A DNA stretch of 64,000 bases. It comes from a virus. The notes beneath the pieces were generated by a model. It was not told the origin of the DNA, did no database searches, and saw nothing but the letters and a program-made list of their open reading frames with translations. The stretch is from IMG/VR virus record IMGVR_UViG_3300048854_000126, positions 32,001-96,000 of that record. One strand, given 5' to 3'. Shown one piece after another: positions 1-64,000 of this stretch. Both the position numbers and the translations under genes were made by a program. Position 1 is the first letter of the stretch. Each line of letters begins with the position of its first letter.

Positions 1-1073
1 GTATCGCTGACGATTTGGCAAAGGCAATGATTGCAGCAGCGGGCAAGCCGGATGAAGAGCTGGAAGTGCCGGGCTACATCGACACCGGCTACGAGCCGTT
101 GAACAAGATGATCTCGGGCGATCCGAAGAACGGCGGTATCCCGATGGGCCGCATCATCGAAATCTTCGGCCCGTCGAGCTCGGGTAAGACGTGGCTCGCA
201 ACCCAGATTATGCGTCGCGCACAAGAAATGGGTGGCGTCGCGCAGTTCCACGACCACGAATACACGTTCCAGCTGCCCTTTGCGGTGCGCAGCGGCCTGA
301 ACGGGGATTACCCGTGGTTCAGCTACCGGCGCCCCGAAACGTGGGAGGAGTCGAACACGGTGGCGCTGCAAACCGCGTATGCGATTCGCCAGAGCAAGTT
401 GCTCAAGCCGCTCGCGCCGATCGTGATCGTGTTCGACTCCGTTGCGGCCATGATCCCACGCTCGGTGCTGTATGACGCGAAGGGTAAGAAGCGCGGCTTC
501 GATGAACTGTCGATGAACGATACGACGGCGCTCTCGCGGGTTAGCTCGACGACGCTCAAGGCGATCAACCAGCAGACCGCCGAGCTCAACGTGACGATCA
601 TCTACTTGAACCAGATCCGCACGAAGGTCGGCGTGGTCTATGGTGATCCGACCACGACACCGGGCGGCTCGTCCTTCGAGTTTTACGCGACGACGCGCCT
701 CGCGCTGGGCAAGAAATACATCAAGCAGAAGGTCGGCGGGGTGGATACCGTCGTCGGCCAGATGATGGGTATCGAAACGAAGAAGAACAAGCTCCAGCGT
801 GCGCGGCAAGAAATCGACCTTCGCCTGAACTTCGAGGACGACGGCATGACGGCGGTGAACCTGACCCAATCGCTGATCGAGCACGCAATTGGCGAAGGCA
901 AGCTCAAAAAGCTGACGACTGGCCGCGTCGAGTGGATCAACGGCAATAGCTACCCGCCCGCGCAGTTGGCTGACCTGATCGACAAGTCGGGCACGAAGCC
1001 CGCGTTGCTGCACATCCTCTATCCGGATCACTACCCGGCAGTGGCCGCGCCCGCGGTCGTTGCAGCAGCCTGA
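1..1073 (+). CDS. recA: RecA/UvsX-like recombinase (true start probably a few nt before the window)
   Basis: Walker A GPSSSGKT, DSVAAM, LNQIRTKVGVVYGDPTTTPGG RecA motifs; frame open to the window edge. Confidence 0.9.
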   Translation, partial: IADDLAKAMIAAAGKPDEELEVPGYIDTGYEPLNKMISGDPKNGGIPMGRIIEIFGPSSSGKTWLATQIMRRAQEMGGVAQFHDHEYTFQLPFAVRSGLNGDYPWFSYRRPETWEESNTVALQTAYAIRQSKLLKPLAPIVIVFDSVAAMIPRSVLYDAKGKKRGFDELSMNDTTALSRVSSTTLKAINQQTAELNVTIIYLNQIRTKVGVVYGDPTTTPGGSSFEFYATTRLALGKKYIKQKVGGVDTVVGQMMGIETKKNKLQRARQEIDLRLNFEDDGMTAVNLTQSLIEHAIGEGKLKKLTTGRVEWINGNSYPPAQLADLIDKSGTKPALLHILYPDHYPAVAAPAVVAAA

Positions 1074-1123
1074 CCCAGCGTCCTGTCTACACTGATTAGT
1101 AGATAACCAGTGAGGGCGGGGCG

Positions 1124-1483
1124 ATGGACCAACAAATCATCGATTTTGCGCCGCCGGCCGAAGGGCTCGACGGCGTTTTTGTTTTCAACACGTTCCGCGT
1201 CGGTCGCACTTGGGCGTCGAAGGTCAAGACCGACGACGAAGTGCTCCTCATGTGGGCAAAGAAGCTGCGCGTGTTCGGGCGCGCGGTGGTCGGCGAGGTG
1301 CATACGGGCAAGCTCAGGGAGCTCGCCGAGCAGCACGCGCGGTTCAACCATAACCAGACGGGCAACCCGGACACGGCGGGCGCGGCAGACCGCTTGATCG
1401 CAAACATGATGAAGCGATACGGGCCGCACATCGTTCACGAAAATAAGCTCTGCACCGTCATTTACATGAAGAGGATCGAATAA
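1124..1483 (+). CDS. Hypothetical phage protein
   Basis: ATG ORF, stop overlaps next start. Confidence 0.7.
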   Translation: MDQQIIDFAPPAEGLDGVFVFNTFRVGRTWASKVKTDDEVLLMWAKKLRVFGRAVVGEVHTGKLRELAEQHARFNHNQTGNPDTAGAADRLIANMMKRYGPHIVHENKLCTVIYMKRIE

Positions 1484-1926
1484 TGGCAGAGCTAAAGGTC
1501 AAAGACTGGAAGCCCTCGACCTGCGGCAAATACCAGGCCGCCAAGGTCAAGAAGGGCTACAACCTCTACGGAGAGATTCGCAAGTATCCGAACGGCACCA
1601 CGATTTACTGGGCGTTCCGCAAGCCTGACGAGATATTCATTGAGCTCGACGCCTGGGCGATCGACACGGAAACCATTTCCGTCATGAAGAGCCGGCGTGT
1701 CACCCACGTGGGCATCCTGGTCACCAACGGCGACACCTACCTGACGCGCATCGAGACGATGACCGACAAGGACAAAGGCGCCGTCGTCCTCAATTACAGC
1801 GCGCACAAAGGCGCTCGCGGCAAGTTCGGCGCCCGCCAGTGGTATCTCCCGCGCTCGGCATTCGCACAGCAGCTTGCACCGCCTGAAACGACCATCGAGC
1901 TTATGAAGATCCGCGGTCGGCGGTAA
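1483..1926 (+). CDS. Hypothetical phage protein
   Basis: Translationally coupled (TAATG), phage-like codon use. Confidence 0.7.
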   Translation: MAELKVKDWKPSTCGKYQAAKVKKGYNLYGEIRKYPNGTTIYWAFRKPDEIFIELDAWAIDTETISVMKSRRVTHVGILVTNGDTYLTRIETMTDKDKGAVVLNYSAHKGARGKFGARQWYLPRSAFAQQLAPPETTIELMKIRGRR

Positions 1927-1980
1927 GTCAGCCGTTACCAATACCGTAAACTATACGGTTCTGCATTTGGGGAACTATTG

Positions 1981-2385
1981 ATGATTCTAGCCAGCGCACT
2001 TTTGTGCATGACGCTCAACGTCTACCACGAGGCCCGCGGCGAGCCCATTCTCGGGCAATACGCTGTCGCCGCTGTGACGATGAACCGTGCGGGCGATGAC
2101 CCCGCCAAGGTCTGCGAGGTGGTCACGCGCCCGCATCAGTTCAGCTGGACCGACCGGCTTCTCACGCGCAAGCGCTCGGGCTGGGTGCTCAGGGCTGCGG
2201 GCGTGCCGAAAGACGACTTCGCATGGATGGTCGCGAGCAAGGTCGCCTACAACACGCTTGCTGGGAAGATGATCGACGTCACGCACGGCTCGACCTACTA
2301 TCACACGACTGAATCCAAGCCTTGGTGGCGCAAAGCATTCGTCCGCGCAGCCGCGATAGGCAACCACATTTTTTATCGCGTGTGA
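1981..2385 (+). CDS. SleB-like cell wall hydrolase (Hydrolase_2)
   Basis: NVYHEARGE, QFSW, GSTYYH, IGNHIFY motifs. Confidence 0.9.
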   Translation: MILASALLCMTLNVYHEARGEPILGQYAVAAVTMNRAGDDPAKVCEVVTRPHQFSWTDRLLTRKRSGWVLRAAGVPKDDFAWMVASKVAYNTLAGKMIDVTHGSTYYHTTESKPWWRKAFVRAAAIGNHIFYRV

Positions 2386-2463
2386 ATAGTAAGCGATGAC
2401 TATACTTAATCATGCAAGCTCACTTAAACGGTTTTCCCTTTTCAAACTACCAGGAGTCACCGC

Positions 2464-3027
2464 ATGAAATTCACCAAGTTCTTGTCCACGCTGTTCGTGC
2501 ACGCCGTCGTGTGGGCCGGATTGCTCTACGGGTATCACTACTTGGAAGAGGGCATTGAGAACCTTGTCGTTTTCTTGGTCGGCTTCTCCGCCATGCAGGT
2601 GCTGATCGTCAGCGCCATCAACGGCGGCCTGCGCTCGTTCGATGTGCCGTCTTCGCGGTTCGGGCGTGTCGCTTTCCACCTGTTCCAGTTTTCGCGGTTG
2701 TTCATGGTGTTTTCGCTCGCCGGACACGGGCACTTCGTCTCGGCCGCCGTGCTGATGATTCTCTTCCTTGCCCACGGTGCAGCGTATTCGCAGGTCCGGC
2801 AGTTCGAGAAGAAGCTGAAGTCGCTTTTCGAAGCCATGCACGACATGAAGGGATTCCCGGTGCCGGCTGACTTCGATGCTCCGGTTAGCGAGACGGCTGG
2901 GGCGAGCGCTAAGGCGTCGGACGAACCGAAAGCCACCACGCTCGAAGTGAAGGTCAATCCGAACGCATCGCGTGACCCTGCCTTCGGTTATGCGTTCACG
3001 AACAAGGACATCGCAGCATCGACCTGA
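2464..3027 (+). CDS. Membrane protein
   Basis: AGGAG RBS; several hydrophobic N-terminal segments. Confidence 0.7.
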   Translation: MKFTKFLSTLFVHAVVWAGLLYGYHYLEEGIENLVVFLVGFSAMQVLIVSAINGGLRSFDVPSSRFGRVAFHLFQFSRLFMVFSLAGHGHFVSAAVLMILFLAHGAAYSQVRQFEKKLKSLFEAMHDMKGFPVPADFDAPVSETAGASAKASDEPKATTLEVKVNPNASRDPAFGYAFTNKDIAAST

Positions 3028-3049
3028 TCGCGTCTCACCAGTAGCAGAA

Positions 3050-3072
3050 ACAGGGGCCGAGTGCCCCTGTTC
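3050..3072 (+). terminator. Hairpin, probable terminator
   Basis: ACAGGGGC-CGAGT-GCCCCTGT inverted repeat after a stop codon. Confidence 0.45.
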
Positions 3073-3128
3073 AGTATCCAACAAGTCATCAAGACAATGC
3101 TCGCATTGAGCAACCATTCGAGGGAACC

Positions 3129-4196
3129 ATGAAGCCATACGGGCTGATCTCAGACACCCATTGCCACAACTGGTCGGCATTTTCATCGACCAACGACGAC
3201 CTGACGAACACGCGCCTCATTTCGATCCTCGACGAGATCGAGCGCTGCGCCATCGAGGTCAAGAAAGCGGGCGGTGACACCATTTATCACGGGGGCGACC
3301 TGTTCCACGTGCGTGGTTCGATCGAGCCGAGCGTGTTGAACCCGACGCGTGCACGGTTCGAGAAAATCTACCGCGAGCACGGCGTGAAGTTCCGCCTTCT
3401 TCCCGGCAACCACGACCTGGAGCACAAGCACAGCAACGCGGTCGGCAATGCTGTCGAGGCGATGCGCGGCGAGTGGGTCGAGGTGAAGCACCACGCGGTA
3501 TGGCACGACGACCAGAACGTCATGCAGGTGCCCTGGATCGAGCGAGTCGAGGACTTAAAGACAAAGCTCGTCGAGCTCCGCGACGACGTGGAGCGTGACG
3601 TTACCGGCGGTGCAGCGGTGGCCGACCTCATCATCCACGCACCGATCGACGGGGTGATCGAAGGGCTGCCAGATCACGGGCTCACGGGCGAGTGGCTCGC
3701 GGACCTGGGATTCAAGCGTGTTTTCAGCGGCCACTATCACAACCACAAGGAAATCGTGCCGAACAAGGTCTGGTCGATCGGCGCGACCACGCACCAAACA
3801 TGGGGCGACGTGGGCAGCAAGGCGGGCTTTTTGATCGTCTCGCATTCGCAGGTCAAGTGGCACAGCACCCGCGCTCCCGAGTTCGTGGACATCAACGAAG
3901 TGATGGACCCGACCGAAGTCGCGCTGCGCTGCGACGGCAACTACGTCCGCGTGAAGGTGCAGAACGCCAAGCCGAGCGAGGTCAGTGCGATCCGCGACGG
4001 TCTGACGAAGCACGGCGCGCTGGGTGTGAACGTCAACGTGGTGAAGGTGGCATCGACGGGCCGCGCAACCGTGAGCACAGTGAAAGCGGGTGCATCGGTC
4101 GAGGTCCAGGTGACCGACTACATCAAGGGCGCCAGCTTCGAGCATGCCGATCTGGTCGCGCAGCAAGCAATCAACGTTCTCGCGGAGGCGCTGTAA
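3129..4196 (+). CDS. Mre11/SbcD-like metallophosphoesterase nuclease
   Basis: SDTH, GDLFH, GNHD, GHYH motifs; coupled to Rad50-like gene. Confidence 0.9.
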   Translation: MKPYGLISDTHCHNWSAFSSTNDDLTNTRLISILDEIERCAIEVKKAGGDTIYHGGDLFHVRGSIEPSVLNPTRARFEKIYREHGVKFRLLPGNHDLEHKHSNAVGNAVEAMRGEWVEVKHHAVWHDDQNVMQVPWIERVEDLKTKLVELRDDVERDVTGGAAVADLIIHAPIDGVIEGLPDHGLTGEWLADLGFKRVFSGHYHNHKEIVPNKVWSIGATTHQTWGDVGSKAGFLIVSHSQVKWHSTRAPEFVDINEVMDPTEVALRCDGNYVRVKVQNAKPSEVSAIRDGLTKHGALGVNVNVVKVASTGRATVSTVKAGASVEVQVTDYIKGASFEHADLVAQQAINVLAEAL

Positions 4197-6157
4197 TGGA
4201 ATTTCTCAAACTTCGGGCCGTTAACTTCCTGACCCTCGGTGACTCGGGCGACTTGTTCCTGAAGGACCGCGGGCTCGTGCTCATTCAGGGCGTGAACAAG
4301 GACGACACGTCCACCATCTCGAACGGCGCGGGTAAGTCGTCGATCGCCGACGCACTGTGCTGGGCGCTCTTCGGCACCACCGCGCGGGATGAATCGGGCG
4401 ATTCCGTCATCAACGAAAAGGCGAAGAAGGGCTGCTACGTGTCGGTCATCCTGCAGGACGGAGAGTCGATCTACGAGATCCGCCGGCACCGCAAGGACAA
4501 AGCATTTAAGAACGGGATCACGATCACGCTGTGGAACCCCGCGCAGAAGTATCACGATGGCGCAGCGGGTGAGCGCATCGAGAAGGGCACCGAGAAGGAA
4601 ATTCAGGCGCAGATCATCGAGATCGTCGGCTGTAACCACGACGTGTTCAAGTCGGCAATCTATGCAGGCCAGGAGGATATGCCTGACCTGCCGAAGATGA
4701 CCGACAAGCCGCTGAAGATGCTGATCGAAAAGGCGTCGGGCATCGAACGTCTGGAGAAAGCCTACGAGATCGCGAACAAGCGGCGTGACGACGCGAAAGC
4801 CGCGGTCGAGGCGCAAACCACGAAGATTGCCTCGCTCGAGGGCCACATCGTCAACTGGAAGGTGTCGCTCGCTCAAGCTGAAACGCGGCACGCGGCGTTC
4901 GAAGCCGGCCGCCCGGCACAGCGCGACGCACACGTTGCGAACCAGACCGCCATTGCCGACGCGCTGCGCAAGAATTTTGAAACCTACAAGAGCCTGAACG
5001 AGCCCGAGCTCACCGCGGAGCGCGACAAGCTGCAAGCGGTCCTGACCGAGCACAACAAGTTCGGGGTCGAGCGCAACGCGCTGGTCAAGGCAGAGAGCGA
5101 GGCAAACACCGCGCTCACCGTTCGGCAGCGTGACTTCGAGCAAACCCGCAAGCAGATGCTGACCGCGGTGGATGCGATCAAGAATGCGCCGGCCGCGATG
5201 GCGAAGCCTTGCACCGAATGCGGCAAGCCTCACACACCTGAAGAGCTCGGCGACTTCGTGGCGCACCAGACCAAGCGTGCAAAGGAACTGGGTATCGAGG
5301 CGACGAAGATTCAGGCCGAAGTGACGGACTTGCAGAACAAGGCGGCCGCCGCGAACAAGGCGCTCACCGACTTCGAAGCGACCATCCCCGACGTGTCGGC
5401 GACGTCCACGCGCTTGGCACAGGTGAACGCGTCGCTCAACGCATGCCAGCAGTTGAAGAACGCGATCCAGACCCAGCGCACCGCGCACGACCAGGCGAAG
5501 GCTGCGGCGGAAGCGGCAATGACCGTGGTGAACCCGGAGCAGTCCGCGATCGACATGGGCAAGGCGCAGATCGCCGATATCGACGCGCAGATCGACGCGA
5601 TCAAGAAAGGCTCGGAGGCGCTCATCAAGGCGGTCGAGATCGCCGAGAGCGTGGTGAAGGTGTTCAGCCCGGGCGGCGTTCGTGCCCAGATCCTCGACAC
5701 CGTGACGCCATTCCTGAACGACCGCACGTCCGACTATCTGTCGGCACTGTCGGACGGGAACATCAGCGCTGTCTGGTCAACGCTCACCACGACCGCGAAG
5801 GGCGAGCTCCGCGAGAAATTCAACATCGAGGTCGAGAACGCCACAGGCGCGAAAACGTTCGGTGGTTTGTCGGGCGGGGAAAAGCGCAAGGTGCGGCTAG
5901 CGACGATGCTCGCGCTGCAGGACTTGGTCGCGTCCCGTGCGACGAAGCCGATCGGTATGTGGATGGGTGACGAGATCGATGACGCACTCGACGCGGCCGG
6001 GCTCGAGCGCCTGATGACCGTCCTAGAACAGAAGGCACGTGAGAAGGGCACGGTGCTCATCATCAGCCACGAGTCGCTGAGTGATTGGTGCGACCAGATC
6101 GCGACCGTCACGAAGGAGGGCGGCCAGTCAACGGTGGCGGGCGTGCTGAGCGCATGA
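4196..6157 (+). CDS. Rad50/SbcC-like SMC ATPase (start at ATG 4196)
   Basis: Walker A NGAGKSS, coiled coil with CTEC zinc hook, LSGGE signature, DE Walker B, ISH. Confidence 0.9.
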   Translation: MEFLKLRAVNFLTLGDSGDLFLKDRGLVLIQGVNKDDTSTISNGAGKSSIADALCWALFGTTARDESGDSVINEKAKKGCYVSVILQDGESIYEIRRHRKDKAFKNGITITLWNPAQKYHDGAAGERIEKGTEKEIQAQIIEIVGCNHDVFKSAIYAGQEDMPDLPKMTDKPLKMLIEKASGIERLEKAYEIANKRRDDAKAAVEAQTTKIASLEGHIVNWKVSLAQAETRHAAFEAGRPAQRDAHVANQTAIADALRKNFETYKSLNEPELTAERDKLQAVLTEHNKFGVERNALVKAESEANTALTVRQRDFEQTRKQMLTAVDAIKNAPAAMAKPCTECGKPHTPEELGDFVAHQTKRAKELGIEATKIQAEVTDLQNKAAAANKALTDFEATIPDVSATSTRLAQVNASLNACQQLKNAIQTQRTAHDQAKAAAEAAMTVVNPEQSAIDMGKAQIADIDAQIDAIKKGSEALIKAVEIAESVVKVFSPGGVRAQILDTVTPFLNDRTSDYLSALSDGNISAVWSTLTTTAKGELREKFNIEVENATGAKTFGGLSGGEKRKVRLATMLALQDLVASRATKPIGMWMGDEIDDALDAAGLERLMTVLEQKAREKGTVLIISHESLSDWCDQIATVTKEGGQSTVAGVLSA

Positions 6158-6759
6158 ACCGTGTTGTCCTTGCCGGGCGTCGCTTCGGCAAGACCGCGAT
6201 GATGCGCGAATGGATGGAACGGGCGGCCGGCGGGCAGATACCGGAGGGCGGTATGGGGAACATGTTTGATGACCTGAAGTCGGCAGCAACCGGCTTTGTT
6301 CAACGTATGGATGAGGATAGAAAGATGACTGACGAAAAGCGGGCAGCAGGGCAGAAGGTCGCCGACGCGATCAACCAGGCGGTGAAGAACGTCGGGCCGC
6401 AGACCGGGCGACGCATGAACCTGACCGGGCCGGCGAGCCTGTCGATCAAGACGCGCCAGGGCACTTACAAAACCAAGGCGTTCCTGGGCGATGAGGCGTT
6501 CACGCTTACGGGCGCATACATGGGCAAGCGGGGCGACATCATCGGCATCTACAAGAACACGCTGCCGGTCGATTACGCCTTCATGGAGATGCCACTCAAG
6601 GACGCGGACGAGAAGCTCAGGGGCCACCGGGATTATCTGAACGAGTTGCAGATTCCCGACTACGGCACCGTGATCGCGCACTTCGAGTCGCAGAAGGAGC
6701 AGGCGCGCGCAGTTGAAACGGCCGAGTTGATGACCGATCCGGCATTTGGCAGTTGGTAA
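6154..6759 (+). CDS. Hypothetical protein ending in GSW (alternative start 6325)
   Basis: ATGA overlap with upstream stop; internal RBS before MTDEK. Confidence 0.6.
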   Translation: MNRVVLAGRRFGKTAMMREWMERAAGGQIPEGGMGNMFDDLKSAATGFVQRMDEDRKMTDEKRAAGQKVADAINQAVKNVGPQTGRRMNLTGPASLSIKTRQGTYKTKAFLGDEAFTLTGAYMGKRGDIIGIYKNTLPVDYAFMEMPLKDADEKLRGHRDYLNELQIPDYGTVIAHFESQKEQARAVETAELMTDPAFGSW

Positions 6760-6768
6760 GAGGAAATC

Positions 6769-7347
6769 ATGAAAGTGAAACTGATAGGGCTGGACCCGTC
6801 CCTGACGAACACGGGCATCGCGATCATGGAATACGACATTCACACGGCGGAGCTGTCGGTATCGGAACTGCGGCTGGTCAAGACGAAAAACGAGAAGGGC
6901 AAGCAGGTCCGTCAGAATTCGGACGATCTGCGTCGCTGTCGGGAAATCGTCGCGGGCATTCACGCCGCATGCAACGGCGCACTCTTCGCCGTGTCAGAAA
7001 TCCCGATGGGCGCACAGAGCGCACGCGCAGCGCTCGCGTTCGGCATGGTCATCGGGATGCTTGCGAACTTGCCTGTGCCGCTCATTCAGGTCAGCCCGAC
7101 CGAGGTGAAGATGGCTGTCGTCGGGCACAAGCAGGCGGCGAAGGAGGAAATGATCGACTGGGCGGTGAAGACATACCCGGACGCGGGCTGGCTCCTGCAG
7201 GAAAAGAACGGTGCCACCTTCAAGAAGGGCGATCTGAAGGCTGAGAACGAGCACCTGGCCGATGGCTGCGCGGTCGTCCACGCCGGTATCTTCACCGATC
7301 AGTTCAAGAACGCGCTCGCCATGCTGCAGTTCGCGAAGGCGGCCTGA
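6769..7347 (+). CDS. RuvC-like Holliday junction resolvase
   Basis: IGLDPSLTNTG N-terminus, SE, PTEVK, EHLADG motifs. Confidence 0.85.
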   Translation: MKVKLIGLDPSLTNTGIAIMEYDIHTAELSVSELRLVKTKNEKGKQVRQNSDDLRRCREIVAGIHAACNGALFAVSEIPMGAQSARAALAFGMVIGMLANLPVPLIQVSPTEVKMAVVGHKQAAKEEMIDWAVKTYPDAGWLLQEKNGATFKKGDLKAENEHLADGCAVVHAGIFTDQFKNALAMLQFAKAA

Positions 7348-7348
7348 C

Positions 7349-7588
7349 ATGCGCGGCGTTCTGAAAGGCAGTGTCCGGGATATGCGCTACGAGAAGGACC
7401 ATGACCGTGACGTGATGAAAGTCACGATTGTGCTGGACGTCTATGCGAAGCCTGACTTCGAGAACACGAACTACATGCCCGGTGAGTTTGTTGATGTCTG
7501 CTTTGGTGGCGCACTTCCCCAACCGATGCGCCCGCTCTACGAAGTGCCAATGGCAGATGCACCCGACGAGCGCAGCAGCAGCTGGTAG
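7349..7588 (+). CDS. Hypothetical protein ending in SSW
   Basis: ATG 1 nt after upstream stop. Confidence 0.55.
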   Translation: MRGVLKGSVRDMRYEKDHDRDVMKVTIVLDVYAKPDFENTNYMPGEFVDVCFGGALPQPMRPLYEVPMADAPDERSSSW

Positions 7589-7703
7589 CCAACCTATACT
7601 GAACTATGTGAGGTCGCAAGTCGCGGCTTTTATTTTGCCTGTGCGCAATAGTAAGCGCTGACTTATACTCACTTCCCCGTAACGCAAAGCGAGAGAAACA
7701 TCC

Positions 7704-9965
7704 ATGAACGTAGTAAAGCGCGACGGCTCGGTCGAGCCGCTCAACGTAGAGAAAATCCAGAAGTGCGTCGAATGGGCTTGCAGCGGCCTGAGCGTGTCGC
7801 AGTCCGAGCTCGAAACGAGCGCCGGGCTGATGTTCTTCGACGGGATCACCACCGCGCAGATCCACCGCGCGATGATCCTCGCAGGCGGCGGCCTCATCAG
7901 CCTCGAGTCGCCCGATTACACCTACGTTGCAGCGCGCCTTCTGAAGCAGCAGCTTTTCAAGGAATCGGTCGGCTCGATCGAATACCCGCCGCTCGAACTG
8001 TATGTGACGTATGGCGCGGAGCTGGGCAAGCTCTCGACGGAGCTCGTTGACGGCCGCTGGGATTACCGGGCGCTCGAAGCGGCAATCGTGCCGGATCGCG
8101 ACTACAAATTCGACTATCTGGGCCTGCAAACGCTGGCTGATCGCTACTTCATCCGGGAGACGCCGGAGGGTCGCATCATCGAAATGCCGCAGCACTTTTT
8201 CATGCGCGTCGCAATGGGCTTGGCCCTGCGTGAAGACAACCCGACCGCGCGTGCCATTGAGTTCTACAACGTCCTGTCGTCGCATGAGTTCATCAACTCG
8301 ACCCCGACGCTGTTCAACTCGGCGACCCTGCACCAGCAAATGTCGTCGTGCTATGGCAATCAGGTGGGCGACTCCATCGTGTCGGACCCGGGCGAGCACC
8401 CCTACAACTCGATTTACGGCGCGATCACCGAATGCGCATTGCTCTCGAAGTATGCCGGCGGCATCGGCACTGACTGGACCCCGGTGCGCGGCAAGAACAG
8501 CCACATCAAGGGCACAAACGGCAAGTCCTCGGGCGTGGTCCCGTATCTGAAGGTCTACAACGACACCGCCGTCGCCGTGAACCAAGGCGGCAAGCGCAAG
8601 GGCAGCTTCGCGCCGTATCTCGAGACGTGGCACCCGGATATCCTGGCGTTCCTCGACCTGAAGAAAAACACGGGCGACGATCACGACCGCACGCACGACA
8701 TTTTCCCGGCGAACTGGATTCCCGACCTTTTCATGGAGCGCATGCTTGAGAAGGGCGTGTGGCACCTGTTCGACCCGCACAGCCACCCGGAGCTGCACGA
8801 GCTCTATGGCGACGCGTTCAAGCAGCGCTACGAGGAGCTGGAGGCGGCCGGCGCATATGTGGGCGAGATTCCGGCTGTCGAGCTCTGGCGCAAGATGCTG
8901 ACCGCGCTGTTCGAAACGGGCAACCCGTGGATCACGTTCAAGGACGAGATGAACCGGCGCAATCCGCAAAGCCATTGCGGGGTCATCCACAACTCGAACC
9001 TGTGCACGGAGATCGCCCTGAACAACTCGGAAGACGAGACGTTCGTGTGCAACCTCGGCTCGGTCAACGTCGCCGAAGTGAACCCGTTCGACGAGCCGAC
9101 GCGGTTCAAGCGCGTCATCAAAACCGCGATGCGCATGCTGGACAACGTGATCGACATCAACTTCTACCCAAGCGATCGGGCGAAGACCGCGAACATGCGG
9201 CACCGCCCGGTCGGGCTGGGGCTGATGGGCCTGTCGGATCTGCTCGCTCAGCGCGGCATCGACTGGGAGTCGGACGAATGCGTTGAACTGAACGACACCC
9301 TGCTGGAGCACCTGTCGTTTGAGGCGATCAATGCTTCGGTGGACCTGGCCATCGAGCGCGGCGCCTACAGCACGTTTGAAGGCTCGAAGTGGTCGCAGGG
9401 CATTTTGCCGATCGACACGGCCCGCGACCAGTCGTCGAGCCTTGACTGGAGCGAAACCCGCGAGCGCGTCATGCAGTTCGGCATGCGCAACAGCAACACG
9501 ATGGCGATTGCTCCGACCGCGACGATCAGCAACATCATCGGGGTGTCGCCGTGTGTCGAGCCGAACTTCGAGCTCTTCCACTCGAAGAAGAACATGGGTG
9601 GCAAGTTCCTGGTCATCGCACCTGCGCTGCGCTACGCCAAACCGGGTCAGAAGGTGAAGACCGCCTTCGAAATCGACCCGATGTGGATCATCAAGGCCGC
9701 AGAGCGACGGCAGAAGTGGATCGACCAGGCCCAGTCCACCAACATCTGGATCAAGGCCGGCACGAAGGGCAAGGTGCTCTCGCAGATTTACATCGAGGCA
9801 TGGAAGCGCGGTCTGAAAACGACCTACTACCTGCGCACCGAGTCGGTCACCTCCACGACTGAGGAAGCGCCCGTGACGACGGAAGCGGCTCCGGCGGGTG
9901 ACGTGATGGAGGCGGAAGTGAACATGTGCTCCATCGACAACCCCGAATGCGAGTCGTGCCAGTAA
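7704..9965 (+). CDS. nrdA: Class I ribonucleotide reductase large subunit with N-terminal ATP cone
   Basis: VVKRDG ATP cone, TPTLFN, SSCY, SNLCTE, APTATIS, KTTYY, C-terminal CESC. Confidence 0.95.
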   Translation: MNVVKRDGSVEPLNVEKIQKCVEWACSGLSVSQSELETSAGLMFFDGITTAQIHRAMILAGGGLISLESPDYTYVAARLLKQQLFKESVGSIEYPPLELYVTYGAELGKLSTELVDGRWDYRALEAAIVPDRDYKFDYLGLQTLADRYFIRETPEGRIIEMPQHFFMRVAMGLALREDNPTARAIEFYNVLSSHEFINSTPTLFNSATLHQQMSSCYGNQVGDSIVSDPGEHPYNSIYGAITECALLSKYAGGIGTDWTPVRGKNSHIKGTNGKSSGVVPYLKVYNDTAVAVNQGGKRKGSFAPYLETWHPDILAFLDLKKNTGDDHDRTHDIFPANWIPDLFMERMLEKGVWHLFDPHSHPELHELYGDAFKQRYEELEAAGAYVGEIPAVELWRKMLTALFETGNPWITFKDEMNRRNPQSHCGVIHNSNLCTEIALNNSEDETFVCNLGSVNVAEVNPFDEPTRFKRVIKTAMRMLDNVIDINFYPSDRAKTANMRHRPVGLGLMGLSDLLAQRGIDWESDECVELNDTLLEHLSFEAINASVDLAIERGAYSTFEGSKWSQGILPIDTARDQSSSLDWSETRERVMQFGMRNSNTMAIAPTATISNIIGVSPCVEPNFELFHSKKNMGGKFLVIAPALRYAKPGQKVKTAFEIDPMWIIKAAERRQKWIDQAQSTNIWIKAGTKGKVLSQIYIEAWKRGLKTTYYLRTESVTSTTEEAPVTTEAAPAGDVMEAEVNMCSIDNPECESCQ

Positions 9966-9974
9966 CCAACTAGG

Positions 9975-9999
9975 AGGGGCCGGGCAACCGGCCCTTTTA
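9975..9999 (+). terminator. Intrinsic terminator-like hairpin
   Basis: AGGGGCCGG-GCAA-CCGGCCCTTTT. Confidence 0.6.
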
Positions 10000-10005
10000 A
10001 CCCTT

Positions 10006-10251
10006 ATGACCATCATTGATCTTGCAGCACGCCGCGCCGCGAAGAAGGCTGCGCCCGAACCCTTGCCCGAAGTGCCTGCCGCAACACAGGCCGCGATTGA
10101 GCAGAGCGTCGCGCAGTTCGGCTTTGCCCACTCGCTAGTCGGTCAGACCTTGCGGTTCTATGCCAATCAGGGCTTCGACCACGGGCAGCGCGCACACGAG
10201 GCGCTCACCGCCATGAACCAAACACTCGCATTGACACCCGAGGCATCGTAA
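10006..10251 (+). CDS. Hypothetical protein
   Basis: ORF between nrdA and nrdB, coupled to nrdB. Confidence 0.65.
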   Translation: MTIIDLAARRAAKKAAPEPLPEVPAATQAAIEQSVAQFGFAHSLVGQTLRFYANQGFDHGQRAHEALTAMNQTLALTPEAS

Positions 10252-11243
10252 TGACGAACTACGCGCAGATTATCAACGACCGCCGACTCGCGTTCGGCCC
10301 ACGCAGCGACCTGATGGCGATCTCTCCCGCGAAGCACAAGTGGGCGCGCGACATGTGGAAGCGCATGAAGAGCAACAACTGGGACTTGCACGAGACGGAC
10401 CTGACCGAAGACGGCCCGTGCTACCGCACCCGCCTGACGGACGGCGAGCGCTTCGCCTACGACAGCGCGCTCTCGTTCGCATCGAACCTCGACGGCATTC
10501 AGCTGCACAGCCTGTCCAATATCGAGGCGTGCATTACCTCGCCGGAAGTCGAGATGTGCATTAAGCGCCAGATGTATGAGGAGGCGCTGCACGTCGATGC
10601 CTATAGCGAAATGGTCGAGACAGTATCCGCGGACCCGATGGCCGTCTACATGCGGTTCGAGCAAGACGGAATGCTCGCAGCAAAGAACGAGCACATCCTT
10701 GCCCAGTCGCGCATTCTTGCGGGTGACAAGACGCCCGCGCAGTTCGCCCGCTCGATCGTCGCCAACATCGCCCTTGAGGGCATCTATTTCTACAGCGCGT
10801 TCCTGGTGTTCTATGCGCTTGCGCGCAACGGGAAGATGACCGGCTCGGCCGACAGCGTGAAGCTGATCCATCGCGACGAGCGCACGCATCTGGACCTGTT
10901 CAAGAAGATGCACGAGACGAACAAGGCAGAGCGCCCGGAGCTCTACGACGCGCAGTTCTATCGCGACGCCGAATTCCTGCTGCGCGATGCGGTGGACCTC
11001 GAGTCGAAGTGGGGTGGCTACATCGTCAGCAAGGGCATGCTGGGGCTCACAGCGCCGATCGTCACGGGATTCCTGCAGGCGACTGCGAACGAACGCGCCG
11101 TCGAGATCGGGTTGCCGGTGCTTTACCCGGGCGTGAAGTCGCCGGTGCCGTGGTTCAAACCGTTCTCGGAAGGGGAGGAGGCTAACTTCTTCGAAGCCAA
11201 GGTCGGTGACTACGCGGTGGGCACGCTCGACGACTGGGATTAA
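10251..11243 (+). CDS. nrdB: Ribonucleotide reductase small subunit
   Basis: EEALHVDAY, LEGIYFYSAF, RDERTH diiron motifs; NFFE C-terminal motif. Confidence 0.93.
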   Translation: MTNYAQIINDRRLAFGPRSDLMAISPAKHKWARDMWKRMKSNNWDLHETDLTEDGPCYRTRLTDGERFAYDSALSFASNLDGIQLHSLSNIEACITSPEVEMCIKRQMYEEALHVDAYSEMVETVSADPMAVYMRFEQDGMLAAKNEHILAQSRILAGDKTPAQFARSIVANIALEGIYFYSAFLVFYALARNGKMTGSADSVKLIHRDERTHLDLFKKMHETNKAERPELYDAQFYRDAEFLLRDAVDLESKWGGYIVSKGMLGLTAPIVTGFLQATANERAVEIGLPVLYPGVKSPVPWFKPFSEGEEANFFEAKVGDYAVGTLDDWD

Positions 11244-11326
11244 TTGGACGTTAAGTAATAGTAACGAGTGACTATACTATGACTTAACCGCCCGATTTCG
11301 ACCGGGCGTTATCTGAGGGAGCAACG

Positions 11327-11518
11327 ATGAAGAGGAACCTGCTGTGCCTTTTGGGCGTGGCCGTGCTGACGGTGTTCGCCACGGTGGTGACCGGCTCATA
11401 CCGGAATGACGCCGTAGCAGCGTCGGTCGTGATCCCGCCGCACGTGCCCGTCACGCAGTCGGCACCGATGGTCCCGGTGCCGCGCGCCAACACATACGTG
11501 TATCGACCAGCGCATTAG
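11327..11518 (+). CDS. Small protein with N-terminal signal or membrane segment
   Basis: GAGGGAG RBS, hydrophobic N-terminus. Confidence 0.55.
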   Translation: MKRNLLCLLGVAVLTVFATVVTGSYRNDAVAASVVIPPHVPVTQSAPMVPVPRANTYVYRPAH

Positions 11519-11579
11519 TCGCGCCATGAGTCGGTGTTGAGATTTGAGGTCGGGCATCGCGCCCGACTGAATCAGAGAA

Positions 11580-11787
11580 GTCATTGAAGCCGCGCCGCAA
11601 GCAAATCCCCGGTAGTGCCCGCGTGACCGGATAAACGCGCACAAATGAAAGGGTAGTAGCTGGGCGGGCCTAGCAAACGCAGACGGTGAACACGTAGAAG
11701 CTGAACCTACGCTCTCCCGCGGTCCTTGTGACCGGCATCGTATATCTGCGATGGCGCCGGATCGTTCCCGGCAGCGGCCTCAATGAC
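11580..11787 (+). ncRNA. Candidate structured RNA with tRNA-like 3' end
   Basis: 13/14 bp terminal pairing 11580-11593 with 11774-11787; T-arm-like GCCGG-ATCGTTC-CCGGC; internal hairpins; no convincing ORF. Confidence 0.4.
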
Positions 11788-11808
11788 GTCTTTTTACGAG
11801 GAGAACCC

Positions 11809-12870
11809 ATGATCGAACTGAACGGAAAGGGCTGTCGCGTGCGCGTGATCGCCGACAGCATCGCAAATTTGCCCAATAACAAGGCGCGGATTAGCACGTT
11901 GGAGCTGCGCTACTGGCGTGCGATCCATGCCGAAGCAAAAACCCACCGCATCATCTCGCTGGGTGGCGAGGAATACGCGCTCACACAGGACGAGAGCATC
12001 ATGAGTGCCACCGAGCTCTCGCGCAACGCCAGCTCGTCCCGGGCTATCCCGGTTGCCAAGATGATCGAGCAGGTCCGGAATGACCCGGCCGGCCCGATTC
12101 ATTGGGGCGCAAACCAGCCTGGCATGCAGGCACAGGCAGAAGCTTCCGAGCGCGTCGTGCTGGAAGAGTATGAGCAGTTCGACAACCCATCGGACCAGCC
12201 GCTGCATCTGCTCGGCGCGGTTGAATACACCCCGCAAGAGGCGTGGCGTCAAGCTGCGTATCGCGCGGCCGACGTCGCTGAAGCCTACATGAAGGCCGGC
12301 TACCACAAGCAGGTGGTTAATCGGTTGCTCGAGCCGTTCCAATACATCAGCGTGATCGTCACAGCAACGGAATGGGACAACTTCTTCGCGCTTCGCGATC
12401 ACGCCGACGCCCAGCCTGAGATCGCGGACCTCGCACGGACCATGAAGGCGGCGTTGGCCAAGTCCACGCCGATCAAGCGCAATAACGACCGGGGCGACCC
12501 CAACAGCTGGCACTTGCCGTATGTGCTCGACAGCGAGCGCAAGCGCTATCGCGTGGACGTGTTGCAGGCCCTCTCGACGGCCCGTAACGCCCGCGTGTCG
12601 TATCTCACCCATGACGGGGCAGAGCCGCGTCCGGAGAAGGACCTGGAGCTCTACGAACGTCTGGTCGGCGCAGAGCCGCTGCACGCGAGCCCGACCGAAC
12701 ACATCGCGGCACCGCTCGCGCGCGGCGACGAGCAGCACAAGAACTTCAAGGGCTGGCACCAGTATCGCGGTGACGTGGAGATTCGCATCGCCCGCGCAAA
12801 GAAGTCCGCGCCGACGTTCTACTTCGACACCTATCGGCCTGAAGAAGCGCCGTTCGCAGTTCGCGCGTAA
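11809..12870 (+). CDS. thyX: FAD-dependent thymidylate synthase, phage type
   Basis: THR..S and RNASSSRAIP, HKQVVNRLLEP, LRDHADAQPEI, HASPTEH; GAGGAG RBS before 11809. Confidence 0.85.
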   Translation: MIELNGKGCRVRVIADSIANLPNNKARISTLELRYWRAIHAEAKTHRIISLGGEEYALTQDESIMSATELSRNASSSRAIPVAKMIEQVRNDPAGPIHWGANQPGMQAQAEASERVVLEEYEQFDNPSDQPLHLLGAVEYTPQEAWRQAAYRAADVAEAYMKAGYHKQVVNRLLEPFQYISVIVTATEWDNFFALRDHADAQPEIADLARTMKAALAKSTPIKRNNDRGDPNSWHLPYVLDSERKRYRVDVLQALSTARNARVSYLTHDGAEPRPEKDLELYERLVGAEPLHASPTEHIAAPLARGDEQHKNFKGWHQYRGDVEIRIARAKKSAPTFYFDTYRPEEAPFAVRA

Positions 12871-12941
12871 CAAGCAAGCTGCCTGACTATAATAAATAGT
12901 AAGCAGTGACCTATATACAGCAGTCTTAACGAGGAGTTTTC

Positions 12942-13619
12942 ATGACGAAAGTAGCAAACACGATGGATTCAACGACCTACGCTCGCGCGGTTCTCGAAAC
13001 GGAATCGAAACCGAAATCGATCAACTTCGGACCCATGACGCTCGCGCTGGCGTTGCAGCTGGCGATCGAGACGAGCAAGGTGCTGGATCAGGTCAAGCGG
13101 GCGATCTACTACGGCAAGGATATCGACCAGAAAATCGCCATGGGCGCACTGGAAACGATCGCCAAGCTCTCGAATGACATCGCGTTCCCGGTCGGCAGCG
13201 GTCGCTATCGCGACCCGCGCGATGCCGACTTCTACCCGAATGTGGCGCAGGAGAGCCGTCAAAACATTTCCCTGGATGCGCTGAACGTTCGCCTGTTGCA
13301 CGCGGCCCTCGGCTTGCAGACCGAATCGGGCGAGTTCATCGAAGCGCTGATGCCGACGCTGTTCGGCGGCCCGCTCGACAAGGTGAACCTGCTGGAAGAA
13401 CTGGGCGATGGCCCGGGCTGGTATGCGGAAGTGGCGCTCGATGAGCTCGGCTTCACCCGCGAGCAGTGCAACTTCACGAATATCAAGAAGCTGCAGGACA
13501 AGAGGAACGGCCGCTACAAGAAGGGTGCATTCGATCCGAACGCTGCCGTCCAGCGTGACACGGCCGCCGAGCGTGGTCTGTTGGAAGACGGCGCGTCCAG
13601 CGAGCGCAAGGCTGCCTGA
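12942..13619 (+). CDS. MazG-like nucleotide pyrophosphohydrolase
   Basis: LLHAALGLQTESGE ... NLLEELGD ... NIKKL. Confidence 0.8.
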   Translation: MTKVANTMDSTTYARAVLETESKPKSINFGPMTLALALQLAIETSKVLDQVKRAIYYGKDIDQKIAMGALETIAKLSNDIAFPVGSGRYRDPRDADFYPNVAQESRQNISLDALNVRLLHAALGLQTESGEFIEALMPTLFGGPLDKVNLLEELGDGPGWYAEVALDELGFTREQCNFTNIKKLQDKRNGRYKKGAFDPNAAVQRDTAAERGLLEDGASSERKAA

Positions 13620-14245
13620 TGCTTGGCCTCTGCGGACCCCACCGAACGGGAAAGAGCACGCTCGCAAAGGCGTTCGCAGAAGCTACCGGCACACGGTATG
13701 TGCAAACCGGGGCTTCCGCAACGTTCGCGCGACTCGGTTTCGACCCGAAGAAGGACTACGACTTCGCGACGCGGCTCAAGATCCAGCGCGAGATTCTGCG
13801 TGACTGCAATGCGCTCTACGAGAAGGCAGGGGTGCGGTTCATTACTGATCGCACGCCGATCGACTTGCTGGGCTATACGCTCGCTGACGTGACGCGCGAA
13901 AACGTCCCGCTTGCGCTCGCGGCCGGTCTGGATAGCTACATCGCCGAGTGCTACGCGTGTGTGAACCAGCATTTCACCACGCTGGTCCTGGTCCAGCCCG
14001 GTATTCCGCTGGTCGAGGCGGAAGGGAAGGCTCCGGCCAACCCTGCCTACATCGAGCACTTGAACGCCCTGATGCTGGGCTTGATGGCAGCCGAGCCGCT
14101 CGAGTGCGACCACTACAAGATTCCTCGTGCCTGCATTGACCTGGATCTTCGAGTGGCGGCGGTCGGGCAAGCGGCGAGCCGGTCTGCGTCACGCCATGTG
14201 GCGTCGATGGCAGCGGCGCACGAAGCAGGGCTTGTGCTGCATTAA
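13619..14245 (+). CDS. P-loop nucleotide kinase (dNMP kinase/AAA_28-like)
   Basis: GPHRTGKST, ITDRTPID. Confidence 0.75.
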   Translation: MLGLCGPHRTGKSTLAKAFAEATGTRYVQTGASATFARLGFDPKKDYDFATRLKIQREILRDCNALYEKAGVRFITDRTPIDLLGYTLADVTRENVPLALAAGLDSYIAECYACVNQHFTTLVLVQPGIPLVEAEGKAPANPAYIEHLNALMLGLMAAEPLECDHYKIPRACIDLDLRVAAVGQAASRSASRHVASMAAAHEAGLVLH

Positions 14246-14350
14246 ATCCGTAGGATAAAATAAGTCATCGCTGACTATTGCCGATAAGAGAGAACTACAC
14301 TTCAAGGTGTCGGTTCTCTCTTTAAATTCAATTACATACAGGACGTCACC

Positions 14351-14971
14351 ATGACGACAAACGTAAAGCTGAGCAATCATGCCCGCGACCGTATCATCGA
14401 AAACGCCTTGCGTGGCGCATTCGATAAGGAAACGCAGGCGCACAAGAAGCGCATGGTCAAACTCGCCGACCAGTGCTACCGCTTCGTCGTAACCGCGGCA
14501 CAGGAAAAGCAAGCGCGCTTGGCGCCGGACGATTTCCTGAACCTGTCCAACGTAACGAAGATTTACTTTAAAGACCCCGTGACCGGTTATAACCGCGACA
14601 CCGTATATGAGACGGACCTTTCACGCGCGGTGCCTTTTCCAGGGCGCGGCAACTATCTGAACGTCAATGACGATGCATTGCACGCGGAATACCGGGCAAT
14701 CATGGAAGCGAAATCCAACCTGGACAACAAACTCGGCGAGCTGAAGACGAGCCTCAAGCGCACGGTCTATTCGACGACATCGCTCAAGAAGCTGATCGAG
14801 ATGTGGCCCGAGGTCGAAGCGTTCCTGCCGGCTGACCTTACCGCGCCGAAGGCAATGCTGCCCGCTCTGCCAGTCGGTGACCTGAACGCAGCACTTCGTA
14901 ACGCCGGCATCAAGGTCGGCGTTATAAAGCCCGCGAAAGCAACGGGCGGCTTAGTTCTCGTCGCAGCATGA
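14351..14971 (+). CDS. Nmad5-like (nucleotide modification-associated domain 5) protein
   Basis: KLSN..RDRIIENAL start and TSLKKLIEMWPE..LPAL..LN end resemble the family. Confidence 0.55.
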   Translation: MTTNVKLSNHARDRIIENALRGAFDKETQAHKKRMVKLADQCYRFVVTAAQEKQARLAPDDFLNLSNVTKIYFKDPVTGYNRDTVYETDLSRAVPFPGRGNYLNVNDDALHAEYRAIMEAKSNLDNKLGELKTSLKRTVYSTTSLKKLIEMWPEVEAFLPADLTAPKAMLPALPVGDLNAALRNAGIKVGVIKPAKATGGLVLVAA

Positions 14972-15432
14972 CACCCGAACAACTCGACGCGCTTCAGGCG
15001 CTGGAAAGCGAACCCCCGAGCATGCGTGAGGAGCTCGAGCGCAAGGTCGCCGAAGAGATCGAGCGTGTCTATCTGGCCGCACGCGCCGGGAAGATCACCT
15101 CGTATGGCTACCACCAGGCTTTGCAAGGGCTCTGGGGCGGCGTAGCGGGGCTCGTGAGCCGGGAGTCGATGGAGATCATCACCGCGTCCCAGAAAGAGTT
15201 TCCGGGTGGCCTCACGGAGAAACGACGCGCCGCGTTCATTCTCGGCGAAGTCACCGCTGTGGTGTCGTGGGAAGTGGGCACCACCACGATCGAGACGGCA
15301 CTCAAAAAGCCGGGTTCGCCCGCAGTTGTCCAGAAGACAAAGATGGAAGACGACTCGGCCGCGTCCGCGCTCGTTCACTTCCTCAAAACCACGAAACGTT
15401 TCCGCGACATGCCGGGTGCGCAAGAAGTGTGA
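14968..15432 (+). CDS. Hypothetical protein
   Basis: ATGA overlap. Confidence 0.65.
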   Translation: MTPEQLDALQALESEPPSMREELERKVAEEIERVYLAARAGKITSYGYHQALQGLWGGVAGLVSRESMEIITASQKEFPGGLTEKRRAAFILGEVTAVVSWEVGTTTIETALKKPGSPAVVQKTKMEDDSAASALVHFLKTTKRFRDMPGAQEV

Positions 15433-15498
15433 TTCCGAGCTTTTTGCGTGACTATACTAAATAGTAACCCGTGACTTATTAACAACATTTGAGGGACC

Positions 15499-15963
15499 AT
15501 GAGCACCATTTCAGCCATTCGACTCGACGTCGCCAATCTCGTGAAACGCGCAAACGAAATCCAGATCGTGCGCGATGAAGACTTGCTCTACACGATCCTG
15601 GGCGAGTTGCAGAACAAGAGCGACGACCAGAAACAGGCGATCTTCGCGCAGTCCCGCAAGGGCGGTGGGGTAGTCCTCTTCGAGAGCGCGAACTTCCCCG
15701 GCAACATCGTTGAATACATTCCCGGCGTGCTGGAAACGGACAGCATCTCGTGTCTGTTCAAGCCGCACGCGGCGCTGGCGAGCGCCGGCACGCTGCTGAA
15801 GCTGCGCGAAGAGCTCGTTTCCGAGATTGAGCGTGTGAACGACGCTGCACCCGGCAACCTGCGCAAGCAAGACCCGGCCCGCAACCGCGCCGTGCTGCTC
15901 ATCGAGATGTCCACGCTGCAGCTGGCTGACACGCTCGCCGAAACCGGCCGCGTGAAGCTGTAA
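15499..15963 (+). CDS. Hypothetical protein
   Basis: GAGGG RBS, follows a palindromic motif. Confidence 0.7.
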   Translation: MSTISAIRLDVANLVKRANEIQIVRDEDLLYTILGELQNKSDDQKQAIFAQSRKGGGVVLFESANFPGNIVEYIPGVLETDSISCLFKPHAALASAGTLLKLREELVSEIERVNDAAPGNLRKQDPARNRAVLLIEMSTLQLADTLAETGRVKL

Positions 15964-16032
15964 AGCCTCAAAACCTAAAGATCCCCGCCAGCGGGGAACC
16001 CCTTTTTCGTTACCTATAAGGATCTACCACTC

Positions 16033-16335
16033 ATGACCGCCGCACTGAAGCGCATCGTTGTCGCCTCCTACCAGACCACCGATGGCAAAACCTTCGACAA
16101 GAAGGAAGACGCCACCAAGCACCAGGCGGCGCTGGCCCGTCAAGCCAAGATCGAAGAGCTCGTTGCTGGTCAGTTCCAGCACAGCCCGGACTCGCAGCGC
16201 TATCTCGACGCGGCCACGGTCGGCGACGTCGCGCTCTTCATCATCGAAAACGCGGACGCACTGCGCGAGATCCTCCCGAAGCGCGCGAAGTCGGCCGAGC
16301 CGGCGGAGGCAGTCGCATCGCTCGCTGCCGCGTAA
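16033..16335 (+). CDS. Hypothetical protein
   Basis: YQTTDGKTFD motif common in small phage proteins; AAGGA RBS. Confidence 0.7.
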   Translation: MTAALKRIVVASYQTTDGKTFDKKEDATKHQAALARQAKIEELVAGQFQHSPDSQRYLDAATVGDVALFIIENADALREILPKRAKSAEPAEAVASLAAA

Positions 16336-16345
16336 CACCCGATGT

Positions 16346-16379
16346 ATCCACCCGACCGCCGATGCGCGGTCGGGAGAAT
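16346..16379 (+). promoter_or_regulatory. ATCC-N24(hairpin)-GAGAAT element, putative promoter
   Basis: Stem CCCGACCGC/GCGGTCGGG in exact 24-nt spacer; one of 7 copies. Confidence 0.6.
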
Positions 16380-16420
16380 GACTCAATCGGTTGCACGACA
16401 ACCATCATCGCGAGCACATC

Positions 16421-16831
16421 ATGCCGACACCAAATTTTGAATTGCTTAAAGACGCCTACGCGATCATCGACGGCATCCCGGACGAGAACGTCAACCTTAA
16501 TAGCTGGCGCAGAACCGATCGCGGTGCCACATGCGGGACGATTGCCTGCGCCGCCGGTTGGCTCTCGCTGCACCCGCAGTTCAAGGCGCTCGGCCTGAGA
16601 TACGACAAGGGTGGGGAAAACATCGTTTTGGACCAAAGTGTTCACTCCGGCTGGGACGCACTCGCACAAGTGTTTTCGCTAACAAATAGCGATGCGCAAC
16701 ACCTCTTCAAAGGTGCTTACCTTGAACCTGTCCACACACATCGTGAGATATTCCTCGAGCGCGTGCGGACCTTTCTGTCCGATCATGGTCAGTTGAAAGA
16801 GCAACTCGCCGAGGTGCAGCATGCGTCCTAA
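16421..16831 (+). CDS. Hypothetical protein with CGTIACAAGW motif (paralog 1)
   Basis: Clear similarity to next ORF. Confidence 0.75.
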   Translation: MPTPNFELLKDAYAIIDGIPDENVNLNSWRRTDRGATCGTIACAAGWLSLHPQFKALGLRYDKGGENIVLDQSVHSGWDALAQVFSLTNSDAQHLFKGAYLEPVHTHREIFLERVRTFLSDHGQLKEQLAEVQHAS

Positions 16832-17267
16832 TTTCGAGCGTCTGCGCGACGCGTTCGCCATCATCGACGGGATTCCGAAGAAGGCATTCGATCTCGATAT
16901 GTGGGTGTCACAACGCGGCAAAAACAAATCGTGCGGCACGATTGCATGTGCTGCGGGTTGGCTCGCAATGCACCCAAAGATGAATGGATTCGGGCTGACG
17001 AACAGCATGGGTGGCGCACCAGAATTCAAGGGATTAACCAGCTTCGCCGCACTGCGAGAGTTTTTCCACCTCAATTACCGTGAGGGTGATTTGTTCGAGG
17101 CGGCCGGGTCCGGCTATGCGGACAACGAGCTCCCGAAACACGTCCGTGTTGCGCTGTCTGACAAACAGTTGTGGAAGCGCCGCGTGCTACGTTTGTTCCA
17201 GGCATACAACGAGCCGTTCGACCCAAAGGTTGGCGAGGGCCTGCTGCTGGACGTCAGGGGCGCCTGA
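16821..17267 (+). CDS. Hypothetical protein with CGTIACAAGW motif (paralog 2)
   Basis: PNFE.L.DA.AIIDGIP and CGTIACAAGWL shared with previous ORF. Confidence 0.75.
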   Translation: MRPNFERLRDAFAIIDGIPKKAFDLDMWVSQRGKNKSCGTIACAAGWLAMHPKMNGFGLTNSMGGAPEFKGLTSFAALREFFHLNYREGDLFEAAGSGYADNELPKHVRVALSDKQLWKRRVLRLFQAYNEPFDPKVGEGLLLDVRGA

Positions 17268-17268
17268 T

Positions 17269-17730
17269 ATGACAGCGCTCCACATTCCCCACCTTGGCGC
17301 CGCGCTGACTCTTGCGGAGGATTGGACGTTCCGGCTGTTCGAAGAGCACCGGAATTCCCCGCTGATCGAGGCGGTCGGCATTACGCACGCATACCGGCTG
17401 CTGCCGGACTTCTGGAGCGGGCCGAGCGCCACGCGTCAAGAGGCAATAGCAAAGTCAAAGTGGCGCCTGGCTGATGGCTCGATACCGACATTTGCTGATC
17501 GGTATCTGAGCGGCGACCTTCAGCATCCTTTGACGCTGCCCGCCGGCGCGCTCCTCACAATCGATCGCATCTTCATTCGCAAGGGCGCCGCCCACTTCGA
17601 TAGCGTGACGTTCTGGCTGAAAGCGAAGCAGGTGCCCATCACGATCAACGGCCGGCTGGTGAAGAAGAGCGCGCGCTTCTGGGCGAAGCTGGATGACGTG
17701 AACACGATCCAGTTCGTGGAGGGCGAATGA
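17269..17730 (+). CDS. Hypothetical protein
   Basis: ATG after upstream stop; coupled to next ORF. Confidence 0.65.
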   Translation: MTALHIPHLGAALTLAEDWTFRLFEEHRNSPLIEAVGITHAYRLLPDFWSGPSATRQEAIAKSKWRLADGSIPTFADRYLSGDLQHPLTLPAGALLTIDRIFIRKGAAHFDSVTFWLKAKQVPITINGRLVKKSARFWAKLDDVNTIQFVEGE

Positions 17731-17954
17731 ACACCAAGCCCACAATAGGGCAGCGCGTCTGCCTGAACAACACAGGATACGACCGCTTGTGGCTACGCTC
17801 TAGGGAAGCCATCAAGCAATCACAAAACATGAGGATCACGGACGTCGAGAACATCAACGCCGGAACGGGTTCCGAGCCGATCTGGATGATCGAGGTCGAT
17901 CAGCCGCTGATCGACTTCTTCCTGCTCGATTCCTCAATGGTCGATCCGATTTAG
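17727..17954 (+). CDS. Hypothetical protein
   Basis: GGAGGG RBS, ATGA overlap. Confidence 0.6.
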   Translation: MNTKPTIGQRVCLNNTGYDRLWLRSREAIKQSQNMRITDVENINAGTGSEPIWMIEVDQPLIDFFLLDSSMVDPI

Positions 17955-18445
17955 CGCAGTTTGTCGAGCACGTCACCCGCTTCACACGCGGCCTCGTCCA
18001 CGTCAACGGTGAAGCGCGTGATCTCGTCGACGGGCCACTTCATATCGCTGATGGGTTTTGGTTTGTCTTCGACAACGGGTCTTGTTGTGCGCCCTTGATA
18101 GTTCAGGATCTGATCGCCGTTTGTGTCAGTAGAGGGGTGAGCGTGGATCAGGGCGTTTCGCTGCTCGACGAGAGCCGTGAAGGACGCGTGGACCGCAGTC
18201 AGTTCGTCTTTCGAGACAAATTGGAAACTCGTCTGCTGGTCGTTAATAACGCTCTCCAGACGCTCGGCAACTTTGCCCGACGTGATCGGCTTGCCCCGCG
18301 AATAGGTCGATACAAAACCGGGCTGCAGGTAGTCGATGATGTAGATGATGGTCCACTCGTAATAGGCGAATAGATAGATAGCTGTCCCGAGACGGGCTGT
18401 GTAGCCCGGATCGAAGGGCACGCGGAGTTGTAGGTCTTGTGCCAT
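17951..18445 (-). CDS. Moron with HEPN-like RxxxxH motif
   Basis: Opposite strand to neighbours, lower GC, RNALIH, GAGG RBS. Confidence 0.55.
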   Translation of the reverse strand: MAQDLQLRVPFDPGYTARLGTAIYLFAYYEWTIIYIIDYLQPGFVSTYSRGKPITSGKVAERLESVINDQQTSFQFVSKDELTAVHASFTALVEQRNALIHAHPSTDTNGDQILNYQGRTTRPVVEDKPKPISDMKWPVDEITRFTVDVDEAACEAGDVLDKLR

Positions 18446-18578
18446 GTGGCACCTCATTGCAGTTAAAGAGCGGCAATCCTAGCTGGTTGCTTCGCGAGAC
18501 ACAAACAACAGTATGTAAACCCGGTCCATGTTGCGGTGACTATAATTAGTAACAGATTAGTAATCATTCGAGGGAAGC

Positions 18579-19154
18579 ATGACCATTATCAGCGGCGTGG
18601 ACATAGAGACGACCGGGCTCGACCAGACGGCAGGGCATCGCATCATCGAAGTCGGTGCGCTCCTGTTCGAGCTCGAGTCCGCAAAGTTCCTGGGCAAATA
18701 CGTCCAGCGCATCAATCCCCAGCGTCCGATCGACCCGGCGGCGCAAGCGGTGCACGGGATCACGTTCGACATGCTCGCGCACGAGCCGACGTGGGAACAG
18801 GTCGCGCCGAACGTTCACCGTGTGCTGACCGCTGCCCGGTTCATGGCGGGGCACAACGTGCGCGGCTTCGACTGGCCATTCCTCGCGGGCGAGTTCCAGC
18901 GCATTGGTATGTCGGTGCCGGAGATCGAGCTCATCGACACGATGGAGGAGGGCCGCTGGGCCACGCCGCTGGGCAAGCTGCCCAATCTTGGCGAGTTGTG
19001 TTTTGCGTGCGGAATCGACTACGACCCATCCAAAGCGCACGGCGCCGAATACGACATTGACGTGAACATGAAAGCCTACTTCGCTGCCCGCGCGCAAGGG
19101 TTCTTCGGACCCGCGATCGTGCAGCCTGTTCCCCTCATTCTGGAGGCAGCATGA
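18579..19154 (+). CDS. DEDDh 3'-5' exonuclease (DnaQ/epsilon-like)
   Basis: DIETTG, HN..FD, AHGAEYD. Confidence 0.9.
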   Translation: MTIISGVDIETTGLDQTAGHRIIEVGALLFELESAKFLGKYVQRINPQRPIDPAAQAVHGITFDMLAHEPTWEQVAPNVHRVLTAARFMAGHNVRGFDWPFLAGEFQRIGMSVPEIELIDTMEEGRWATPLGKLPNLGELCFACGIDYDPSKAHGAEYDIDVNMKAYFAARAQGFFGPAIVQPVPLILEAA

Positions 19155-19522
19155 GCGACTTCAACTTCGATCTGGAATTCGCGCGCTCCGGCGCACCTGA
19201 TGCCTGCCGACCGTGGCCGCACAGCGGTAAGGAGTTCATCGCGTTCTTCGCGGTGCTGCCCGAGGACGCGGGCGACGACGGCCAACGCGTGTGGTGGCTC
19301 AACCCGCCCGACTGCGTTCAGGAGGTCATGTCTGACTACGGGACGATTGGCGTTGTGTCTGATGAGCTTTTTCGCGTCTCCGAGTGCATTGAGCTCCAGA
19401 CCGCCGGGCTCTACCGCGCAAAGCTCGCCTTCTTCACCGAGTGCAGCACCGATTACGAAAGCGGCCACGAAGAGTGCGATTACGGCTTCTCCATCATCAC
19501 CACTGAAAAGGTGCCGACATGA
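19151..19522 (+). CDS. Acidic hypothetical protein
   Basis: GGAGG RBS, ATGA overlap. Confidence 0.65.
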   Translation: MSDFNFDLEFARSGAPDACRPWPHSGKEFIAFFAVLPEDAGDDGQRVWWLNPPDCVQEVMSDYGTIGVVSDELFRVSECIELQTAGLYRAKLAFFTECSTDYESGHEECDYGFSIITTEKVPT

Positions 19523-19923
19523 GCGCGATCAAGGTGGACCACCCGGCGTTCGATCGAACGATAGACATTCTCGTGCCGGGCAAACACATCGTTTGCTTCA
19601 AAGTGCCGAAGGTAGTCCCTACCGACGCCGCGAAAGCGTTCGTCGAAGCCTATTCCGCGCTTGTCGACAAGTTCGCAGCGGACCTCGCAGCAATTCCCGG
19701 CGCGTCAGCCGCGCGGGAGTTTGGCGGGCATGTTACTCGGCCAAGCAAGACGTGGCTCTATGCGAAGCCGGCTGCGGAGCAATTCAACGATGACGAAATC
19801 GCTGAGATGAAGGCAGCAACGCTCGCGGCTTTCCCTGATGGTCGGATTGCCGGCGAATGGCACAACCAATCGAGCGGGTGGCCGGGCTACTCGATTCAAA
19901 TCGCTCACGGAGATACGGCATGA
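19519..19923 (+). CDS. Hypothetical protein
   Basis: Coupled ORF. Confidence 0.6.
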   Translation: MSAIKVDHPAFDRTIDILVPGKHIVCFKVPKVVPTDAAKAFVEAYSALVDKFAADLAAIPGASAAREFGGHVTRPSKTWLYAKPAAEQFNDDEIAEMKAATLAAFPDGRIAGEWHNQSSGWPGYSIQIAHGDTA

Positions 19924-20531
19924 AGCGCCACGAAATCAAGCAACTCCTACTCGACCTGAACCCGCAGACAGTCGCCGAGCATTCGTGCTTCGACCACCAC
20001 GTTGTCGGCATGGACTACTTGTGCCTGCACCGCTCGGACAAGCTCACGGTCAAGCTGTATTTCATCGACCCGAAGCACATCAACGCGCCCGCTGGCGACG
20101 ATCTCGTCATCCCGCATACGCACCGCTATGCATTCGAGAGCACGGTCCTCGCTGGCAAGCTCGGGCACATGCAGTTCGAAGAGTGCGGCGCGACTGACCA
20201 CAACGCCGAAGAGGTCGAGCGCTTCACCTATGTGCCGGAGGCGAAGACGCGCATTGGCGGGCTGCAGGCGCACATTCGTTTGATCCAGTCGGTCGATCAC
20301 CGTAGCCACCTCAACCCGTCCTACTGGTGCGACACAAAGACGATCCACACCCTGGCCGTGCCGCGCGAGCAAGTGCTGCTTGGACTCGTGCAGTTCGCCG
20401 ATACCGTGCCGACGTCCCATGTTTATCTTGAGAAGGGCGGGGAGATGCGTTTTACCGAGCCCCGAACCATGAAGCCAATCGACGCATGGAACATGCGCAA
20501 CAAGGCGCTCGAAATGATGGAGCAAGGATGA
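19920..20531 (+). CDS. Cupin-like (HxH) protein
   Basis: PHTHRYAFESTVLAG and IHTL pattern typical of cupin metal sites. Confidence 0.5.
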   Translation: MKRHEIKQLLLDLNPQTVAEHSCFDHHVVGMDYLCLHRSDKLTVKLYFIDPKHINAPAGDDLVIPHTHRYAFESTVLAGKLGHMQFEECGATDHNAEEVERFTYVPEAKTRIGGLQAHIRLIQSVDHRSHLNPSYWCDTKTIHTLAVPREQVLLGLVQFADTVPTSHVYLEKGGEMRFTEPRTMKPIDAWNMRNKALEMMEQG

Positions 20532-21007
20532 GCAAAGCAAAAGTGAAGGTGATCGTGGAGGGTAAGGCGGGGTCGGGCGCACACAGCGTCGCGCGCCTCA
20601 TTGCAAATGCTTTGATCGCTCAAAACGCCGAAGTCCAGGTCAATGAGGATGAGGCCGATCTGTTCTCGAAGGCGCCGATCCGGACGATGGAAGGGCTTAC
20701 GGTTGACCTGAAGCACAAGCAACTGCCGCGTGTGAAATCCGACTTGCTGAAGGTCAAGTTATCTCAGGAGGAATGGACTGCGGTGCAGATCATCCGTGGT
20801 CGCCGGATGACGGGCCTCGTCGATCACAAGACTCAGGACGGGCTCTATTACTTCTGGTGCTGGGGCAGTCAACCCACGGGTGCCGACCGCGTGACGGGCA
20901 AGACGCCGCTCGAGGCTGCTGAAGCGCACATGAAGGTCTACGAGCGGTGGGAAGGTGGCACACAGCAAATGTCGATCACCCCAATACGAAAAGCGAGGGC
21001 AGCATGA
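20528..21007 (+). CDS. Hypothetical protein
   Basis: Coupled ORF. Confidence 0.6.
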   Translation: MSKAKVKVIVEGKAGSGAHSVARLIANALIAQNAEVQVNEDEADLFSKAPIRTMEGLTVDLKHKQLPRVKSDLLKVKLSQEEWTAVQIIRGRRMTGLVDHKTQDGLYYFWCWGSQPTGADRVTGKTPLEAAEAHMKVYERWEGGTQQMSITPIRKARAA

Positions 21008-21177
21008 CTCAGGACGAAATCGTTGTAACGATGCTTCACGGTGTAATCGCCCAGATGGAACCCGAACAGCAAAAGCAGATCCGTGACTACGCCGCCGAGC
21101 TGCGCGCGAAGGTTGCCGACAATCCGACCCTGGCAGTCGCCATCGGTCTGGTCTGCGCAGAGATAGCTGCGCAATAG
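21004..21177 (+). CDS. Small hypothetical protein
   Basis: GAGGG RBS, ATGA overlap. Confidence 0.55.
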   Translation: MTQDEIVVTMLHGVIAQMEPEQQKQIRDYAAELRAKVADNPTLAVAIGLVCAEIAAQ

Positions 21178-21185
21178 GAGGACCG

Positions 21186-21392
21186 ATGCGCCGTTACTTC
21201 CTCTGTTACACCTACTGGCGTGCGGACGGGCAGAGCACGCAGGGCGTCGCCTGCACCGAGATCGAGCGGGAGAAGCCGATTTACGGCTTCGAGGACGTCC
21301 GGGAGATCATCGCGCTGCTCAAAGAGCGCGGGAACTTCGAAAACGTGGTGGTCCACAGCTGGCAGCTTTTCGAGGGTCAGCCATGCTCGTGA
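21186..21392 (+). CDS. Small hypothetical protein
   Basis: AGGAGG RBS. Confidence 0.6.
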   Translation: MRRYFLCYTYWRADGQSTQGVACTEIEREKPIYGFEDVREIIALLKERGNFENVVVHSWQLFEGQPCS

Positions 21393-22096
21393 CCGTGATC
21401 GCTGACGCATCGTATGACCACGGCACGCGCGCCGGCGGGTTCGGTTACTGGGCAGTGTCACAACGCAAGCGCCAGAGCGGTGGTGGCCCGTTTAAATCGC
21501 TCTCGCGCAACAACAACGTCGCCGAGATGATGGCGCTGATGAACGGCGTGCACATGGCGTTCGTTCACGGTGTCGCTTTCCCGGGCGACGCAATCCTCGC
21601 GCAAACCGACTGCACCGCGGCGATCCTGGCATTCGAGGGTAAGCGTGTCCTGATGAACGACGAGAAAATTCTGGTCGAAGGGCTGCAAACGCTTTTAAAG
21701 CTTAAGGGCGCGACGATCCGGTTCAAGCACGTCAAGGGCCATACGAACGGGGCCGAGCCCCGCCTATGGGTCAATAACGCGTGTGATGCGGTCGCAAAAC
21801 GGGGAATGCACGCCGCGCGGGACCGGGCGCGCACTGAGCGCATGCCTTTGCTTAGTGAGGTGCCAACGCCGCCGAAGCCAGTCAAGTCGCCCGAGCAGCG
21901 CGCCGAAAAGCGTGCGCAGAAGCAGGTGATCCGCAAGCAGGATCAACAAAACCGGCGCACTTTCGCCTTCAATCAAAAGGAGTGGGAATCGTATGTCCTG
22001 GACCCCGAGCTTTCATCAATTCCGCCTTGGGCGGAACAAGAGCTACCTGAACAGCGTGTGGCTGGGAACGATCTGGTCGGCGCTCACGCTGCCTGA
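21383..22096 (+). CDS. RNase H-like nuclease
   Basis: IADAS, NNVAEMMA, QTDC, HVKGH, NNACD motifs. Confidence 0.8.
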   Translation: MLVTVIADASYDHGTRAGGFGYWAVSQRKRQSGGGPFKSLSRNNNVAEMMALMNGVHMAFVHGVAFPGDAILAQTDCTAAILAFEGKRVLMNDEKILVEGLQTLLKLKGATIRFKHVKGHTNGAEPRLWVNNACDAVAKRGMHAARDRARTERMPLLSEVPTPPKPVKSPEQRAEKRAQKQVIRKQDQQNRRTFAFNQKEWESYVLDPELSSIPPWAEQELPEQRVAGNDLVGAHAA

Positions 22097-22262
22097 GATC
22101 CTGCTGTTCAGCTTCATCGTGCCCAGTTGCTACCGCCCGCGCACGGCCCTCGTGCGTGTGTGGGCAACGCTCGTGCTCGTCGTGAAGTTGCCCGTCTTCG
22201 GGTTGCTCGGTGGTGTGAAGAGCGAGGACGTGTCGGTCGACGAAATGATGTCGCAGACTGGT

Positions 22263-22595
22263 CTAGGTCGGGCTGCGGAAGGAGGGACGTGCGAGTAAAG
22301 ACTTCGAGGCAATGATGGAGCTTGCCTCCATCTCAGGCCTTTCCCCATCAATCCTTCTATTGGCGTCAAGCAATCGGTCAATCGTGCGGCGAGCCTGCTT
22401 AAGTGCTTGCTCGATCACTCGCTCCGCGGTTGCGCAGTCGACAGATCTCAAGGCATCGGGCGGGATCGGTGTCTGTCTGTTTTGCCCTTTTATACCGATC
22501 GTCAATCGCATGACCATCGGGGGTTCACCGTCCGTATCTGCGACATCGACGTTAATATCGAATGCTCGATAAGTCTCACTATGCGTTTGCGCCAT
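22263..22595 (-). CDS. Hypothetical moron protein
   Basis: Reverse-strand ATG ORF in lower-GC island. Confidence 0.45.
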   Translation of the reverse strand: MAQTHSETYRAFDINVDVADTDGEPPMVMRLTIGIKGQNRQTPIPPDALRSVDCATAERVIEQALKQARRTIDRLLDANRRIDGERPEMEASSIIASKSLLARPSFRSPT

Positions 22596-22681
22596 CGATG
22601 TCGTCTCGGTTATTGCAATAATCCTACCATGGCGCAGCGCGTAAATGTGTTGTAAACGCAGACATTAGGGTTCCTCTTAGT

Positions 22682-22891
22682 TTAATGACTATCGCACCAT
22701 TTCTCGGCCCAAAAGCGCGCGAATCCGAGAGCAAGCGCTTCTGTATCAAAAGAACGAAGGTAGCCCGACTTGGTTCCGCTCGCTTCCAGGCCAACAGATG
22801 CGGGCCGCGAGATTGTCGCTTGTCCTAAAAAGCCACCGGCAGTTTGGGATACGCAGCACTCGACGTTGAACGAGTCGTATTTAAAATGCAT
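22682..22891 (-). CDS. Small hypothetical moron protein
   Basis: Strong AGGAGG RBS on minus strand. Confidence 0.6.
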   Translation of the reverse strand: MHFKYDSFNVECCVSQTAGGFLGQATISRPASVGLEASGTKSGYLRSFDTEALALGFARFWAEKWCDSH

Positions 22892-23100
22892 GAATCCTCC
22901 TATTTAAGGAAATTTCAGTATGCGCCTATTAAATTGCGGCGGCAGAGCCTTTGAGAGAATCGCGTCAAGGCGTTCGAATCTTGAGGGGTTCATCGCTGTT
23001 AGTCGCGAGACGCATGTCATCCACGGTGCGGAAATCGTTGAACAGGCAAATGAGACAGGAGTGGCATTAACATTCGCCACCAGACTCTAAAGGCTGTGAC

Positions 23101-23286
23101 ATGAACAAGGCTTACGCGTCGGTGGTAGTTCTCGTCTGGTTCGGAGCATCCGCCGTTATCTACGATTTTTTGGATGGGGCCGGCGACTACGATGTCGTGA
23201 TGTCGCTCCTATTAGGAGCGGGGGCGACTTGGCTTCCCATCACTGTCTATGAAATTTGCTCCAACCGGGACGGTCCTGGTAAATGA
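23101..23286 (+). CDS. Small two-helix membrane protein
   Basis: Two hydrophobic segments. Confidence 0.45.
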   Translation: MNKAYASVVVLVWFGASAVIYDFLDGAGDYDVVMSLLLGAGATWLPITVYEICSNRDGPGK

Positions 23287-23347
23287 CAACCGGGAAGATC
23301 CCGGACACTGCGGGAAGTTTGCCGCGCCTCGAAAAAAGGAGTTGAAC

Positions 23348-23821
23348 ATGCAATTCGTCAACCGCAATGGCGTGACCATTCCGGGCCCCACTTGGGAAGA
23401 GCTCCAGGCAAATCACGAATATCGATATTTCCGGCAGTTCGAGAACGAGAAGATCCACGCGTCGTGTGAGTGGCTGGGCCTCGCCAAGAACGTTAAGACC
23501 ATTCCCCGCAAGCACTGGAAGCTCTACCGGTTGAACGTGGAGAACATCGTCACCACTGACGGCGAGGGGCGGCCGCTTGGTGCATCGCGCCGCTCGATTG
23601 ATCCGCAAGTCACGCGTGAGTTTCGCACCGAGCAGGAGTGCATCGACGCCTACGAGGACTTGCTCGTGCGTTACGCCGGCTGCGAATGGCTGCCGTCCAG
23701 CACGGGCGAGACCGGTCGCCAGTTTGTCGAGAAGGGCAACGTGCTCGTTCCTCCGTCGCCCGATGTGCCCGACACGCGCGGTATGGATAAGGACATCGCG
23801 GACCTGGCAGGGAGTTGGTGA
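23348..23821 (+). CDS. Hypothetical protein ending in LAGSW
   Basis: AAGGAG RBS before ATG 23348. Confidence 0.7.
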   Translation: MQFVNRNGVTIPGPTWEELQANHEYRYFRQFENEKIHASCEWLGLAKNVKTIPRKHWKLYRLNVENIVTTDGEGRPLGASRRSIDPQVTREFRTEQECIDAYEDLLVRYAGCEWLPSSTGETGRQFVEKGNVLVPPSPDVPDTRGMDKDIADLAGSW

Positions 23822-24051
23822 TGAAGAAGTTCCTGCTATTTGTTGGTATGGACGTCACCGCGTTAGGCGGGTGGCACGACCTGTCGGACTCGTTCGATCA
23901 GTGTGATGATGCGGTCCGGCGGGGCGTAATGCTTTGCGATGGCACGAACCACAGCGACGATCCGCTATCTGACTTCTTCCACGTCTATGACTGGTGGCAT
24001 GTTGTCGACGTAAGCAGAGGGGAAATTGTCAAACAGGGCAGTGCCAACTGA
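23821..24051 (+). CDS. Small hypothetical protein
   Basis: TGATG coupling; GGWHD ... WWHVVD pattern. Confidence 0.6.
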   Translation: MKKFLLFVGMDVTALGGWHDLSDSFDQCDDAVRRGVMLCDGTNHSDDPLSDFFHVYDWWHVVDVSRGEIVKQGSAN

Positions 24052-24068
24052 TGACCTAATGCGACGAA

Positions 24069-24308
24069 GTGGCCAGGGCGATGATCGACGGCTACATCGA
24101 ATGGCTGGACCGCCAGGCGCGTATCAGGTCGTCCTCATCGGTCAATGCCTACGTGCGTCTGCAAATGCCGGATGAGAGCGAGACGGTGCGATCCAATGTC
24201 GGCGATGCCCTTTACGAAAGAGCGAAGGCGCGGGCACGTGGCGAGAGCAAAGCCAATGCGCCAAGCGATGATAGCGATAGTTCGGACCCGCTGGCGGGAA
24301 GCTGGTAG
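24069..24308 (+). CDS. Small hypothetical protein ending in LAGSW
   Basis: ORF with same C-terminal tail as 23348-23821. Confidence 0.5.
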   Translation: MARAMIDGYIEWLDRQARIRSSSSVNAYVRLQMPDESETVRSNVGDALYERAKARARGESKANAPSDDSDSSDPLAGSW

Positions 24309-24349
24309 GATGAATTGCCGTTTCTCAGAACGGCACAGCGTGGTAAAAA

Positions 24350-24378
24350 TTGGGGCACCTTCGGGTGCCCATTTTTTA
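24350..24378. terminator. Probable bidirectional terminator
   Basis: TGGGGCACC-TTCG-GGTGCCCCA followed by T-run, between convergent genes. Confidence 0.7.
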
Positions 24379-24633
24379 TTCTATCGCCGCGCCTCTGTCC
24401 GTGAGAATGAAGTTTTTTGGTATCGAATCTTGCTGGACTGTGAATAAATCGTTTGCTTCCGCGTATTTCAAGGCTGCATCGAACTCCTCATCGCCGAATT
24501 CTCCATCAGCGTCATGCCACTGCGACAAGACGCTGTTTGCTGCAAGGCGCATGCCGGCCACCCAGTTAAACTTCGACTTGCAACGACGGATCATCTCTTC
24601 GGCGCATTCTTGCGGGGTGTGCTTCAGTGCCAT
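24376..24633 (-). CDS. Hypothetical protein
   Basis: AGGAG RBS on minus strand. Confidence 0.55.
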   Translation of the reverse strand: MALKHTPQECAEEMIRRCKSKFNWVAGMRLAANSVLSQWHDADGEFGDEEFDAALKYAEANDLFTVQQDSIPKNFILTDRGAAIE

Positions 24634-24915
24634 TTTTTGTCTCCTGTTAAAAGGTGCTCAATATATCGCTTTCCCCTCCAGAATAATTTAATCAATCGCA
24701 TGCGCGCGCACTCCCATATAGCGAGAAAGCATCCAAGAGCGCAGGCTCAGCGCCACTAAGTGGTCAATAGAATTTCAATTGTCGATGCAACGCAACGACG
24801 CAGCAGGGAAGGGTCAGAAAGCATCCTGACCCACGCGATACGCGCCTCATCCCTGTCTGCAAAATTGATTCTGACGCGAACGAACGCGTTACCACTCACT
24901 CAGGGAGAACCCGAA

Positions 24916-25953
24916 ATGCAAGTCACGAACAAGCCCCGCCGCGCCTCGAAGAAAGTCATCGCCGCAACGGTCGAAGTGAACATGTTGGGCGCGGGCACTG
25001 CCGCTGCAGCACCGATGGACCCGGAGCTCGCTGCACTGCTGAACGTTCTCAACGATCCGAGCGAAGAGTCCGCCGGGCTGGAGCTGGTCGAGCAAACGAA
25101 CGCTGCGCCGAGCGATGACATCATCGAGCAGTCCGTTGTCGAATCGCTCGACGTCAGCGCCGCGCCGGTGGTCGTGATCGAACAGCACGCCGAGCCTCAG
25201 ACGCATGAAGTCGAAGCCGCGGTTGCTGGCCTCGAAGTCGCCGAAGCATATGCACTGACGCCCGCTGACGCAGCGCCGCTCGAAGGTGCCAGCGCCCATG
25301 AACTCGAAGCTGAGCGCCTGCTTGCTGAAGAAGCGCTGATCCAGTCGAGCACGGTCGAGAATGCGGAACCCGCTGCGGGCGATGAAGCAGGCACCGCGCC
25401 GAAGAAGGAACGCACGCCGCGTGTGCACTACGCCAACAAGACCGACCGCATCAAGGCGCGTCTGGGTGCGCAGTTGGGAGACTACCTCGTGCTGGAGCTC
25501 GATGACGCCGCACTCGAGGGCGATGCGCTGAAGGCCAAGCAAGATGAAACGCTCGCCGTGATCGACGGTATGGCAGAGAAGGTCAAGAACCGCGCGTCGC
25601 TCCTCATCGACTGGTTGTCGGGCAAGACCGGGAAGCCGAACGAAATCCTTAAGCGCGCGCTTGATGTGCTCGCCGCAGACGGGAAGATCCAGACGGGCGA
25701 CAATGGCAATCTTCACAAGAATTTGCTGTCGAAGCCGTATTCCCCGAGCGCAGCGCGTGCGATGGGCCGCAACACCGTGACTGTCATGGAGAAGACGAAG
25801 ATGATCGTCCAGTCGGGCAAGGGCGAGTTCGTGCCGAACCCTAGCTCGCTGTTCCTGGCGATGGCGAACGAAATGGTGAAGCCGGCAGCCGGTCCGGCTG
25901 CGACAACCGTCGTCGAGGAAACGAAGGTCGAAGAAACGTCGGCGGCCGAATGA
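24916..25953 (+). CDS. Hypothetical protein, acidic low-complexity N-half and basic C-domain
   Basis: GGGAG RBS before ATG 24916; followed by GC hairpin. Confidence 0.75.
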   Translation: MQVTNKPRRASKKVIAATVEVNMLGAGTAAAAPMDPELAALLNVLNDPSEESAGLELVEQTNAAPSDDIIEQSVVESLDVSAAPVVVIEQHAEPQTHEVEAAVAGLEVAEAYALTPADAAPLEGASAHELEAERLLAEEALIQSSTVENAEPAAGDEAGTAPKKERTPRVHYANKTDRIKARLGAQLGDYLVLELDDAALEGDALKAKQDETLAVIDGMAEKVKNRASLLIDWLSGKTGKPNEILKRALDVLAADGKIQTGDNGNLHKNLLSKPYSPSAARAMGRNTVTVMEKTKMIVQSGKGEFVPNPSSLFLAMANEMVKPAAGPAATTVVEETKVEETSAAE

Positions 25954-26232
25954 AGGCGGGCAGGGCGGGCTTCGGCCCGCTTTGTTGCCCACGGTGCAAC
26001 GCCGTGGCAGGTATCAGCGTGCCACCCCTCCCGTATTACCCCTTCCCATAACGTCAATCGTCTATCTACGAGTAGGCCCGGGTGCGGCAGTTCGGTAAAA
26101 AGTTGCACCGTTCGCGCAACTTCTTGCAGAAACCCAGAGGGCCAGGGTTCGGCGTGCCTATACTGGAATAGTAAGCAATGACTAATCATTGCCTCGCTTT
26201 CATAGCGACAATTTAGTCACCGAAACGACCCA

Positions 26233-26889
26233 ATGAGCACCGCAATGATCGTCCGAACGCTTACCTGTGCCGAACACAAAGACTATGGATTCATGGGCTG
26301 GCGCCCGAACTGGATTCCGCACTTCGACCCTTCATCCGGGCTGGGTGTCGCGCATGACGTCCTTGAACACGCACGCCGTGATCCGGGAACGATCGAGTCC
26401 GAATTCCAAGCGTTCGGCGCGATCGTCTGGTTGCGCGGCGAGAGCGGCTGGTTCTACGAGCACCGCCCGCACGCGTCCGATATCGCCTGGCAGATGGCGA
26501 GCGACTTCATGCAGCAAGCCGAGTATCTCGACGGCGAAGGTCGAAAGCTGCATCGCGCGCCGAAGACCCGGCCGCTTGCCTACGACGGTGCGGAAGACAT
26601 GGTGCAGCGCTGCGTCACGAAAGGCTTGGCGTTGATCCGCTCCGAGCATGAGGACGGCTACCTGCATGGGCTGATCGACCGCGAGTCGGCAGTGAGTTAC
26701 ATGCGCATGGGTTATCGCGCCGCCGAGCGCCGGCTTGGCGACAGTTGCGGGGCGGCCAGTCTGTTCGACCGCATCTCGGAGGGCGCTGATCGCCACCTGA
26801 AGAACGCGGAGCCCGGCATGGAGCTCACGTTGCGCGTCGATACGCGTGCCTTCCGGGTGCAGATGGACGTCGATTACCCGAACGACTAA
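26233..26889 (+). CDS. Hypothetical protein
   Basis: ATG ORF after TATACT promoter-like site; HDVLEH motif. Confidence 0.7.
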   Translation: MSTAMIVRTLTCAEHKDYGFMGWRPNWIPHFDPSSGLGVAHDVLEHARRDPGTIESEFQAFGAIVWLRGESGWFYEHRPHASDIAWQMASDFMQQAEYLDGEGRKLHRAPKTRPLAYDGAEDMVQRCVTKGLALIRSEHEDGYLHGLIDRESAVSYMRMGYRAAERRLGDSCGAASLFDRISEGADRHLKNAEPGMELTLRVDTRAFRVQMDVDYPND

Positions 26890-26922
26890 TCCGACCGGGC
26901 GCCATGCGCCCGTTTCGAGAAT
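26889..26922 (+). promoter_or_regulatory. ATCC-N24(hairpin)-GAGAAT element
   Basis: Stem CGGGCGC/GCGCCCG; ACATCG downstream. Confidence 0.6.
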
Positions 26923-26952
26923 AACCACATCGCAATCATCACGGGACCAACC

Positions 26953-27573
26953 ATGTCCAACCTGAATTATCAGCAGCGCGCTGAAGAAATCGCCGCGCTC
27001 ATGAAGGGTCGCATTGAGCATCAATCCCCCGAATCTCCGCAGCCCAATCGCCTCCGCTTGCTTCTGCCCGAGACGGGTGTGCCCAATGCCAAGTTGTCGC
27101 TCGCATTCTCGCCTTACAACGCGAAGGGCCGCTTGGTCGTGACCTGCCTGTTTCCGAACTGCCCGGACTATGGGCCTGTGAACGCCAACACATTTGTGAG
27201 TGCACGTGACCTCGAGGCGGTCAACTACACCTCCTCGATCTCGATGGCCGAAAGCAAGTCGGCTGAACAAATGGTCCGCGACATCGAGCGCCGCTTGCTG
27301 CGTGGTTACCTGCAAGCGCTTGCGGCCACGAACAAAGGCATCGCCGAACGCGTGAAGGAGATCCACAAGAAGTCGCAGCTCATTAAGCGGCTCGCCGACA
27401 TCGCCGGTCAGCACTTAACGGAAGAGCAAGTGAAGCGCGAGCGCATCCACGTTTATGACGGCTCGCGCTCGATGGACATCGATCTGTCCGGCGAAAAGGT
27501 CCGCGTCGAAATGCGCTGGATATCGCCTGAGTTGGCCGAGAAAGTGATCCTGCTTTTCAACGAGAACGCGTAA
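26953..27573 (+). CDS. Hypothetical protein
   Basis: ORF directly after promoter element. Confidence 0.7.
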   Translation: MSNLNYQQRAEEIAALMKGRIEHQSPESPQPNRLRLLLPETGVPNAKLSLAFSPYNAKGRLVVTCLFPNCPDYGPVNANTFVSARDLEAVNYTSSISMAESKSAEQMVRDIERRLLRGYLQALAATNKGIAERVKEIHKKSQLIKRLADIAGQHLTEEQVKRERIHVYDGSRSMDIDLSGEKVRVEMRWISPELAEKVILLFNENA

Positions 27574-27577
27574 TCGC

Positions 27578-27611
27578 ATCCGCATGAGCGCCTACGGGCG
27601 CTCGGGAAAAT
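27578..27611 (+). promoter_or_regulatory. ATCC-N24(hairpin)-GAAAAT element
   Basis: Stem GAGCGCC/GGCGCTC; ACATCGA downstream. Confidence 0.6.
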
Positions 27612-27644
27612 CAATACATCGACAACAAACGCGAGAGCGAAACG

Positions 27645-28190
27645 ATGAACACCGTGCCTACCCTGCAAAACGATGCGCCGTATGCCTACGCCTTTGCGCG
27701 CGCCGAGCATGACTTTGCCGAAATCAAGATCGCGCTGCGCCGCATTGTGACGGGCTCCTTCAGCTATCTGTTTTCGTCGGAGCTGGTGATGCGCTGCTAT
27801 GTGAGCCGCGAGTTCGACACGCCTTATGGCGTGAAATTGGTGCTCGACGGCGGTCATCAGATGGAGATGGCCGAGCTCACCGCCGCAATGAAGGTGATGA
27901 CGTCGATCGCCAAGAAGCTCAAGAAGATGGAGGACGAGCTCGGTTACACGAACGACCGTGATCTGCCTGAGTTCGCGCGCCGCGTGCTGGTCGCATCGGG
28001 CATCCGGACGGTGTTCTACGAGCGGAAGTTCAATCAGGGCGCCGTCGATCGCAACGGGCTGACACTCAAGGATGGGATTTTCGGGCTGCCGAGCGTCGAT
28101 CCGCGCGATGGGAAGGACTTCCTCTTTGCGATTCGCGGGCTCACCGACGACACCCTGGAGAAGCGGGGCATGAAGAAGGAGCCGGCATGA
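27645..28190 (+). CDS. Hypothetical protein
   Basis: ORF directly after promoter element. Confidence 0.7.
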   Translation: MNTVPTLQNDAPYAYAFARAEHDFAEIKIALRRIVTGSFSYLFSSELVMRCYVSREFDTPYGVKLVLDGGHQMEMAELTAAMKVMTSIAKKLKKMEDELGYTNDRDLPEFARRVLVASGIRTVFYERKFNQGAVDRNGLTLKDGIFGLPSVDPRDGKDFLFAIRGLTDDTLEKRGMKKEPA

Positions 28191-28627
28191 GCACGGCCGC
28201 ACAGCAGGTCCAGATGTTCTACGACGCGGTGAGCCGCGCGGGCGAAGTCAACGTGACCTTCCTCGATCTGGTGAAGGACGGGATGACACGCGAGGAGCTC
28301 GCCAAGAACATCGCGCGCCGACCGAGCCTCTGGCAGCGGTTCGAGCATTGGTTGCCGCTGCTGCCTAGCATCCCGCCGGCTATCCACGATCGCCCGCTCG
28401 CTGCGGAAGGGCTACTCAGCTACCGATGCAAGGGCCGCTACGGCTGGATCATGATCGGCGCAAAAGATCATGACGACGCCATGCGTGAAGCTCGCCGCAG
28501 TAGCAACGACGTCACGGAAGCGGCCCTCGAAATCTGGGACGGCGAGCGTTACGTCCCGGTAGCCCGTGCGAGCCGAGAACCATTCCCAGCGGTCCTCGAG
28601 CGTGCCATCGCATGCTCGGGAAAATGA
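28187..28627 (+). CDS. Hypothetical protein, possibly two fused small domains
   Basis: AAGGAG RBS, ATGA overlap. Confidence 0.65.
   Translation: MSTAAQQVQMFYDAVSRAGEVNVTFLDLVKDGMTREELAKNIARRPSLWQRFEHWLPLLPSIPPAIHDRPLAAEGLLSYRCKGRYGWIMIGAKDHDDAMREARRSSNDVTEAALEIWDGERYVPVARASREPFPAVLERAIACSGK
28592..28625 (+). promoter_or_regulatory. GTCC-N24(hairpin)-GAAAAT element
   Basis: Stem CGAGCGTGC/GCATGCTCG; ACATCGA downstream. Confidence 0.55.
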
Positions 28628-28659
28628 AGACATCGATAACGCACACAGGGAGTGCAGAC

Positions 28660-28980
28660 ATGGCAAAAGCTAAGACCCCGCTCTATCTCATCAACCTCGA
28701 AGGGGGCGGCGACACGGATATCACCGTGGTGAACAAGGATGTGTTCGATTGGATCGGGAGCGACTTTAGTTGCAACGCCGGGGAATACAGCCGGGACGAA
28801 ACCATTCCCGGCACCGACGTCGTGGTGAATGTGACCTGCGGCAGCTTCGACAACGATCGTGCGCTGGCCGCCTCCGCGCACTTCACCGAGCAGGGATTCA
28901 GCACGATCAAAGCGGCACTCGCCTACATCAAGGAACAACGTGGCGAGTTGGCTGACGAGTATCACGGCTGCATCTATTGA
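28660..28980 (+). CDS. Hypothetical protein
   Basis: GGGAG RBS. Confidence 0.7.
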   Translation: MAKAKTPLYLINLEGGGDTDITVVNKDVFDWIGSDFSCNAGEYSRDETIPGTDVVVNVTCGSFDNDRALAASAHFTEQGFSTIKAALAYIKEQRGELADEYHGCIY

Positions 28981-28989
28981 ACAGCACGC

Positions 28990-29023
28990 ATCCTCCCGAG
29001 CTCCACAGCGTGCTCGGGAGAAT
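28990..29023 (+). promoter_or_regulatory. ATCC-N24(hairpin)-GAGAAT element
   Basis: Stem TCCCGAGC/GCTCGGGA; ACATCGA downstream. Confidence 0.6.
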
Positions 29024-29066
29024 GAACACATCGAAACAAAGCGCATAAGCGCGAGAGAGAAGAGCG

Positions 29067-29399
29067 ATGGAATGGATCATTACGAAGGACTTGATCGCCG
29101 AGCCCGGTGAGAAGACGCGCGTTGGATACGGCGCGTTGATGAGCGCCACCGTGCTGATGCTTCCGCCCAAGGGTGCACCAGACCGCCGTGCTGCGAAAGA
29201 AGCGTATGTCGCCACGCTGCCGTATGAGTTCCGCCTGTATGACGACGATAACGTCCTCTACTACGAGGGCCGTTGCGGGGATATCACCAACGTGGGCGAG
29301 GAAGAGGCGTTCGCTCCGCAAGACTGGGCGATGAACGATGCCGGCTGCACCTCCACACAGTATCGCAAGGTCGGCGCGAGCAAATGGGAGGATCTGTAA
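29067..29399 (+). CDS. Hypothetical protein
   Basis: FRLYDDD..YYEG motif seen in small phage proteins. Confidence 0.7.
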   Translation: MEWIITKDLIAEPGEKTRVGYGALMSATVLMLPPKGAPDRRAAKEAYVATLPYEFRLYDDDNVLYYEGRCGDITNVGEEEAFAPQDWAMNDAGCTSTQYRKVGASKWEDL

Positions 29400-29740
29400 T
29401 GGCTATCAAGATCATCGAAGCCGTGCGCAACATGATCGTCGCCGCCCGCGCTCACGACGCGACGCTGAACGATCCGCTTGGTGACGGGTCGGGCTCCGAG
29501 TCGCAGGCGCCCGAAGGCTGCGACTACAACATCCTGCTCGGCGAGATCGAGAAGGTGGCGCTGGAACTTGCCGAGATGACTTTCGCCACGCCCGAGCAGT
29601 TGACCGCTGCACGCGCCGCGTATGCACTGCGCAGCGACGACAACCTGGAGATCGACGAAGAGGCGCTCGTCTCGGAAGGCGAGGGCGGCGTCTGGGTCCA
29701 AGCCTGGGTGTGGATGTCGGACGAGGAGATGCCGCAATGA
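29399..29740 (+). CDS. Acidic hypothetical protein
   Basis: TAATG coupling; GVWVQAWVW end. Confidence 0.7.
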   Translation: MAIKIIEAVRNMIVAARAHDATLNDPLGDGSGSESQAPEGCDYNILLGEIEKVALELAEMTFATPEQLTAARAAYALRSDDNLEIDEEALVSEGEGGVWVQAWVWMSDEEMPQ

Positions 29741-30039
29741 AGCCAGAAAAACGGGAAAAGATGACGACGGCGCTGCTTGCGAAGATCGACGCAGCAATGC
29801 TGACCGATGCTGATATGCGCCGCGAGGCGATCGTCGAGGGCCGGATTGGCTTGAAAGAAATGAGCGACGAGGAGTTCGAGGACTTCGCGCTCGATAGCTA
29901 CAACCTGGACGAGCAGAATAACTTCTGCGACCAGTGCGGCGCTGCCAGCGATGACGGGGAAGGCGAGAACGGGCTGTGCGGCAATTGTGCCGACAAGCTC
30001 TACAACGACGATGGCGAATTGATCGGAGAGAAGAAGTAA
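29737..30039 (+). CDS. Acidic protein with CxxC-CxxC zinc finger
   Basis: CDQC ... CGNC; GAGGAG RBS. Confidence 0.65.
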   Translation: MKPEKREKMTTALLAKIDAAMLTDADMRREAIVEGRIGLKEMSDEEFEDFALDSYNLDEQNNFCDQCGAASDDGEGENGLCGNCADKLYNDDGELIGEKK

Positions 30040-30401
30040 TGCACCTCACGAAAAAAGAACGCGCTCTGCAGAAGGTCCGCATGACACCGCTTCAGCGAAT
30101 CAGCATCAATCGCCCGCTTCGTCGGAGCGCATCCGTGCCGCGCAGCGACCTGTATCCGGAGATTGACCAGACCGCCAAGGGTGAACTGCACGGTAAATGC
30201 AACGTCACGGCATGCGCTGAGCGGGGCGAGGACGTCAAGTGGTGGAACCGCCCAATGCGGGCGCACTACTGCTCCTATTGCAAGCGCGAGATCAGCCGGT
30301 TCGATGACTACCTCGGCACAGACCAAGCGATCTTCGAAACGAGTCCGCGCGAGAAGCTGTCGGGCCACGAAATCACGTCGATCATCATTGACGAAGCGTA
30401 A
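30039..30401 (+). CDS. Hypothetical protein with Cys motifs
   Basis: CNVTAC ... YCSYC. Confidence 0.6.
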   Translation: MHLTKKERALQKVRMTPLQRISINRPLRRSASVPRSDLYPEIDQTAKGELHGKCNVTACAERGEDVKWWNRPMRAHYCSYCKREISRFDDYLGTDQAIFETSPREKLSGHEITSIIIDEA

Positions 30402-30454
30402 CTAACCGAGCGCGCATGAGGGCGCATCGATAACACATTCAATGAGGAGCACTG

Positions 30455-30676
30455 ATGGCTGGCTACGACTGCGTGGAGCGCGCGATTGCGCACGGGGATG
30501 ACCCGTCCAACAACGGGAATGGCTACGCACTGCGCGTCACGCTGAATAGCGGCGTTCAGTTCGAAGGTCCGGTTGGGGATCTGATCAGTGAGACGGAGAC
30601 GTTGAAGCTCCAGATCCTGTCGCTCGACATCTTCATCAACTGCGCCGAGGTGGCGGCCGCCGAGGTCGTCTGGTGA
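30455..30676 (+). CDS. Small hypothetical protein
   Basis: GAGGAG RBS. Confidence 0.65.
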   Translation: MAGYDCVERAIAHGDDPSNNGNGYALRVTLNSGVQFEGPVGDLISETETLKLQILSLDIFINCAEVAAAEVVW

Positions 30677-30963
30677 GTAAAAGTCCATTCGACGCGCAGC
30701 CGCCGCGTTATCTCGCCTACTGCCATGCGCAGGGCACGACGCCCGAAGCACAACGAATCGCCGACGCGAAGCGTTACGGCGGCTCTTGGAGCATGCCATA
30801 CGTCTATTGGGTGCGGCATGAGATGGCGGAGTGGTGCAAGTTGAACGGGCGTTTTCGCCTTGAGATGGATTGGAATGACCACACCGTGTTCAGCGAGTGG
30901 CTGTCCAAGAAGTATCCGCCGCCGGCGCGCGAGCGATACATCCGACATTGGGCCGCGCGCTGA
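30673..30963 (+). CDS. Hypothetical protein
   Basis: GTGA overlap. Confidence 0.6.
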   Translation: MSKSPFDAQPPRYLAYCHAQGTTPEAQRIADAKRYGGSWSMPYVYWVRHEMAEWCKLNGRFRLEMDWNDHTVFSEWLSKKYPPPARERYIRHWAAR

Positions 30964-31026
30964 CGGTGATGCCGCCGCATATTGCGACACCAACTTCGAG
31001 TCGATACCTCCTGCTAAGGGCCACCC

Positions 31027-31347
31027 ATGAAACTCATTCTCCGCAACGGATATCCGTTCCCGTTTCCAACGAACATCAGCGAGCGCGCAAGCGACGAAAT
31101 CGCTGACGCAGCGAATGGCGTTCACCTGGACATCGACGGCGTGACGCACTTCGAATGGGTGCATACCGTGACCATCGAATTCGAATCGCGTGAGGCATGC
31201 GAGCGCGCCATCGAGCTCACGGGCTGGAACTACTGGGATGAGGAGCGCATGGTGCTCGAAGCCATGACGTCAGCGGGAGACGGCTACGGCCACCCGGCGA
31301 TCGTCGTGCGCGACAAAGCGTATTGCGGATTCACGGTGCTGAGCTAA
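31027..31347 (+). CDS. Hypothetical protein
   Basis: AAGGG RBS. Confidence 0.65.
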   Translation: MKLILRNGYPFPFPTNISERASDEIADAANGVHLDIDGVTHFEWVHTVTIEFESREACERAIELTGWNYWDEERMVLEAMTSAGDGYGHPAIVVRDKAYCGFTVLS

Positions 31348-31349
31348 GC

Positions 31350-31383
31350 ATCCACGCGGGCGCCGAGCCTGCGTCGGGATACT
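31350..31383 (+). promoter_or_regulatory. ATCC-N24(hairpin)-GATACT element
   Basis: Stem ACGCGGGC/GCCTGCGT. Confidence 0.55.
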
Positions 31384-31412
31384 TAAATCTCTCCCACCGA
31401 ACGAGACATATC

Positions 31413-31712
31413 ATGCGCATCAAAGACGCCACGCCCGAACAAGCCGAAAACGCATTGCGGGCCTACTGCGAGAAGCTCGCGCCCGACGCCATCATTGATG
31501 ACGAGTTCGGGCGCCGTCTGGGTGATGCGGATCTGATCGCTTACCTGATCGAACAGGAAGTCGGACACTCCACGTGTCCGCTCCTTGCTGACCTCTACCC
31601 AAGCGGGCCGATCAGTCTCGAACAAGCCAAAGCAAATTGGGATGCGAAGTCGGATATCGAAAAGCGCATGGAGCAGGTCTCGTTCGTCGCGCCGCCACAC
31701 TGTTACTTCTGA
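31413..31712 (+). CDS. Hypothetical protein
   Basis: ORF after promoter element. Confidence 0.6.
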   Translation: MRIKDATPEQAENALRAYCEKLAPDAIIDDEFGRRLGDADLIAYLIEQEVGHSTCPLLADLYPSGPISLEQAKANWDAKSDIEKRMEQVSFVAPPHCYF

Positions 31713-31720
31713 ACCGGTCC

Positions 31721-31984
31721 TCACTTCCTCAGCCGCCCGATATCGCCCACGCGCTGCCTCTCCCGAATGAGGAGGTAGTGCATCTGTTCCAAGGCAGCGA
31801 GACGCCCAAGCTTCGCTTCGCCAAATGCCCGCCGTGCGACGTCGCAGAATTCATGGAGCACGTCCTGCGTGTGACGCATCCGATGGACCTCCAATAGCAA
31901 GCGTCTGACCATAGGGTCGCGGTTGGTTTTCCACAGATGCCGCATCTCACCAATGGTGACCGGATCGAAGTCGTCAATGTCCAT
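31721..31984 (-). CDS. Small protein behind a LexA box
   Basis: ATG ORF, SOS box 17-32 nt upstream. Confidence 0.6.
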   Translation of the reverse strand: MDIDDFDPVTIGEMRHLWKTNRDPMVRRLLLEVHRMRHTQDVLHEFCDVARRAFGEAKLGRLAALEQMHYLLIRERQRVGDIGRLRK

Positions 31985-32000
31985 GATCGGGTGCCTAATA

Positions 32001-32016
32001 CTGTATGGATGAACAG
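32001..32016. promoter_or_regulatory. LexA (SOS) box
   Basis: CTGT-ATGGATGA-ACAG with TA flanks, matching the beta/gammaproteobacterial consensus. Confidence 0.75.
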
Positions 32017-32493
32017 TATAAGCGTGCTTCCCGAGTCGGAAATAACCGCCGTTATTTCATGGTCGGAGCAGGGTAGGGCGAGCCCGAACATAAGCCATTG
32101 AATACAAACGTCTTTCGCCTGATTCGGTGTGACCGTCGGTTTCGGGCCAATTGCAGAGCCATTTCGTAACGTGGAACGAATGGTCTGTCGCGCTAAAAGC
32201 CCGTGCCAAGCCCGCCTCATTCTTCCCGGTAAGCGAATGAGCTAAACCTCAAACGGGCCCGATGCCGACCCGTTCAAGAGCCCGCAGACTGATAGCTAAT
32301 ACAGCCCCGTTCGCTCGATTCATTTTCCCGGTATGAGAAAGAGGACAAAGCGAACAGTTGGCAAGAACGCCGACACCGACAAAGCCGACCCAATCGCGGA
32401 CGAGAACACCGCCGACATAGAGAACGATCCACCATAGATAGATCATCCGGGTGTAGAGACTCGACACTCCACATACACAGCTATACGCATTGC

Positions 32494-33067
32494 TCCACGT
32501 ATAAGAACACCAATCCGCTCTATAAGGTCTCCGGGCTTTGGGTCCACGTATAAGAACTCCAGCGATTGGGGGCCGATCGTTGTCTTTCAATCGACGCTTG
32601 CCAGGATTTTCTTATACCTAGCGCGGGCCGGTGCCGAGGGCATGACCGTTGCTGAATGGAGGCAGCACCCCTCCAAGGCATGCCATGAAAGCAACAATAA
32701 CCTCCTTCTACTTTGCGGCAGTCCACGGCTTTACTGACCCGCATCCGTTCTTCGGCTTCGACCTCGAAGAACACGGGGCGGTCATTCGCTCGGACATCAT
32801 CTCTCTTCGCACAGCGCGCATTCTGGCGCAGGAGCTGGGCCGCGGAGCAGCGTTCGTCAAGATGCTCAAAGCCATTATGGAATGCCCGCCAAGTGATTAC
32901 GGGCTGTTGGTCGGCCAGGTGTTCGAAGATTGAGAGCGACAAAATCCAATCAGGTCCGTGGCTGAAATTCCGAGGACGCGCGGCCCGGTAGGAGCGCCTT
33001 GGCTCCCTATAAGGTTCGCCCGGCCCTATAAGGTTTGGCCCGTCTCCCTATAAGAATGCCCTATAAG
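32494..33067 (+). repeat. TATAAG-core repeats
   Basis: TCCACGTATAAGAAC at 32494 and 32543; CCCTATAAG at 33005, 33024, 33046, 33059. Confidence 0.75.
32685..32933 (+). CDS. Small hypothetical protein
   Basis: ATG ORF between repeat clusters. Confidence 0.5.
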   Translation: MKATITSFYFAAVHGFTDPHPFFGFDLEEHGAVIRSDIISLRTARILAQELGRGAAFVKMLKAIMECPPSDYGLLVGQVFED

Positions 33068-33132
33068 GTTCGGGGATCTCTGCATTAGAGATTTGGGCAG
33101 TAGAATGAATGCCCCTTTCCGAGGAGACCAAA

Positions 33133-33471
33133 ATGAAGAAGTGGCATGTGTATGAAACCAGCTATATCGACTGGGCGTGGAGCGCACTGCGATCGGTCGA
33201 TGAAACGCGGGCTGTTCTCGCGGACAACGTGAATGAAGAATGGAGCGATCTTAGCCAGCACCCGGTCGATGAATTCGATGCGGACTTTGGCGAGGCAAAG
33301 CGCCTCGCTTCTGAGGAAGGCTGGGAAGGGGACTATCGACAAGGCCCCGTCGTCTTTTGGCTGCCTGACCCGAACTACAACTCTTTCGTATATGGCTTCT
33401 TCTGGAAGCAGGACAATAATGGCACCTGCTACACCGTGTCGCCTCATCCGCTGCCTTGGTTGGAGGATTGA
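33133..33471 (+). CDS. Acidic hypothetical protein ending PLPWLED (paralog 1)
   Basis: GAGGAG RBS; similarity to next ORF. Confidence 0.75.
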   Translation: MKKWHVYETSYIDWAWSALRSVDETRAVLADNVNEEWSDLSQHPVDEFDADFGEAKRLASEEGWEGDYRQGPVVFWLPDPNYNSFVYGFFWKQDNNGTCYTVSPHPLPWLED

Positions 33472-33473
33472 TC

Positions 33474-33785
33474 ATGGATTGGATCATTTATCGAATTGAG
33501 CGCCCCGCAAACGAACTGAACTGGATGCGCACTTCCACCGAGATCGTCGAGCGCGCCGCTGCGGACGACGACACCATGGTCGCCGCCATTGTGGAAGCCG
33601 AACTCGATGCGGCTTTCGAGGCAGCGCGCCAAGCGGGCTGGGACGGCGAGATGGACGAGGAGCCGCATGCCTTCGTGCTGCCGGCGAAGGACGAGTTCCG
33701 GTTCGGGTTCGTCTGGACGTGCCCTGACCCGGACAAACCAGTCGTCATTGCATCGCCGTTGCCACTGCCTTGGCTTGAAGACTAA
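33474..33785 (+). CDS. Acidic hypothetical protein ending PLPWLED (paralog 2)
   Basis: GGAGG RBS; GW(E/D)G and SP.PLPWLED shared. Confidence 0.75.
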   Translation: MDWIIYRIERPANELNWMRTSTEIVERAAADDDTMVAAIVEAELDAAFEAARQAGWDGEMDEEPHAFVLPAKDEFRFGFVWTCPDPDKPVVIASPLPLPWLED

Positions 33786-34175
33786 AAAGAGATCGTCAGT
33801 GGGGCATCCAAGGCCCTGCTGGCGGTTGTGATATCTGTTTGGACGCGTAACAGCGTCCGCCCGGGTTTCTCATCCCGATCCCGGACATTAAGCTCACTTG
33901 CAAACGAGCTCCACACATGCCCGCTAGATCGGGTCATGAGCCGCTTGTCCCGTCGTTCATCTCACGGGCCACGGCGGTCCAGGCGAAAAAGAGCCGACAC
34001 GAATGCCGGCCGGGGAATCACCTGGCATCGGAATACCGGGCGACAAAAACAGCCACTTGGGCTACTCAGCATCTCCTGTGCCCGCTGATCATAAAAAAGG
34101 GCCGGCACGCTGGTGCCGGCCCGTCGAATCGCCTAGCACCCGGGGAAAGCGCTAGGCGAGTAACCACATGCATAC

Positions 34176-34209
34176 ATCCGAGCATCAGCCGTTCCCGAGT
34201 CTCGAAAAT
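34176..34209 (+). promoter_or_regulatory. ATCC-N24-GAAAAT element (weak hairpin)
   Basis: Same exact spacing as the other copies. Confidence 0.5.
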
Positions 34210-34239
34210 AAAAGCTCACGAACAACACCGAGACTCACC

Positions 34240-34389
34240 ATGAAATTTCACCTCGCCCTGCCCATGCTCTCGCGCCGCTTCGGCTTTCTCTACAAGGTCT
34301 GGGACGGTCAGGAAGGACTCTTCACCACCGACGATCACGGGAATCTGATCCGGGTGTCGCCCTACGCTGCAGCCGCATCGCTAGTCTAA
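34240..34389 (+). CDS. Small hypothetical protein (49 aa)
   Basis: ATG after promoter element. Confidence 0.5.
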   Translation: MKFHLALPMLSRRFGFLYKVWDGQEGLFTTDDHGNLIRVSPYAAAASLV

Positions 34390-34404
34390 GGGGAAGAGGG
34401 CGCC

Positions 34405-34572
34405 ATGCTTGAAAACCTCCAATGGTTCTGCGCGGTGCTCCTCGTGATCGGGGGAGCGGTGGTGATCGGCGGGATCATCTTTCTCGCCATCGATTTGCTC
34501 ACGGGCGGGCTTAAGCGGACGGTTCGACGCCATCGCAACAAGATGCCCAGCCGGATCGCTCGTTATAGGTAA
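34405..34572 (+). CDS. Small single-pass membrane protein (55 aa, below ORF-track cutoff)
   Basis: MLENLQWFCAVLLVIGGAVVIGGIIFLAIDLL then Arg-rich tail; GAGGG RBS. Confidence 0.55.
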   Translation: MLENLQWFCAVLLVIGGAVVIGGIIFLAIDLLTGGLKRTVRRHRNKMPSRIARYR

Positions 34573-34896
34573 TTCGGTCATGTTATCTAGCTATCTAGCT
34601 AGATAGCAACGCACACAACGGGCGCCTCGGAAACGACGAAAACTCAGGTGAATTAGCCGTTGTTCGGACGATACATTTTGTAACAAAAGCTGGACAAAAA
34701 TAACCCAACCAAGTGGCCGGTTATCGTTTTAAGCCTTGTGCGGCAAGGGACCGGAAGAGATTACGTAAAGTCTACTTGCAGTAAGAGTTGCACACTGTCT
34801 GTCCAAATCGGACACAATTATGTCCGCCGCACAATGCGACGAAAGGTGCTACCCAATAGCGAAAATTAAAAGGCAACACGAGGACTTCTGAACAAC

Positions 34897-35286
34897 ATGG
34901 CAAAGATCACGTTTGAATGTATGGACCAAGGCGGTGAAGCATTTTCAATAGTCATGACCTCGGATTCGGAGAGCATGAAGGAGCTGGTAGGGGCGACCGT
35001 TGCTGCCTATCGGGAGCGCGGGATCGAGGTCATCTCGGCCGCCCGCATCGAGGAGATTGAGGTTGATATGGAGCTCTTCGCACGCCCGGCAGAGAAGCTC
35101 GCGCCGGCCAAGGGTTTCGCTGCGTGGCTGCGGGCCAAGCCGATGCAGATCGTAGGGCACCTCTCGGGCATTGGCGGTTTCGTGCTCGCGATCGTCGGCT
35201 TTGATAACGGGTTTTCCGTGGCGAATCTTATGCGCCATGTGTCGGCGATTGTCCCGGCCATTAGCCATCTTGCCCATCTGGCTTAG
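34897..35286 (+). CDS. Hypothetical protein with hydrophobic C-terminus
   Basis: GAGGA RBS. Confidence 0.6.
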   Translation: MAKITFECMDQGGEAFSIVMTSDSESMKELVGATVAAYRERGIEVISAARIEEIEVDMELFARPAEKLAPAKGFAAWLRAKPMQIVGHLSGIGGFVLAIVGFDNGFSVANLMRHVSAIVPAISHLAHLA

Positions 35287-35362
35287 TTTGATCCTGGCGC
35301 CCGAGTCCGAGATTCGGGCGCTACAGTGGTAGCTCGCTTTACACCACTGCAAAGGGACCGCC

Positions 35363-35527
35363 ATGAAGTTGCTTTACGAAGGCGGGCTGTTGATGACGCT
35401 GGGCTACGCCGCGCTGATACTTCTCGTTTTCGCCCTCGTCGTTATTGCTGATCCGCTCATGTGCTGGTTCAGCCAGCGCAAGCACCGCCAGTCGATCATA
35501 CGGGCGCACCGCCGACGATCGTTCTAG
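35363..35527 (+). CDS. Small single-pass membrane protein (54 aa, below cutoff)
   Basis: MKLLYEGGLLMTLGYAALILLVFALVVIAD then Arg-rich tail; AAGGGA RBS. Confidence 0.55.
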   Translation: MKLLYEGGLLMTLGYAALILLVFALVVIADPLMCWFSQRKHRQSIIRAHRRRSF

Positions 35528-35683
35528 CCCTGCCAAGCGACGCGTCCCTGCGTCGCTCTCTATGCCCGCCGCGGCACCGCTCAGAAGAGCCTGCAGAACA
35601 CACTCAAAGCTCCAAGGGAAAGTGGTCAGAATTACTTCTGTCAACGCGCACCACAGCGCGCACCACTTTCTAAGGAGCACCAC

Positions 35684-35854
35684 ATGCAAGTCCGTCGTAT
35701 CCATGTCGAAACCCTCTGTGCCAACACCGATGAGCTGGACGCGGACATGACGGATCTCGAGCTGCTGCAAGAGCATGAGGAGCAGCGGGCGCTCCGCACA
35801 CTGACCACGCGCCGCCGCCGGCCATTTGTTGAAGAGCGCGCACGCCGGGACTGA
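35684..35854 (+). CDS. Small protein (56 aa, below cutoff)
   Basis: TAAGGAG RBS; MQVRRIHVETLCANTDELD... Confidence 0.55.
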   Translation: MQVRRIHVETLCANTDELDADMTDLELLQEHEEQRALRTLTTRRRRPFVEERARRD

Positions 35855-36355
35855 CCCACCTGCATTTGCCGTTTGTTCTGCTTTACCTGAGTGAGTCCTA
35901 CCGTGAGACGTATGACTTTTGGCTGGTGACCTTCGGGTGCCCGCCTCTTTTTCGTGGCGTATTGCCGTGGCTCGTCGGCCCGTATAAGCGAATCGGCAAA
36001 GCCCGGCGTTGCAAGCGGGCAGGGCTCGAAATCCGTTCATATCCTCCTTGGAAATTGGGAGGACGCGCGGCCCGTATAGGCACCTTGGCAGGCCACGGCT
36101 AAAACGCGCACCCGGGCGCTGCCAAGAACCCGCCCTCTGCGTGCCCCTGCCGAGCACCGCGGTCGCCGATCGTTCGGGCCGCTAAGCATCACCCGCGCTA
36201 CCAGGGCGCGCGCACCTGGGCGAACGAGTGACACCCGCCGGGCGCTCTCTATCAGAAGTGCGCGCGCATGCGAATAGCACGACGAAAACGGGTTTACAAG
36301 AGGTCCTCTGAAATACCACACACAAAAGTTATGTGAATTTTTTCACGCATACCTA

Positions 36356-36384
36356 TTGCACTCGCAATAGCTAGCGGTTACTAT
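36356..36384 (+). promoter_or_regulatory. Sigma70-type promoter overlapped by palindromic operator-like motif
   Basis: TTGCAC-17 bp-TACTAT with AT-rich upstream; AATAGCTAGCGGTTACTATT at 36366-36385 covers the spacer and -10. Confidence 0.7.
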
Positions 36385-36458
36385 TTCTATACCGACTCGC
36401 ACAAAGCAAGCGGTTAGCGAAAAACGCTAAATCTCACACTCTCTCAAAGGTAATCAAA

Positions 36459-37133
36459 ATGAACGCACAAGTTAAAGAAACGGTCTTCACGCTCGAAAAC
36501 GTCATGCTGTCGATTCGTCGCGCAAATGACCGTTGGGCAGCAAAAACGGGTGAAGTGGGCGAGTGCGAAGACTTGAAAACCGCGCGCAAGTTTTGGGATG
36601 ACGCGCTCTGTGTTTTCGCTGTGTCGATGCTTAAGCGTGCGCGTATCGATGAACTGACGTTCTTGTCTACCATCGCTGACAAAATGGGCGTGAAAGCGGT
36701 TAAGCGCGTCTCTGAATTCTTCGCTTGCTTGCATGCGAAAGACTATACGAAGCTTGACGGTGTTACCGCGCTTTCCCTGCTGAGCGCGATTCATGCGGGC
36801 GCAACGTCACGCAGTGCACTGGTTTTCGCTAGCACGGGTAAGGGCGATGAATCGACGTCTGAGAATGTCGCGAATGTCGAGCTTGTGCGCAAGCTTCAAA
36901 AGACACTTAAGAAAGTGGGCACCACTACAGAAGCGACGCAGAATTCCCGCTCGTTTGGTGCGAATGGTTTTTGTGTCTATCTGAGCATGGGCGCAATGGT
37001 TAAGGTAGCGGGTAAGACTGAAAAGCAATTAGAGGTTAATGCAAAGTCACCTTTCATCGCTGCTATTGCGAAGATGGTCGAACAAGCTTCACCTGAAACC
37101 CTCGCACTGGTTAAGGGAGCAAAGAAAGACTAA
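36459..37133 (+). CDS. Hypothetical 224-aa protein, candidate immediate-early gene
   Basis: AAAGGT RBS, strong promoter, lower GC, no GCC codons. Confidence 0.8.
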   Translation: MNAQVKETVFTLENVMLSIRRANDRWAAKTGEVGECEDLKTARKFWDDALCVFAVSMLKRARIDELTFLSTIADKMGVKAVKRVSEFFACLHAKDYTKLDGVTALSLLSAIHAGATSRSALVFASTGKGDESTSENVANVELVRKLQKTLKKVGTTTEATQNSRSFGANGFCVYLSMGAMVKVAGKTEKQLEVNAKSPFIAAIAKMVEQASPETLALVKGAKKD

Positions 37134-37152
37134 ATAGTAACGTGTGACTAAT

Positions 37153-37180
37153 ACCGGGCGCATAGCGCGCCCGGTTCGTT
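37153..37180 (+). terminator. Hairpin after the 224-aa gene
   Basis: ACCGGGCGC-ATAGC-GCGCCCGGT. Confidence 0.5.
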
Positions 37181-37208
37181 CCCCTGCTACCTGAACCCAT
37201 ACCAGACC

Positions 37209-37397
37209 ATGAAAACCGCTCAAACCCGCTCTATCGCTCGCACCGTTCGCCCCCTCCCTGCTTTCGATGATATGCACGAAGACTATGCAAGCGACTATGA
37301 GCCCGGGCGATTCGACGCGCGCACGCTTGACGATAGCGAACGCAGCGCGCACGCATTCGATGCGTTCTCAATTGGGATTGACTCGCTAGCATTTTGA
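37209..37397 (+). CDS. Small acidic protein (62 aa)
   Basis: ATG ORF inside the motif-free zone; weak RBS. Confidence 0.5.
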   Translation: MKTAQTRSIARTVRPLPAFDDMHEDYASDYEPGRFDARTLDDSERSAHAFDAFSIGIDSLAF

Positions 37398-37603
37398 CAT
37401 CGCTCTTTAGTCGCATGCACTACTGACCATCGCGGGCAGTCGGACCCACCCGCGATTGTGACCACCAGCAGACGTCGGTGGTCTTAGACGGCAACGCTAT
37501 CTTGGTGGGGCCTCGCGCCTAATTTTTTTGCCAGGACGAACCCGATCCTTATACAGCCAGGCGGGCCGTGGGAAACACGATCCTTATAGGGCCAAGGCAC
37601 AGT

Positions 37604-37663
37604 GGGGCTAGGGGTTTGGGGCGTGGGATAGGGGAGCAGGGGCCGTGGGGAAGGGGATTTGGG
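37604..37663 (+). other. G-quadruplex-capable tract
   Basis: Nine runs of 3-4 G separated by 2-4 nt loops. Confidence 0.65.
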
Positions 37664-37776
37664 TTTTGAGCGGCCCCACATGGTCAATCCCAGTCTCGCG
37701 GCCCTGCGGGGCCAGGCAGACGGCGCTGGCGGGCGCTGGCGCGCCCACAGCTACCGTCGATGCCTCGTAGCTGCGA

Positions 37777-38184
37777 TCAGTGCTCGGGACTGCACGCCTG
37801 TGGGTCATTAATCGCGCCGAGAACCTCATCTGCGCGCTTATGCCATCCAGAATTATCGTGATAGGTGAAGCTCTTGAGCGTCGCGCCGCTGTCGTCAGCG
37901 TTGATATCGACGACCATGTAAATCGTGTCGCGCGCCATCTCAAGCGCCGTGCGCGTGATGGTGATTCGCTTCGCCCCGGACGGATCGACCTTCACCGACT
38001 CAAACGCCCTGCAGTTTGCCTCATAGTCGAAGATCGCCTGCCGAATCTCCGGCACCGACTTGTCGAGGTGGACCGTCTTGTAGGCGTATTCCGGTTTGCG
38101 CAGATCGGACGCCGTGATCGTCGGATAGCTCAGGCACCCAGACAGCGCGAGCGCGCCGCCCGCGGCAAGCATCATTCTTTTCAT
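37777..38184 (-). CDS. Lipoprotein
   Basis: MKRMMLAAGGALALSGC lipobox. Confidence 0.75.
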   Translation of the reverse strand: MKRMMLAAGGALALSGCLSYPTITASDLRKPEYAYKTVHLDKSVPEIRQAIFDYEANCRAFESVKVDPSGAKRITITRTALEMARDTIYMVVDINADDSGATLKSFTYHDNSGWHKRADEVLGAINDPQACSPEH

Positions 38185-38245
38185 TGATTCCCCGTATTTG
38201 TAAGCTATTGAAAGGAACGCTTTTTACCATGCGCTCCGTTTTTCG

Positions 38246-38722
38246 TCACCACGCACCCCAAGCCTCGTCTTCGAGGGGCGCCTCTTCAAACAGCCTGTCG
38301 ATCACCGCATCGAGCGCCTGGTCGGGTCGCTCGATAGCCTCCGCGGCTGGCTCGGCCGCCAGCGGCAATAAGGGAACCAGCCTTTCGGGCTCTTCTTCAC
38401 TCGTGAACACCGGCGGTGGCGGTGCCGCGATGCCTTTCGCGGCCGCTGCCCGGCACTCGAGCTCGTGGCGTATCGAGTCGAGTTCATCCATGTTCATGTC
38501 GTTCGCGACAACCTTGTAACTTCTGAGAGCCTCTTTCGGATCGGTCGCCGCGCGCCACCACTGCATGATCCGCGGTGTGCGCCTGGGCTGGTAGTTGATC
38601 CGGCGCATCAGCTCGGCGACGCCGTTGATCGCGCCGCCCTTGCCCTCACATTCGATGTCGCCGGCGAGATCCGGGTGCTCGCGCTTCGCATACTCCATCA
38701 GGGACTTGAACGCGCTGCTCAT
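38246..38722 (-). CDS. Hypothetical protein ending in WGAW
   Basis: Coupled to upstream RHH gene. Confidence 0.65.
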   Translation of the reverse strand: MSSAFKSLMEYAKREHPDLAGDIECEGKGGAINGVAELMRRINYQPRRTPRIMQWWRAATDPKEALRSYKVVANDMNMDELDSIRHELECRAAAAKGIAAPPPPVFTSEEEPERLVPLLPLAAEPAAEAIERPDQALDAVIDRLFEEAPLEDEAWGAW

Positions 38723-39012
38723 GGCGCCCCCGGCTCGTCCTTTCGAAGCCGCGCGATGAGCTCGTCCTGCTGGAGCGGCGTCAGGTTACTCATGCGTTCG
38801 ATTGCCTCGCGGCGTGCCGTCAGACGGGCGCCTTTCGCGTCCGCGAGCATCTTCTTACCTTCCTCCAGGATCGGCAGCGCCGCGGCGTCGGTGATCGCTA
38901 CCAGAAGTGCTTCGACGACTGCGTTCTGCGACATGCCCAAACGCTCACTCAGCGCTTCGAGGCGCGCTCGAGCACGATCCTCGAGCGCGAAACCCAGTCT
39001 TACCCTTGCCAT
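38719..39012 (-). CDS. Ribbon-helix-helix (CopG-like) DNA-binding protein
   Basis: MARVRLGFALEDRARARLEALSERLGMSQNAVVEALL strand-helix-helix pattern. Confidence 0.6.
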   Translation of the reverse strand: MARVRLGFALEDRARARLEALSERLGMSQNAVVEALLVAITDAAALPILEEGKKMLADAKGARLTARREAIERMSNLTPLQQDELIARLRKDEPGAP

Positions 39013-39100
39013 GTTATGCGACCCTTTTGTTATGTCATATTTATCATTATAGGGACGCACGGACCTGACGTAACGATTTTCACTCCCTGGGAACGACTGC

Positions 39101-39703
39101 CTAGGAAATTCCCGTCCTAAACCGAGGCAGGAACCCGTCCAACATCTGGCTGATCTCGGCCCCGCTACCAATGAAAGAGATAGGGCCGTCAAAATCGATT
39201 GCGTTTTGCTGCATGCCGACCGGCTTTTCCTTGGGGTCTAGCACCATCGTCAGGCCCCCAACATGATGGATTGCTGCGAGTCCGCGCGAGCCATCGTCAA
39301 GCGATCCCGATAAGACGATCCCGACCGATCGCTTTCCGATGTTTTCCGCAATCGATTCGAACAGGGCATCGACCGTGCGATTTCTTAGGCGGTTGTTCGA
39401 CCCGTCGATCAAGAACGCGGACCCGTCATCCAAGAGCGTCAGCGGGCGGTCAGGCAAACCGATATAACAAATTCCCGGCGTCAGCACTTGCCCGTCCCGA
39501 GCGATGTTCACTTGAACCGCAGGACAGTGGGTCGCAAGGACTTCTCTCAAGTTGGTCGGCGCCTCACTTGCCCGATGCAGCACAACCAACAATACGGCAT
39601 AAGCGGCATTGGGCCATCTGTTGAGCAGTTCAATAATGTCCGAAAGCCCCTCACTTCCGGAAGCGCCAATTGCAACGCAAAAGGGGTGATTCTCTTGATT
39701 CAT
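39101..39703 (-). CDS. Stand-alone CheB-type methylesterase domain
   Basis: VAIGASG, VVLH, VDALFESIAE, GIVLSGSLDDGSRGL (Ser-His-Asp triad). Confidence 0.8.
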   Translation of the reverse strand: MNQENHPFCVAIGASGSEGLSDIIELLNRWPNAAYAVLLVVLHRASEAPTNLREVLATHCPAVQVNIARDGQVLTPGICYIGLPDRPLTLLDDGSAFLIDGSNNRLRNRTVDALFESIAENIGKRSVGIVLSGSLDDGSRGLAAIHHVGGLTMVLDPKEKPVGMQQNAIDFDGPISFIGSGAEISQMLDGFLPRFRTGIS

Positions 39704-40398
39704 GGTTTCACCTGTGGGCTTTGTTCAAGTTCACCGATTGGGTCATTGAACGACGGATCGTTGTTGGTCGCCTTGTTGACTTCCCTGCTCACCGGGAACC
39801 AACGGAACGCCTCGACCGGCGTGCCGAGGTCGGTGGCCAGGTGCAGCGCATCCTCGAACGTCGTGCTCGGCTCGAGCCACTGGCGCGCGTCCTGCGCGGA
39901 CAGGACCAGCGGGCGCCGGTCGTGAACGTCGAGCATGCCGGCCTCTGCCGCGTCGGTGACGATGACAAAGCCGTCGCCTTCCTGCGGGGTCGGCGAGCCC
40001 GGGCGCACGCTGCTGAGGCCCGCGAAGTAGAGCGGCTCGCCGTCGATCGGCACGATGAAGTAGGGTTGTTTGCCGGCCTCGGTTGCGATCCACTCATACC
40101 AGCCGTCCGCGGGCACGATCACGCGGCCCGTCTTCCAGAGCCCCTTCCAGGTCGATGAGCTCGCCTTGTCGATCCGAGCATTTATCATCAGCGGGATTTT
40201 GCGCGCCACCGCCCAGGCGGGCCGATGGCCCCACTTTTCGAGATGCACGCCCTCCGCTCGGAGCACCGGCTGCAGCTGGCTGGGCGCGACGTTCCAGCTC
40301 GGCCGGAAGGGGTCGCCCGCCTCCGGATAGATCGCATCAGGGAAGAGGGGCACCACGTAGTCGAGGCCCTGCCTCGCGCGAGAGAAACGGCCACACAT
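39700..40398 (-). CDS. SRAP/YedK (HMCES-like) abasic-site-processing protein
   Basis: MCGRF N-terminus, WNVAP, INAR, ADGWYEW, VHDRRP. Confidence 0.92.
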   Translation of the reverse strand: MCGRFSRARQGLDYVVPLFPDAIYPEAGDPFRPSWNVAPSQLQPVLRAEGVHLEKWGHRPAWAVARKIPLMINARIDKASSSTWKGLWKTGRVIVPADGWYEWIATEAGKQPYFIVPIDGEPLYFAGLSSVRPGSPTPQEGDGFVIVTDAAEAGMLDVHDRRPLVLSAQDARQWLEPSTTFEDALHLATDLGTPVEAFRWFPVSREVNKATNNDPSFNDPIGELEQSPQVKP

Positions 40399-40443
40399 TC
40401 GACACCTCCGTCGTCGGTTTGACCTTATCTTAGCCGCCAATGC

Positions 40444-40470
40444 AAAACGCCCGGGGTCGCCGGGCGTTTT
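40444..40470. terminator. Intrinsic terminator, possibly bidirectional
   Basis: AAAACGCCCGG-GGTCG-CCGGGCGTTTT. Confidence 0.7.
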
Positions 40471-40508
40471 ACTGTCTCTGGGCTAGAAATCCCAGCCTTC
40501 GCTGCGCA

Positions 40509-40739
40509 TCACATGAATCCGACGCGTTGGCCACTGCCGCCGTCCGCGTCGTCGAGCTCGCGCTCGATTGCTCCGATGCGGGCGACTTGCTCTGGATCTT
40601 GCAACAGGGGCACTTCGGGAAGGAAGTTAAGCGCCAGGATAACCAGCGGGTTTTGGGTGAGAAACGCGACCAGCGCGATGATGCCTACTACTGCGGCGAT
40701 GTGAAACATATACAGCCACGGCAGGCGGGAAGGAAACAT
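40509..40739 (-). CDS. Small membrane protein
   Basis: AGGAG RBS, hydrophobic N-half. Confidence 0.6.
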   Translation of the reverse strand: MFPSRLPWLYMFHIAAVVGIIALVAFLTQNPLVILALNFLPEVPLLQDPEQVARIGAIERELDDADGGSGQRVGFM

Positions 40740-40799
40740 AGCTTCTCCTATAAAAAGTAAGCTGCAACTTACTTTATCAGGGCTATGACCTTGCGGCAA

Positions 40800-41078
40800 T
40801 TATTTGTCGTCATAGTGAAAGCGACACTGCGCGACTTCAACGTATCCATCCGGGCCGCCGCGGCCACAATAGACGAGTCTGTGCTCGCCGGAGATACGGC
40901 GCGACCACCAACCTCTCAAGTTGCCCCTCAACAGTTCTGGTTTCCCAGTTCCCTTGAAGGGATCACGCTGGCATTCCTTGAGCATAATCACGATCTTTTC
41001 GTGATTGCCGTCATTTTGCTCGAGCCAATACAGATATTGGTCCCACGCCTTCGGTGAAAACAGAATTCCTCGAGCCAT
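40800..41078 (-). CDS. yoeB: Txe/YoeB family toxin
   Basis: FSPKAWDQYLYW, PFKGTGKPELL, WSRRISGEHRLVY, CRFHY. Confidence 0.9.
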   Translation of the reverse strand: MARGILFSPKAWDQYLYWLEQNDGNHEKIVIMLKECQRDPFKGTGKPELLRGNLRGWWSRRISGEHRLVYCGRGGPDGYVEVAQCRFHYDDK

Positions 41079-41089
41079 TCGCTATTCTT

Positions 41090-41617
41090 TTAGATTTGGA
41101 CGCTTTGGATTACTTCTACGAGCGTGCGGGCCTGCTCCGCGGGCTCCCCTTTGACCGAAAGCGCAACCGCATCAAGTTCGGCCCAGGCGGACTCTTGACT
41201 AGTTGAGGGCACGTCTTTAAGTCCCGGGTTGAGCTTTTGCGAAGCGTCGTAAACCAACTGCTCGAAATCATCTTCCGACAGCTTTCCATTAGCCCGTGCC
41301 GCGTATGCCATCTCCAGGATCGTCGTGTAAATGCGTGTGACCTTCGGAGTTACGCCTCTATACACGTATTCCTGCTGCACGGACTCGTAACCTTCGGGCA
41401 TATCCATGTCCGCCCCACGAGCGGCTTTGTTCAGCCACTCGATGCTGTCGCGCAGATCGGTCGCATTCTCCTGCGTGCTCAAGAGGTGGGCCGTCTCGCG
41501 CATACCGGGGTAGTCTTCCAAGGGGATCATGACGAATTGACGCCCACCGCGTTCGATGATATCCACCGTTTCGTCTCCGATCTGCATCGGGACCGTCTCA
41601 AGAAAGGAAATAGCCAT
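41090..41617 (-). CDS. YefM/Phd-like antitoxin with about 100-aa C-terminal extension
   Basis: VMIPLEDYPGMRETAHLLSTQENATDLRDSIE resembles YefM; directly upstream of yoeB. Confidence 0.7.
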   Translation of the reverse strand: MAISFLETVPMQIGDETVDIIERGGRQFVMIPLEDYPGMRETAHLLSTQENATDLRDSIEWLNKAARGADMDMPEGYESVQQEYVYRGVTPKVTRIYTTILEMAYAARANGKLSEDDFEQLVYDASQKLNPGLKDVPSTSQESAWAELDAVALSVKGEPAEQARTLVEVIQSVQI

Positions 41618-41641
41618 GTTTATCTCTCCAATCGCCTGATT

Positions 41642-43372
41642 TTACGCGGCTTTCTTGAAAATTGAATAGTCGAAGTCGGCGACGATATTTTCAGCGAATC
41701 CGGGGGTGCCGCGCACGATCGCCAAGCGTTCGTTCTGATGGTCGCGCAAAGTGGTGTTCGCCGCTTCGATGAAATCGACCACAAACGCGACATTTGGCCC
41801 GAATTTCTTCGCCCGCAATCCCCGTCCAACACGCTGACGGGTCGCAACCTCCGCTTTGCCGCCGCCAGCGAGCACGATAAGCCCGACCGCCGGCACGTCC
41901 ACGCCCACATCAAGGATGGTCGAGCCGATGAGCGCATCGATATCACCCCGGCCCAGCGCCTCGAGTGCGGCCTTACGCTCGTCCTGCTCGTGCTCCCCGA
42001 AGATGAACCGGCACCGCACGCCCGCAGCTTTGAGCATGTCCTCGAGCTTCTTGCCGTGGTCCTTGCGACCCACCAGGATCATCGCGGGCAGGCCGTAGTG
42101 CTTCGCGCGTGTGACCTCGTAGACGATCGCGCGATTGCGTTCCTCGTTGTGCACGATGCCTACCTCGAGGCATTTGGGCCACGGGGTCGAGCGGAAGAGC
42201 TTGTGCGTGACCACCTTTGGCACATCCCGCACCATTACCGTCTCCTGATAGGACGGTGATGGCTCGCGCAGCTGGACGTATTTGAAGTAGGGCGTGGCCA
42301 GCACGCCGAGATCGATTAGTTGCTTTTCCGTCACAGTGATCGCAACCGGACCACTGCACGCCTCGAGGCGCATGTTCGCCTCTTGGCTGTCTTTCATGAA
42401 CGGGGTCGCGGTAAGCGCGAGGCGGTAATGCGCGCTCGTGCAATGGCGCATGACTTCGTAGAAGCCCGTGCCCGATGCCTCATGCGCTTCTTCGAGGATC
42501 ACGAACTCGATCGTCGCGAGAAACCGGATCATTTCGTCGCGCTTCATGTTGTGCTCACGCACTTTCGCCTGGATCTCCGCGACAACCCGCGCATCGGCCG
42601 GACGCGCTGCTTCCAGCTTTTTGCGCAGCGCCGTCGTCGCGTCCGCGATCTGGTCGGTCGGCAGTTTCTTTTTCTTGAGCGACGTCTGGAGCTTCATCAC
42701 CTCGCGGTCTTCGGCGGCGTCGCGGTTCTTGATGTAGGCGAGCATTTCGCCGTCGTCTGCCCAGAGCTCAATCGCCTGACTGATGGTCTGCACCATGCCG
42801 AGCGTGAACTTGCACGAAAAGTCGCGCTTGCTGTCGCCCACGACGCCCACACGCTCGCCGAGATTGTCTTCGACGGCTTCGCCCATCTGATACATCAGGA
42901 TGCCCCGTGTGGTCAGAAAGAGCGTCGGGCGGTTGATGCGCTTGTAGCAGATGCGCGCGATGCGGGACTTGCCGCCGCCGGTCGCCACGCGGGCAATGAT
43001 CTGGCGGTGCTTTATCAGCTTGTCAGCGACTTCGGGCTGATACGCGTAGCGCGGGTCGTAGCCGAAGCTGTCAACGACCGGCCGCGCGTCGCCGAGCGGT
43101 TCGGGCGCGGGCTTGCGCACCAGATTCACGCGGTAGCCCGCCTTGAGCAGCGTTGAGTAGACCTTATAGACGAATCCGGCCGGAAACATGTCGGTCGCGA
43201 AGTCGTAGAAGCTCGAGGAGCCGTCCCACGACGTGCCCTTGAACGCCTGGGAGTAGCTCGCGCCATCGACCATGTAGGAGAGCTTTTCGCGCACGAGCAG
43301 CTTTGCCTCGCGCGACGCGCCGATCAGTTTTGCGTTCACCGCGCCTGCGGCGAGGGTCAGTGTCGTTGCCAT
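41642..43372 (-). CDS. Superfamily 2 helicase (DExH-type)
   Basis: ATGGGKS, EEAH, LTATP, DVGVDVP, QRVGRGLR. Confidence 0.9.
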   Translation of the reverse strand: MATTLTLAAGAVNAKLIGASREAKLLVREKLSYMVDGASYSQAFKGTSWDGSSSFYDFATDMFPAGFVYKVYSTLLKAGYRVNLVRKPAPEPLGDARPVVDSFGYDPRYAYQPEVADKLIKHRQIIARVATGGGKSRIARICYKRINRPTLFLTTRGILMYQMGEAVEDNLGERVGVVGDSKRDFSCKFTLGMVQTISQAIELWADDGEMLAYIKNRDAAEDREVMKLQTSLKKKKLPTDQIADATTALRKKLEAARPADARVVAEIQAKVREHNMKRDEMIRFLATIEFVILEEAHEASGTGFYEVMRHCTSAHYRLALTATPFMKDSQEANMRLEACSGPVAITVTEKQLIDLGVLATPYFKYVQLREPSPSYQETVMVRDVPKVVTHKLFRSTPWPKCLEVGIVHNEERNRAIVYEVTRAKHYGLPAMILVGRKDHGKKLEDMLKAAGVRCRFIFGEHEQDERKAALEALGRGDIDALIGSTILDVGVDVPAVGLIVLAGGGKAEVATRQRVGRGLRAKKFGPNVAFVVDFIEAANTTLRDHQNERLAIVRGTPGFAENIVADFDYSIFKKAA

Positions 43373-43433
43373 TTCTTGCCTTATAGGAAGCCCGCTTGTA
43401 TAGTAAGCGGTGACTTATTTATGTGAGCGCATT

Positions 43434-44096
43434 ATGGCACTTTCGCCAACCTCGATCCACCCCGAACAGAGCACGGTTCAGATAGACAGTCTGCGACCGA
43501 ATCCCTGGAACACCAACCAGATGACGATCGAAAACGAGGCGAAGCTCGATGAGAGCATCAAACGTTTCGGCGTCTACAAACCGGTGGTCGTGCGCCCGAG
43601 CCCGGACGGCGACGGCTTCGAGATCCTGGGCGGTCAACACCGCTGGGAATCGGCCCAACGTCTCGGCTACACCGAGATTCCCATCGTCAACGTCGGACCG
43701 GTCAGCGACACGATCGCGAAAGAGATTGGCCTCGTTGATAACGGCCGCTACGGCGAAGACGACACCCTCGCGCTGTCGCGCTTGCTCAAAGAGCTCGGCG
43801 CTGAAGACGTCGGCGCATTCCTGCCCTACACGGACAGTGAGCTCGAAACGATTCTCGCAGCGTCAAGTATAGACATCGACGACCTGGACAAACTCGATGA
43901 CATGGAGATGCCTGATCTCTCCGGCGCGGGTGTTGGCGCCACGCATCAGGTGATGCGTTTCAAGGTGCCAGTCGATGACGTTGCGTGGGTCACCTCCGCG
44001 ATCGAGCGCCGCCAGCGCGAACAAGGCTTTACCTCCGAAGACTCCATGACGAACGCGGGTAACGCCTTCGTCGATCTCATGAAGGCATACAAATGA
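43434..44096 (+). CDS. ParB/Srx N-terminal domain protein
   Basis: PNPWNTN, SIKRFG, PVVVR, ILGGQHRW. Confidence 0.85.
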   Translation: MALSPTSIHPEQSTVQIDSLRPNPWNTNQMTIENEAKLDESIKRFGVYKPVVVRPSPDGDGFEILGGQHRWESAQRLGYTEIPIVNVGPVSDTIAKEIGLVDNGRYGEDDTLALSRLLKELGAEDVGAFLPYTDSELETILAASSIDIDDLDKLDDMEMPDLSGAGVGATHQVMRFKVPVDDVAWVTSAIERRQREQGFTSEDSMTNAGNAFVDLMKAYK

Positions 44097-44584
44097 AAAG
44101 CTACATCGGAACAAAAGTCATTAACGCCAAGCCGATGACGCGTGGCGAATACAACATTCTGCGCGGCTGGGACTTGCCAGCGGGCGAGAACGGCGCCGAC
44201 GAAGGCTACCTGGTCGAATACCTGGATGGCGGCAAGGTGAACGTTCCCGGATTCGCCAACTACGTGAGCTGGTCGCCGAAGGACGTGTTCGAGCGGTCCT
44301 ACATTGAGCACCCAACTTCAGGTTTTAGCTTCGGCTACGCCATCACGCTGATGAAAGCCGGGCTAAAAGTGGCGCGCGTTGGCTGGAATGGCAAGGGCAT
44401 GTTCGTCTATTACGTTCCCCCGGCGTCCTATCCGGTTCAGACAGGGGCCGCAAAGTCACACTTCGGCGATGGATCGCTGATTCCCTACAACGCCTATATG
44501 GCGATCAAGAACGTCGACGAGACGGTGAGCACCTGGGTTCCGAGTGCGAACGACTGCCTGGCTGTCGATTGGATGGTGGTATGA
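44093..44584 (+). CDS. Two-domain protein with C-terminal DUF2829/Tad2-like domain
   Basis: FGYAITLMKAGLKVARVGWNGKGMF ... WVPSANDCLAVDW; separate N-domain YIGTK ... YVSWSPKDVFERSY. Confidence 0.75.
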   Translation: MKSYIGTKVINAKPMTRGEYNILRGWDLPAGENGADEGYLVEYLDGGKVNVPGFANYVSWSPKDVFERSYIEHPTSGFSFGYAITLMKAGLKVARVGWNGKGMFVYYVPPASYPVQTGAAKSHFGDGSLIPYNAYMAIKNVDETVSTWVPSANDCLAVDWMVV

Positions 44585-44823
44585 GCAAGCCGACTGGTTT
44601 CGCCCGCATCCCGCGTGCTGAGTTCCTCTACCCGGAATGCCAGCACTGCTATTTCCACAATCGTGAGCCTGCAATCTGCGAAGGCTGCGAGAACGGCGAC
44701 GAGTATGAGCCGGCCGACGACCTGGATGACAAGCTCTCCGAGCGAAAGGCCGCGATCGTGCGGTTCTTCCGGGTCAATAGTCCGGTGGTCCAGCTCGAAG
44801 ACGAGCATCTGGAGGCCGCATGA
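44581..44823 (+). CDS. Small zinc-finger protein
   Basis: CQHC ... CEGC. Confidence 0.6.
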   Translation: MSKPTGFARIPRAEFLYPECQHCYFHNREPAICEGCENGDEYEPADDLDDKLSERKAAIVRFFRVNSPVVQLEDEHLEAA

Positions 44824-45464
44824 TTACCCGCAAAGAGACGATGTGGGCCGTTGACAAGCTCATTCCCTACGCGAAGAACGTCAAGAAGCATGACGCCGCG
44901 CAGGTGAACAAGATCGTTGAGTCGATCCAGCAGTTCAAGTGGACCCAGCCAGTGCTACTCGAGCCCGATGGCACGATCATCGCCGGCCACGGCCGCCGGC
45001 TCGCTGCCATTCAGCTCGGGCTGAAGGAAGTGCCGGCGGTCGTGATTTCGGGCCTCACTCCCGAGCAGGCCCGGGCGCTCCGGCTGGCCGACAACCGCAC
45101 GAACGAGGGCGGCATCGACACGCTCCTGTTCCGCGACGAGATTGAGGGCCTGGAAGGGCTGCTTACCGGCATTTTCGACGTGAAGGAGCTGGAGTTCTCC
45201 GCCGCGGATCTCGGCGAGCTCAACGACGCGGCATTCGTGCCCGATGTTGCCGAAGCGGTCGAGTTCCAAGAGCAGGTGGCGCACGCGAAAGCCGACGAAG
45301 TGAGCGCGCGCCGTGTGCCGCTCTCGAAGGTGTTCGGGTTCAAGGACGTGCCGGGCTCGGGCGAACTGGTCATCAACCGCTTCCTCGCGAAATCCCAAGC
45401 GGTGACGGGCCTGCAGGGTGCCGACGCAATGATTGCATTTCTTGAAATAGTAACAGGTGACTAA
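44820..45464 (+). CDS. Second ParB N-terminal domain protein
   Basis: LIPYAKN, SIQQF, IIAGHGRRLAA, LRLADN. Confidence 0.85.
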   Translation: MITRKETMWAVDKLIPYAKNVKKHDAAQVNKIVESIQQFKWTQPVLLEPDGTIIAGHGRRLAAIQLGLKEVPAVVISGLTPEQARALRLADNRTNEGGIDTLLFRDEIEGLEGLLTGIFDVKELEFSAADLGELNDAAFVPDVAEAVEFQEQVAHAKADEVSARRVPLSKVFGFKDVPGSGELVINRFLAKSQAVTGLQGADAMIAFLEIVTGD

Positions 45465-46181
45465 TTGAGCCATTACACGATCGACAAGCGTTTCCATACC
45501 CGTGTGGCACGCAGCCAGCGCGTGGTGGAGGTCGCTGAAGCGTTCGGCCTCGGGCTGGACGATAAGGAATTCGTGATCTTCGACAAGCTGGATCTCGAAG
45601 TGAATCAGGGCGACGTCCTCTACATCACCGGGCAGTCGGGTTCCGGCAAGTCGCTGCTGCTGCGCGAGCTGGCGCACCAGATGGCCGCGGAAGGGCAGAA
45701 GGTCGCGAACCTGGACGAAGTGGCGCTCGACCCGGATCTGCCGCTCATCGACCAGATCGGCACGTCCACCAACGATGCGATCCGGCTGCTGTCGATCGCG
45801 GGCCTGAACGACGCCTACCTCTTCATTCGCAAGCCCGGCGAGCTCTCTGACGGCCAGCGCTACCGCTTCAAGCTCGCCAAGGCCATCGAGAGCCAGGCCG
45901 ACGTCTGGGTCGCCGACGAGTTCATGGCGGTGCTCGATCGCACGGCCGCCAAGGTGATCGCGTTCGCGCTGCAAAAGACCGCGCGCAAGGTCAACGCGAC
46001 GGTGATCGTTGCGACGACCCACCTCGACCTCGTGGAAGACCTGCAGCCGTCCCTCTACATCGAGAAGCGCTACCGGGAGAAGCTGCGCGTCGAAGCGCTC
46101 ACAGCGCTTTCTGACGCGTCTGAGGGGCATCGCGCGATGACGCGTGACGAAGCATTCGAACTTTTGAAAAGGATGGCGTGA
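45465..46181 (+). CDS. Soluble ABC-type ATPase
   Basis: GQSGSGKS, LSDGQ signature, ADEF, ATTH; no adjacent permease. Confidence 0.85.
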   Translation: MSHYTIDKRFHTRVARSQRVVEVAEAFGLGLDDKEFVIFDKLDLEVNQGDVLYITGQSGSGKSLLLRELAHQMAAEGQKVANLDEVALDPDLPLIDQIGTSTNDAIRLLSIAGLNDAYLFIRKPGELSDGQRYRFKLAKAIESQADVWVADEFMAVLDRTAAKVIAFALQKTARKVNATVIVATTHLDLVEDLQPSLYIEKRYREKLRVEALTALSDASEGHRAMTRDEAFELLKRMA

Positions 46182-46510
46182 TGAACAAGCAATACGACGC
46201 CGCGGTCGCGGCTTCCACGACCCGACCACAGGTCGTTTATTTCAGCGCGGTCTGGTGCGGCCCCTGCAAGATGCTCAAGCCCGCAATGCACGCGCTCAAG
46301 GCTGACTACGGCTTCGATTACGTCGAGCTGGACGTCGCAGATTTCACGCCCGCGGAGCTGCAAACGCTCGGCGTGCGGAACCTGCCGAACGTGCGCGTGC
46401 TGTCGAACACGGTGGTCAAAAGCCAGTTCGTCGGCGCGCGCACCAAGGGCCAGGTCAAGGACTGGCTCACCGCGAACATGGTCATTGCTGACGGGCTAGA
46501 CTTCGAATGA
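46181..46510 (+). CDS. Thioredoxin
   Basis: WCGPC active site. Confidence 0.9.
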   Translation: MNKQYDAAVAASTTRPQVVYFSAVWCGPCKMLKPAMHALKADYGFDYVELDVADFTPAELQTLGVRNLPNVRVLSNTVVKSQFVGARTKGQVKDWLTANMVIADGLDFE

Positions 46511-47487
46511 CTTGCCCCGCCACCGCGGTCGCGCTCGACCTCGTGCCGCCCGAGCAGAACGACCTGAACAACGCTATCTTCGCCTGGCGCGACCCCGCGG
46601 CGGGCACGCGGCCGCTGTCGCTGCTCAAGCACATGTATGTGGAGCGCGGAACGCTCGAAGACTGGCAACTGCTGCACGAATTGCATTACAAGGCGAGCCA
46701 GAACGGCATCGGGCCGCGCTACGTGCGCCTGGTGATCGATGACGGCGTGGACGCGCCGCTCACCATCGGCGTGATGGTGTTCACCGTGCCCAAGCCGCTC
46801 GATTCGGGCCGCAATCAGGTGTTCCCGCACATGCGGCCGAACCAGAACGGGCGCGACACCAAGCTCATGAACGTGCAGCGCATGGCGTGGATCAACAAAA
46901 ACCTGATCCTGTCCTCGCGCACAGTGCTCGACACGATGTATCGCGGCGGCGGAATTGCCTACCGCTTCAAGAACATTGGCTACCGGCTGATGGGCTTCAG
47001 GTATGTGGAAAGCCGCAGCTCGATGAGCCGCTACAACCCGTTCTCGATCAAGGCCGGCATGCGCTTCGTGAAGCCGAAGTCGGCGCCTGCGTTCGAGTCG
47101 GGCCTGGCGTTCTTTGCGCGGCACTTCAAGAGCCCGGCCTACGACTATGTGGCGATCAAACAGGAGATCGAGGCGATGCCCGATTACCTGCGCGAGCACA
47201 CGTTGAAGGAGCTGCGCGCCTTCTACTACCGCAACAGTTCGATGGAGAAGTCGGGCGACAACCGGCTGAACGGCACGAGCCGCGTCGAGACGATGGAGCT
47301 CGGCTACCTCCTCAAGCAAACCCAGCAGCTTGTCTTCGGCGCGACCGTCTACGCCGCCTGGAGCAATCCCGACTGGGACGCGACAACCGAGTCGATGCGG
47401 CCGCTGCCGGCGCGCATCCCGCTTTCCGCTTTCGATAACCAAGGCGTTGACGAGCCGTTGCGCCTTGACCTTTTGGAGACAGCATGA
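46507..47487 (+). CDS. GNAT-like (possibly Mom-related) transferase
   Basis: LHELHY, SRTVLDTMYRGGGIAYR acyl-CoA-binding pattern, SSMSRYNPFSIKAGM. Confidence 0.6.
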   Translation: MTCPATAVALDLVPPEQNDLNNAIFAWRDPAAGTRPLSLLKHMYVERGTLEDWQLLHELHYKASQNGIGPRYVRLVIDDGVDAPLTIGVMVFTVPKPLDSGRNQVFPHMRPNQNGRDTKLMNVQRMAWINKNLILSSRTVLDTMYRGGGIAYRFKNIGYRLMGFRYVESRSSMSRYNPFSIKAGMRFVKPKSAPAFESGLAFFARHFKSPAYDYVAIKQEIEAMPDYLREHTLKELRAFYYRNSSMEKSGDNRLNGTSRVETMELGYLLKQTQQLVFGATVYAAWSNPDWDATTESMRPLPARIPLSAFDNQGVDEPLRLDLLETA

Positions 47488-47705
47488 AAACGAACGCCAA
47501 AACCCTTTGCATCGTCGGCACCAAAGGCACGCTCTCGCCCTGGACGATGGAGTGCCTCGAATCAGCAGAGTCCGCCCGCGGCATGTCCTACGACTTCGTG
47601 ATCTGGTGCCGCACGCCGACCGAGAGCGAATACCGCACGGTGGCGAACACGCTCAAGACGTCCGAGGTGGGCGAGCAGTTCTGGGTCTGCCGGAAGCCGA
47701 AATGA
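47484..47705 (+). CDS. Small hypothetical protein
   Basis: Coupled on both sides. Confidence 0.6.
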   Translation: MKTNAKTLCIVGTKGTLSPWTMECLESAESARGMSYDFVIWCRTPTESEYRTVANTLKTSEVGEQFWVCRKPK

Positions 47706-48154
47706 ATCTGACGATCAAGCAGATCGAGATCATGAAAGTGGTCGTGGCGGGGGTGGGCGCCGCCACGGTTGACCTCGATCAGCTCCTCGAGCGCTTGCCC
47801 TACAAGACCACGAAGGAAAGCCTGCAGTTCTCGCTGCGCGCGATCGAGCGGCACGGGCTGATTGACCGCAGCTTCGCCGAGCATCGGCGCGGGCGAGTGC
47901 GCCGGCTGATCCGGGCCACCGAGCTCGGCAAAGCGGTGGTTGGCGGGACCGGCAGGCCGGCGCCAGGGCCTGGCGCCGCGGTCGCGGCAACGGAACCGAT
48001 CTTCACTCCCGAGGCGTCAACGATGCCCGAGCCGGAGACCGCCTCCCTACCGGAAGAGATAAGCGCGAACTTACCCGAGCCGGAGATTCTTTCTCTCCCG
48101 GAGCTTCTCTTTCCCGAGCCGGTCGATGTTTTCGAAGAAGAGTTGATTGAGTGA
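47702..48154 (+). CDS. Winged-helix DNA-binding protein with Pro/Glu-rich tail
   Basis: LTIKQIEIM ... DLDQLLERL ... SLQFSLRAIERHGLI ... TELG. Confidence 0.65.
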   Translation: MNLTIKQIEIMKVVVAGVGAATVDLDQLLERLPYKTTKESLQFSLRAIERHGLIDRSFAEHRRGRVRRLIRATELGKAVVGGTGRPAPGPGAAVAATEPIFTPEASTMPEPETASLPEEISANLPEPEILSLPELLFPEPVDVFEEELIE

Positions 48155-48174
48155 AATTTCGGTAAGTTTTGCAG

Positions 48175-48276
48175 CTTGTCACTTTTTGGGGTTTCCCTCT
48201 TATATATACCTTTTTCTTTTAAAACCTCTTTGTTTACAGCTTTTAAAAATTAAGGGAACCCCCAAAAAGTGACAAG
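48175..48276. repeat. 24-bp inverted repeat around an AT-rich core
   Basis: CTTGTCACTTTTTGGGGTTTCCCT / AGGGAACCCCCAAAAAGTGACAAG (23/24) flanking 54 AT-rich bp. Confidence 0.85.
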
Positions 48277-48485
48277 TAAGTAAGGACCTTTGAAGATCAT
48301 CCCGGTTCGGGAACAAGGACACGAGAAGCGATGAAAGGAAGGCTGCGGGTGGGAAAGTCCGCTCAAAAAAATAAGTCACGGCTTATTTACTTTTTGTCCG
48401 GCACCGGATATAGTTTGCTCCTAACGCAATACCTCCAAGGGGCAGACCGACATGGCTGCCCCATTTTTTTTGTGGGAACTGAATC

Positions 48486-49145
48486 GTGACCGACCAGACG
48501 ACAGCGCCCCAGAAGAAAGGCGGGGGCCGCACTACCGGAAGCCGATCGCTGACAGAGGCGCAAAAGGCCGAGGCCATTGCGCTCTATCAGTCGGGCGAAC
48601 TGACGCTTGAGCAGCTCTCCAAGCGGTTCAACCGCACCCCGCGTGCGCTGAGCAGCATGTTCGCGAAGGCGGAGGTGAAGAAGGGCGAGAAGCGCGATGA
48701 AGTGCGTGCCGCGGTTCAACAGCAGGTGCAGCAGCAGATGATGGGCGACGTCGGTGTCGTGGCCGCCCGCATTCGCGAGACGAAAGAGTCGCACTACAAC
48801 GCCGCGAAGGTGATCGCCGGGCTGATCCAGAAGCAGTTGCTCAACGCGCAGCAGAAGGGCCAGCCGTTCGCCACCGTCCAGAACGAGATCAAGACGCTCA
48901 AGCTCGCCGCCGAGGCACTTGCCACGGTGCGTCAGGAGCGCTTCGTGATCCTGGGCATCGCCGATGGTGAGAAAGACGACAACGACGATCTGCCGGATCT
49001 CGGCGTGCATGAGATGACCGCGGAACAGATCCTTGAGATGCAGCAGCGCCAGGACGAAAGCGGGCTCGACATGGGCGACGATGACGTCATGACGGTTATG
49101 CCGCTGCCGGCGCCGGGCGAGGAAGACAGCGATGAAGCTGCGTGA
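48486..49145 (+). CDS. terS: Terminase small subunit (N-terminal HTH)
   Basis: HTH-like N-terminus; position immediately before terL. Confidence 0.7.
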   Translation: MTDQTTAPQKKGGGRTTGSRSLTEAQKAEAIALYQSGELTLEQLSKRFNRTPRALSSMFAKAEVKKGEKRDEVRAAVQQQVQQQMMGDVGVVAARIRETKESHYNAAKVIAGLIQKQLLNAQQKGQPFATVQNEIKTLKLAAEALATVRQERFVILGIADGEKDDNDDLPDLGVHEMTAEQILEMQQRQDESGLDMGDDDVMTVMPLPAPGEEDSDEAA

Positions 49146-50418
49146 GCCCGGACTGCCGTCGATCACAGCGATCGCCGGCGAGATGCAGACGATTTTCCTC
49201 CATCCGAAGCAGATGGAGGTCTTTCGCTCGCCGCATCGCTTTCGAGTAGTCGTCGCGGGCCGCAGGTGGGGAAAAACTCAGCTCGCCAAGGTTTCGCTCA
49301 TCAAATACGCGAAGGTCAAGAACCGGCTGGTCTGGTATGTGGCGCCGTCGTATCGGATGGCAAAGCAGATCATGTGGCCGGACCTGATCGCGGCGCTGCC
49401 CAAGCGCTGGGTCAAGAAGATCAATGAGACGACGCTCACCGTCATCCTGGTCAACGGCACGCGCATCGAGCTCAAGGGCGCCGATAACCCCGACTCGCTG
49501 CGTGGCGTCGGGGTGCACTTTCTCGTCATGGACGAGGTGCAGGACATCAACCCGGAAGCCTGGAAGAAGGTGCTGCGCCCGACGCTCGCATCGACGGGCG
49601 GCCACGCGCTGTTCATCGGCACGCCGAAGTCCTACAACTTCCTCTACGACCTGTATGCGCTCGGCCAGGAGCCAAAGAACCAGCTGATGGGCCGCTGGAA
49701 GAGCTGGCAGTTCCCGACGATCACGTCGCCGTTCATCCCGGCGTCCGAAATTGAGGCCGCGCGCGCCGACATGGACGAGAAGTCGTTCAAGCAGGAGTTC
49801 GAGGCGAGCTTCGAGACGATGAGCGGCCGGGTCTATTACCCGTTCGATCGCAAGATCCACGTCGGCAACTATCCGTTCAACCCATCGCTGCCGATCTGGG
49901 TCGGGCAGGACTTCAACATCGACCCGATGAGCTCCTGCATCTTGCAACCGCAGGAAAACGGCGAGCTCTGGGTGATCCACGAGTTGTCGCTGAAGTCGTC
50001 GAACACTGAAGAGGTCTGCGACGAGCTGGAGCGGCTCTACTGGAAGCTGATGAAGCGCACGACGATCTTCCCTGACCCGGCGGGCGGCTATCGACAGCAC
50101 GCTCGCGGCGAGTCGGACCTGGACATCTTCAAAGAGAAGGGGTTCAAGCACATCGTCTATCACAAGAAGCACCCGCCCGTGGCCGACCGGATCAACTCGG
50201 TCAACCGGATGCTGCGCTCGGCCGATGGGAAGGTAAAGCTCAAAGTGGATAAGAAGTGCAAGGAAGTGATCCGCGCGCTCGAGCAGACGATCTACAAGGA
50301 AGGCGGGCGCGAGGTCGATAAGGACAAGGGCGTCGATCACATGGGTGATGCGTTGGGCTATCCGGTCCAATACATGTATCCGGTGCGCGAAGTAACGATT
50401 GCAGGCGTATCCATTTGA
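49132..50418 (+). CDS. terL: Terminase large subunit
   Basis: AGRRWGKT, LRG, MDE, IGTP, GQDFN, DHMGDALGY. Confidence 0.95.
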   Translation: MKLREPGLPSITAIAGEMQTIFLHPKQMEVFRSPHRFRVVVAGRRWGKTQLAKVSLIKYAKVKNRLVWYVAPSYRMAKQIMWPDLIAALPKRWVKKINETTLTVILVNGTRIELKGADNPDSLRGVGVHFLVMDEVQDINPEAWKKVLRPTLASTGGHALFIGTPKSYNFLYDLYALGQEPKNQLMGRWKSWQFPTITSPFIPASEIEAARADMDEKSFKQEFEASFETMSGRVYYPFDRKIHVGNYPFNPSLPIWVGQDFNIDPMSSCILQPQENGELWVIHELSLKSSNTEEVCDELERLYWKLMKRTTIFPDPAGGYRQHARGESDLDIFKEKGFKHIVYHKKHPPVADRINSVNRMLRSADGKVKLKVDKKCKEVIRALEQTIYKEGGREVDKDKGVDHMGDALGYPVQYMYPVREVTIAGVSI

Positions 50419-50466
50419 TGGTTAAAATAGTAACGGGTGACTATTTAGTCATCAAAGGCACAGGAC

Positions 50467-52032
50467 ATGGCACTTAGTCAGAAAAAGCTCCAGACGTTTA
50501 TCGCGCGCCGCCACCCGCTCTACGAGAGCCTGGTTGCGCACTGGGATTTTCTCGAAGCGACCTATGAGGGTGGCAGGGAGTGGTTCGCGACGAACCTTCA
50601 CAAGTATGTGAAGGAGGGCGATAAGGAATATGCCAATCGCCTCGAGCGCGCGTATCGCTTTAACCACACCCGCGAGGTCGTAGACCTGCTGGACAAATAC
50701 GTCTTCAAGATCGACATCAAGCGCAACGACGATGCGCCTGACTTCATCAAGGAGTTCTGGAAGCGCTCGACGCTGAATGGTTCGCCAATCGGCGACTACA
50801 TGAAGCGCATCAGTAACCGCACTTCGACCTATGGCCGTGTCTGGGTGGTGGTTGATTCGACGCGCACCGATGACGTGAAAAGCGTGGCTGACGCGAAGGC
50901 CGCCGACGCGCGCGTCTACTCCTACCTGGTCAAACCCCAGCACGCCTTGGACATGAGCACCGACGAGCTCGGCAAGCTCAACTGGATTCTGCTCTTCGAG
51001 ACGGCGCGCGATGACGAAGACCCGCTGAATTCCAGCGGTGCGCTGGTCGATCGCTACCGCCTGTGGACGCGCCAGAGCTCGCAGCTTTTCACGGTCAACG
51101 TGGATGCGAAAGGTAAGCCGACCATCGTCGTCGATGAGCCGGTCGAGCACGGCCTGGGCGTCGTGCCAGTGTTTGCGGCCGACAACGTGATCTCCGACGA
51201 GCCCTACGCGTCGCCGGCACTGATCGCCGACGTCGCTTACCTGGACCGCGCGGTCGCGAACTACCTCTCGAACCTTGACGCGATCATCCAGGACCAGACC
51301 TTCAGCCAGCTCGTCATCCCCGCGCAGGCGGTAGTGGCAGGTGACGAGGGCACCCACAACCAGCTGGTGGAGATGGGCACGAAGCGCATTTTCACGTATG
51401 ACGCGTCGGGCGGCACCGGGCCGCAGTTCATCAGCCCGGACGTGAAACAGGCCACGCTGATCCTGCAGGTGATCGCCAAGATCATCAACGAGATTTACCA
51501 CTCGACGGGACTCGCGGGCGAGCGCACGAAAGAGGACAACTCGCAGGGCATCGACAACAGCTCCGGCGTTGCGAAAGCGTATGACTTCGAGCGCGTGAAC
51601 TCGCTGCTCGCGGCCAAGGCTGATTCGCTCGAGCAGGTCGAACGAAAGCTGTGCGAGCTGGTGGCCGCCTATCACGACAAGACGCTGGATACGGCCCCGG
51701 ACTCGACCACGACGCCCGAAGAAACGCAGATGGTTTCCTACCCGGACAACTTCGATGTCCGCGGGCTTTACGACGAATTTGACATTGCCGCGCGACTTGC
51801 GCTGATCGAGGCACCCGACGCGGTGCGCCGTCAGCAAATGAACTCGGTGATCGACAAGCTCTTCCCGATGATTAAGAAGTCACTCATCGAGACGATGAAA
51901 GGCGAGTTGGAAAACTGGCCGCCGGAGGACGCTCTGACGGCACCTGGAGCGGGACAGTCGCCTATGTCCAACTCCGAGATTCAGCGCATGGGCGGTAAGA
52001 CCCTCGCGAATCAGATGTTGAAGGCAGCGTAA
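50467..52032 (+). CDS. Portal protein
   Basis: 521 aa directly after terL; SSGVAKAYDF portal-like motif. Confidence 0.85.
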   Translation: MALSQKKLQTFIARRHPLYESLVAHWDFLEATYEGGREWFATNLHKYVKEGDKEYANRLERAYRFNHTREVVDLLDKYVFKIDIKRNDDAPDFIKEFWKRSTLNGSPIGDYMKRISNRTSTYGRVWVVVDSTRTDDVKSVADAKAADARVYSYLVKPQHALDMSTDELGKLNWILLFETARDDEDPLNSSGALVDRYRLWTRQSSQLFTVNVDAKGKPTIVVDEPVEHGLGVVPVFAADNVISDEPYASPALIADVAYLDRAVANYLSNLDAIIQDQTFSQLVIPAQAVVAGDEGTHNQLVEMGTKRIFTYDASGGTGPQFISPDVKQATLILQVIAKIINEIYHSTGLAGERTKEDNSQGIDNSSGVAKAYDFERVNSLLAAKADSLEQVERKLCELVAAYHDKTLDTAPDSTTTPEETQMVSYPDNFDVRGLYDEFDIAARLALIEAPDAVRRQQMNSVIDKLFPMIKKSLIETMKGELENWPPEDALTAPGAGQSPMSNSEIQRMGGKTLANQMLKAA

Positions 52033-52110
52033 GACGATTGGGCCGAGTGACCGGCCTAACTTTCACACACCAGACCAAGAGAACGGTCGACACGAAAAGG
52101 TAGCAACGAG

Positions 52111-53010
52111 ATGCACAAGATCCTGATGAAGATGATGGCCTGCGGTGGTTACATGGCGCCCGAAGGTGAACACGTCGAGGGCGGCGGTGGCAATGGCGGC
52201 GGCGCAGGCACCGGCGGTAGCGGTGCTGGTGGCGAAGGCGGTGGCGGTGCCGGTGGTGACGGCAAGGGCAACCCCGGCGGCGAAGGTGGTCAGGGTGGTC
52301 AGGGCGACCCGAGCAAGAAGCCGTCTGACGCCGAAGCTGCGCTGCTGCGCGAGGTCATGGACAAAAAGGACAAGCTCAAGACCGCGAACGATCAGTTGAC
52401 GCAAGCGAATGCGCGCCTGAAGGAGTTCGATGGTCTGGACCCGAAAGAACTGCGTGCGCTGGTGCAGGCCAAGAAGGATGCCGAAACCGCGCAACTCGAA
52501 GCGAAGGGCCAATGGGACTCGTTGAAAGCCCAGATGGTCGAGCAACACGGACGCGAACTGCAGGTTGAACGTGATGGCCGCACGGCCGCCGAGCAGCACG
52601 CAGTGGAGCTCGCTTCGCAGATCGCAGAACTGACGGTGGGCAACGCCTTTGGGCAGTCCAAATTCATCGCTGACGAACTGACGCTCTCCGTTGCTAAGGC
52701 TCGTCGCGTCTATGGCGCGCACTTTGAATTCGTTGATGGCGCCGTCGTTGCATACGACAAGCCGGCCGGCTCGAAAGACCGGAACGTGCTGGTCGATAGC
52801 AAGGGCGAACCGCTCGCGTTCGAAGCCGCGTTGGCCAAGCTCGTCGATGCCGACCCGGACAAGGACACGCTGCTGAAATCGAAGCTCAAAACCGGTGCGG
52901 GATCGCACACCAACACGTCTGTAGCACCTGGCCGTCAGCCGGGCGCAAGCGTGCCGGTAACCGGTCGGGCAAAGATAGCGGCAGGACTGGCGAAAGCCGG
53001 GTTGAAGTAA
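52111..53010 (+). CDS. Capsid scaffolding protein
   Basis: Gly-rich N-terminus, coiled coil, position before capsid gene. Confidence 0.7.
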   Translation: MHKILMKMMACGGYMAPEGEHVEGGGGNGGGAGTGGSGAGGEGGGGAGGDGKGNPGGEGGQGGQGDPSKKPSDAEAALLREVMDKKDKLKTANDQLTQANARLKEFDGLDPKELRALVQAKKDAETAQLEAKGQWDSLKAQMVEQHGRELQVERDGRTAAEQHAVELASQIAELTVGNAFGQSKFIADELTLSVAKARRVYGAHFEFVDGAVVAYDKPAGSKDRNVLVDSKGEPLAFEAALAKLVDADPDKDTLLKSKLKTGAGSHTNTSVAPGRQPGASVPVTGRAKIAAGLAKAGLK

Positions 53011-53098
53011 GCCGCTTTTATTGTTGTAAACCCGTGGACTTCCTGATAAAGTAAGTCACGGGTTACTATATCCCGATTCTTTTCGAAAAGGAAACGCT

Positions 53099-54001
53099 AT
53101 GCCATTGCTGCAAGTCGAAGCCGACAAGCTGAGTAACAACCAGCTGGTCGCCGGTGTGATCGAGGAAATCATCGAGAAGGATGAGCTCTTCGCGCTGTTG
53201 CCGTTTATCGGTATCAACGGCAAAGCCTACGTGTATGACCGCGAAAACACGCTGGGTGATGCCGACTTCCTGTCGCCGAACGATGAAGTGAACGAATCGG
53301 CTGCCACGTTCACGGAAGTCGTGTCGAAGCTGCGCATCCTCGCGGGTGACGTGGACGTCGACAAGTTCCTGCAAGAAACCGAGTCGGACACGAACGACCA
53401 GCGCGCAACGCAGATCGGTCTGAAGGCAAAGGCCGTGGCGCGCAAGTTCAAGAAGACCATCGCACAGGGCAACGCCACTGTGAACACGAAGGAATTCGAC
53501 GGCTTGCCGCAGCTGGTGTCGGTCGCGCAAACGCTGGACGCTGATGAAAACGGTGCTGCACTGACGCTGAACATGCTCGACGAGCTGTCGGACGCTGTGA
53601 TCAACGGCGCCGACGCGTTCGTGATGCGTGCAGGCACCATCCGCGCATATCGCTCGCTGTTGTATGCAACCGGCGGTATCCAGCCGGCGATGGTCGAGAT
53701 TCCGAACTTCGGCCAGGCTGTTCTCGGCCACAACGGCATTCCGATCCTGCGCAACGACTGGCTGAGCGCGGACGAGAAGATGGGCACGGCAGACGCAACG
53801 TGCTCGATCTACGCGGTGCGCCTGAACGAGCTCGACGGCTTTCACGGCCTGTGGGGCGGCAAGGAAGCAGGTATCCGCGTGGAAGACATCGGCACGGTGC
53901 AGAACAAGGACGCAGACCGTATCCGCGTGAAGTGGTATTGCGGTTCGGCACTGAAGTCCACGCGGTCGCTGGCTCGTCTGCGGGGCATCAAAAACGTCTA
54001 A
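53099..54001 (+). CDS. Major capsid protein
   Basis: 300 aa after scaffold; EFDGL, RIRVKWY; terminator follows. Confidence 0.85.
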   Translation: MPLLQVEADKLSNNQLVAGVIEEIIEKDELFALLPFIGINGKAYVYDRENTLGDADFLSPNDEVNESAATFTEVVSKLRILAGDVDVDKFLQETESDTNDQRATQIGLKAKAVARKFKKTIAQGNATVNTKEFDGLPQLVSVAQTLDADENGAALTLNMLDELSDAVINGADAFVMRAGTIRAYRSLLYATGGIQPAMVEIPNFGQAVLGHNGIPILRNDWLSADEKMGTADATCSIYAVRLNELDGFHGLWGGKEAGIRVEDIGTVQNKDADRIRVKWYCGSALKSTRSLARLRGIKNV

Positions 54002-54043
54002 GCCTTTGAAATAGTAACCTGTTACTATTTCGGCCTAGCATCG

Positions 54044-54074
54044 AAGGGCACGGGCTAACCCCCGTGCCCTTTTT
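54044..54074 (+). terminator. Intrinsic terminator after capsid gene
   Basis: AAGGGCACGGG-CTAACC-CCCGTGCCCTTTTT. Confidence 0.75.
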
Positions 54075-54090
54075 ACATAGCAGAGGACAT

Positions 54091-54534
54091 ATGAAAGTTC
54101 GTTTGATTCAGGCAGCTTGGGAAACCTTCACGGGCAACTTTGGTGGCATTCCGTTCGAGAATGGCGTGTCGGTGAATACCGTCACGAAGCAGGAAGCCTC
54201 GCGAGTGGCAAACATCGTCAAATGCGAGCTGCTCGATGGCAGCAATCCGAGCTCGTCTCAGGCCGCTATCGACAGCAAGTGCACGCCGATGACGATCGAG
54301 CGTGGCCCCGCGCCGCCGCCGAAGCCGGTGACCTACACCCGCGACATGCTGGAGCAGATCGCGGGCGAGAAGGGCATCAAGGGCTTGCGCGCAGTCGGCG
54401 ACGGGCTAGGGGTGAAGGCGTCCGGGATCGCGGATCTGATCACCGCGATCCTGAAGGCGCAGGCACCGGCGCCGGCCGAAACTGAGCCGGTCAAGTCGGA
54501 AGCGCCGGCTGAAACCGCGGCGGCTGCGGAGTAA
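54091..54534 (+). CDS. Virion-associated hypothetical protein
   Basis: GAGGA RBS; position. Confidence 0.6.
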   Translation: MKVRLIQAAWETFTGNFGGIPFENGVSVNTVTKQEASRVANIVKCELLDGSNPSSSQAAIDSKCTPMTIERGPAPPPKPVTYTRDMLEQIAGEKGIKGLRAVGDGLGVKASGIADLITAILKAQAPAPAETEPVKSEAPAETAAAAE

Positions 54535-54537
54535 GCG

Positions 54538-55332
54538 ATGAATACGTATCCCGCTGCCTACGACGTAAATGTGTCGTTCTCGCTCGCCGATGTCGTCGGG
54601 TTGCCGAAGGTCGTGAACGCCCACTATGAGGTGCTCGACGAGGACGGCACGGCTGTCGTCGCCGATACGAGGCTCCCTCTGGTGAGTGGAGAGGAAAGCG
54701 AGATCGTCATCAAGGTGCCCGCTGCGGGGAACATGCTCGCAGCGGGCGTTCGCCGCGCCTATCGCCGTGTTGTCCTGAACCTTGAAACCAGCTCCGGATG
54801 GGTGGCACTCGAGCAGGAATATCTGATTCAGGTGAGCCAGGCGACGCTCCTCATTCCCGGGACCAACTCGTTCCAGACGATTCTGAAGGCGGAGCTCGTG
54901 GCGCTCGATATCCCGAACCTGCCGGGCTGGCGGGACGCCCCGCGTGAAGAGCGCATCGCCGCGATGATTCAGGCCCGCGAGAACATCGGGAAGATGAGCT
55001 ATCGCTACAACTTCTGGGCCGACAACTGGCAAAAATACGTCATCCCAGAGTTCGGCGTCTATTCGATCACGCTGCTATCGCAGGACGAGTATATGCAGCT
55101 TCCGCCAGCGTTTCGCACCGCTTGCGAGCGCGCACAGGTGATCGAGGCGGACGACCTCCTGGCAGGTGATCTGGCGACCGAAAAGCGGCGCGCTGGGATC
55201 ACTTCGGAGACGGTGGGCGACGCCACGACGATGTTCACGCAGGTGCGCCCGGTGCGGCAGCTGCTGTGCGATCGGGCCATGCGTGAGCTCAGCCGTTTTG
55301 TTGTGAAACACACCCGACTCACACGCGTATGA
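54538..55332 (+). CDS. Probable head-tail adaptor
   Basis: Position; GITSETVG motif. Confidence 0.55.
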   Translation: MNTYPAAYDVNVSFSLADVVGLPKVVNAHYEVLDEDGTAVVADTRLPLVSGEESEIVIKVPAAGNMLAAGVRRAYRRVVLNLETSSGWVALEQEYLIQVSQATLLIPGTNSFQTILKAELVALDIPNLPGWRDAPREERIAAMIQARENIGKMSYRYNFWADNWQKYVIPEFGVYSITLLSQDEYMQLPPAFRTACERAQVIEADDLLAGDLATEKRRAGITSETVGDATTMFTQVRPVRQLLCDRAMRELSRFVVKHTRLTRV

Positions 55333-56093
55333 AAAATCACATGATCGGCACCGCCGGGCTGGCGGTCGAGCAACACTACCGGGGTTTTCACCTGGCGCTC
55401 GTGGGCGTCACTCACGAAGCGATGCAGGCTCACGCGCCCACGATCCCGCGCGTGCGCGCGATTCACCAGTCCGACGCCTATCTGCTGCAGAGCAACGCCC
55501 TCTCGGCCATCGCGAATGTGTTCGACATCGCGCTGTCGGACGTGATCGAGCACGCGGTTCATAGCGCGCACCCGGGCGCCGACGACGCGCTGCGCGCCCA
55601 GATTGCTGATGAGATCGCTGGCAACCGCTCAGCGGCCCTCGCAACGCTCAGCATGGCGATGCAGAAGGATTGCATGGTCGCGGTGAAGCGCCTGCGTGAC
55701 TTCAACCTACGCGTGGATCTGAGCGTTCAGGGCGGCTCCCGCAGCTACCAGTCAGCCGTGATCTCTGCGCGGATCGCCGAGCAGGCCAAGCCGGTGCGCT
55801 TTATCCAGACCGACACGCTCGGCCGGCAGTGGAAGCCGTCTACATTCGCGAGCACGACCGTGAAGGGCGTTTTGCAGGGTGCGTATGCCGACGCCTTCGT
55901 GCGTGCCGCGGCCGCGCAGGGCGTCAGCACGCTCACGGTCCAATACGACGATCCTGAGCATGACGGCCACGGGCAGCGCATCTCGCTTACCGACGACACC
56001 TACCCGGCCTATCTGTCCCTGCGCGATAGCGTGTTCCATCCGAATTCGAGCGCGACGCTCGCGCTACTGGAGTCGAGCGATGTTCAGCCCTAA
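55329..56093 (+). CDS. Minor head or morphogenesis protein
   Basis: Position; FHPN near C-terminus. Confidence 0.45.
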   Translation: MKNHMIGTAGLAVEQHYRGFHLALVGVTHEAMQAHAPTIPRVRAIHQSDAYLLQSNALSAIANVFDIALSDVIEHAVHSAHPGADDALRAQIADEIAGNRSAALATLSMAMQKDCMVAVKRLRDFNLRVDLSVQGGSRSYQSAVISARIAEQAKPVRFIQTDTLGRQWKPSTFASTTVKGVLQGAYADAFVRAAAAQGVSTLTVQYDDPEHDGHGQRISLTDDTYPAYLSLRDSVFHPNSSATLALLESSDVQP

Positions 56094-56421
56094 CAACCGA
56101 TGCACGATCGCGCCCATCACCGGACACAACATCTACGGCGAGAGCATTGAAGGCAAGCCTTTGCCTGAGCGATGCTCAGTGATCGAGCTCAAGATGGCCG
56201 CGGTCGTGACCAACTCCCGTGCGCTGGAATCCGGTTCGCAGACTCATGCGGAGGATCTGACCATCACGGGCAAGATCATGCTGTCTCCGAAGACCGCGGC
56301 CACGCTCGGCGCGCGGCTGACCGTGGCTGGGCAGGTGCTTCGGGTCGTTGCACTGACGCCACAGTATTCGACCTCCGGCGCACTCGACCATTACGTCGCG
56401 GGGTGCACGCCGTGGGCCTAG
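56080..56421 (+). CDS. Probable head-closure protein
   Basis: GGAG RBS, size, position. Confidence 0.5.
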   Translation: MFSPNNRCTIAPITGHNIYGESIEGKPLPERCSVIELKMAAVVTNSRALESGSQTHAEDLTITGKIMLSPKTAATLGARLTVAGQVLRVVALTPQYSTSGALDHYVAGCTPWA

Positions 56422-56870
56422 TCAAAACGAACTTCAACCCGGAACTGCTGGCCGTGAAGCTTAACCGGCTGGGCAGTGAAGCGAGCCGCAAGATCCTGGC
56501 CGCCATGCGGGAAGAGGGCGACAACATCGCCGCCGAAGCGCGTGCGAACGCGCCTCACAAGGACGGCGACCTCGAGGACGCGATCCAGGTGGTCGAAGAT
56601 CGCGGCGGCGCCAACGGACGGGTGCAGGTCACGGTCCAGGTCGATCCGAGCGCCGCGGGCACTGACGGCCGGCCGGTCATTCAATACGCCCGGATCATGC
56701 ACGAGGCGCTCGCGCCCTACGGCACCGGCGCCTATCAGCTCGACGCGGGCTCGCTTGCCAAGGACGCAGGCTCGGGCAGGGTCGGCGGGAAGTTCATGGA
56801 GCGCGCGATGCGTTCCCGAATCGGCCCGCTGGGTAAGAAGGTGAAGAAAATCGTTAAGGACGCTGAGTAA
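56412..56870 (+). CDS. HK97 gp10-like neck/tail completion protein
   Basis: APHKDGDLEDAI, YARIMHE, KFMERA. Confidence 0.65.
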   Translation: MGLVKTNFNPELLAVKLNRLGSEASRKILAAMREEGDNIAAEARANAPHKDGDLEDAIQVVEDRGGANGRVQVTVQVDPSAAGTDGRPVIQYARIMHEALAPYGTGAYQLDAGSLAKDAGSGRVGGKFMERAMRSRIGPLGKKVKKIVKDAE

Positions 56871-57259
56871 TGGACCTCGAACCGATTGCCGCGCTGCTCG
56901 AGCAGACGCAGTGCGGCGTGCAAGCCAAGACCATCTTCATCAACGAAATGAAGGTGGGAGACGCCGGGATTTTGCTCAAGGCGAGCTATAAGGGCGCGGC
57001 TATCAACCCGGAATTGCCGGGCTTCTTCAAGGGCGAGTTCGCCCTCGTAGCGCGCGGCGCGACCTACGCCGCAACACGGGCGCTGATTAAGAAGGCGATG
57101 TCGGCGCTGACCATCGAGCAGGAAACGCAGGTAGGCGAGTGGCTAGTGAAGTATTGCCGGCCCCGCACGCTGCCGATTAGCTACCCGATTCCGGCGAGCG
57201 GCCTGGTGGAGTTCGTGACGAACATTGACTGTTGTTTCGTCGTGCCTTATGATAAGTAA
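56870..57259 (+). CDS. Probable tail terminator
   Basis: Position before tail tube; TAATG coupling. Confidence 0.55.
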   Translation: MDLEPIAALLEQTQCGVQAKTIFINEMKVGDAGILLKASYKGAAINPELPGFFKGEFALVARGATYAATRALIKKAMSALTIEQETQVGEWLVKYCRPRTLPISYPIPASGLVEFVTNIDCCFVVPYDK

Positions 57260-57303
57260 GCGGTGACTATTCATCGACAGACCTCTTTGCAAAGGAGTTA
57301 CAG

Positions 57304-57825
57304 GTGGCGAGTGATACAAAAAACGTAAAGCTTGGCGTTTGCCAGGCGTTTTACAAGAACGAGGACCTGGGCTACACCCAGGGAGGCGTTCAGGTGACCG
57401 TGACCACGGAAACCCACAAGGTGAACGTTGACCAGTTCGGCAAGACCACGGTCAACGAGATCATCATGAGCCGCGACGTGTCGGTGAAGCTGCCGTTGGC
57501 AGAAACGACGCTGGAAAACCTCGTCACGACCATGCCGGGCGCGACGCTCTCGGGCACGGGCACGGACCAGGTGGCGATTGTGACCACGGGCGTCGGCATT
57601 GACTTGCTGTCGCAGGCGGGCGAGTTGCGTCTGCACCCGATCAACAAGCCGGCGAACGATTTCTCGGAAGACTTCGTGATCCCCTTGGCAGCGACCTCGG
57701 GCGGCCTGACGTTCTCGTATGACGTTGAGAAGGAACGGATCTTCGACGTGACGTTTACGGGCTACCCCGACCCGGACACGAAGACGCTGTTTAAGCTCGG
57801 CGGCAAGCCGGTCACAGCACCGTAA
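57304..57825 (+). CDS. Major tail tube protein
   Basis: AAGGAG RBS, LGYTQGGV, beta-rich; position. Confidence 0.75.
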   Translation: MASDTKNVKLGVCQAFYKNEDLGYTQGGVQVTVTTETHKVNVDQFGKTTVNEIIMSRDVSVKLPLAETTLENLVTTMPGATLSGTGTDQVAIVTTGVGIDLLSQAGELRLHPINKPANDFSEDFVIPLAATSGGLTFSYDVEKERIFDVTFTGYPDPDTKTLFKLGGKPVTAP

Positions 57826-57903
57826 AGCGCGCCCGCTAGAAATAGTAACAGGTGACTATTAAAGGCCGGCTACCACGCCGGCCTGCCTACATCGGAAACG
57901 ATC

Positions 57904-58254
57904 ATGACCAAGAACATCGGCAACATCAAAATCCTCAACCTCGACACGCTCCCGACGAAGGCGCCGAAGCGTTCTATCACCGTGGGCGGTGTCAATTACC
58001 CCGTGCGTGACATGAGCGTCGAGGACTTCATCGAGACGAACGCTGCGGCTGATCGGCTGAAAGACAGCGTGGACGTCGGCGTGCAGCTGGACGAAACCAT
58101 CGCCTCGATCAAACGCTCGGCTGATATCCCCGACGAAGTGCTCAGCAAGCTGCCGCTGGAGAAGCTTGGCGTGCTGGCGGCATTCATTCGCGGCATGTTC
58201 GATCCGGACGCAGCCGACATCGAAGAAGGCACGGGTGAAGAGCCAAAAAAGTAA
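57904..58254 (+). CDS. Tail assembly chaperone (G)
   Basis: Between tail tube and tape measure; ends in A-AAA-AAG. Confidence 0.8.
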   Translation: MTKNIGNIKILNLDTLPTKAPKRSITVGGVNYPVRDMSVEDFIETNAAADRLKDSVDVGVQLDETIASIKRSADIPDEVLSKLPLEKLGVLAAFIRGMFDPDAADIEEGTGEEPKK

Positions 58255-58580
58255 GGCGAGCGGGTGAGCCCGAGGAGCCGGAGCTCGACTTCGGCCTCGT
58301 CTTTACCCGCGTCATGCGGCACTACGACCTGAGCTACTGGGAAGTCATGGAACTTCCCATTCGTGCCTTCTGGACCCTCAACCGCAACATCAACCGGCTG
58401 CTGGCGGAAGAAGACCTCCGCACCCTGATGTTGCACGTATCCCGGCAAAGCGCTGAAGGCTGCCAGGCATACGAAGCAAAGCTCCGGGCTGAAGTATTCC
58501 CCGTAGATGAAGTCTTCGATCCGCTCAATGAGAAGCGGGACGAAAAGGGATTCGCCGAGCTGAAGGCAATGACGCTGTAG
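58245..58580 (+). CDS. Tail assembly chaperone GT extension via -1 frameshift
   Basis: A AAA AAG at 58245-58251; -1 frame open to TAG at 58580. Confidence 0.8.
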   Translation, partial: KKVRRAGEPEEPELDFGLVFTRVMRHYDLSYWEVMELPIRAFWTLNRNINRLLAEEDLRTLMLHVSRQSAEGCQAYEAKLRAEVFPVDEVFDPLNEKRDEKGFAELKAMTL

Positions 58581-58616
58581 GCCGTGTAAACAGAACGCGT
58601 GACTATTAGGACGAAG

Positions 58617-61600
58617 ATGAGTAACAGTCTCGAAAACATTGGCTACAACCTGATTCTGGACGACAGTGGCTTTCGGGTCACCGCTCAGTCCACCGCCGCG
58701 CAGCTGAAGGCGTTGGAGGCGCAGTTCGCGTCAACCGGGCAGGGCGTCAAGGCGATCGAGGCGAAGATCAACTCGGCCGGCGTTACCTTCCACCAGTGGG
58801 TGACGTCGATCGGGGCGGTCAAGTTCGCGCTGATGGACCTGGACAGCGTGTTCCTCACGTTGCCCAAGGCGGTGCTCGAAACCGCTGGCGAGATCGAGAA
58901 GCTCCAGACCGTCCTGAAGGGATTGTCGACAGCCGCCACCGACGCCGGGCGTCAGGCCGACGCGGCGATCGGCAAGAACTTCATCCTGAACCTGGAGCAG
59001 AACGTTCCGTTCAAGCTTCAGGCGCTCACCGACACGTTCGTCAAGCTGAAGACCGTTGGCATCGACCCGCTCAAGGGGTCGATGGAGTCCATTCTGAATG
59101 AGGTTGCGAAATACGGCGGCGGCACCGAACAGCTCAAGAGCGCATCGCTCGCCATCCAGCAGATGGCCGGCAAGGGCGTCGTCTCGCTCCAGGAACTGCG
59201 CATGCAGCTCTCGCAGGCGGTGCCGGGCGCTGCGCAGGCGATGGCTGTCGGCATGGGCATGTCGATGGGCGAGCTCACCAAGGCGATCTCGAAGGGCACC
59301 GTCTCGTCTGAGATGGCAATCCGCAAGATGCTCGCCGTGTTCGCGAACGATTCGCTGGGCGCGGCCAACGAGCAGATGAAGACGTGGCAGGGCTCGCTTG
59401 AAAAGCTGAACACGCGCTGGGACTTGTTCAAGATGGACGTCGCTGACGCCGGCATGTTCAAGGCGGCCAAGGACGAGCTCAACGACATCATGAACCTGTT
59501 CGGCACGCCGCAGGCGCATCAGTGGGCGCGCGGCCTGAGCGACCAGTTCGTCTCGCTGATCGGCTTGTTCCACGACGGGCGTGAAGCGATCACCGAATAC
59601 CTGCCGGAGCTCATTACGCTCGGCAAGGTGCTGCTCGCCGCGTTTAGCGTGACGATGCTCTCGAATTTCATCAGCGGCACGCGTAACGCCCTGACTGGCG
59701 TTGTTTCGTCGTATCGCGACTACGCAGCGAATGCTATCGCCGCTGAGGGCGCGGTCGCCGCCAAGAAGATTTCGGTCACCGAGCAGATCCTCGCCGCTGA
59801 TGCCAAGCGCCGCGAGTCGATCGCGATGGAAAGCGAGCTTCGTCAGGAAGCGCTCGCCCGCGAGATCGCGAACAACCAGAAGCTCATTGTTGAGAACGAC
59901 CGGCGCAACGCCGCGATCGATGCTGCGCGCGCCGCTGAATACGCGAAGGAAATCGAGAACAACCAGCAGTTGCTGGCCGCAAAGCTCGCTCTGTTCGAAG
60001 AGTTGAGCGCGGCCGAGCGCACGTATAGCGCCACATTGCTGGCTGAGCAATACAAGCGCGCCCAGATGGGTATGGCGAACAACAGCGCGACGGCCGCTCA
60101 GTATGCCGCGCAGGCTCGCTATACCGAAGGGCTTGAGCGTGGCCTCGTGTCCATGCAGGCAGAGATCGCGCTGCTCGAAAAGGAATCGGTCGCGCTGATG
60201 GAGCGCACGAACCTGCTTCGGGCCGTGACCGCAGCTGAAGCCGAGGCAACGGCCGCGCAGAACACGCTTAACGCCGCCACCAGCGCCCAGAACGCGACGC
60301 TCGTGCAGAAGAACGCGGCGCTCGCCACGAGCATCAAGGCCGAGCGTGAAGCGGTCGCCAACATGAGCGCGATGACCACGGGCGCAGCGGTGCTCAAGAC
60401 CGGCATCATGGGGCTGCAGTTCGCCTTCAATGCGCTTGGCGGCTGGATCGGGCTCGTCTCGGTCGCGGTCATCGGCGGCATCGCACTGTGGGACCGATAT
60501 AAGGAGCACGCGCAGCAAGCCGCGCGCGCCGCCATCGTTGCCTCCACGGTTGATAAGGCGATCAAGCAGAACAGCGTCACCCAAGGCCAGATCGACGACG
60601 CCAAGTCCGGTATCAAGGACAAGAACGCCCAAATCGACATCCTGAACACGCAGATCGGGATGCGCAAGGCGGGAAGCGACGAGCAGGGTAACTGGATCGG
60701 CCGCAAGGGCGATGACGATCCGGAAATTAAGGCGATGCGCGAGAAGATCGCGGCGCTCAAGGTCGAGGTCAAGAACCTGGACAACGTGCGCGCGGCCGCG
60801 CAGGACTCGTTTGATAAGTCGCAGTCGAAGATCGAAAGCCACAAGTATGCGCAGGGGCTCGAGGACGCCGATAACCAGGCGCTCTCGAACATCTCGGCTA
60901 CCCGCGCCAAACGCGTCGCTGACATTCAGTCGGACTTCAAGGATCGCATTGCCCAGGCAAAGGGCAACGCCAAGCAGGAAGAAGCCGTTCAGAAAGAACT
61001 GAGCGCCCGATTGCATCAGGTCGAGGTTGATACGACCAACGACCGCGTGAAGGTGCTCGAGCAGCGCCGCGACGCGATCAACGACCAGATCAAGAAGGGT
61101 TTCACCGGCAAAGACGCAGCAGCGCAGGCAGAAGCGGCCGCGCAAGCTCAGGAGCGTCTGAACCAGCAGATCGACAACGCGCGCAACCAGAACCAGGCCC
61201 TCGTCGCGCCGAATGACTTCCTGAGCCCGAAGGGTCCAGGCAAGGCCACCGCGCCGCCGACTGACCTGTTGGCGAAGGCACTCGCACGCACCAAGACTCA
61301 GCTCGATGACGCCAAGGGCGAACTGCGGGCGATCGTCACGGGTGCCACCGAGTATGCCCAGTTGCGCATGGACGCCGAAGCGAAGGTTCGCGACCTGTGG
61401 GAAAACGGCCAGCTCAACACCCGCACCCACGGCAAGGGCGCGACCTCTGTGCGGCCCGACTTCAACGGCGCGGGCGTGCAGGGTCTGATCGACAACGAGA
61501 CGCAACTCAAGATCGTTCAAAACGCCAAGCAGCAGATGGATCAGCTGAAGGGCCGCCTCGCGCCGCTGGAGAAAGAATACTCCGAAGGCATGGCGAAGCT

Positions 61601-63116
61601 GATGAACGGCGACACCACGACCGACGCGGGTGAGGAAGACAACTCGGCGCTCAAGTTCCTCGAAAAGCTCTCGTCAAAGTCGCTCCAGGCGGCCAACGAC
61701 CTGGCGCCCGTGATCGAGAACATGAAGCGCATGAAGCTGGTCGCCGACCAGATCGACCTGCTCAACTTCACCCGCGACATCGTGAAGGCAGACCAGGACG
61801 GTCAAGTCGCGCTCATCGACAACACCCGCGACCGCCTTGCTGCCCAGCAAGCGCTTGAGAACGCAGCTTGGGATCGGCAAGCGGCAGAGCGGCTCGGCAA
61901 GGTGCGTGCGCTCGGCGGCAACGTTGAAAAGGAAGAGGCGCTCATCGAGTCCGCGCGCGCAACGCGGCAAGCGCAACAGGCGCGCGACCTCGAGACGCCG
62001 ATGCAAAAGCTCGTGCGCGAGTGGCAGGACTCGACCGCTGAGATGGAAAAGGCGTCCACCAGCTGGGCGAACTCCACGATCGACATGATCGTGAACGCAT
62101 CGAAGACGGGCAAGTTCGAGTTTTCGGACCTCGTGCAGTCGATTTTGCTCGACTTCGAAAAGATCCAACTGCAGAAAGCGTTCGGCCCGGGGCTGCAGGC
62201 TGGCTTTGACAGCCTCACGAACTACGTGTCGGGCGCGCTCGGCTGGAAGTCCAGCACGGCCCCGGTGACCGAAGCCGGTTCGCAGAACGCGGGCCTGGGG
62301 ATGGGCAACGCTGCCGCCGAAGCGAGCGCGGCCGCGATGAAGCTTTTCACCGGCACCGACGATCTCGGCGAGAAGTTCGCGAAGCTCGCCGGCGGCACGG
62401 ACAAGTTCAACTTCACGCTGGGCGACAGCATCGCGAAGACGGCGACCGGCATCACGGTCCAGGACGCAACGAAGACGTCGATGGTGACGCTCGCCGATGC
62501 AGCACTCGCAGCCGCGCATGCGCTCATGTCGATCAGCGGCGGCTCGAGCGGCGGCAGCGGGATTCTGGGCGCGATCGGCGGCGTCGCGAGCGCGGCACTC
62601 GGTTCCTATTTCGGTGGCGGCACGGTTTCGGGCGCACTGGCAGGCACAGGGAGCATGGATACGGGCGCAGGTAGCGGGGCGCTCTTCGGACCCAGCGCTG
62701 GCACGAACACCCTCGGCAACTGGGCATACGGCGGCGGAAAGATGTCGAACCAGTATGGCTTCGCCACGGGCGGAATCATGACCCAGTTCGGCCCGGCTGA
62801 GCTTCGCAAGTATGCCCAAGGCGGCATCGCAAACAGCCCGCAGGTCGCCGTCTACGGCGAAGGCTCGATGAACGAGGCGTTCGTCCCGCTTCCTGACGGA
62901 AAAACCATCCCCGTAACGATTTCCGGTGGCGGCGGCTCGAGCTCGGCACCGCCCGCCGTCACGGTGAATTTGATTAACCAGACCGGCACGCAGGTGAACG
63001 CACAGCAGCAGGGTTCGCCTCGCTTTGACGGCAAACAACTGATCCTCGACATGGTTCTGAGCGCGGCGCAGTCGCCGGGCACGTTCCGTGACGGGTTAAG
63101 GCAGGCCACACGATGA
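58617..63116 (+). CDS. Tape measure protein
   Basis: About 1500 aa, Ala-rich helical; tape-measure N-domain, FATGG/GE..EAFVPL C-terminus. Confidence 0.92.
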   Translation: MSNSLENIGYNLILDDSGFRVTAQSTAAQLKALEAQFASTGQGVKAIEAKINSAGVTFHQWVTSIGAVKFALMDLDSVFLTLPKAVLETAGEIEKLQTVLKGLSTAATDAGRQADAAIGKNFILNLEQNVPFKLQALTDTFVKLKTVGIDPLKGSMESILNEVAKYGGGTEQLKSASLAIQQMAGKGVVSLQELRMQLSQAVPGAAQAMAVGMGMSMGELTKAISKGTVSSEMAIRKMLAVFANDSLGAANEQMKTWQGSLEKLNTRWDLFKMDVADAGMFKAAKDELNDIMNLFGTPQAHQWARGLSDQFVSLIGLFHDGREAITEYLPELITLGKVLLAAFSVTMLSNFISGTRNALTGVVSSYRDYAANAIAAEGAVAAKKISVTEQILAADAKRRESIAMESELRQEALAREIANNQKLIVENDRRNAAIDAARAAEYAKEIENNQQLLAAKLALFEELSAAERTYSATLLAEQYKRAQMGMANNSATAAQYAAQARYTEGLERGLVSMQAEIALLEKESVALMERTNLLRAVTAAEAEATAAQNTLNAATSAQNATLVQKNAALATSIKAEREAVANMSAMTTGAAVLKTGIMGLQFAFNALGGWIGLVSVAVIGGIALWDRYKEHAQQAARAAIVASTVDKAIKQNSVTQGQIDDAKSGIKDKNAQIDILNTQIGMRKAGSDEQGNWIGRKGDDDPEIKAMREKIAALKVEVKNLDNVRAAAQDSFDKSQSKIESHKYAQGLEDADNQALSNISATRAKRVADIQSDFKDRIAQAKGNAKQEEAVQKELSARLHQVEVDTTNDRVKVLEQRRDAINDQIKKGFTGKDAAAQAEAAAQAQERLNQQIDNARNQNQALVAPNDFLSPKGPGKATAPPTDLLAKALARTKTQLDDAKGELRAIVTGATEYAQLRMDAEAKVRDLWENGQLNTRTHGKGATSVRPDFNGAGVQGLIDNETQLKIVQNAKQQMDQLKGRLAPLEKEYSEGMAKLMNGDTTTDAGEEDNSALKFLEKLSSKSLQAANDLAPVIENMKRMKLVADQIDLLNFTRDIVKADQDGQVALIDNTRDRLAAQQALENAAWDRQAAERLGKVRALGGNVEKEEALIESARATRQAQQARDLETPMQKLVREWQDSTAEMEKASTSWANSTIDMIVNASKTGKFEFSDLVQSILLDFEKIQLQKAFGPGLQAGFDSLTNYVSGALGWKSSTAPVTEAGSQNAGLGMGNAAAEASAAAMKLFTGTDDLGEKFAKLAGGTDKFNFTLGDSIAKTATGITVQDATKTSMVTLADAALAAAHALMSISGGSSGGSGILGAIGGVASAALGSYFGGGTVSGALAGTGSMDTGAGSGALFGPSAGTNTLGNWAYGGGKMSNQYGFATGGIMTQFGPAELRKYAQGGIANSPQVAVYGEGSMNEAFVPLPDGKTIPVTISGGGGSSSAPPAVTVNLINQTGTQVNAQQQGSPRFDGKQLILDMVLSAAQSPGTFRDGLRQATR

Positions 63117-63478
63117 GCAATCCAGTTATGCCCTTGGCCGATCTGCAGGACTCGGCCAAATACGACGTCCAACAAGAGAACCCCGCCCTCGGAGGAAAGA
63201 TGGAGGGCGGGTATGTGGCGACTCGCCCACGTCACACCCGGCGACCACGCAAGACGTGGACATCCGGGTTCACGTCGCTGAGCCAGGCGCAGATGACCCA
63301 GATGCAGGATTTCTTCGACTCGGTGCGTGGTGGGTCGGTGATTTTCGACTGGACCAACCCGGCGACCGGCGCAGTGGTCGCCGTGCGCTTTACGACCGAT
63401 ACGACCATGCAGTTCACCTACACAGGCGTCGGCTTCAACCGACGCTATGACGCCACGTTCAAGGTCCAGGAGGCATAA
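63113..63478 (+). CDS. Distal tail protein (lambda gpM-like)
   Basis: Follows tape measure; FDWTNP, ATFKVQE. Confidence 0.7.
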   Translation: MSNPVMPLADLQDSAKYDVQQENPALGGKMEGGYVATRPRHTRRPRKTWTSGFTSLSQAQMTQMQDFFDSVRGGSVIFDWTNPATGAVVAVRFTTDTTMQFTYTGVGFNRRYDATFKVQEA

Positions 63479-64000
63479 ATGGCAAACCGTCTTTCAGTGG
63501 CGAGCGTCATCGAGAAGAACAAGATTTCGAGCGACGTCGCCTATATCGCACTGCTCGACATCGAAGTGCCCGATCCGGTCACGGGCGATGTGCTGGAAAC
63601 GCTGCGCTATGCGAACAACACCGAAGACGTGGTGCGCAAGGGCGTCACGTATCGCGCCGTGCAGTTTTCGCTCGAGCTCAACTCCTCGTCGGGTCAGACG
63701 CCGCAGATCAATCTCGGCTTCTTTGACTATACGCAGGAAGTGCTCTCGAAGATGAAGCAGTTCGCGGGCGGGGTGGGGTTCAACGCGAACATCCAGATCA
63801 TTTCGTCCGATAACTTCGATGGCGATGCAGAGGTCACTGAGTATTTCGAGGTGATCGCAGCCTCCGCGGCCAACTACCAAGTGAACTTCACGCTGGGCGC
63901 CGAGAACGCGCTCACCAAGCAGTTTCCCAAGCGCATCCAGCGCCGCGACTTCTGCCCGTGGGTCTACAAGGACGGCAACACCTGTCGCTACGCCGGCTCG
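63479..64000 (+). CDS. Minor tail protein (gpL-like), truncated by window end
   Basis: ATG at 63479, frame open to the edge; CPWVYK ... C motif. Confidence 0.65.
   Translation, partial: MANRLSVASVIEKNKISSDVAYIALLDIEVPDPVTGDVLETLRYANNTEDVVRKGVTYRAVQFSLELNSSSGQTPQINLGFFDYTQEVLSKMKQFAGGVGFNANIQIISSDNFDGDAEVTEYFEVIAASAANYQVNFTLGAENALTKQFPKRIQRRDFCPWVYKDGNTCRYAGS

Follow-up and report, generated by a model that had tools for sequence, protein, structure and literature searches.

The window analyzed here, a 64,000-nt stretch of a virus genome (positions 32,001 to 96,000 of IMG/VR record IMGVR_UViG_3300048854_000126), carries an array of small genes among which a short element is repeated (Table 1). 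The sequence-only reading had reported seven such elements upstream of small genes, in each of which RTCC and GANNNT are separated by exactly 24 nt, and all seven were recovered with that spacing (7/7). Four of them have the hexamer ACATCG 4 nt farther downstream, as had been noted. The copy at 28592 does stand upstream of a small gene, although the original description needs a correction in that its sequence also belongs to the end of the preceding ORF. Within the run of five small genes, four have an element of their own in front. The array genes were mostly found in one to three of five related genomes, and the gene set differs between relatives.

Table 1. Repeated elements and neighboring features (window coordinates unless marked as genome coordinates; energies in kcal/mol)
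Feature	Position	Strand	Sequence and fold	Context
Element copy 1	16346..16379	+	ATCC ... GCC ... TCGGGAGAAT; 9-bp stem (positions 6-14 / 21-29), -19.5, z -4.2	CAATCG 4 nt downstream; 10 nt past stop of ORF 16033-16335; 41 nt upstream of ATG 16421
Gene downstream of copy 1	16421..16831	+		136 aa, phrog_889 (no assigned function)
Site outside the element family	26131..26187	+	TATACT box, then palindromic site AATAGTAAGCAATGACTAAT	
Element copy 2	26889..26922	+	7-bp stem CGGGCGC/GCGCCCG, -16.1, z -4.1	Overlaps stop codon of ORF 26233-26889; ACATCG 26927-26932; ATG 26953
Small-gene run	26953..29399	+		206, 181, 146, 106, and 110 aa; only the 110-aa product has a match, phrog_12268 (no assigned function)
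Element copy 3	27578..27611	+	Stem GAGCGCC/GGCGCTC, -16.3, z -3.4	4 nt past stop of ORF 26953-27573; ACATCG 27616-27621; ATG 27645
Element copy 4	28592..28625	+	GTCC start; 11-pair stem including two G-U pairs, -19.2, z -5.7	Overlaps last 36 nt of ORF 28187-28627; ACATCG 28630-28635; ATG 28660
Element copy 5	28990..29023	+	TCC as second box; stem CCCGAGC/GCTCGGG, -17.5, z -4.2	9 nt past stop of ORF 28660-28980; ACATCG 29028-29033; ATG 29067
Element copy 6	31350..31383	+	GATACT box; CTC subtype, yet stable hairpin, -17.7, z -2.9	TCTCTCC in place of ACATCG; 2 nt past stop of ORF 31027-31347; ATG 31413
Element copy 7	34176..34209	+	CTC subtype; boxes kept, no internal hairpin (-4.5, z about -0.9)	GCTCACG downstream; in a gene-free stretch of ~380 nt; two separate hairpins 20-80 nt upstream; ATG 34240
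Early operon purged of KCCD/HGGM	36308-37440			Neighboring the array
Sigma-like ORF	Genome 24299-24955 (outside the window)		218 aa; sigma-2 and sigma-4 domains (predicted)	In replication operon

The loose pattern of the sequence-only reading is not enriched by itself (12 matches versus 14.4 expected), and the family became distinct once the pattern was refined: TCC-N9-CC-N9-Y-N3-GANAMT had 7 matches in the window versus 0.14 expected, all on the + strand, i.e., the gene strand. Genome-wide (105 kb), strict matches occurred seven times on the + strand and once on the - strand. A position matrix scan then placed 45 distinct copies in five related soil phage genomes of ~105 kb, that of this phage and those of four relatives, every copy on the gene strand and none on the minus strand. 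The five genomes share ~74 to 77% identity over an aligned ~60 to 70% of their length; two of them (G002a and G001) are closer to each other (~80 to 84%).

The core motif is (A/G)TCC-N8-(G/T)CC-N9-TCGGGA(R)A(A/C)T, a 34-nt sequence with zero length variation across the 45 copies. Positions C3, C14, C15, A30, and T34 are invariant, and T2 (43/45), C4, and A32 (44/45 each) are nearly so. The earlier proposal that structure rather than sequence is conserved was thus incomplete, having missed the conserved CC at positions 14 to 15 and TCGGGA at positions 25 to 30. Two K-CC-D boxes, at positions 2 to 5 and 13 to 16, lie one helical turn apart, and both are exact KCCD words. On the basis of subtype, the copies divide into 20 ATCG, 13 CTC, and 12 others.

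The site at 26131 had been listed as a variant of the element (AACC-N24-TATACT). It fell below the threshold in the matrix scans and consists instead of a TATACT box adjoining the palindrome AATAGTAAG-CAA-TGACTAAT. Judged by this sequence, it is a member of a palindromic operator family with ~22 sites of the AATAGTAAGCAATGACTAAT type in the genome.

Of the 45 copies, most lie between genes and a few overlap the preceding ORF at its 3' end; the hairpin-bearing copies (see below) end 29 to 45 nt upstream of the next start codon. An eighth copy, at genome position 9560, lies within an ORF whose stop is 66 nt farther downstream. All five genomes have retained it, with rare codons falling precisely at its box positions (share of the codons for each amino acid: Pro CCA, 6.7%; Asn AAT, 17.6%; Ser TCC, 15%; Asp GAT, 25.5%). 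That the copy is held in a coding region by rare codons supports the reading of the family as a promoter class.

One promoter-leader block stands ahead of unrelated ORFs: the -10-to-ATG leader of the 28592 copy has 39/50 identity with a relative's cassette standing before an unrelated gene. Homology ends are also enriched 2.3-fold near the elements (47 versus 20 expected), an enrichment that would be expected at any intergenic gap. These observations, the varying gene content of the array, and the exact KCCD boxes, a word absent from the nearby 1.1-kb operon, would suit a site bound by a phage DNA-binding protein for purposes unrelated to transcription (e.g., cassette exchange or a KCCD reader), in which case the likeness to a -10 box would be fortuitous. 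We regard this as very unlikely indeed. The strict co-orientation with genes and, in the hairpin copies, the constant 29 to 45 nt to the start codon are needs of a promoter and not of a recombination site, and an element can both serve as a promoter and take part in recombination, as the promoter-early stem-loops (PeSLs) of T4-type phages show.

With the element aligned as a promoter, the TCGGGA(R)A(A/C)T block fits a sigma-70 extended -10 at A30 (-11; 45/45), A32 (-9; 44/45), T34 (-7; 45/45), and G27 (-14; 34/45). It departs from one at position 29 (-12), which is G where T is expected, and at position 26 (-15), which is C where T is expected, CG standing in place of TG at -15/-14. No -35 hexamer was found in the elements, positions 6 to 11 being variable stem sequence; the host sigma-70 holoenzyme alone is therefore unlikely to suffice. 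Sigma-70 consensus promoters are depleted in the 20-kb region (2 versus 6.8 expected), and neither of the two coincides with an element. If ATCC is taken as the -35 and TCGGGA as the -10 of a divergent, ECF-like promoter, with a start near position 36, the fit would be about as good, making the start site uncertain by ~5 nt; the usual ECF features are likewise absent from the elements, which have neither an AAC box at -35 nor CGT at -10 and place 20 nt between ATCC and TCGGGA versus the usual ~16 to 17 bp. The element is probably read with the help of a phage factor. In this respect the promoter class proposed earlier is supported, by inference: the geometry is not that of sigma-70, and the fixed spacing, the gene strand, the 29 to 45 nt to the start codon in the hairpin copies, A30/A32/T34, and the rare-codon copy point to a promoter that probably needs an extra factor.

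The part of that proposal that made a hairpin or cruciform the promoter determinant was not supported. Six of the seven spacers in the window do fold into stable stems (-16.1 to -19.5 kcal/mol; z, -2.9 to -5.7), as had been observed, and the one at 34176 does not (z, -0.86). Across the family, a significant hairpin (p<=0.02 against shuffles preserving the boxes) is present in 18/45 copies, and 27/45 keep the boxes and spacing without one; the hairpin is an optional feature of the family, not a defining one. By subtype, it occurs in 16/20 ATCG copies, 1/13 CTC copies, and 1/12 others. There are 19 distinct stems, with a helix axis (i+j) ranging from 30 to 36 and loops of 3 to 6 nt. An upstream stop codon is no more than 27 nt away in 15/18 hairpin copies versus 8/27 of the other copies, an association confounded by subfamily and shared ancestry. 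In longer gaps, a distinct hairpin precedes at least six of the CTC-type copies.

A promoter dependent on the hairpin would have a polymerase or factor recognize the extruded stem-loop, as at N4 virion RNA polymerase or Frpo-type promoters. The stems of six of the seven window copies are in line with such recognition, as is the variation in stem sequence, where orthologues show compensatory changes: the G004 copy at 8306 carries TCCCG in place of TCGGG, together with a 5' arm altered to CGGGG. A promoter of this kind is nevertheless very unlikely given the majority of copies without a significant hairpin, including the one kept in all five genomes; the shifting axis and loop sizes, unlike those of a fixed recognition hairpin; and the tracking of hairpin presence with the distance to the upstream stop. 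In addition, no giant virion RNA polymerase is evident in the phage, its largest ORFs encoding a tail fiber (1,714 aa), a tape measure protein (1,505 aa), and a DNA polymerase (1,114 aa). A PF00940 profile search of the phage gave no match, but the control likewise gave none. The analogies drawn earlier to N4 and Frpo were abandoned on these grounds, i.e., an optional hairpin, a variable register, and no virion RNA polymerase candidate.

The stems might instead belong to an RNA-level intercistronic element that initiates nothing, the hairpin protecting the upstream 3' end, with cleavage at an A-rich, single-stranded site beyond it (GAGAAU...ACAUCG). Such a role would account for the joint occurrence of hairpin and ACATCG box (16/20), for the position of elements directly past stop codons, and for the sense-strand fold, which is the more stable in 13/18 hairpin copies and contains G-U pairs. 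A strand comparison by internal pairs (5 G-T versus 2 A-C) favors neither strand clearly. However, the box spacing is rigid (no indel in any of the 45 copies) and the register of the stem drifts, a combination typical of protein-DNA contacts and not of RNA structure. More than half of the copies have no hairpin, and cleavage at the conserved copy inside an ORF would destroy the mRNA. An Rfam search of positions 15500 to 35500 found no family matching the elements, with one unrelated weak match (Ysr49; E, 0.19). We consider this explanation unlikely. Downstream of the stems come AGAAT, AAAAT, or AAACT instead of a U-tract, so they are not canonical intrinsic terminators, and a terminator scan picked up no element. 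Of the two hairpin roles suggested in the sequence-only reading, action on the upstream transcript is better supported than that of promoter determinant.

We favor the interpretation, with a probability of roughly 0.6, that the elements are composite cassettes in which a phage-specific promoter is combined with a facultative stem-loop acting on read-through RNA. The obligatory part would be a promoter of rigid geometry read at the DNA level, composed of the two K-CC-D boxes followed by the 10-bp block, which would serve as an extended -10-like sequence (G at -14, A at -11, A at -9, and T at -7). Transcription is predicted to start ~7 nt downstream of the block, at the second A of ACATCG. The presumed phage factor could be the phage's own sigma-like protein or an activator reading the two KCC boxes. 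The facultative part would be a GC-rich stem-loop made from the variable spacer and the conserved TCGGG, present where the cassette comes immediately after a gene of the same orientation and forming only in RNA that reads through from that gene. It may attenuate, terminate, or 3'-protect the upstream transcript, by which each small gene would become its own unit, an action that has been demonstrated for the PeSLs of T4-type phages. The family, its geometry, its rules of strand and position, its conservation, and the conditional hairpin are established from the sequences; initiation, the factor involved, and what the hairpin does are inferred.

The sigma-like gene is present in all five genomes. 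Its 218-aa product matched PF04542 weakly (E, 2e-4 and 9e-3), and TIGR02937 matched 12 of 13 homologues (best E, 2.3e-6), all below the curated cutoff. In a structure model (mean pLDDT, 70.6), the N-terminal domain resembles sigma domain 2 (Z, 8 to 9; rmsd, ~2 Å over 67 to 74 residues), and the C-terminal domain resembles region 4 of sigma-H (Z, 5.8). The best 50 Foldseek matches of the model were essentially all sigma chains (E, ~1e-2). These sub-threshold or middling matches, none at a curated threshold, agree with each other in suggesting a sigma-70 family protein.

On the basis of co-occurrence, this protein could be the reader of the element. A more specific possibility, which we hold tentatively and with the odds against it, is that this divergent sigma-2/sigma-4 factor, or a reader of the K-CC-D word, has its cognate promoters in the family, and that the same reader explains the KCCD/HGGM-free operon, in which KCCD occurs 0 times versus a median of 68. 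If so, and the same doubt applies, the layout of three boxes (two KCCD words one helical turn apart and TCGGGARAAT) would be unprecedented, and the element would connect a novel specificity, of a sigma factor or an activator, with genome-wide word avoidance in a phage-plasmid clade.

The 34-bp element offers a defined candidate target for an uncharacterized phage sigma-like protein and a possible starting point for explaining the neighboring KCCD-free operon. Natural variants of one promoter with and without a hairpin separate promoter recognition from hairpin function. For annotation, the element would show where transcription units begin and end within the array, whose genes have no known function.

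Several known systems share features with the element. At N4 virion RNA polymerase early promoters and Frpo-type promoters, the hairpin is obligatory and its position fixed. The element resembles them in having a GC hairpin just upstream of the presumed start, and differs in that its hairpin is optional and variable in register and no virion RNA polymerase gene is evident. T4 middle promoters (a MotA box at -30 with a sigma-70 -10, and AsiA) are similar in combining a -10-like hexamer without a -35 with a phage-specific upstream box replacing the -35, an arrangement which implies a phage factor redirecting the host polymerase. Here, there are two KCC boxes of another sequence, near -39 and -28, and a sigma-like gene instead; no MotA or AsiA homologue was found in the phage. 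Phages also encode divergent or ECF-like sigma factors (e.g., phiEco32 gp36, SPO1 gp28, and T4 gp55). As in those systems, a sigma-2/sigma-4 protein co-occurs with a phage-specific consensus lacking the host -35/-10, co-occurrence being the link between sigma and promoter; unlike in ECF-type promoters, the usual motifs (AAC at -35 and CGT at -10) are absent.

To our knowledge, T4-type phages are the only ones in which experiments have established composite promoter/stem-loop cassettes, and the promoters there are of the host type. These cassettes, the PeSLs, are known from RB49/phi1, T4/PST, and KVP40/nt-1, with a Mot-box variant termed PmSL (Arbiol et al. 2010, PMC2839356; Comeau et al. 2014, PMC4122927), and their stem-loop lies most often between -35 and -10 (PMC2839356). 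They are the closest known analogue of the element. PeSLs have a sigma-70-like promoter, whereas the element has no TTGACA (-N17-TATAAT) and carries two KCC boxes and TCGGGARAAT instead; its hairpin is found in only ~40% of copies, and its GC-rich stems lack a T-rich tail. The phage differs as well, being an SSU5-like siphovirus (~60% G+C), probably a phage-plasmid of Burkholderiaceae. In both cases, short co-oriented cassettes are repeated between small genes without known function in a region of variable gene content, one cassette can precede unrelated genes, G-T pairs occur in the stems, and a promoter, putative in the present case, is fused with a stem-loop that mostly occupies the interval from the upstream box to the -10 or overlaps the latter. 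The same cassette design would accordingly recur in an unrelated, GC-rich, SSU5-like phage-plasmid clade, with a consensus resembling no described sigma specificity.

The sequence-only reading had described seven copies of a 34-nt promoter-like signal, RTCC-N24-GANNNT, ahead of small plus-strand genes. All seven were confirmed at its positions (see the table), as was the ACATCG motif 4 nt downstream of four copies. This loose pattern was not enriched by itself (12 matches versus 14.4 expected), but the members have far more in common than it captures: TCC-N9-CC-N9-Y-N3-GANAMT had 7 matches versus 0.14 expected, all on the plus strand.

The window spans bases 32001 to 96000 of the virus record (105,119 bp; 60% G+C), which has direct terminal repeats. 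The terminase shares ~60% identity with those of SSU5-like phage-plasmids, Pseudomonas Nickievirus phages, and Rhizobium RHEph10-like phages, and the genome encodes a replication module (DnaB, primase, ligase, CobT/CobS-like proteins, a DnaE-type polymerase, and SSB), nucleotide-metabolism proteins (RNR and ThyX), and a siphovirus structural module. The element array is a stretch of small plus-strand genes; most of these match no family, and no function has been assigned to any of them. DNA from part of the window was present in five soil-metagenome DNA runs, in soil metagenomes only, and no RNA run containing it was listed. One homologue of one phage protein was named from Paraburkholderia. 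Relatives were gathered by a motif scan of viral contigs and then by a search with the sigma-like protein of the phage; of the 19 loci from a viral-contig scan with TCGGGARAATNNNNACATCG, 17 were chance matches. Four more complete or near-complete genomes (G001 to G004) were obtained. G002 consists of two joined genomes, one half being ~98% identical to G001 and the other (G002a) ~80 to 84%; the remaining genome pairs shared 74 to 77% nucleotide identity over roughly 60 to 70% of their length.

Across the five genomes, a position matrix identified 45 distinct elements, every one on the gene strand; maxima in shuffled sequence came near the threshold. Their consensus reads (c)GC-(A/G)TCC-N8-(G/T)CC(A/G)-N8-TCGGGA(R)A(A/C)T, and no copy had an insertion or deletion. 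C3, C14, C15, A30, and T34 were invariant (45/45), and T2 (43/45), C4 (44/45), and A32 (44/45) were nearly so. The sequence 3' of the GA.A.T box defines three subtypes, namely N4-(A)CATCG (ATCG type), N4-(T/G)CTC(A/T)C (CTC type), and others. We conclude that the element is real, a regulatory cassette that is conserved and specific to this clade. Other ideas were rejected on inspection of the sequence: an integron attC site, as R/L boxes are lacking; the consensus sequences for sigma-54, sigma-32, sigma-28, and RpoE/AlgU, which do not match; and a short ORF from the ATG of GAGAATG, for which the frame is inconsistent. The fourth window copy overlaps the end of an ORF, whose TGA stop consists of the last base of the element and the next two; part of this ORF has 71% DNA identity to a gene of Pseudomonas phage ZRG1 annotated 'KH domain-containing protein', and the ORF had no match in Pfam or PHROGs.

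Coordinates of the elements and other features in the window and in the whole virus record (genome)
Feature	Coordinates	Remark
Element copies	window 16346, 26889, 27578, 28592, 28990, 31350, 34176	plus strand
Eighth element copy	genome 9560-9593 (L041:9560-9593)	22.4 kb before window start
ORF containing the eighth copy	genome 9186-9659	
Sigma-like protein gene	genome 24299-24955 (L020:1447-2100)	218 aa
DNA found in soil metagenomes	window 26200-31800	
ORF overlapping the fourth copy	window 28187-28627	146 aa
KH domain gene similarity	window 28384-28557	
Palindromic sites (examples)	window 2388, 7650, 11260, 14263, 15463, 26170, 37136, 43402, 45449, 50429, 53054, 54013, 57255, 57844	
Interval without palindromic sites	window 26183 to 37136	
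CTATAAG repeat cluster	window 32520-33067	
Weak Rfam Ysr49 match	window 24208-24376	E 0.19, sub-threshold
Bidirectional terminator-like hairpin	window 24353-24370	GGGCACC-TTCG-GGTGCCC, T-runs on both sides
Stretch with no convincing ORF	window 33790-34170	~380 nt
Strong terminator-like hairpin	window 34099-34122	minus strand; GGGCCGGCAC...GTGCCGGCCC then T6
Second hairpin in this stretch	window 34123-34160	
Stretch without K-CC-D or H-GG-M	window 36308-37440	1133 nt

Hairpins had been noted in the spacers, and six of the seven window copies do fold (-16 to -19.5 kcal/mol; z, -2.9 to -5.7), while the copy at 34176 does not. Judged against shuffles preserving the conserved boxes, the hairpin was significant in only 18 of the 45 elements (p ≤ 0.02; chance expectation, about one), i.e., 16/20 ATCG-type copies, 1/13 CTC-type copies, and 1/12 of the rest. 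This count tells against the hairpin dependence of the promoter class that had been proposed, whereas the promoter idea itself was partly supported. The elements contain 19 distinct stem sequences, which differ at orthologous positions between genomes, and the helix axis varies relative to the boxes (i+j, 30 to 36; loops, 3 to 6 nt). In one orthologue, the conserved box TCGGG is replaced by TCCCG, with a matching change in the 5' arm. The hairpin is conditional and forms no defining part of the element.

Hairpin copies lay ≤27 nt from the upstream stop codon in 15 of 18 cases, versus 8 of 27 for copies without a hairpin. The copy at 31350, the sole CTC-type copy directly abutting a co-directional gene, has a stem of -17.7 kcal/mol, and several hairpin-less copies in longer gaps, including that at 34176, have a separate strong hairpin 40 to 80 nt upstream. 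No T-run follows the stem at any element. The fold was more stable on the sense strand in 13 of the 18 copies, and the excess of internal G-T over A-C (5 versus 2), which is not significant, leans towards an RNA-level, sense-strand structure. The hairpin would be a module that acts on transcripts entering from upstream, attenuating or terminating them or protecting their 3' ends, and that is compressed into the variable spacer of the promoter where space is short. Other hairpins occur in the window (see the table): a bidirectional terminator-like hairpin overlaps a weak Ysr49 match, and a stretch with two hairpins and no convincing ORF may give rise to a small transcript, either antisense or non-coding.

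Recognition of promoter DNA by a protein, rather than RNA structure, is indicated by the rigid spacing of the boxes with a drifting stem register, the strict co-orientation with genes, the constant and short distance from hairpin copies to the start codon (29 to 45 nt), and the nucleotide-level constraint within a coding region. This last constraint concerns the eighth copy, which was found in all five genomes, has no hairpin, and lies in the 3' part of an ORF, 75 nt ahead of the next gene, where the protein is a poorly conserved linker. The codons at its box positions are TCC (Ser), CCA (Pro), and AAT (Asn) in all five genomes and GAT (Asp) in four; their shares of synonymous codons in these genomes are 15%, 6.7%, 17.6%, and 25.5%, respectively. 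The use of these rare codons shows that the boxes are under nucleotide-level selection. The operon with the ligase gene probably uses this copy as an internal promoter.

In keeping with the proposed misfit to sigma-70 geometry, the element contains no -35 hexamer; sigma-70 consensus promoters are also depleted in the region. When the 3' block is aligned to an extended -10 (G27, -14; A30, -11; A32, -9; T34, -7), the predicted transcription start is the second A of ACATCG, and position 29 is G where T is expected at -12. Possibly, ATCC instead serves as the -35 and TCGGGA as the -10, with transcription beginning around position 36, a conserved A. Under either register, the promoter would need a non-host determinant. 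Initiation at the elements, the identity of the factor, and the function of the hairpin are inferences.

A sigma-like protein, conserved in all five genomes, is encoded in the replication operon of the phage, between genes for a MoxR/CobS-like ATPase and the DnaE polymerase. It comprises sigma-2 and sigma-4 domains and an acidic disordered linker of ~30 residues; its model matched sigma domain 2 (Z, 8 to 9; rmsd, ~2 Å), and its C-terminal domain is sigma-4-like. One source called its homologues 'sigma-24 family', and 12 of 13 homologues matched TIGR02937 below the cut-off. A scan of genome contigs found nothing, and there was no match among named phages. Distant homologues (28 to 32% identity) occur on Cupriavidus and Methylobacterium plasmids of 106 to 118 kb, and a 109-kb Paraburkholderia contig encodes a homologue (P0012). 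Going by the source name of P0012, Paraburkholderia sp. RCC_158 has a related element of ~109 kb. On the Cupriavidus metallidurans plasmid NZ_CP090528 (106 kb), whose homologue is 32% identical, a palindromic-operator family was the only repeated intergenic motif found, and elements bearing these boxes were absent. The absence of the boxes from this phage-plasmid is compatible with a sigma-promoter pairing.

The signal at 26131, previously listed as a variant, does not belong to the family: its TATACT box adjoins a palindrome, AATAGTAAG-CAA-TGACTAAT, that is one of about 22 sites genome-wide, with none in the core of the element array. These sites (AATAGTAAC-N3-GTGACTAT(A/T)) precede replication, nucleotide-metabolism, and structural genes and are often joined directly to TATACT or TATAAT; a comparable palindrome, TAGTCAGTCAGCGCTGACTGACTATA, is present on the Cupriavidus phage-plasmid. 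CTATAAG repeats cluster in a gene-poor stretch of the window, which has 5 of the 10 matches in the window (1 expected) and also CGTATAAGAAC variants. In the relatives, CTATAAG occurs within or just upstream of CTC-type elements, and the repeats may be iterons or, alternatively, binding sites. In essentially all 45 copies, each of the two upstream boxes of the element (positions 2 to 5 and 13 to 16) matches K-CC-D exactly, position 13 being only G or T and positions 5 and 16 never C. K-CC-D and its complement H-GG-M are absent from one stretch (0 versus a median of 68 per tile), and a single factor that reads this word may lie behind both patterns.

Hairpin promoters of the N4 or Frpo type, cited earlier as known cases, are a poor match, as the hairpin is optional and mobile and no virion polymerase candidate is evident. 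A Pfam search for a T7-like RNA polymerase gave no match, but its control was silent too; no Rfam family matched the elements. By analogy, the closest precedent is the promoter-early stem-loop (PeSL) of T4-type phages. PeSLs are composite promoter/terminator cassettes among the ORFans of hyperplastic regions, for which promoter activity, terminator activity, and inter-cassette recombination have been demonstrated (PMC2839356, PMC4122927). Unlike PeSLs, the elements fail the sigma-70 consensus. Homology ends were 2.3-fold enriched near the elements, an enrichment judged too weak to show recombination because it lacks a control with other intergenic gaps. The two systems share their setting, the stop-to-start layout, and the embedded stem. 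The array is also PeSL-like in its variable gene content and in a portable promoter-leader block that precedes unrelated genes (39/50 identical; flanks not alignable). We favor, with a probability of roughly 0.6, the reading that the element is a variant of the PeSL kind, in which a non-canonical phage promoter may carry a hairpin that acts on read-through RNA.

What the first reader, a model, noticed from the sequence alone, without database searches (positions are those of the whole stretch)
36308..37440. About 1.1 kb zone with no [ACT]GG[AC] / [GT]CC[AGT] on either strand
Seen: between TCCT at about 36304 and CGGA at 37441, every isolated GG is followed by T and every isolated CC is preceded by A (about 30 instances read by eye). 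GGC, GGA, GCC and TCC occur only inside runs of 3 or more, and GATC is also missing. About 50 hits of these 12 tetramers would be expected at 50% GC, and they are abundant elsewhere in the window. The rule holds across the promoter, the 224-aa gene (no GCC codons), the intergenic DNA and the 62-aa ORF, so it acts at the DNA level rather than through codon bias. The zone carries a near-consensus sigma70 promoter. Inference: this is the first-injected end of the virion DNA, kept free of a motif that is either chemically modified by the phage (so host RNA polymerase can read it) or attacked by a host defence; the 224-aa protein would be an immediate-early counter-defence or takeover factor.
Basis: partly seen in the sequence, partly recalled or inferred. 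Interest (0 to 1): 0.9.

Follow-up and report, generated by a model that had tools for sequence, protein, structure and literature searches.

The report
Early phage operon purged of GG/CC
A soil phage-plasmid and its relatives keep one small regulator operon (promoter to terminator) free of the DNA word H-GG-M / K-CC-D on both strands, even at the cost of codon and amino-acid choice, which means some still unidentified factor reads that short word and this one operon must escape it.

Summary
Window 36304-37441 (1137 bp) holds none of the 12 tetramers [ACT]GG[AC] / [GT]CC[AGT]. About 55-68 are expected, and the next longest gap in the 105-kb genome is 165 bp. Codon context shows selection at DNA level: every GGC or GGA codon follows a G.

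The same zone exists in all 13 homologous loci examined (8 complete, 5 relaxed). Cultured relatives have a stricter form: five Pseudomonas Nickieviruses and Rhizobium phage RHph_Y2_11 keep a 0.9-1.1 kb promoter-to-terminator unit with no GG or CC at all, so its proteins have no Gly, Pro or Trp. SSU5 and T5 lack it.

The zone is one transcription unit. It encodes a 224-aa protein, probably a winged-helix regulator, bracketed by an 18-bp palindrome that recurs 15 times in the window, plus a small acidic ORF.

My best reading is an immediate-early, self-exempt operon that must stay intact and readable while something reads GG:CC on DNA. No TGT, N6/N4 or C5 methyltransferase gene was found. A position at the first-injected end is plausible (long DTR in Nican01, flanking repeat arrays) but unproven.

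Other agents of this scan noted GG/CC-free early operons in other phages. What is new here is the context-limited dialect.

The parts
36304..37441 (.). Zone free of H-GG-M / K-CC-D on both strands (bounded by TCCT at 36304 and CGGA at 37441)
36338..36384 (+). Promoter: T-tract (36338-36343), -35 TTGCAC (36356-36361), 17-bp spacer, -10 TACTAT (36379-36384). It matches 7 of 12 consensus positions but is conserved in relatives.
   Evidence: equivalent TTGCAC-N17-TAGAAT in Nickievirus
36367..36384 (.). 18-bp palindrome ATAGCTA-GCGG-TTACTAT overlapping the spacer and -10; probable operator
   Evidence: 15 copies in the window against 0.05 expected
36447..36451 (+). Ribosome-binding site AAGGT inside the invariant AAGGTAATCAAAATG; a Shine-Dalgarno that itself avoids GGA
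   Evidence: other genes of the genome often use AGGA/GGAG/GAGG
36459..37133 (+). 224-aa gene of a conserved family (77 cluster representatives). The C-terminal half is winged-helix-like with an invariant TQNSRSFG segment. The protein is Pro-poor, and Trp is always followed by Ala, Asp or Ser.
37134..37151 (.). Second copy of the 18-bp palindrome, directly after the stop codon
37154..37174 (+). GC-rich hairpin after the 224-aa gene, built only from allowed words (CCGGGCGC...GCGCCCGG)
   Evidence: read directly
37209..37397 (+). 62-aa acidic ORF, conserved in 5 loci; other lineages carry a different small ORF here
37430..37488 (+). Two hairpins (37430-37455 and 37460-37483) followed by the conserved TCTTAGA.
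   Evidence: GTCTTAG also ends the Nickievirus zones
37544..37588 (+). Pair of GATCCTTATA boxes 35 bp apart, conserved 60-160 bp past the zone in all six genomes of the clade
37603..37673 (+). Array of about 9 GGGG/GGG tracts directly beside the GG-poor zone; Nickievirus has CCCC-tract repeats at the same relative place
33008..33071 (-). Oppositely oriented CCTTATA boxes. Together with 37544-37588 they bracket about 4.5 kb of low coding density, with the zone at its right edge.

Best explanation
The zone is one transcription unit of an SSU5/Nickievirus-like siphophage (here a 105-kb phage-plasmid from soil). It comprises a host-type promoter, a 224-aa gene for a probable winged-helix master regulator, a small acidic ORF and terminal hairpins. 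Selection acting on the DNA itself has removed the GG:CC step from both strands, in every context except GGT/ACC and runs of three or more.

This is the local dialect of a rule that related phages apply without exceptions: no GG or CC at all, and hence no Gly, Pro or Trp in the encoded proteins.

Inferred mechanism: in the first minutes after DNA entry, a factor that reads this short word on DNA is active. It could be a nuclease, a blocking modifier or a blocking binder, and it could be host- or phage-borne. This operon must stay intact and transcribable then, because its products (the regulator acting at the 18-bp palindromes found before many operons, plus a small protein) switch on or protect the rest of the genome. 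That is the logic of T5 pre-early DNA.
For: Shown:
- A unique 1137-bp gap against 165 bp for the next longest.
- An exact context rule: 234 GGT against 1 GG[AC].
- Context-dependent codon choice: 0 sites observed against a minimum of 11 in 2000 synonymous permutations.
- Trp is followed only by Ala, Asp or Ser, and the family has 1.0% Pro against 4.5% in the genome's proteins.
- The Shine-Dalgarno obeys the rule.
- The same zone is the lowest-density region in six whole genomes, is also present in L001, L013 and L014, and occurs in a 35%-identical relative, L066.
- Strict GG/CC-free units of 888-1137 bp, starting at the promoter, occur in five Nickieviruses and in Rhizobium phage RHph_Y2_11. 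Their proteins have 0 Gly, Pro or Trp.
- Palindromes lacking GG/CC are not depleted in the zones, so the target is specifically GG:CC.
- The 224-aa C-terminal half aligns with MarR/PadR/ArsR winged-helix regulators at Z 5.5-7.0, and the gene is bracketed by two of the 15 copies of the 18-bp palindrome.
- One RNA-library contig lies on the gene (weak).

Precedent for the logic: in T5, EcoRI sites and CRISPR targets matter only in first-step-transfer DNA, because pre-early products protect the rest (10.1101/866236).

Hints for a terminal position: Nican01 is classed 'DTR (long)' (PMC11256456), and inverted box clusters and G/C-tract arrays flank the zone.
Against: - No reader has been identified.
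- No terminus has been mapped, and no timing data exist.
- The assembly ends of G000 are far from the zone.
- T5's own first-step-transfer DNA shows no word dropout, and SSU5 has no zone, so the trait is neither universal nor tied to known two-step injectors.
- The zone proteins of the three clades are not detectably homologous, so a 'master regulator' role may not be general.
- The fold match is middling (Z below 8).
- Five loci of the clade (L002, L003, L004, L007, L066) tolerate 2-10 sites per kb, so the constraint can relax.
- The promoter matches only 7 of 12 consensus positions.
Confidence: 0.4

Rival explanations
1. Host-borne reader: a defence nuclease or CRISPR surveillance complex recognises GG:CC (for example the CC PAM of type I-F). 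Only the first-expressed or first-entering operon needs to be target-free, because its products neutralise the defence.
For: T5 precedent for EcoRI and CRISPR. The strict GG/CC ban in Pseudomonas phages equals the I-F PAM (my knowledge). These genomes clearly respond to restriction pressure: GTAC has 0 copies against about 170-200 expected, and AGGCCT, GGGCCC and CCATGG are depleted.
Against: ACC, CCC, GGT and GGG are kept in this clade, so it is not a CC PAM. A word that occurs every 17 bp is not a restriction site. A sporadic host system would hardly enforce a 100% ban across alpha-, beta- and gamma-proteobacterial hosts at the price of three amino acids. Cutting elsewhere in the genome would still kill the phage unless entry is stepwise.
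Confidence: 0.2
2. Phage's own DNA modification: virion DNA carries a bulky modification at GG[AC] that hinders unmodified host RNA polymerase, and the zone is the unmodified start-up cassette.
For: A conserved operon before terS encodes ParB_N, a Tad2-like protein, ParB_N, an ABC ATPase, a thioredoxin and a GNAT-like 326-aa protein (86-95% conserved). Mu Mom is a GNAT-fold DNA modifier (my knowledge). An Nmad5 domain and a P-loop kinase cluster are present. Short-motif guanine modification exists in other phages (CAjan: GA and GGC; my knowledge).
Against: No TGT/DpdA, N6/N4 or C5 methyltransferase in G000, and no TGT in Nican01, RHph_Y2_11, G004 or G005. The ParB-ABC-GNAT operon is also present in SSU5, which has no zone. 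HGGM-containing 6-mers (AGGCCT 0.11, TGGCCA 0.23 of expectation) are avoided genome-wide, as if unprotected.
Confidence: 0.15
3. A single-strand-directed enzyme (a DarT-like ADP-ribosyltransferase on G, or a CC-context deaminase) hits DNA opened in transcription bubbles. The most heavily transcribed early unit is exempted on both strands.
For: The zone starts within about 15-60 bp of the promoter and ends at the terminal hairpins, so it equals the transcribed and melted DNA. DarT enzymes read four-base single-strand motifs with the third base modified, and DarT1 targets guanine (PMC11543638). H-GG-M is a four-base word. The zone GC is 51% against 60% for the genome.
Against: E. coli DarT1 showed no consensus motif. 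No ART, NADAR or macro domain was found among the roughly 70 proteins scanned. In L006, L008 and L009 the zone extends 280-390 bp upstream of the 224-aa promoter. Lesions on the non-template strand would not block expression.
Confidence: 0.1
4. RNA-level escape: the transcript avoids an endoribonuclease, Rho or a CsrA/Rsm-type binder, as in ACA-less or GCU-less messages that resist MazF or MqsR.
For: The zone coincides with a transcription unit. Motif-less mRNAs are a known device (my knowledge). GGA is the Rsm/CsrA core.
Against: Both the word and its complement are absent from the sense strand, and residual sites in relaxed loci show no strand bias. TC (Rho's YC ligand) is not avoided, with GA/TC at 140 against 142 expected. 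GGGA is allowed, so GGA is still present in the RNA.
Confidence: 0.07
5. Mutational erosion: a local hypermutation process has worn the word away, with no benefit from its absence.
For: Lower GC in all zones (46-53% against 57-62%).
Against: There is no enrichment of the expected deamination products, with AG/CT and GA/TC at expectation. Compensatory GGGC use and preserved protein families over 35-78% identity point to purifying selection. The boundaries are sharp and conserved.
Confidence: 0.04

Closest known systems
First-step-transfer (pre-early) DNA of phage T5/BF23
   Same: A short, host-polymerase-read unit whose products are needed before the rest of the genome acts. Only this DNA must itself lack targets: EcoRI sites and CRISPR targets are harmful only there (10.1101/866236). 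It is flanked by complex repeats and inverted repeats (the iss region). The relative Nican01 has long direct terminal repeats.
   Different: T5 FST DNA shows no dropout of any short word. There are no A1/A2 homologues in the zone. The zone is 1.1-1.7 kb, not about 10 kb. Its terminal position and two-step entry are not shown. The avoided word is a 2-4 bp step, not a 6-bp site.
Restriction-site and PAM avoidance in phage genomes
   Same: Selection removes a short DNA word on both strands. The same genomes avoid GTAC completely.
   Different: Classical avoidance is genome-wide and concerns rare 4-8 bp sites. Here it is local and concerns a word expected every 17 bp (or every 8 bp in relatives), and it overrides amino-acid usage.
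Motif-less mRNAs that resist sequence-specific toxins (ACA-less for MazF, GCU-less for MqsR; my knowledge)
   Same: A gene that must work while a sequence-specific activity is on is written without the target.
   Different: Those cases are strand-specific and act at RNA level. Here both strands and the promoter-proximal DNA obey the rule.
Short-motif 7-deazaguanine modification (DpdA phages, e.g. CAjan GA/GGC; my knowledge)
   Same: An enzyme class that reads 2-3 bp guanine contexts on duplex DNA, with lineage-specific dialects.
   Different: No TGT/DpdA gene in this genome or in four zone-bearing relatives.
MarR/PadR/ArsR winged-helix regulators (for the 224-aa protein)
   Same: The C-terminal roughly 120 residues superpose at Z 5.5-7.0. 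The gene is flanked by 18-bp inverted repeats with a 4-bp spacer, which suit a dimeric winged-helix protein.
   Different: No Pfam or PHROG hit and no PDB sequence hit. There is an extra N-terminal helical domain. Z is below the level that proves kinship.

Membership tests
T5-type first-step-transfer / pre-early region | Lies in the long terminal repeat at the DNA end that enters first | not testable with these tools
   Only contigs were available, so no read starts could be seen. Nican01 is classed 'DTR (long)' without coordinates.
T5-type first-step-transfer / pre-early region | Encodes A1/A2-type transfer proteins | tested here: not met
   The zone proteins have no Pfam or PHROG family. An 'A1 protein' is annotated in RHph_Y2_11 but lies about 40 kb from its zone.
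T5-type first-step-transfer / pre-early region | Adjacent array of repeats and inverted repeats (injection stop signal) | tested here: inconclusive
   Inverted CCTTATA box clusters and G/C-tract arrays flank the zone. Their function is unknown.
T5-type first-step-transfer / pre-early region | Free of the sites that the protected-against nuclease cuts | tested here: met
   0 of about 55-68 expected H-GG-M words.
Classical restriction-site avoidance | Genome-wide depletion of a defined 4-8 bp site | tested here: not met
   The word has normal density outside the zone (spacing 16.6 bp). Palindromes without GG/CC are not depleted in zones.
CRISPR type I-F PAM (CC) depletion | All CC/GG removed | tested here: not met
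   ACC, CCC, GGT and GGG are retained in this clade. The feature is met only in the Nickievirus and Rhizobium phage zones.
DpdA / 7-deazaguanine DNA modification system | TGT-family transglycosylase gene in the phage | tested here: not met
   PF01702 is absent from G000, G004, G005, Nican01 and RHph_Y2_11, while the controls were positive.
DNA methyltransferase-based self-modification | N6/N4 or C5 methyltransferase gene | tested here: not met
   PF01555 and PF00145 are absent from G000.
MarR/PadR-type winged-helix regulator (224-aa protein) | Winged-helix fold | tested here: inconclusive
   Z 5.5-7.0 with rmsd about 3-4 A over 80-95 residues. Nearly all of the top 50 rows are of this class. 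Foldseek found nothing.
MarR/PadR-type winged-helix regulator (224-aa protein) | Palindromic operator at its own promoter | tested here: met
   An 18-bp palindrome overlaps the -10 and a second follows the stop codon. The family has 15 copies against 0.05 expected. Binding was not tested.

The most novel reading that the evidence does not exclude
A diversifying family of factors that read a 2-4 bp guanine step on DNA acts at the very start of infection in many phage-host systems. Phages answer by writing their first operon in a reduced alphabet.
Probability: 0.35. Interest if true: 0.9.

Novelty: new variant of a known kind. Interest (0 to 1): 0.8.

Why it matters
A DNA rule strong enough to dictate codon context, the ribosome-binding site and amino-acid content of a conserved operon implies a powerful, unrecognised sequence-reading activity in infected cells. 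That rule is conserved from Rhizobium to Pseudomonas to Burkholderia-type hosts. Cultured members (nickie, Nican01, RHph_Y2_11) make the question directly testable. I found no report of this in the papers searched.

Tried and rejected
- The genome-contig scan found no relative. tblastn of the 224-aa protein against annotated plasmids and phages found nothing. megablast of the region against phages found nothing.
- Foldseek against PDB gave no match, and BFVD gave only two uncharacterised proteins at TM about 0.5. There was no PDB sequence hit. The protein atlas gave only unnamed viral clusters.
- Gene presence/absence, full against relaxed zones: only DUF7338 (genome 1273-2001) tracks with full depletion, three genomes against three, and it is absent from Nickievirus and RHph_Y2_11. 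This is too weak to use.
- Gene presence/absence, zone-bearing phages against SSU5: only PhoH and a 214-aa unknown differ, and absences are unreliable at this divergence.
- Plasmid origin idea rejected: the replication/ParA region lies about 50 kb away.
- General restriction escape rejected.
- Rho avoidance rejected: TC is not depleted.
- DarT1 has no defined motif in the paper read.
- T5 FST shows no word dropout. SSU5 has no zone.
- The ZY21 record start is arbitrary, so it does not mark a terminus. No record carries the zone twice.
- Other palindrome-bearing promoter regions have only modestly longer word-free gaps (median 49 against 25 bp).
- RNA evidence is a single 226-nt contig in one metatranscriptome. 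The parts of the stretch without RNA cover say nothing.
- The zone proteins of the three clades showed no homology by hhalign or BLASTP.
- None of 76 relatives of the 224-aa protein lacks Gly, Pro and Trp.
Full report
**Observation.** The window holds 3802 copies of [ACT]GG[AC]/[GT]CC[AGT], one per 16.8 bp. The longest gap runs from 36304 to 37441 (1137 bp) and the next longest is 165 bp. All six reverse-complement word pairs have zero copies there, against about 55 expected from the zone's own composition and about 68 at the genome rate. The window belongs to a 105,119-bp single contig whose ends overlap by about 127 bp. In that whole genome the gap is unique.

**The rule is exact.** In six pooled zones, counting both strands, an isolated GG is followed by T 234 times and by A or C once. 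GGG runs are followed by any base, and CGGGC is enriched. An unbiased tetramer survey of 9.4 kb of pooled zones finds only these words absent, plus GGCC as a consequence and GTAC, which is absent genome-wide. GATC is about 2.7-fold low.

**The rule acts at DNA level, by selection.**
- In the 224-aa gene all six GGC codons and the single GGA follow a G.
- Both TCC codons precede a C, both CCT codons follow an A, and GCC is not used although it makes up 29% of Ala codons elsewhere in the genome.
- Resampling synonymous codons with genome usage gives 35 +/- 4 sites. Permuting the gene's own codons gives 21 on average, with a minimum of 11 in 2000 trials. The observed count is 0.
- In 14 family members Trp is followed only by Ala, Asp or Ser, whose codons start with G or T. 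Pro is 1.0% against 4.5% in the genome's proteins.
- The invariant ribosome-binding site AAGGTAATCAAAATG also obeys the rule.

**What the element is.** The large terminase is about 61% identical to those of SSU5, Cyrano and other phage-plasmids, and 58% identical to Pseudomonas phage Nican01. The genome carries ParA and a replication-type HTH protein at 17-19 kb, so it is an SSU5-like phage-plasmid. It also carries a DnaB-like helicase, a primase, PolIII-alpha, RNR, a ThyX-like protein and CobS/CobT-like proteins. The plasmid replication region lies about 50 kb from the zone.

**Conservation.** The 224-aa protein has 17 close homologues and 77 cluster representatives in the exhaustive search. 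The homologous DNA loci behave as follows.
- The largest word-free gap again covers this gene in L001 (1006 bp), L005 (786+523), L006 (1703), L008 (1475), L009 (1521), L013 (1563) and L014 (at least 1147).
- L002, L003, L004 and L007 show a relaxed form with 7-10 sites per kb against about 60 expected.
- In six complete genomes the zone is the single lowest-density kilobase.
- A 35%-identical relative (L066) has 2 sites in about 910 bp and does not avoid GG as such.

**A stricter form in cultured relatives.** An unbiased 'several expected words absent at once' scan singled out the zone in G000. It also singled out a 1083-bp stretch of Nican01 (96376-97459) that has no GG or CC at all, where the genome-wide spacing is 7.9 bp. 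I found this before consulting the scan's notebook.
- Four further Nickieviruses (ZY21, phiK7B1, nickie, hairong; 68-86% DNA identity) keep 1108-1137 bp free of GG/CC.
- Rhizobium phage RHph_Y2_11 has an 888-bp GG/CC-free unit at 10610-11498.
- Their four encoded proteins (183, 107, 188 and 64 aa) contain no Gly, Pro or Trp.
- The units start within or just upstream of a TTGCAC/TTGCAA-N17-TAGAAT-type promoter. They use a GG-free Shine-Dalgarno (GAGAG), and in Nickievirus they share the AATCAAAATG start context with this window.
- SSU5 has no such zone anywhere, and neither does T5 first-step-transfer DNA.
- The zone proteins of the three clades are not detectably homologous, and no relative of the 224-aa family lacks Gly, Pro and Trp. 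What is conserved is therefore the DNA rule and the layout, not the protein.

**Anatomy in the window.**
- T-tract, then -35 TTGCAC (36356-36361), a 17-bp spacer and -10 TACTAT (36379-36384). This is 7 of 12 consensus positions, so 'near-consensus' is an overstatement.
- An 18-bp palindrome overlaps the -10 (36367-36384) and a second copy follows the stop codon (37134-37151). The family has 15 copies in the window against 0.05 expected, mostly just upstream of gene starts.
- The 224-aa gene (36459-37133).
- A hairpin made only of allowed words (37154-37174).
- A 62-aa acidic ORF (37209-37397), conserved in five loci.
- Two hairpins (37430-37483).
- Beyond the zone, two GATCCTTATA boxes (37544, 37579) are conserved in all six genomes, followed by an array of about nine G-tracts.
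- Oppositely oriented boxes at 33008 and 33062 bracket about 4.5 kb of low coding density, with the zone at its right edge.
- Nickievirus zones end at GTCAAAGTCTTAG and are followed by CCCCTTACACAACCA repeats.

**The 224-aa protein.** The AlphaFold2 model has pLDDT 82.5. There are no Pfam, PHROG or PDB sequence hits and no Foldseek match. VIA-align against 48,161 chains places residues about 95-216 on MarR/PadR/ArsR-SmtB and viral F93 winged-helix regulators (Z 5.5-7.0), and nearly all of the top 50 rows are of that class. The Z values are middling, so this is a lead. It fits the invariant TQNSRSFG segment and the palindromes around the gene. I read the protein as the probable regulator that binds the 18-bp palindromes. 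Binding is untested.

**What reads the word?**
- It is not general restriction avoidance. Palindromes lacking GG/CC occur at expectation in the zones: 507/502, 146/150, 618/623 and 173/158 observed against expected.
- It is not a known phage-encoded modifier. No TGT, N6/N4 or C5 methyltransferase gene is present.
- The GNAT-like/ParB/ABC operon before terS is a candidate modifier, but SSU5, which lacks a zone, also has it.
- AGGCCT and TGGCCA are avoided genome-wide as if unprotected.
- It is not Rho, because TC is not avoided.
- It is not a CC PAM in this clade, because ACC and CCC are kept.
- DarT1 modifies guanine in single strands but has no defined motif (PMC11543638).

**Why the avoidance is local.** The one documented logic is T5's. 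EcoRI sites and CRISPR targets hurt only in first-step-transfer DNA, because pre-early products protect the rest (10.1101/866236). Nican01 is predicted virulent and classed 'DTR (long)' (PMC11256456). Together with the flanking repeat arrays, this makes a terminal, first-entering position plausible, but no coordinates exist and I could not map ends. Public runs were available only as contigs. One metatranscriptome contig (226 nt, 100% identical) lies on 36894-37119 and nowhere else in the 8 kb examined. That is a weak hint of expression.

**Relation to earlier notes of this scan.** Other agents reported GG/CC-free early operons in several other phage genomes. One note places such a zone at a tip of packaged DNA in a phage-plasmid family, and others describe different dialects. 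I treat these as unverified leads. They agree with my independent finding in Nickievirus and RHph_Y2_11. My genomes contradict the suspicion, raised for other phages, that a DpdA-type guanine modifier is required.

**Verdict.** The 'immediate-early, self-exempt operon' reading is the best supported, at about 0.4.

Noticed in passing
whole window and whole genome (G000), also G001-G005 and RHph_Y2_11: GTAC has 0 copies in each roughly 100-kb genome, against about 170-200 expected. AGGCCT, GGGCCC, CCATGG and TGGCCA are 4-9-fold depleted. Nican01 (339 GTAC) and SSU5 (282) do not avoid GTAC.
   Followed up: partly
window 2386, 7648, 11258, 14261, 15461, 26168, 36367, 37134, 43400, 45447, 50427, 53052, 54011, 57253, 57842: The 18-bp palindrome ATAGTAA-N4-TGACTAT occurs 15 times (0.05 expected), nearly always just before a gene start, including inside the structural module. 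It is a probable regulon of the zone's winged-helix protein.
   Followed up: partly
window 33008-33071 and 37544-37588: Inverted clusters of CCTTATA boxes bracket about 4.5 kb of low coding density. The downstream pair is conserved in six genomes. They are candidate end, packaging or stop signals.
   Followed up: partly
window 37603-37673: An array of about nine GGGG/GGG tracts (quadruplex-capable) lies immediately beside the GG-poor zone. Nickievirus has C-tract repeats at the same place.
   Followed up: partly
window 48118-48283: This is the second-longest word-free gap: a 36%-GC spacer upstream of terS with a long inverted repeat (GTCACTTTTTGGGG ... CCCCAAAAAGTGAC). A similar gap lies near the terminase genes in G003-G005. 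It is a candidate packaging site.
   Followed up: no
window 43410-47705: An operon before terS encodes ParB_N, a Tad2-like (anti-Thoeris) domain protein, an 84-aa protein, ParB_N, an ABC ATPase, a thioredoxin, a GNAT-like 326-aa protein (87-90% conserved) and a 73-aa protein. It is also present in SSU5, Nican01 and RHph_Y2_11.
   Followed up: partly
L011:9803-13147 (genome 25803-29147): The PolIII-alpha subunit carries a C-terminal uracil-DNA-glycosylase-superfamily domain (PF03167, residues 962-1066).
   Followed up: no
window 39101-40440 (- strand): A CheB-type methylesterase domain protein lies next to an SRAP (abasic-site) peptidase. Both are accessory: CheB is absent from five relatives and SRAP is present in one.
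   Followed up: no
window 11728-15963: A nucleotide cluster: a long ThyX-like protein, a P-loop kinase (AAA_28), an Nmad5 'nucleotide modification associated' domain and three unknowns.
   Followed up: no
window 36894-37119: This is the only piece of the 8-kb neighbourhood present in a soil metatranscriptome assembly (226 nt, 100% identical).
   Followed up: partly
RHph_Y2_11 52062-53924 (L053): A T5 'A1 protein' homologue is annotated in a zone-bearing relative, far from its zone. A sigma-70-type factor gene is also present (68029-68664).
   Followed up: no
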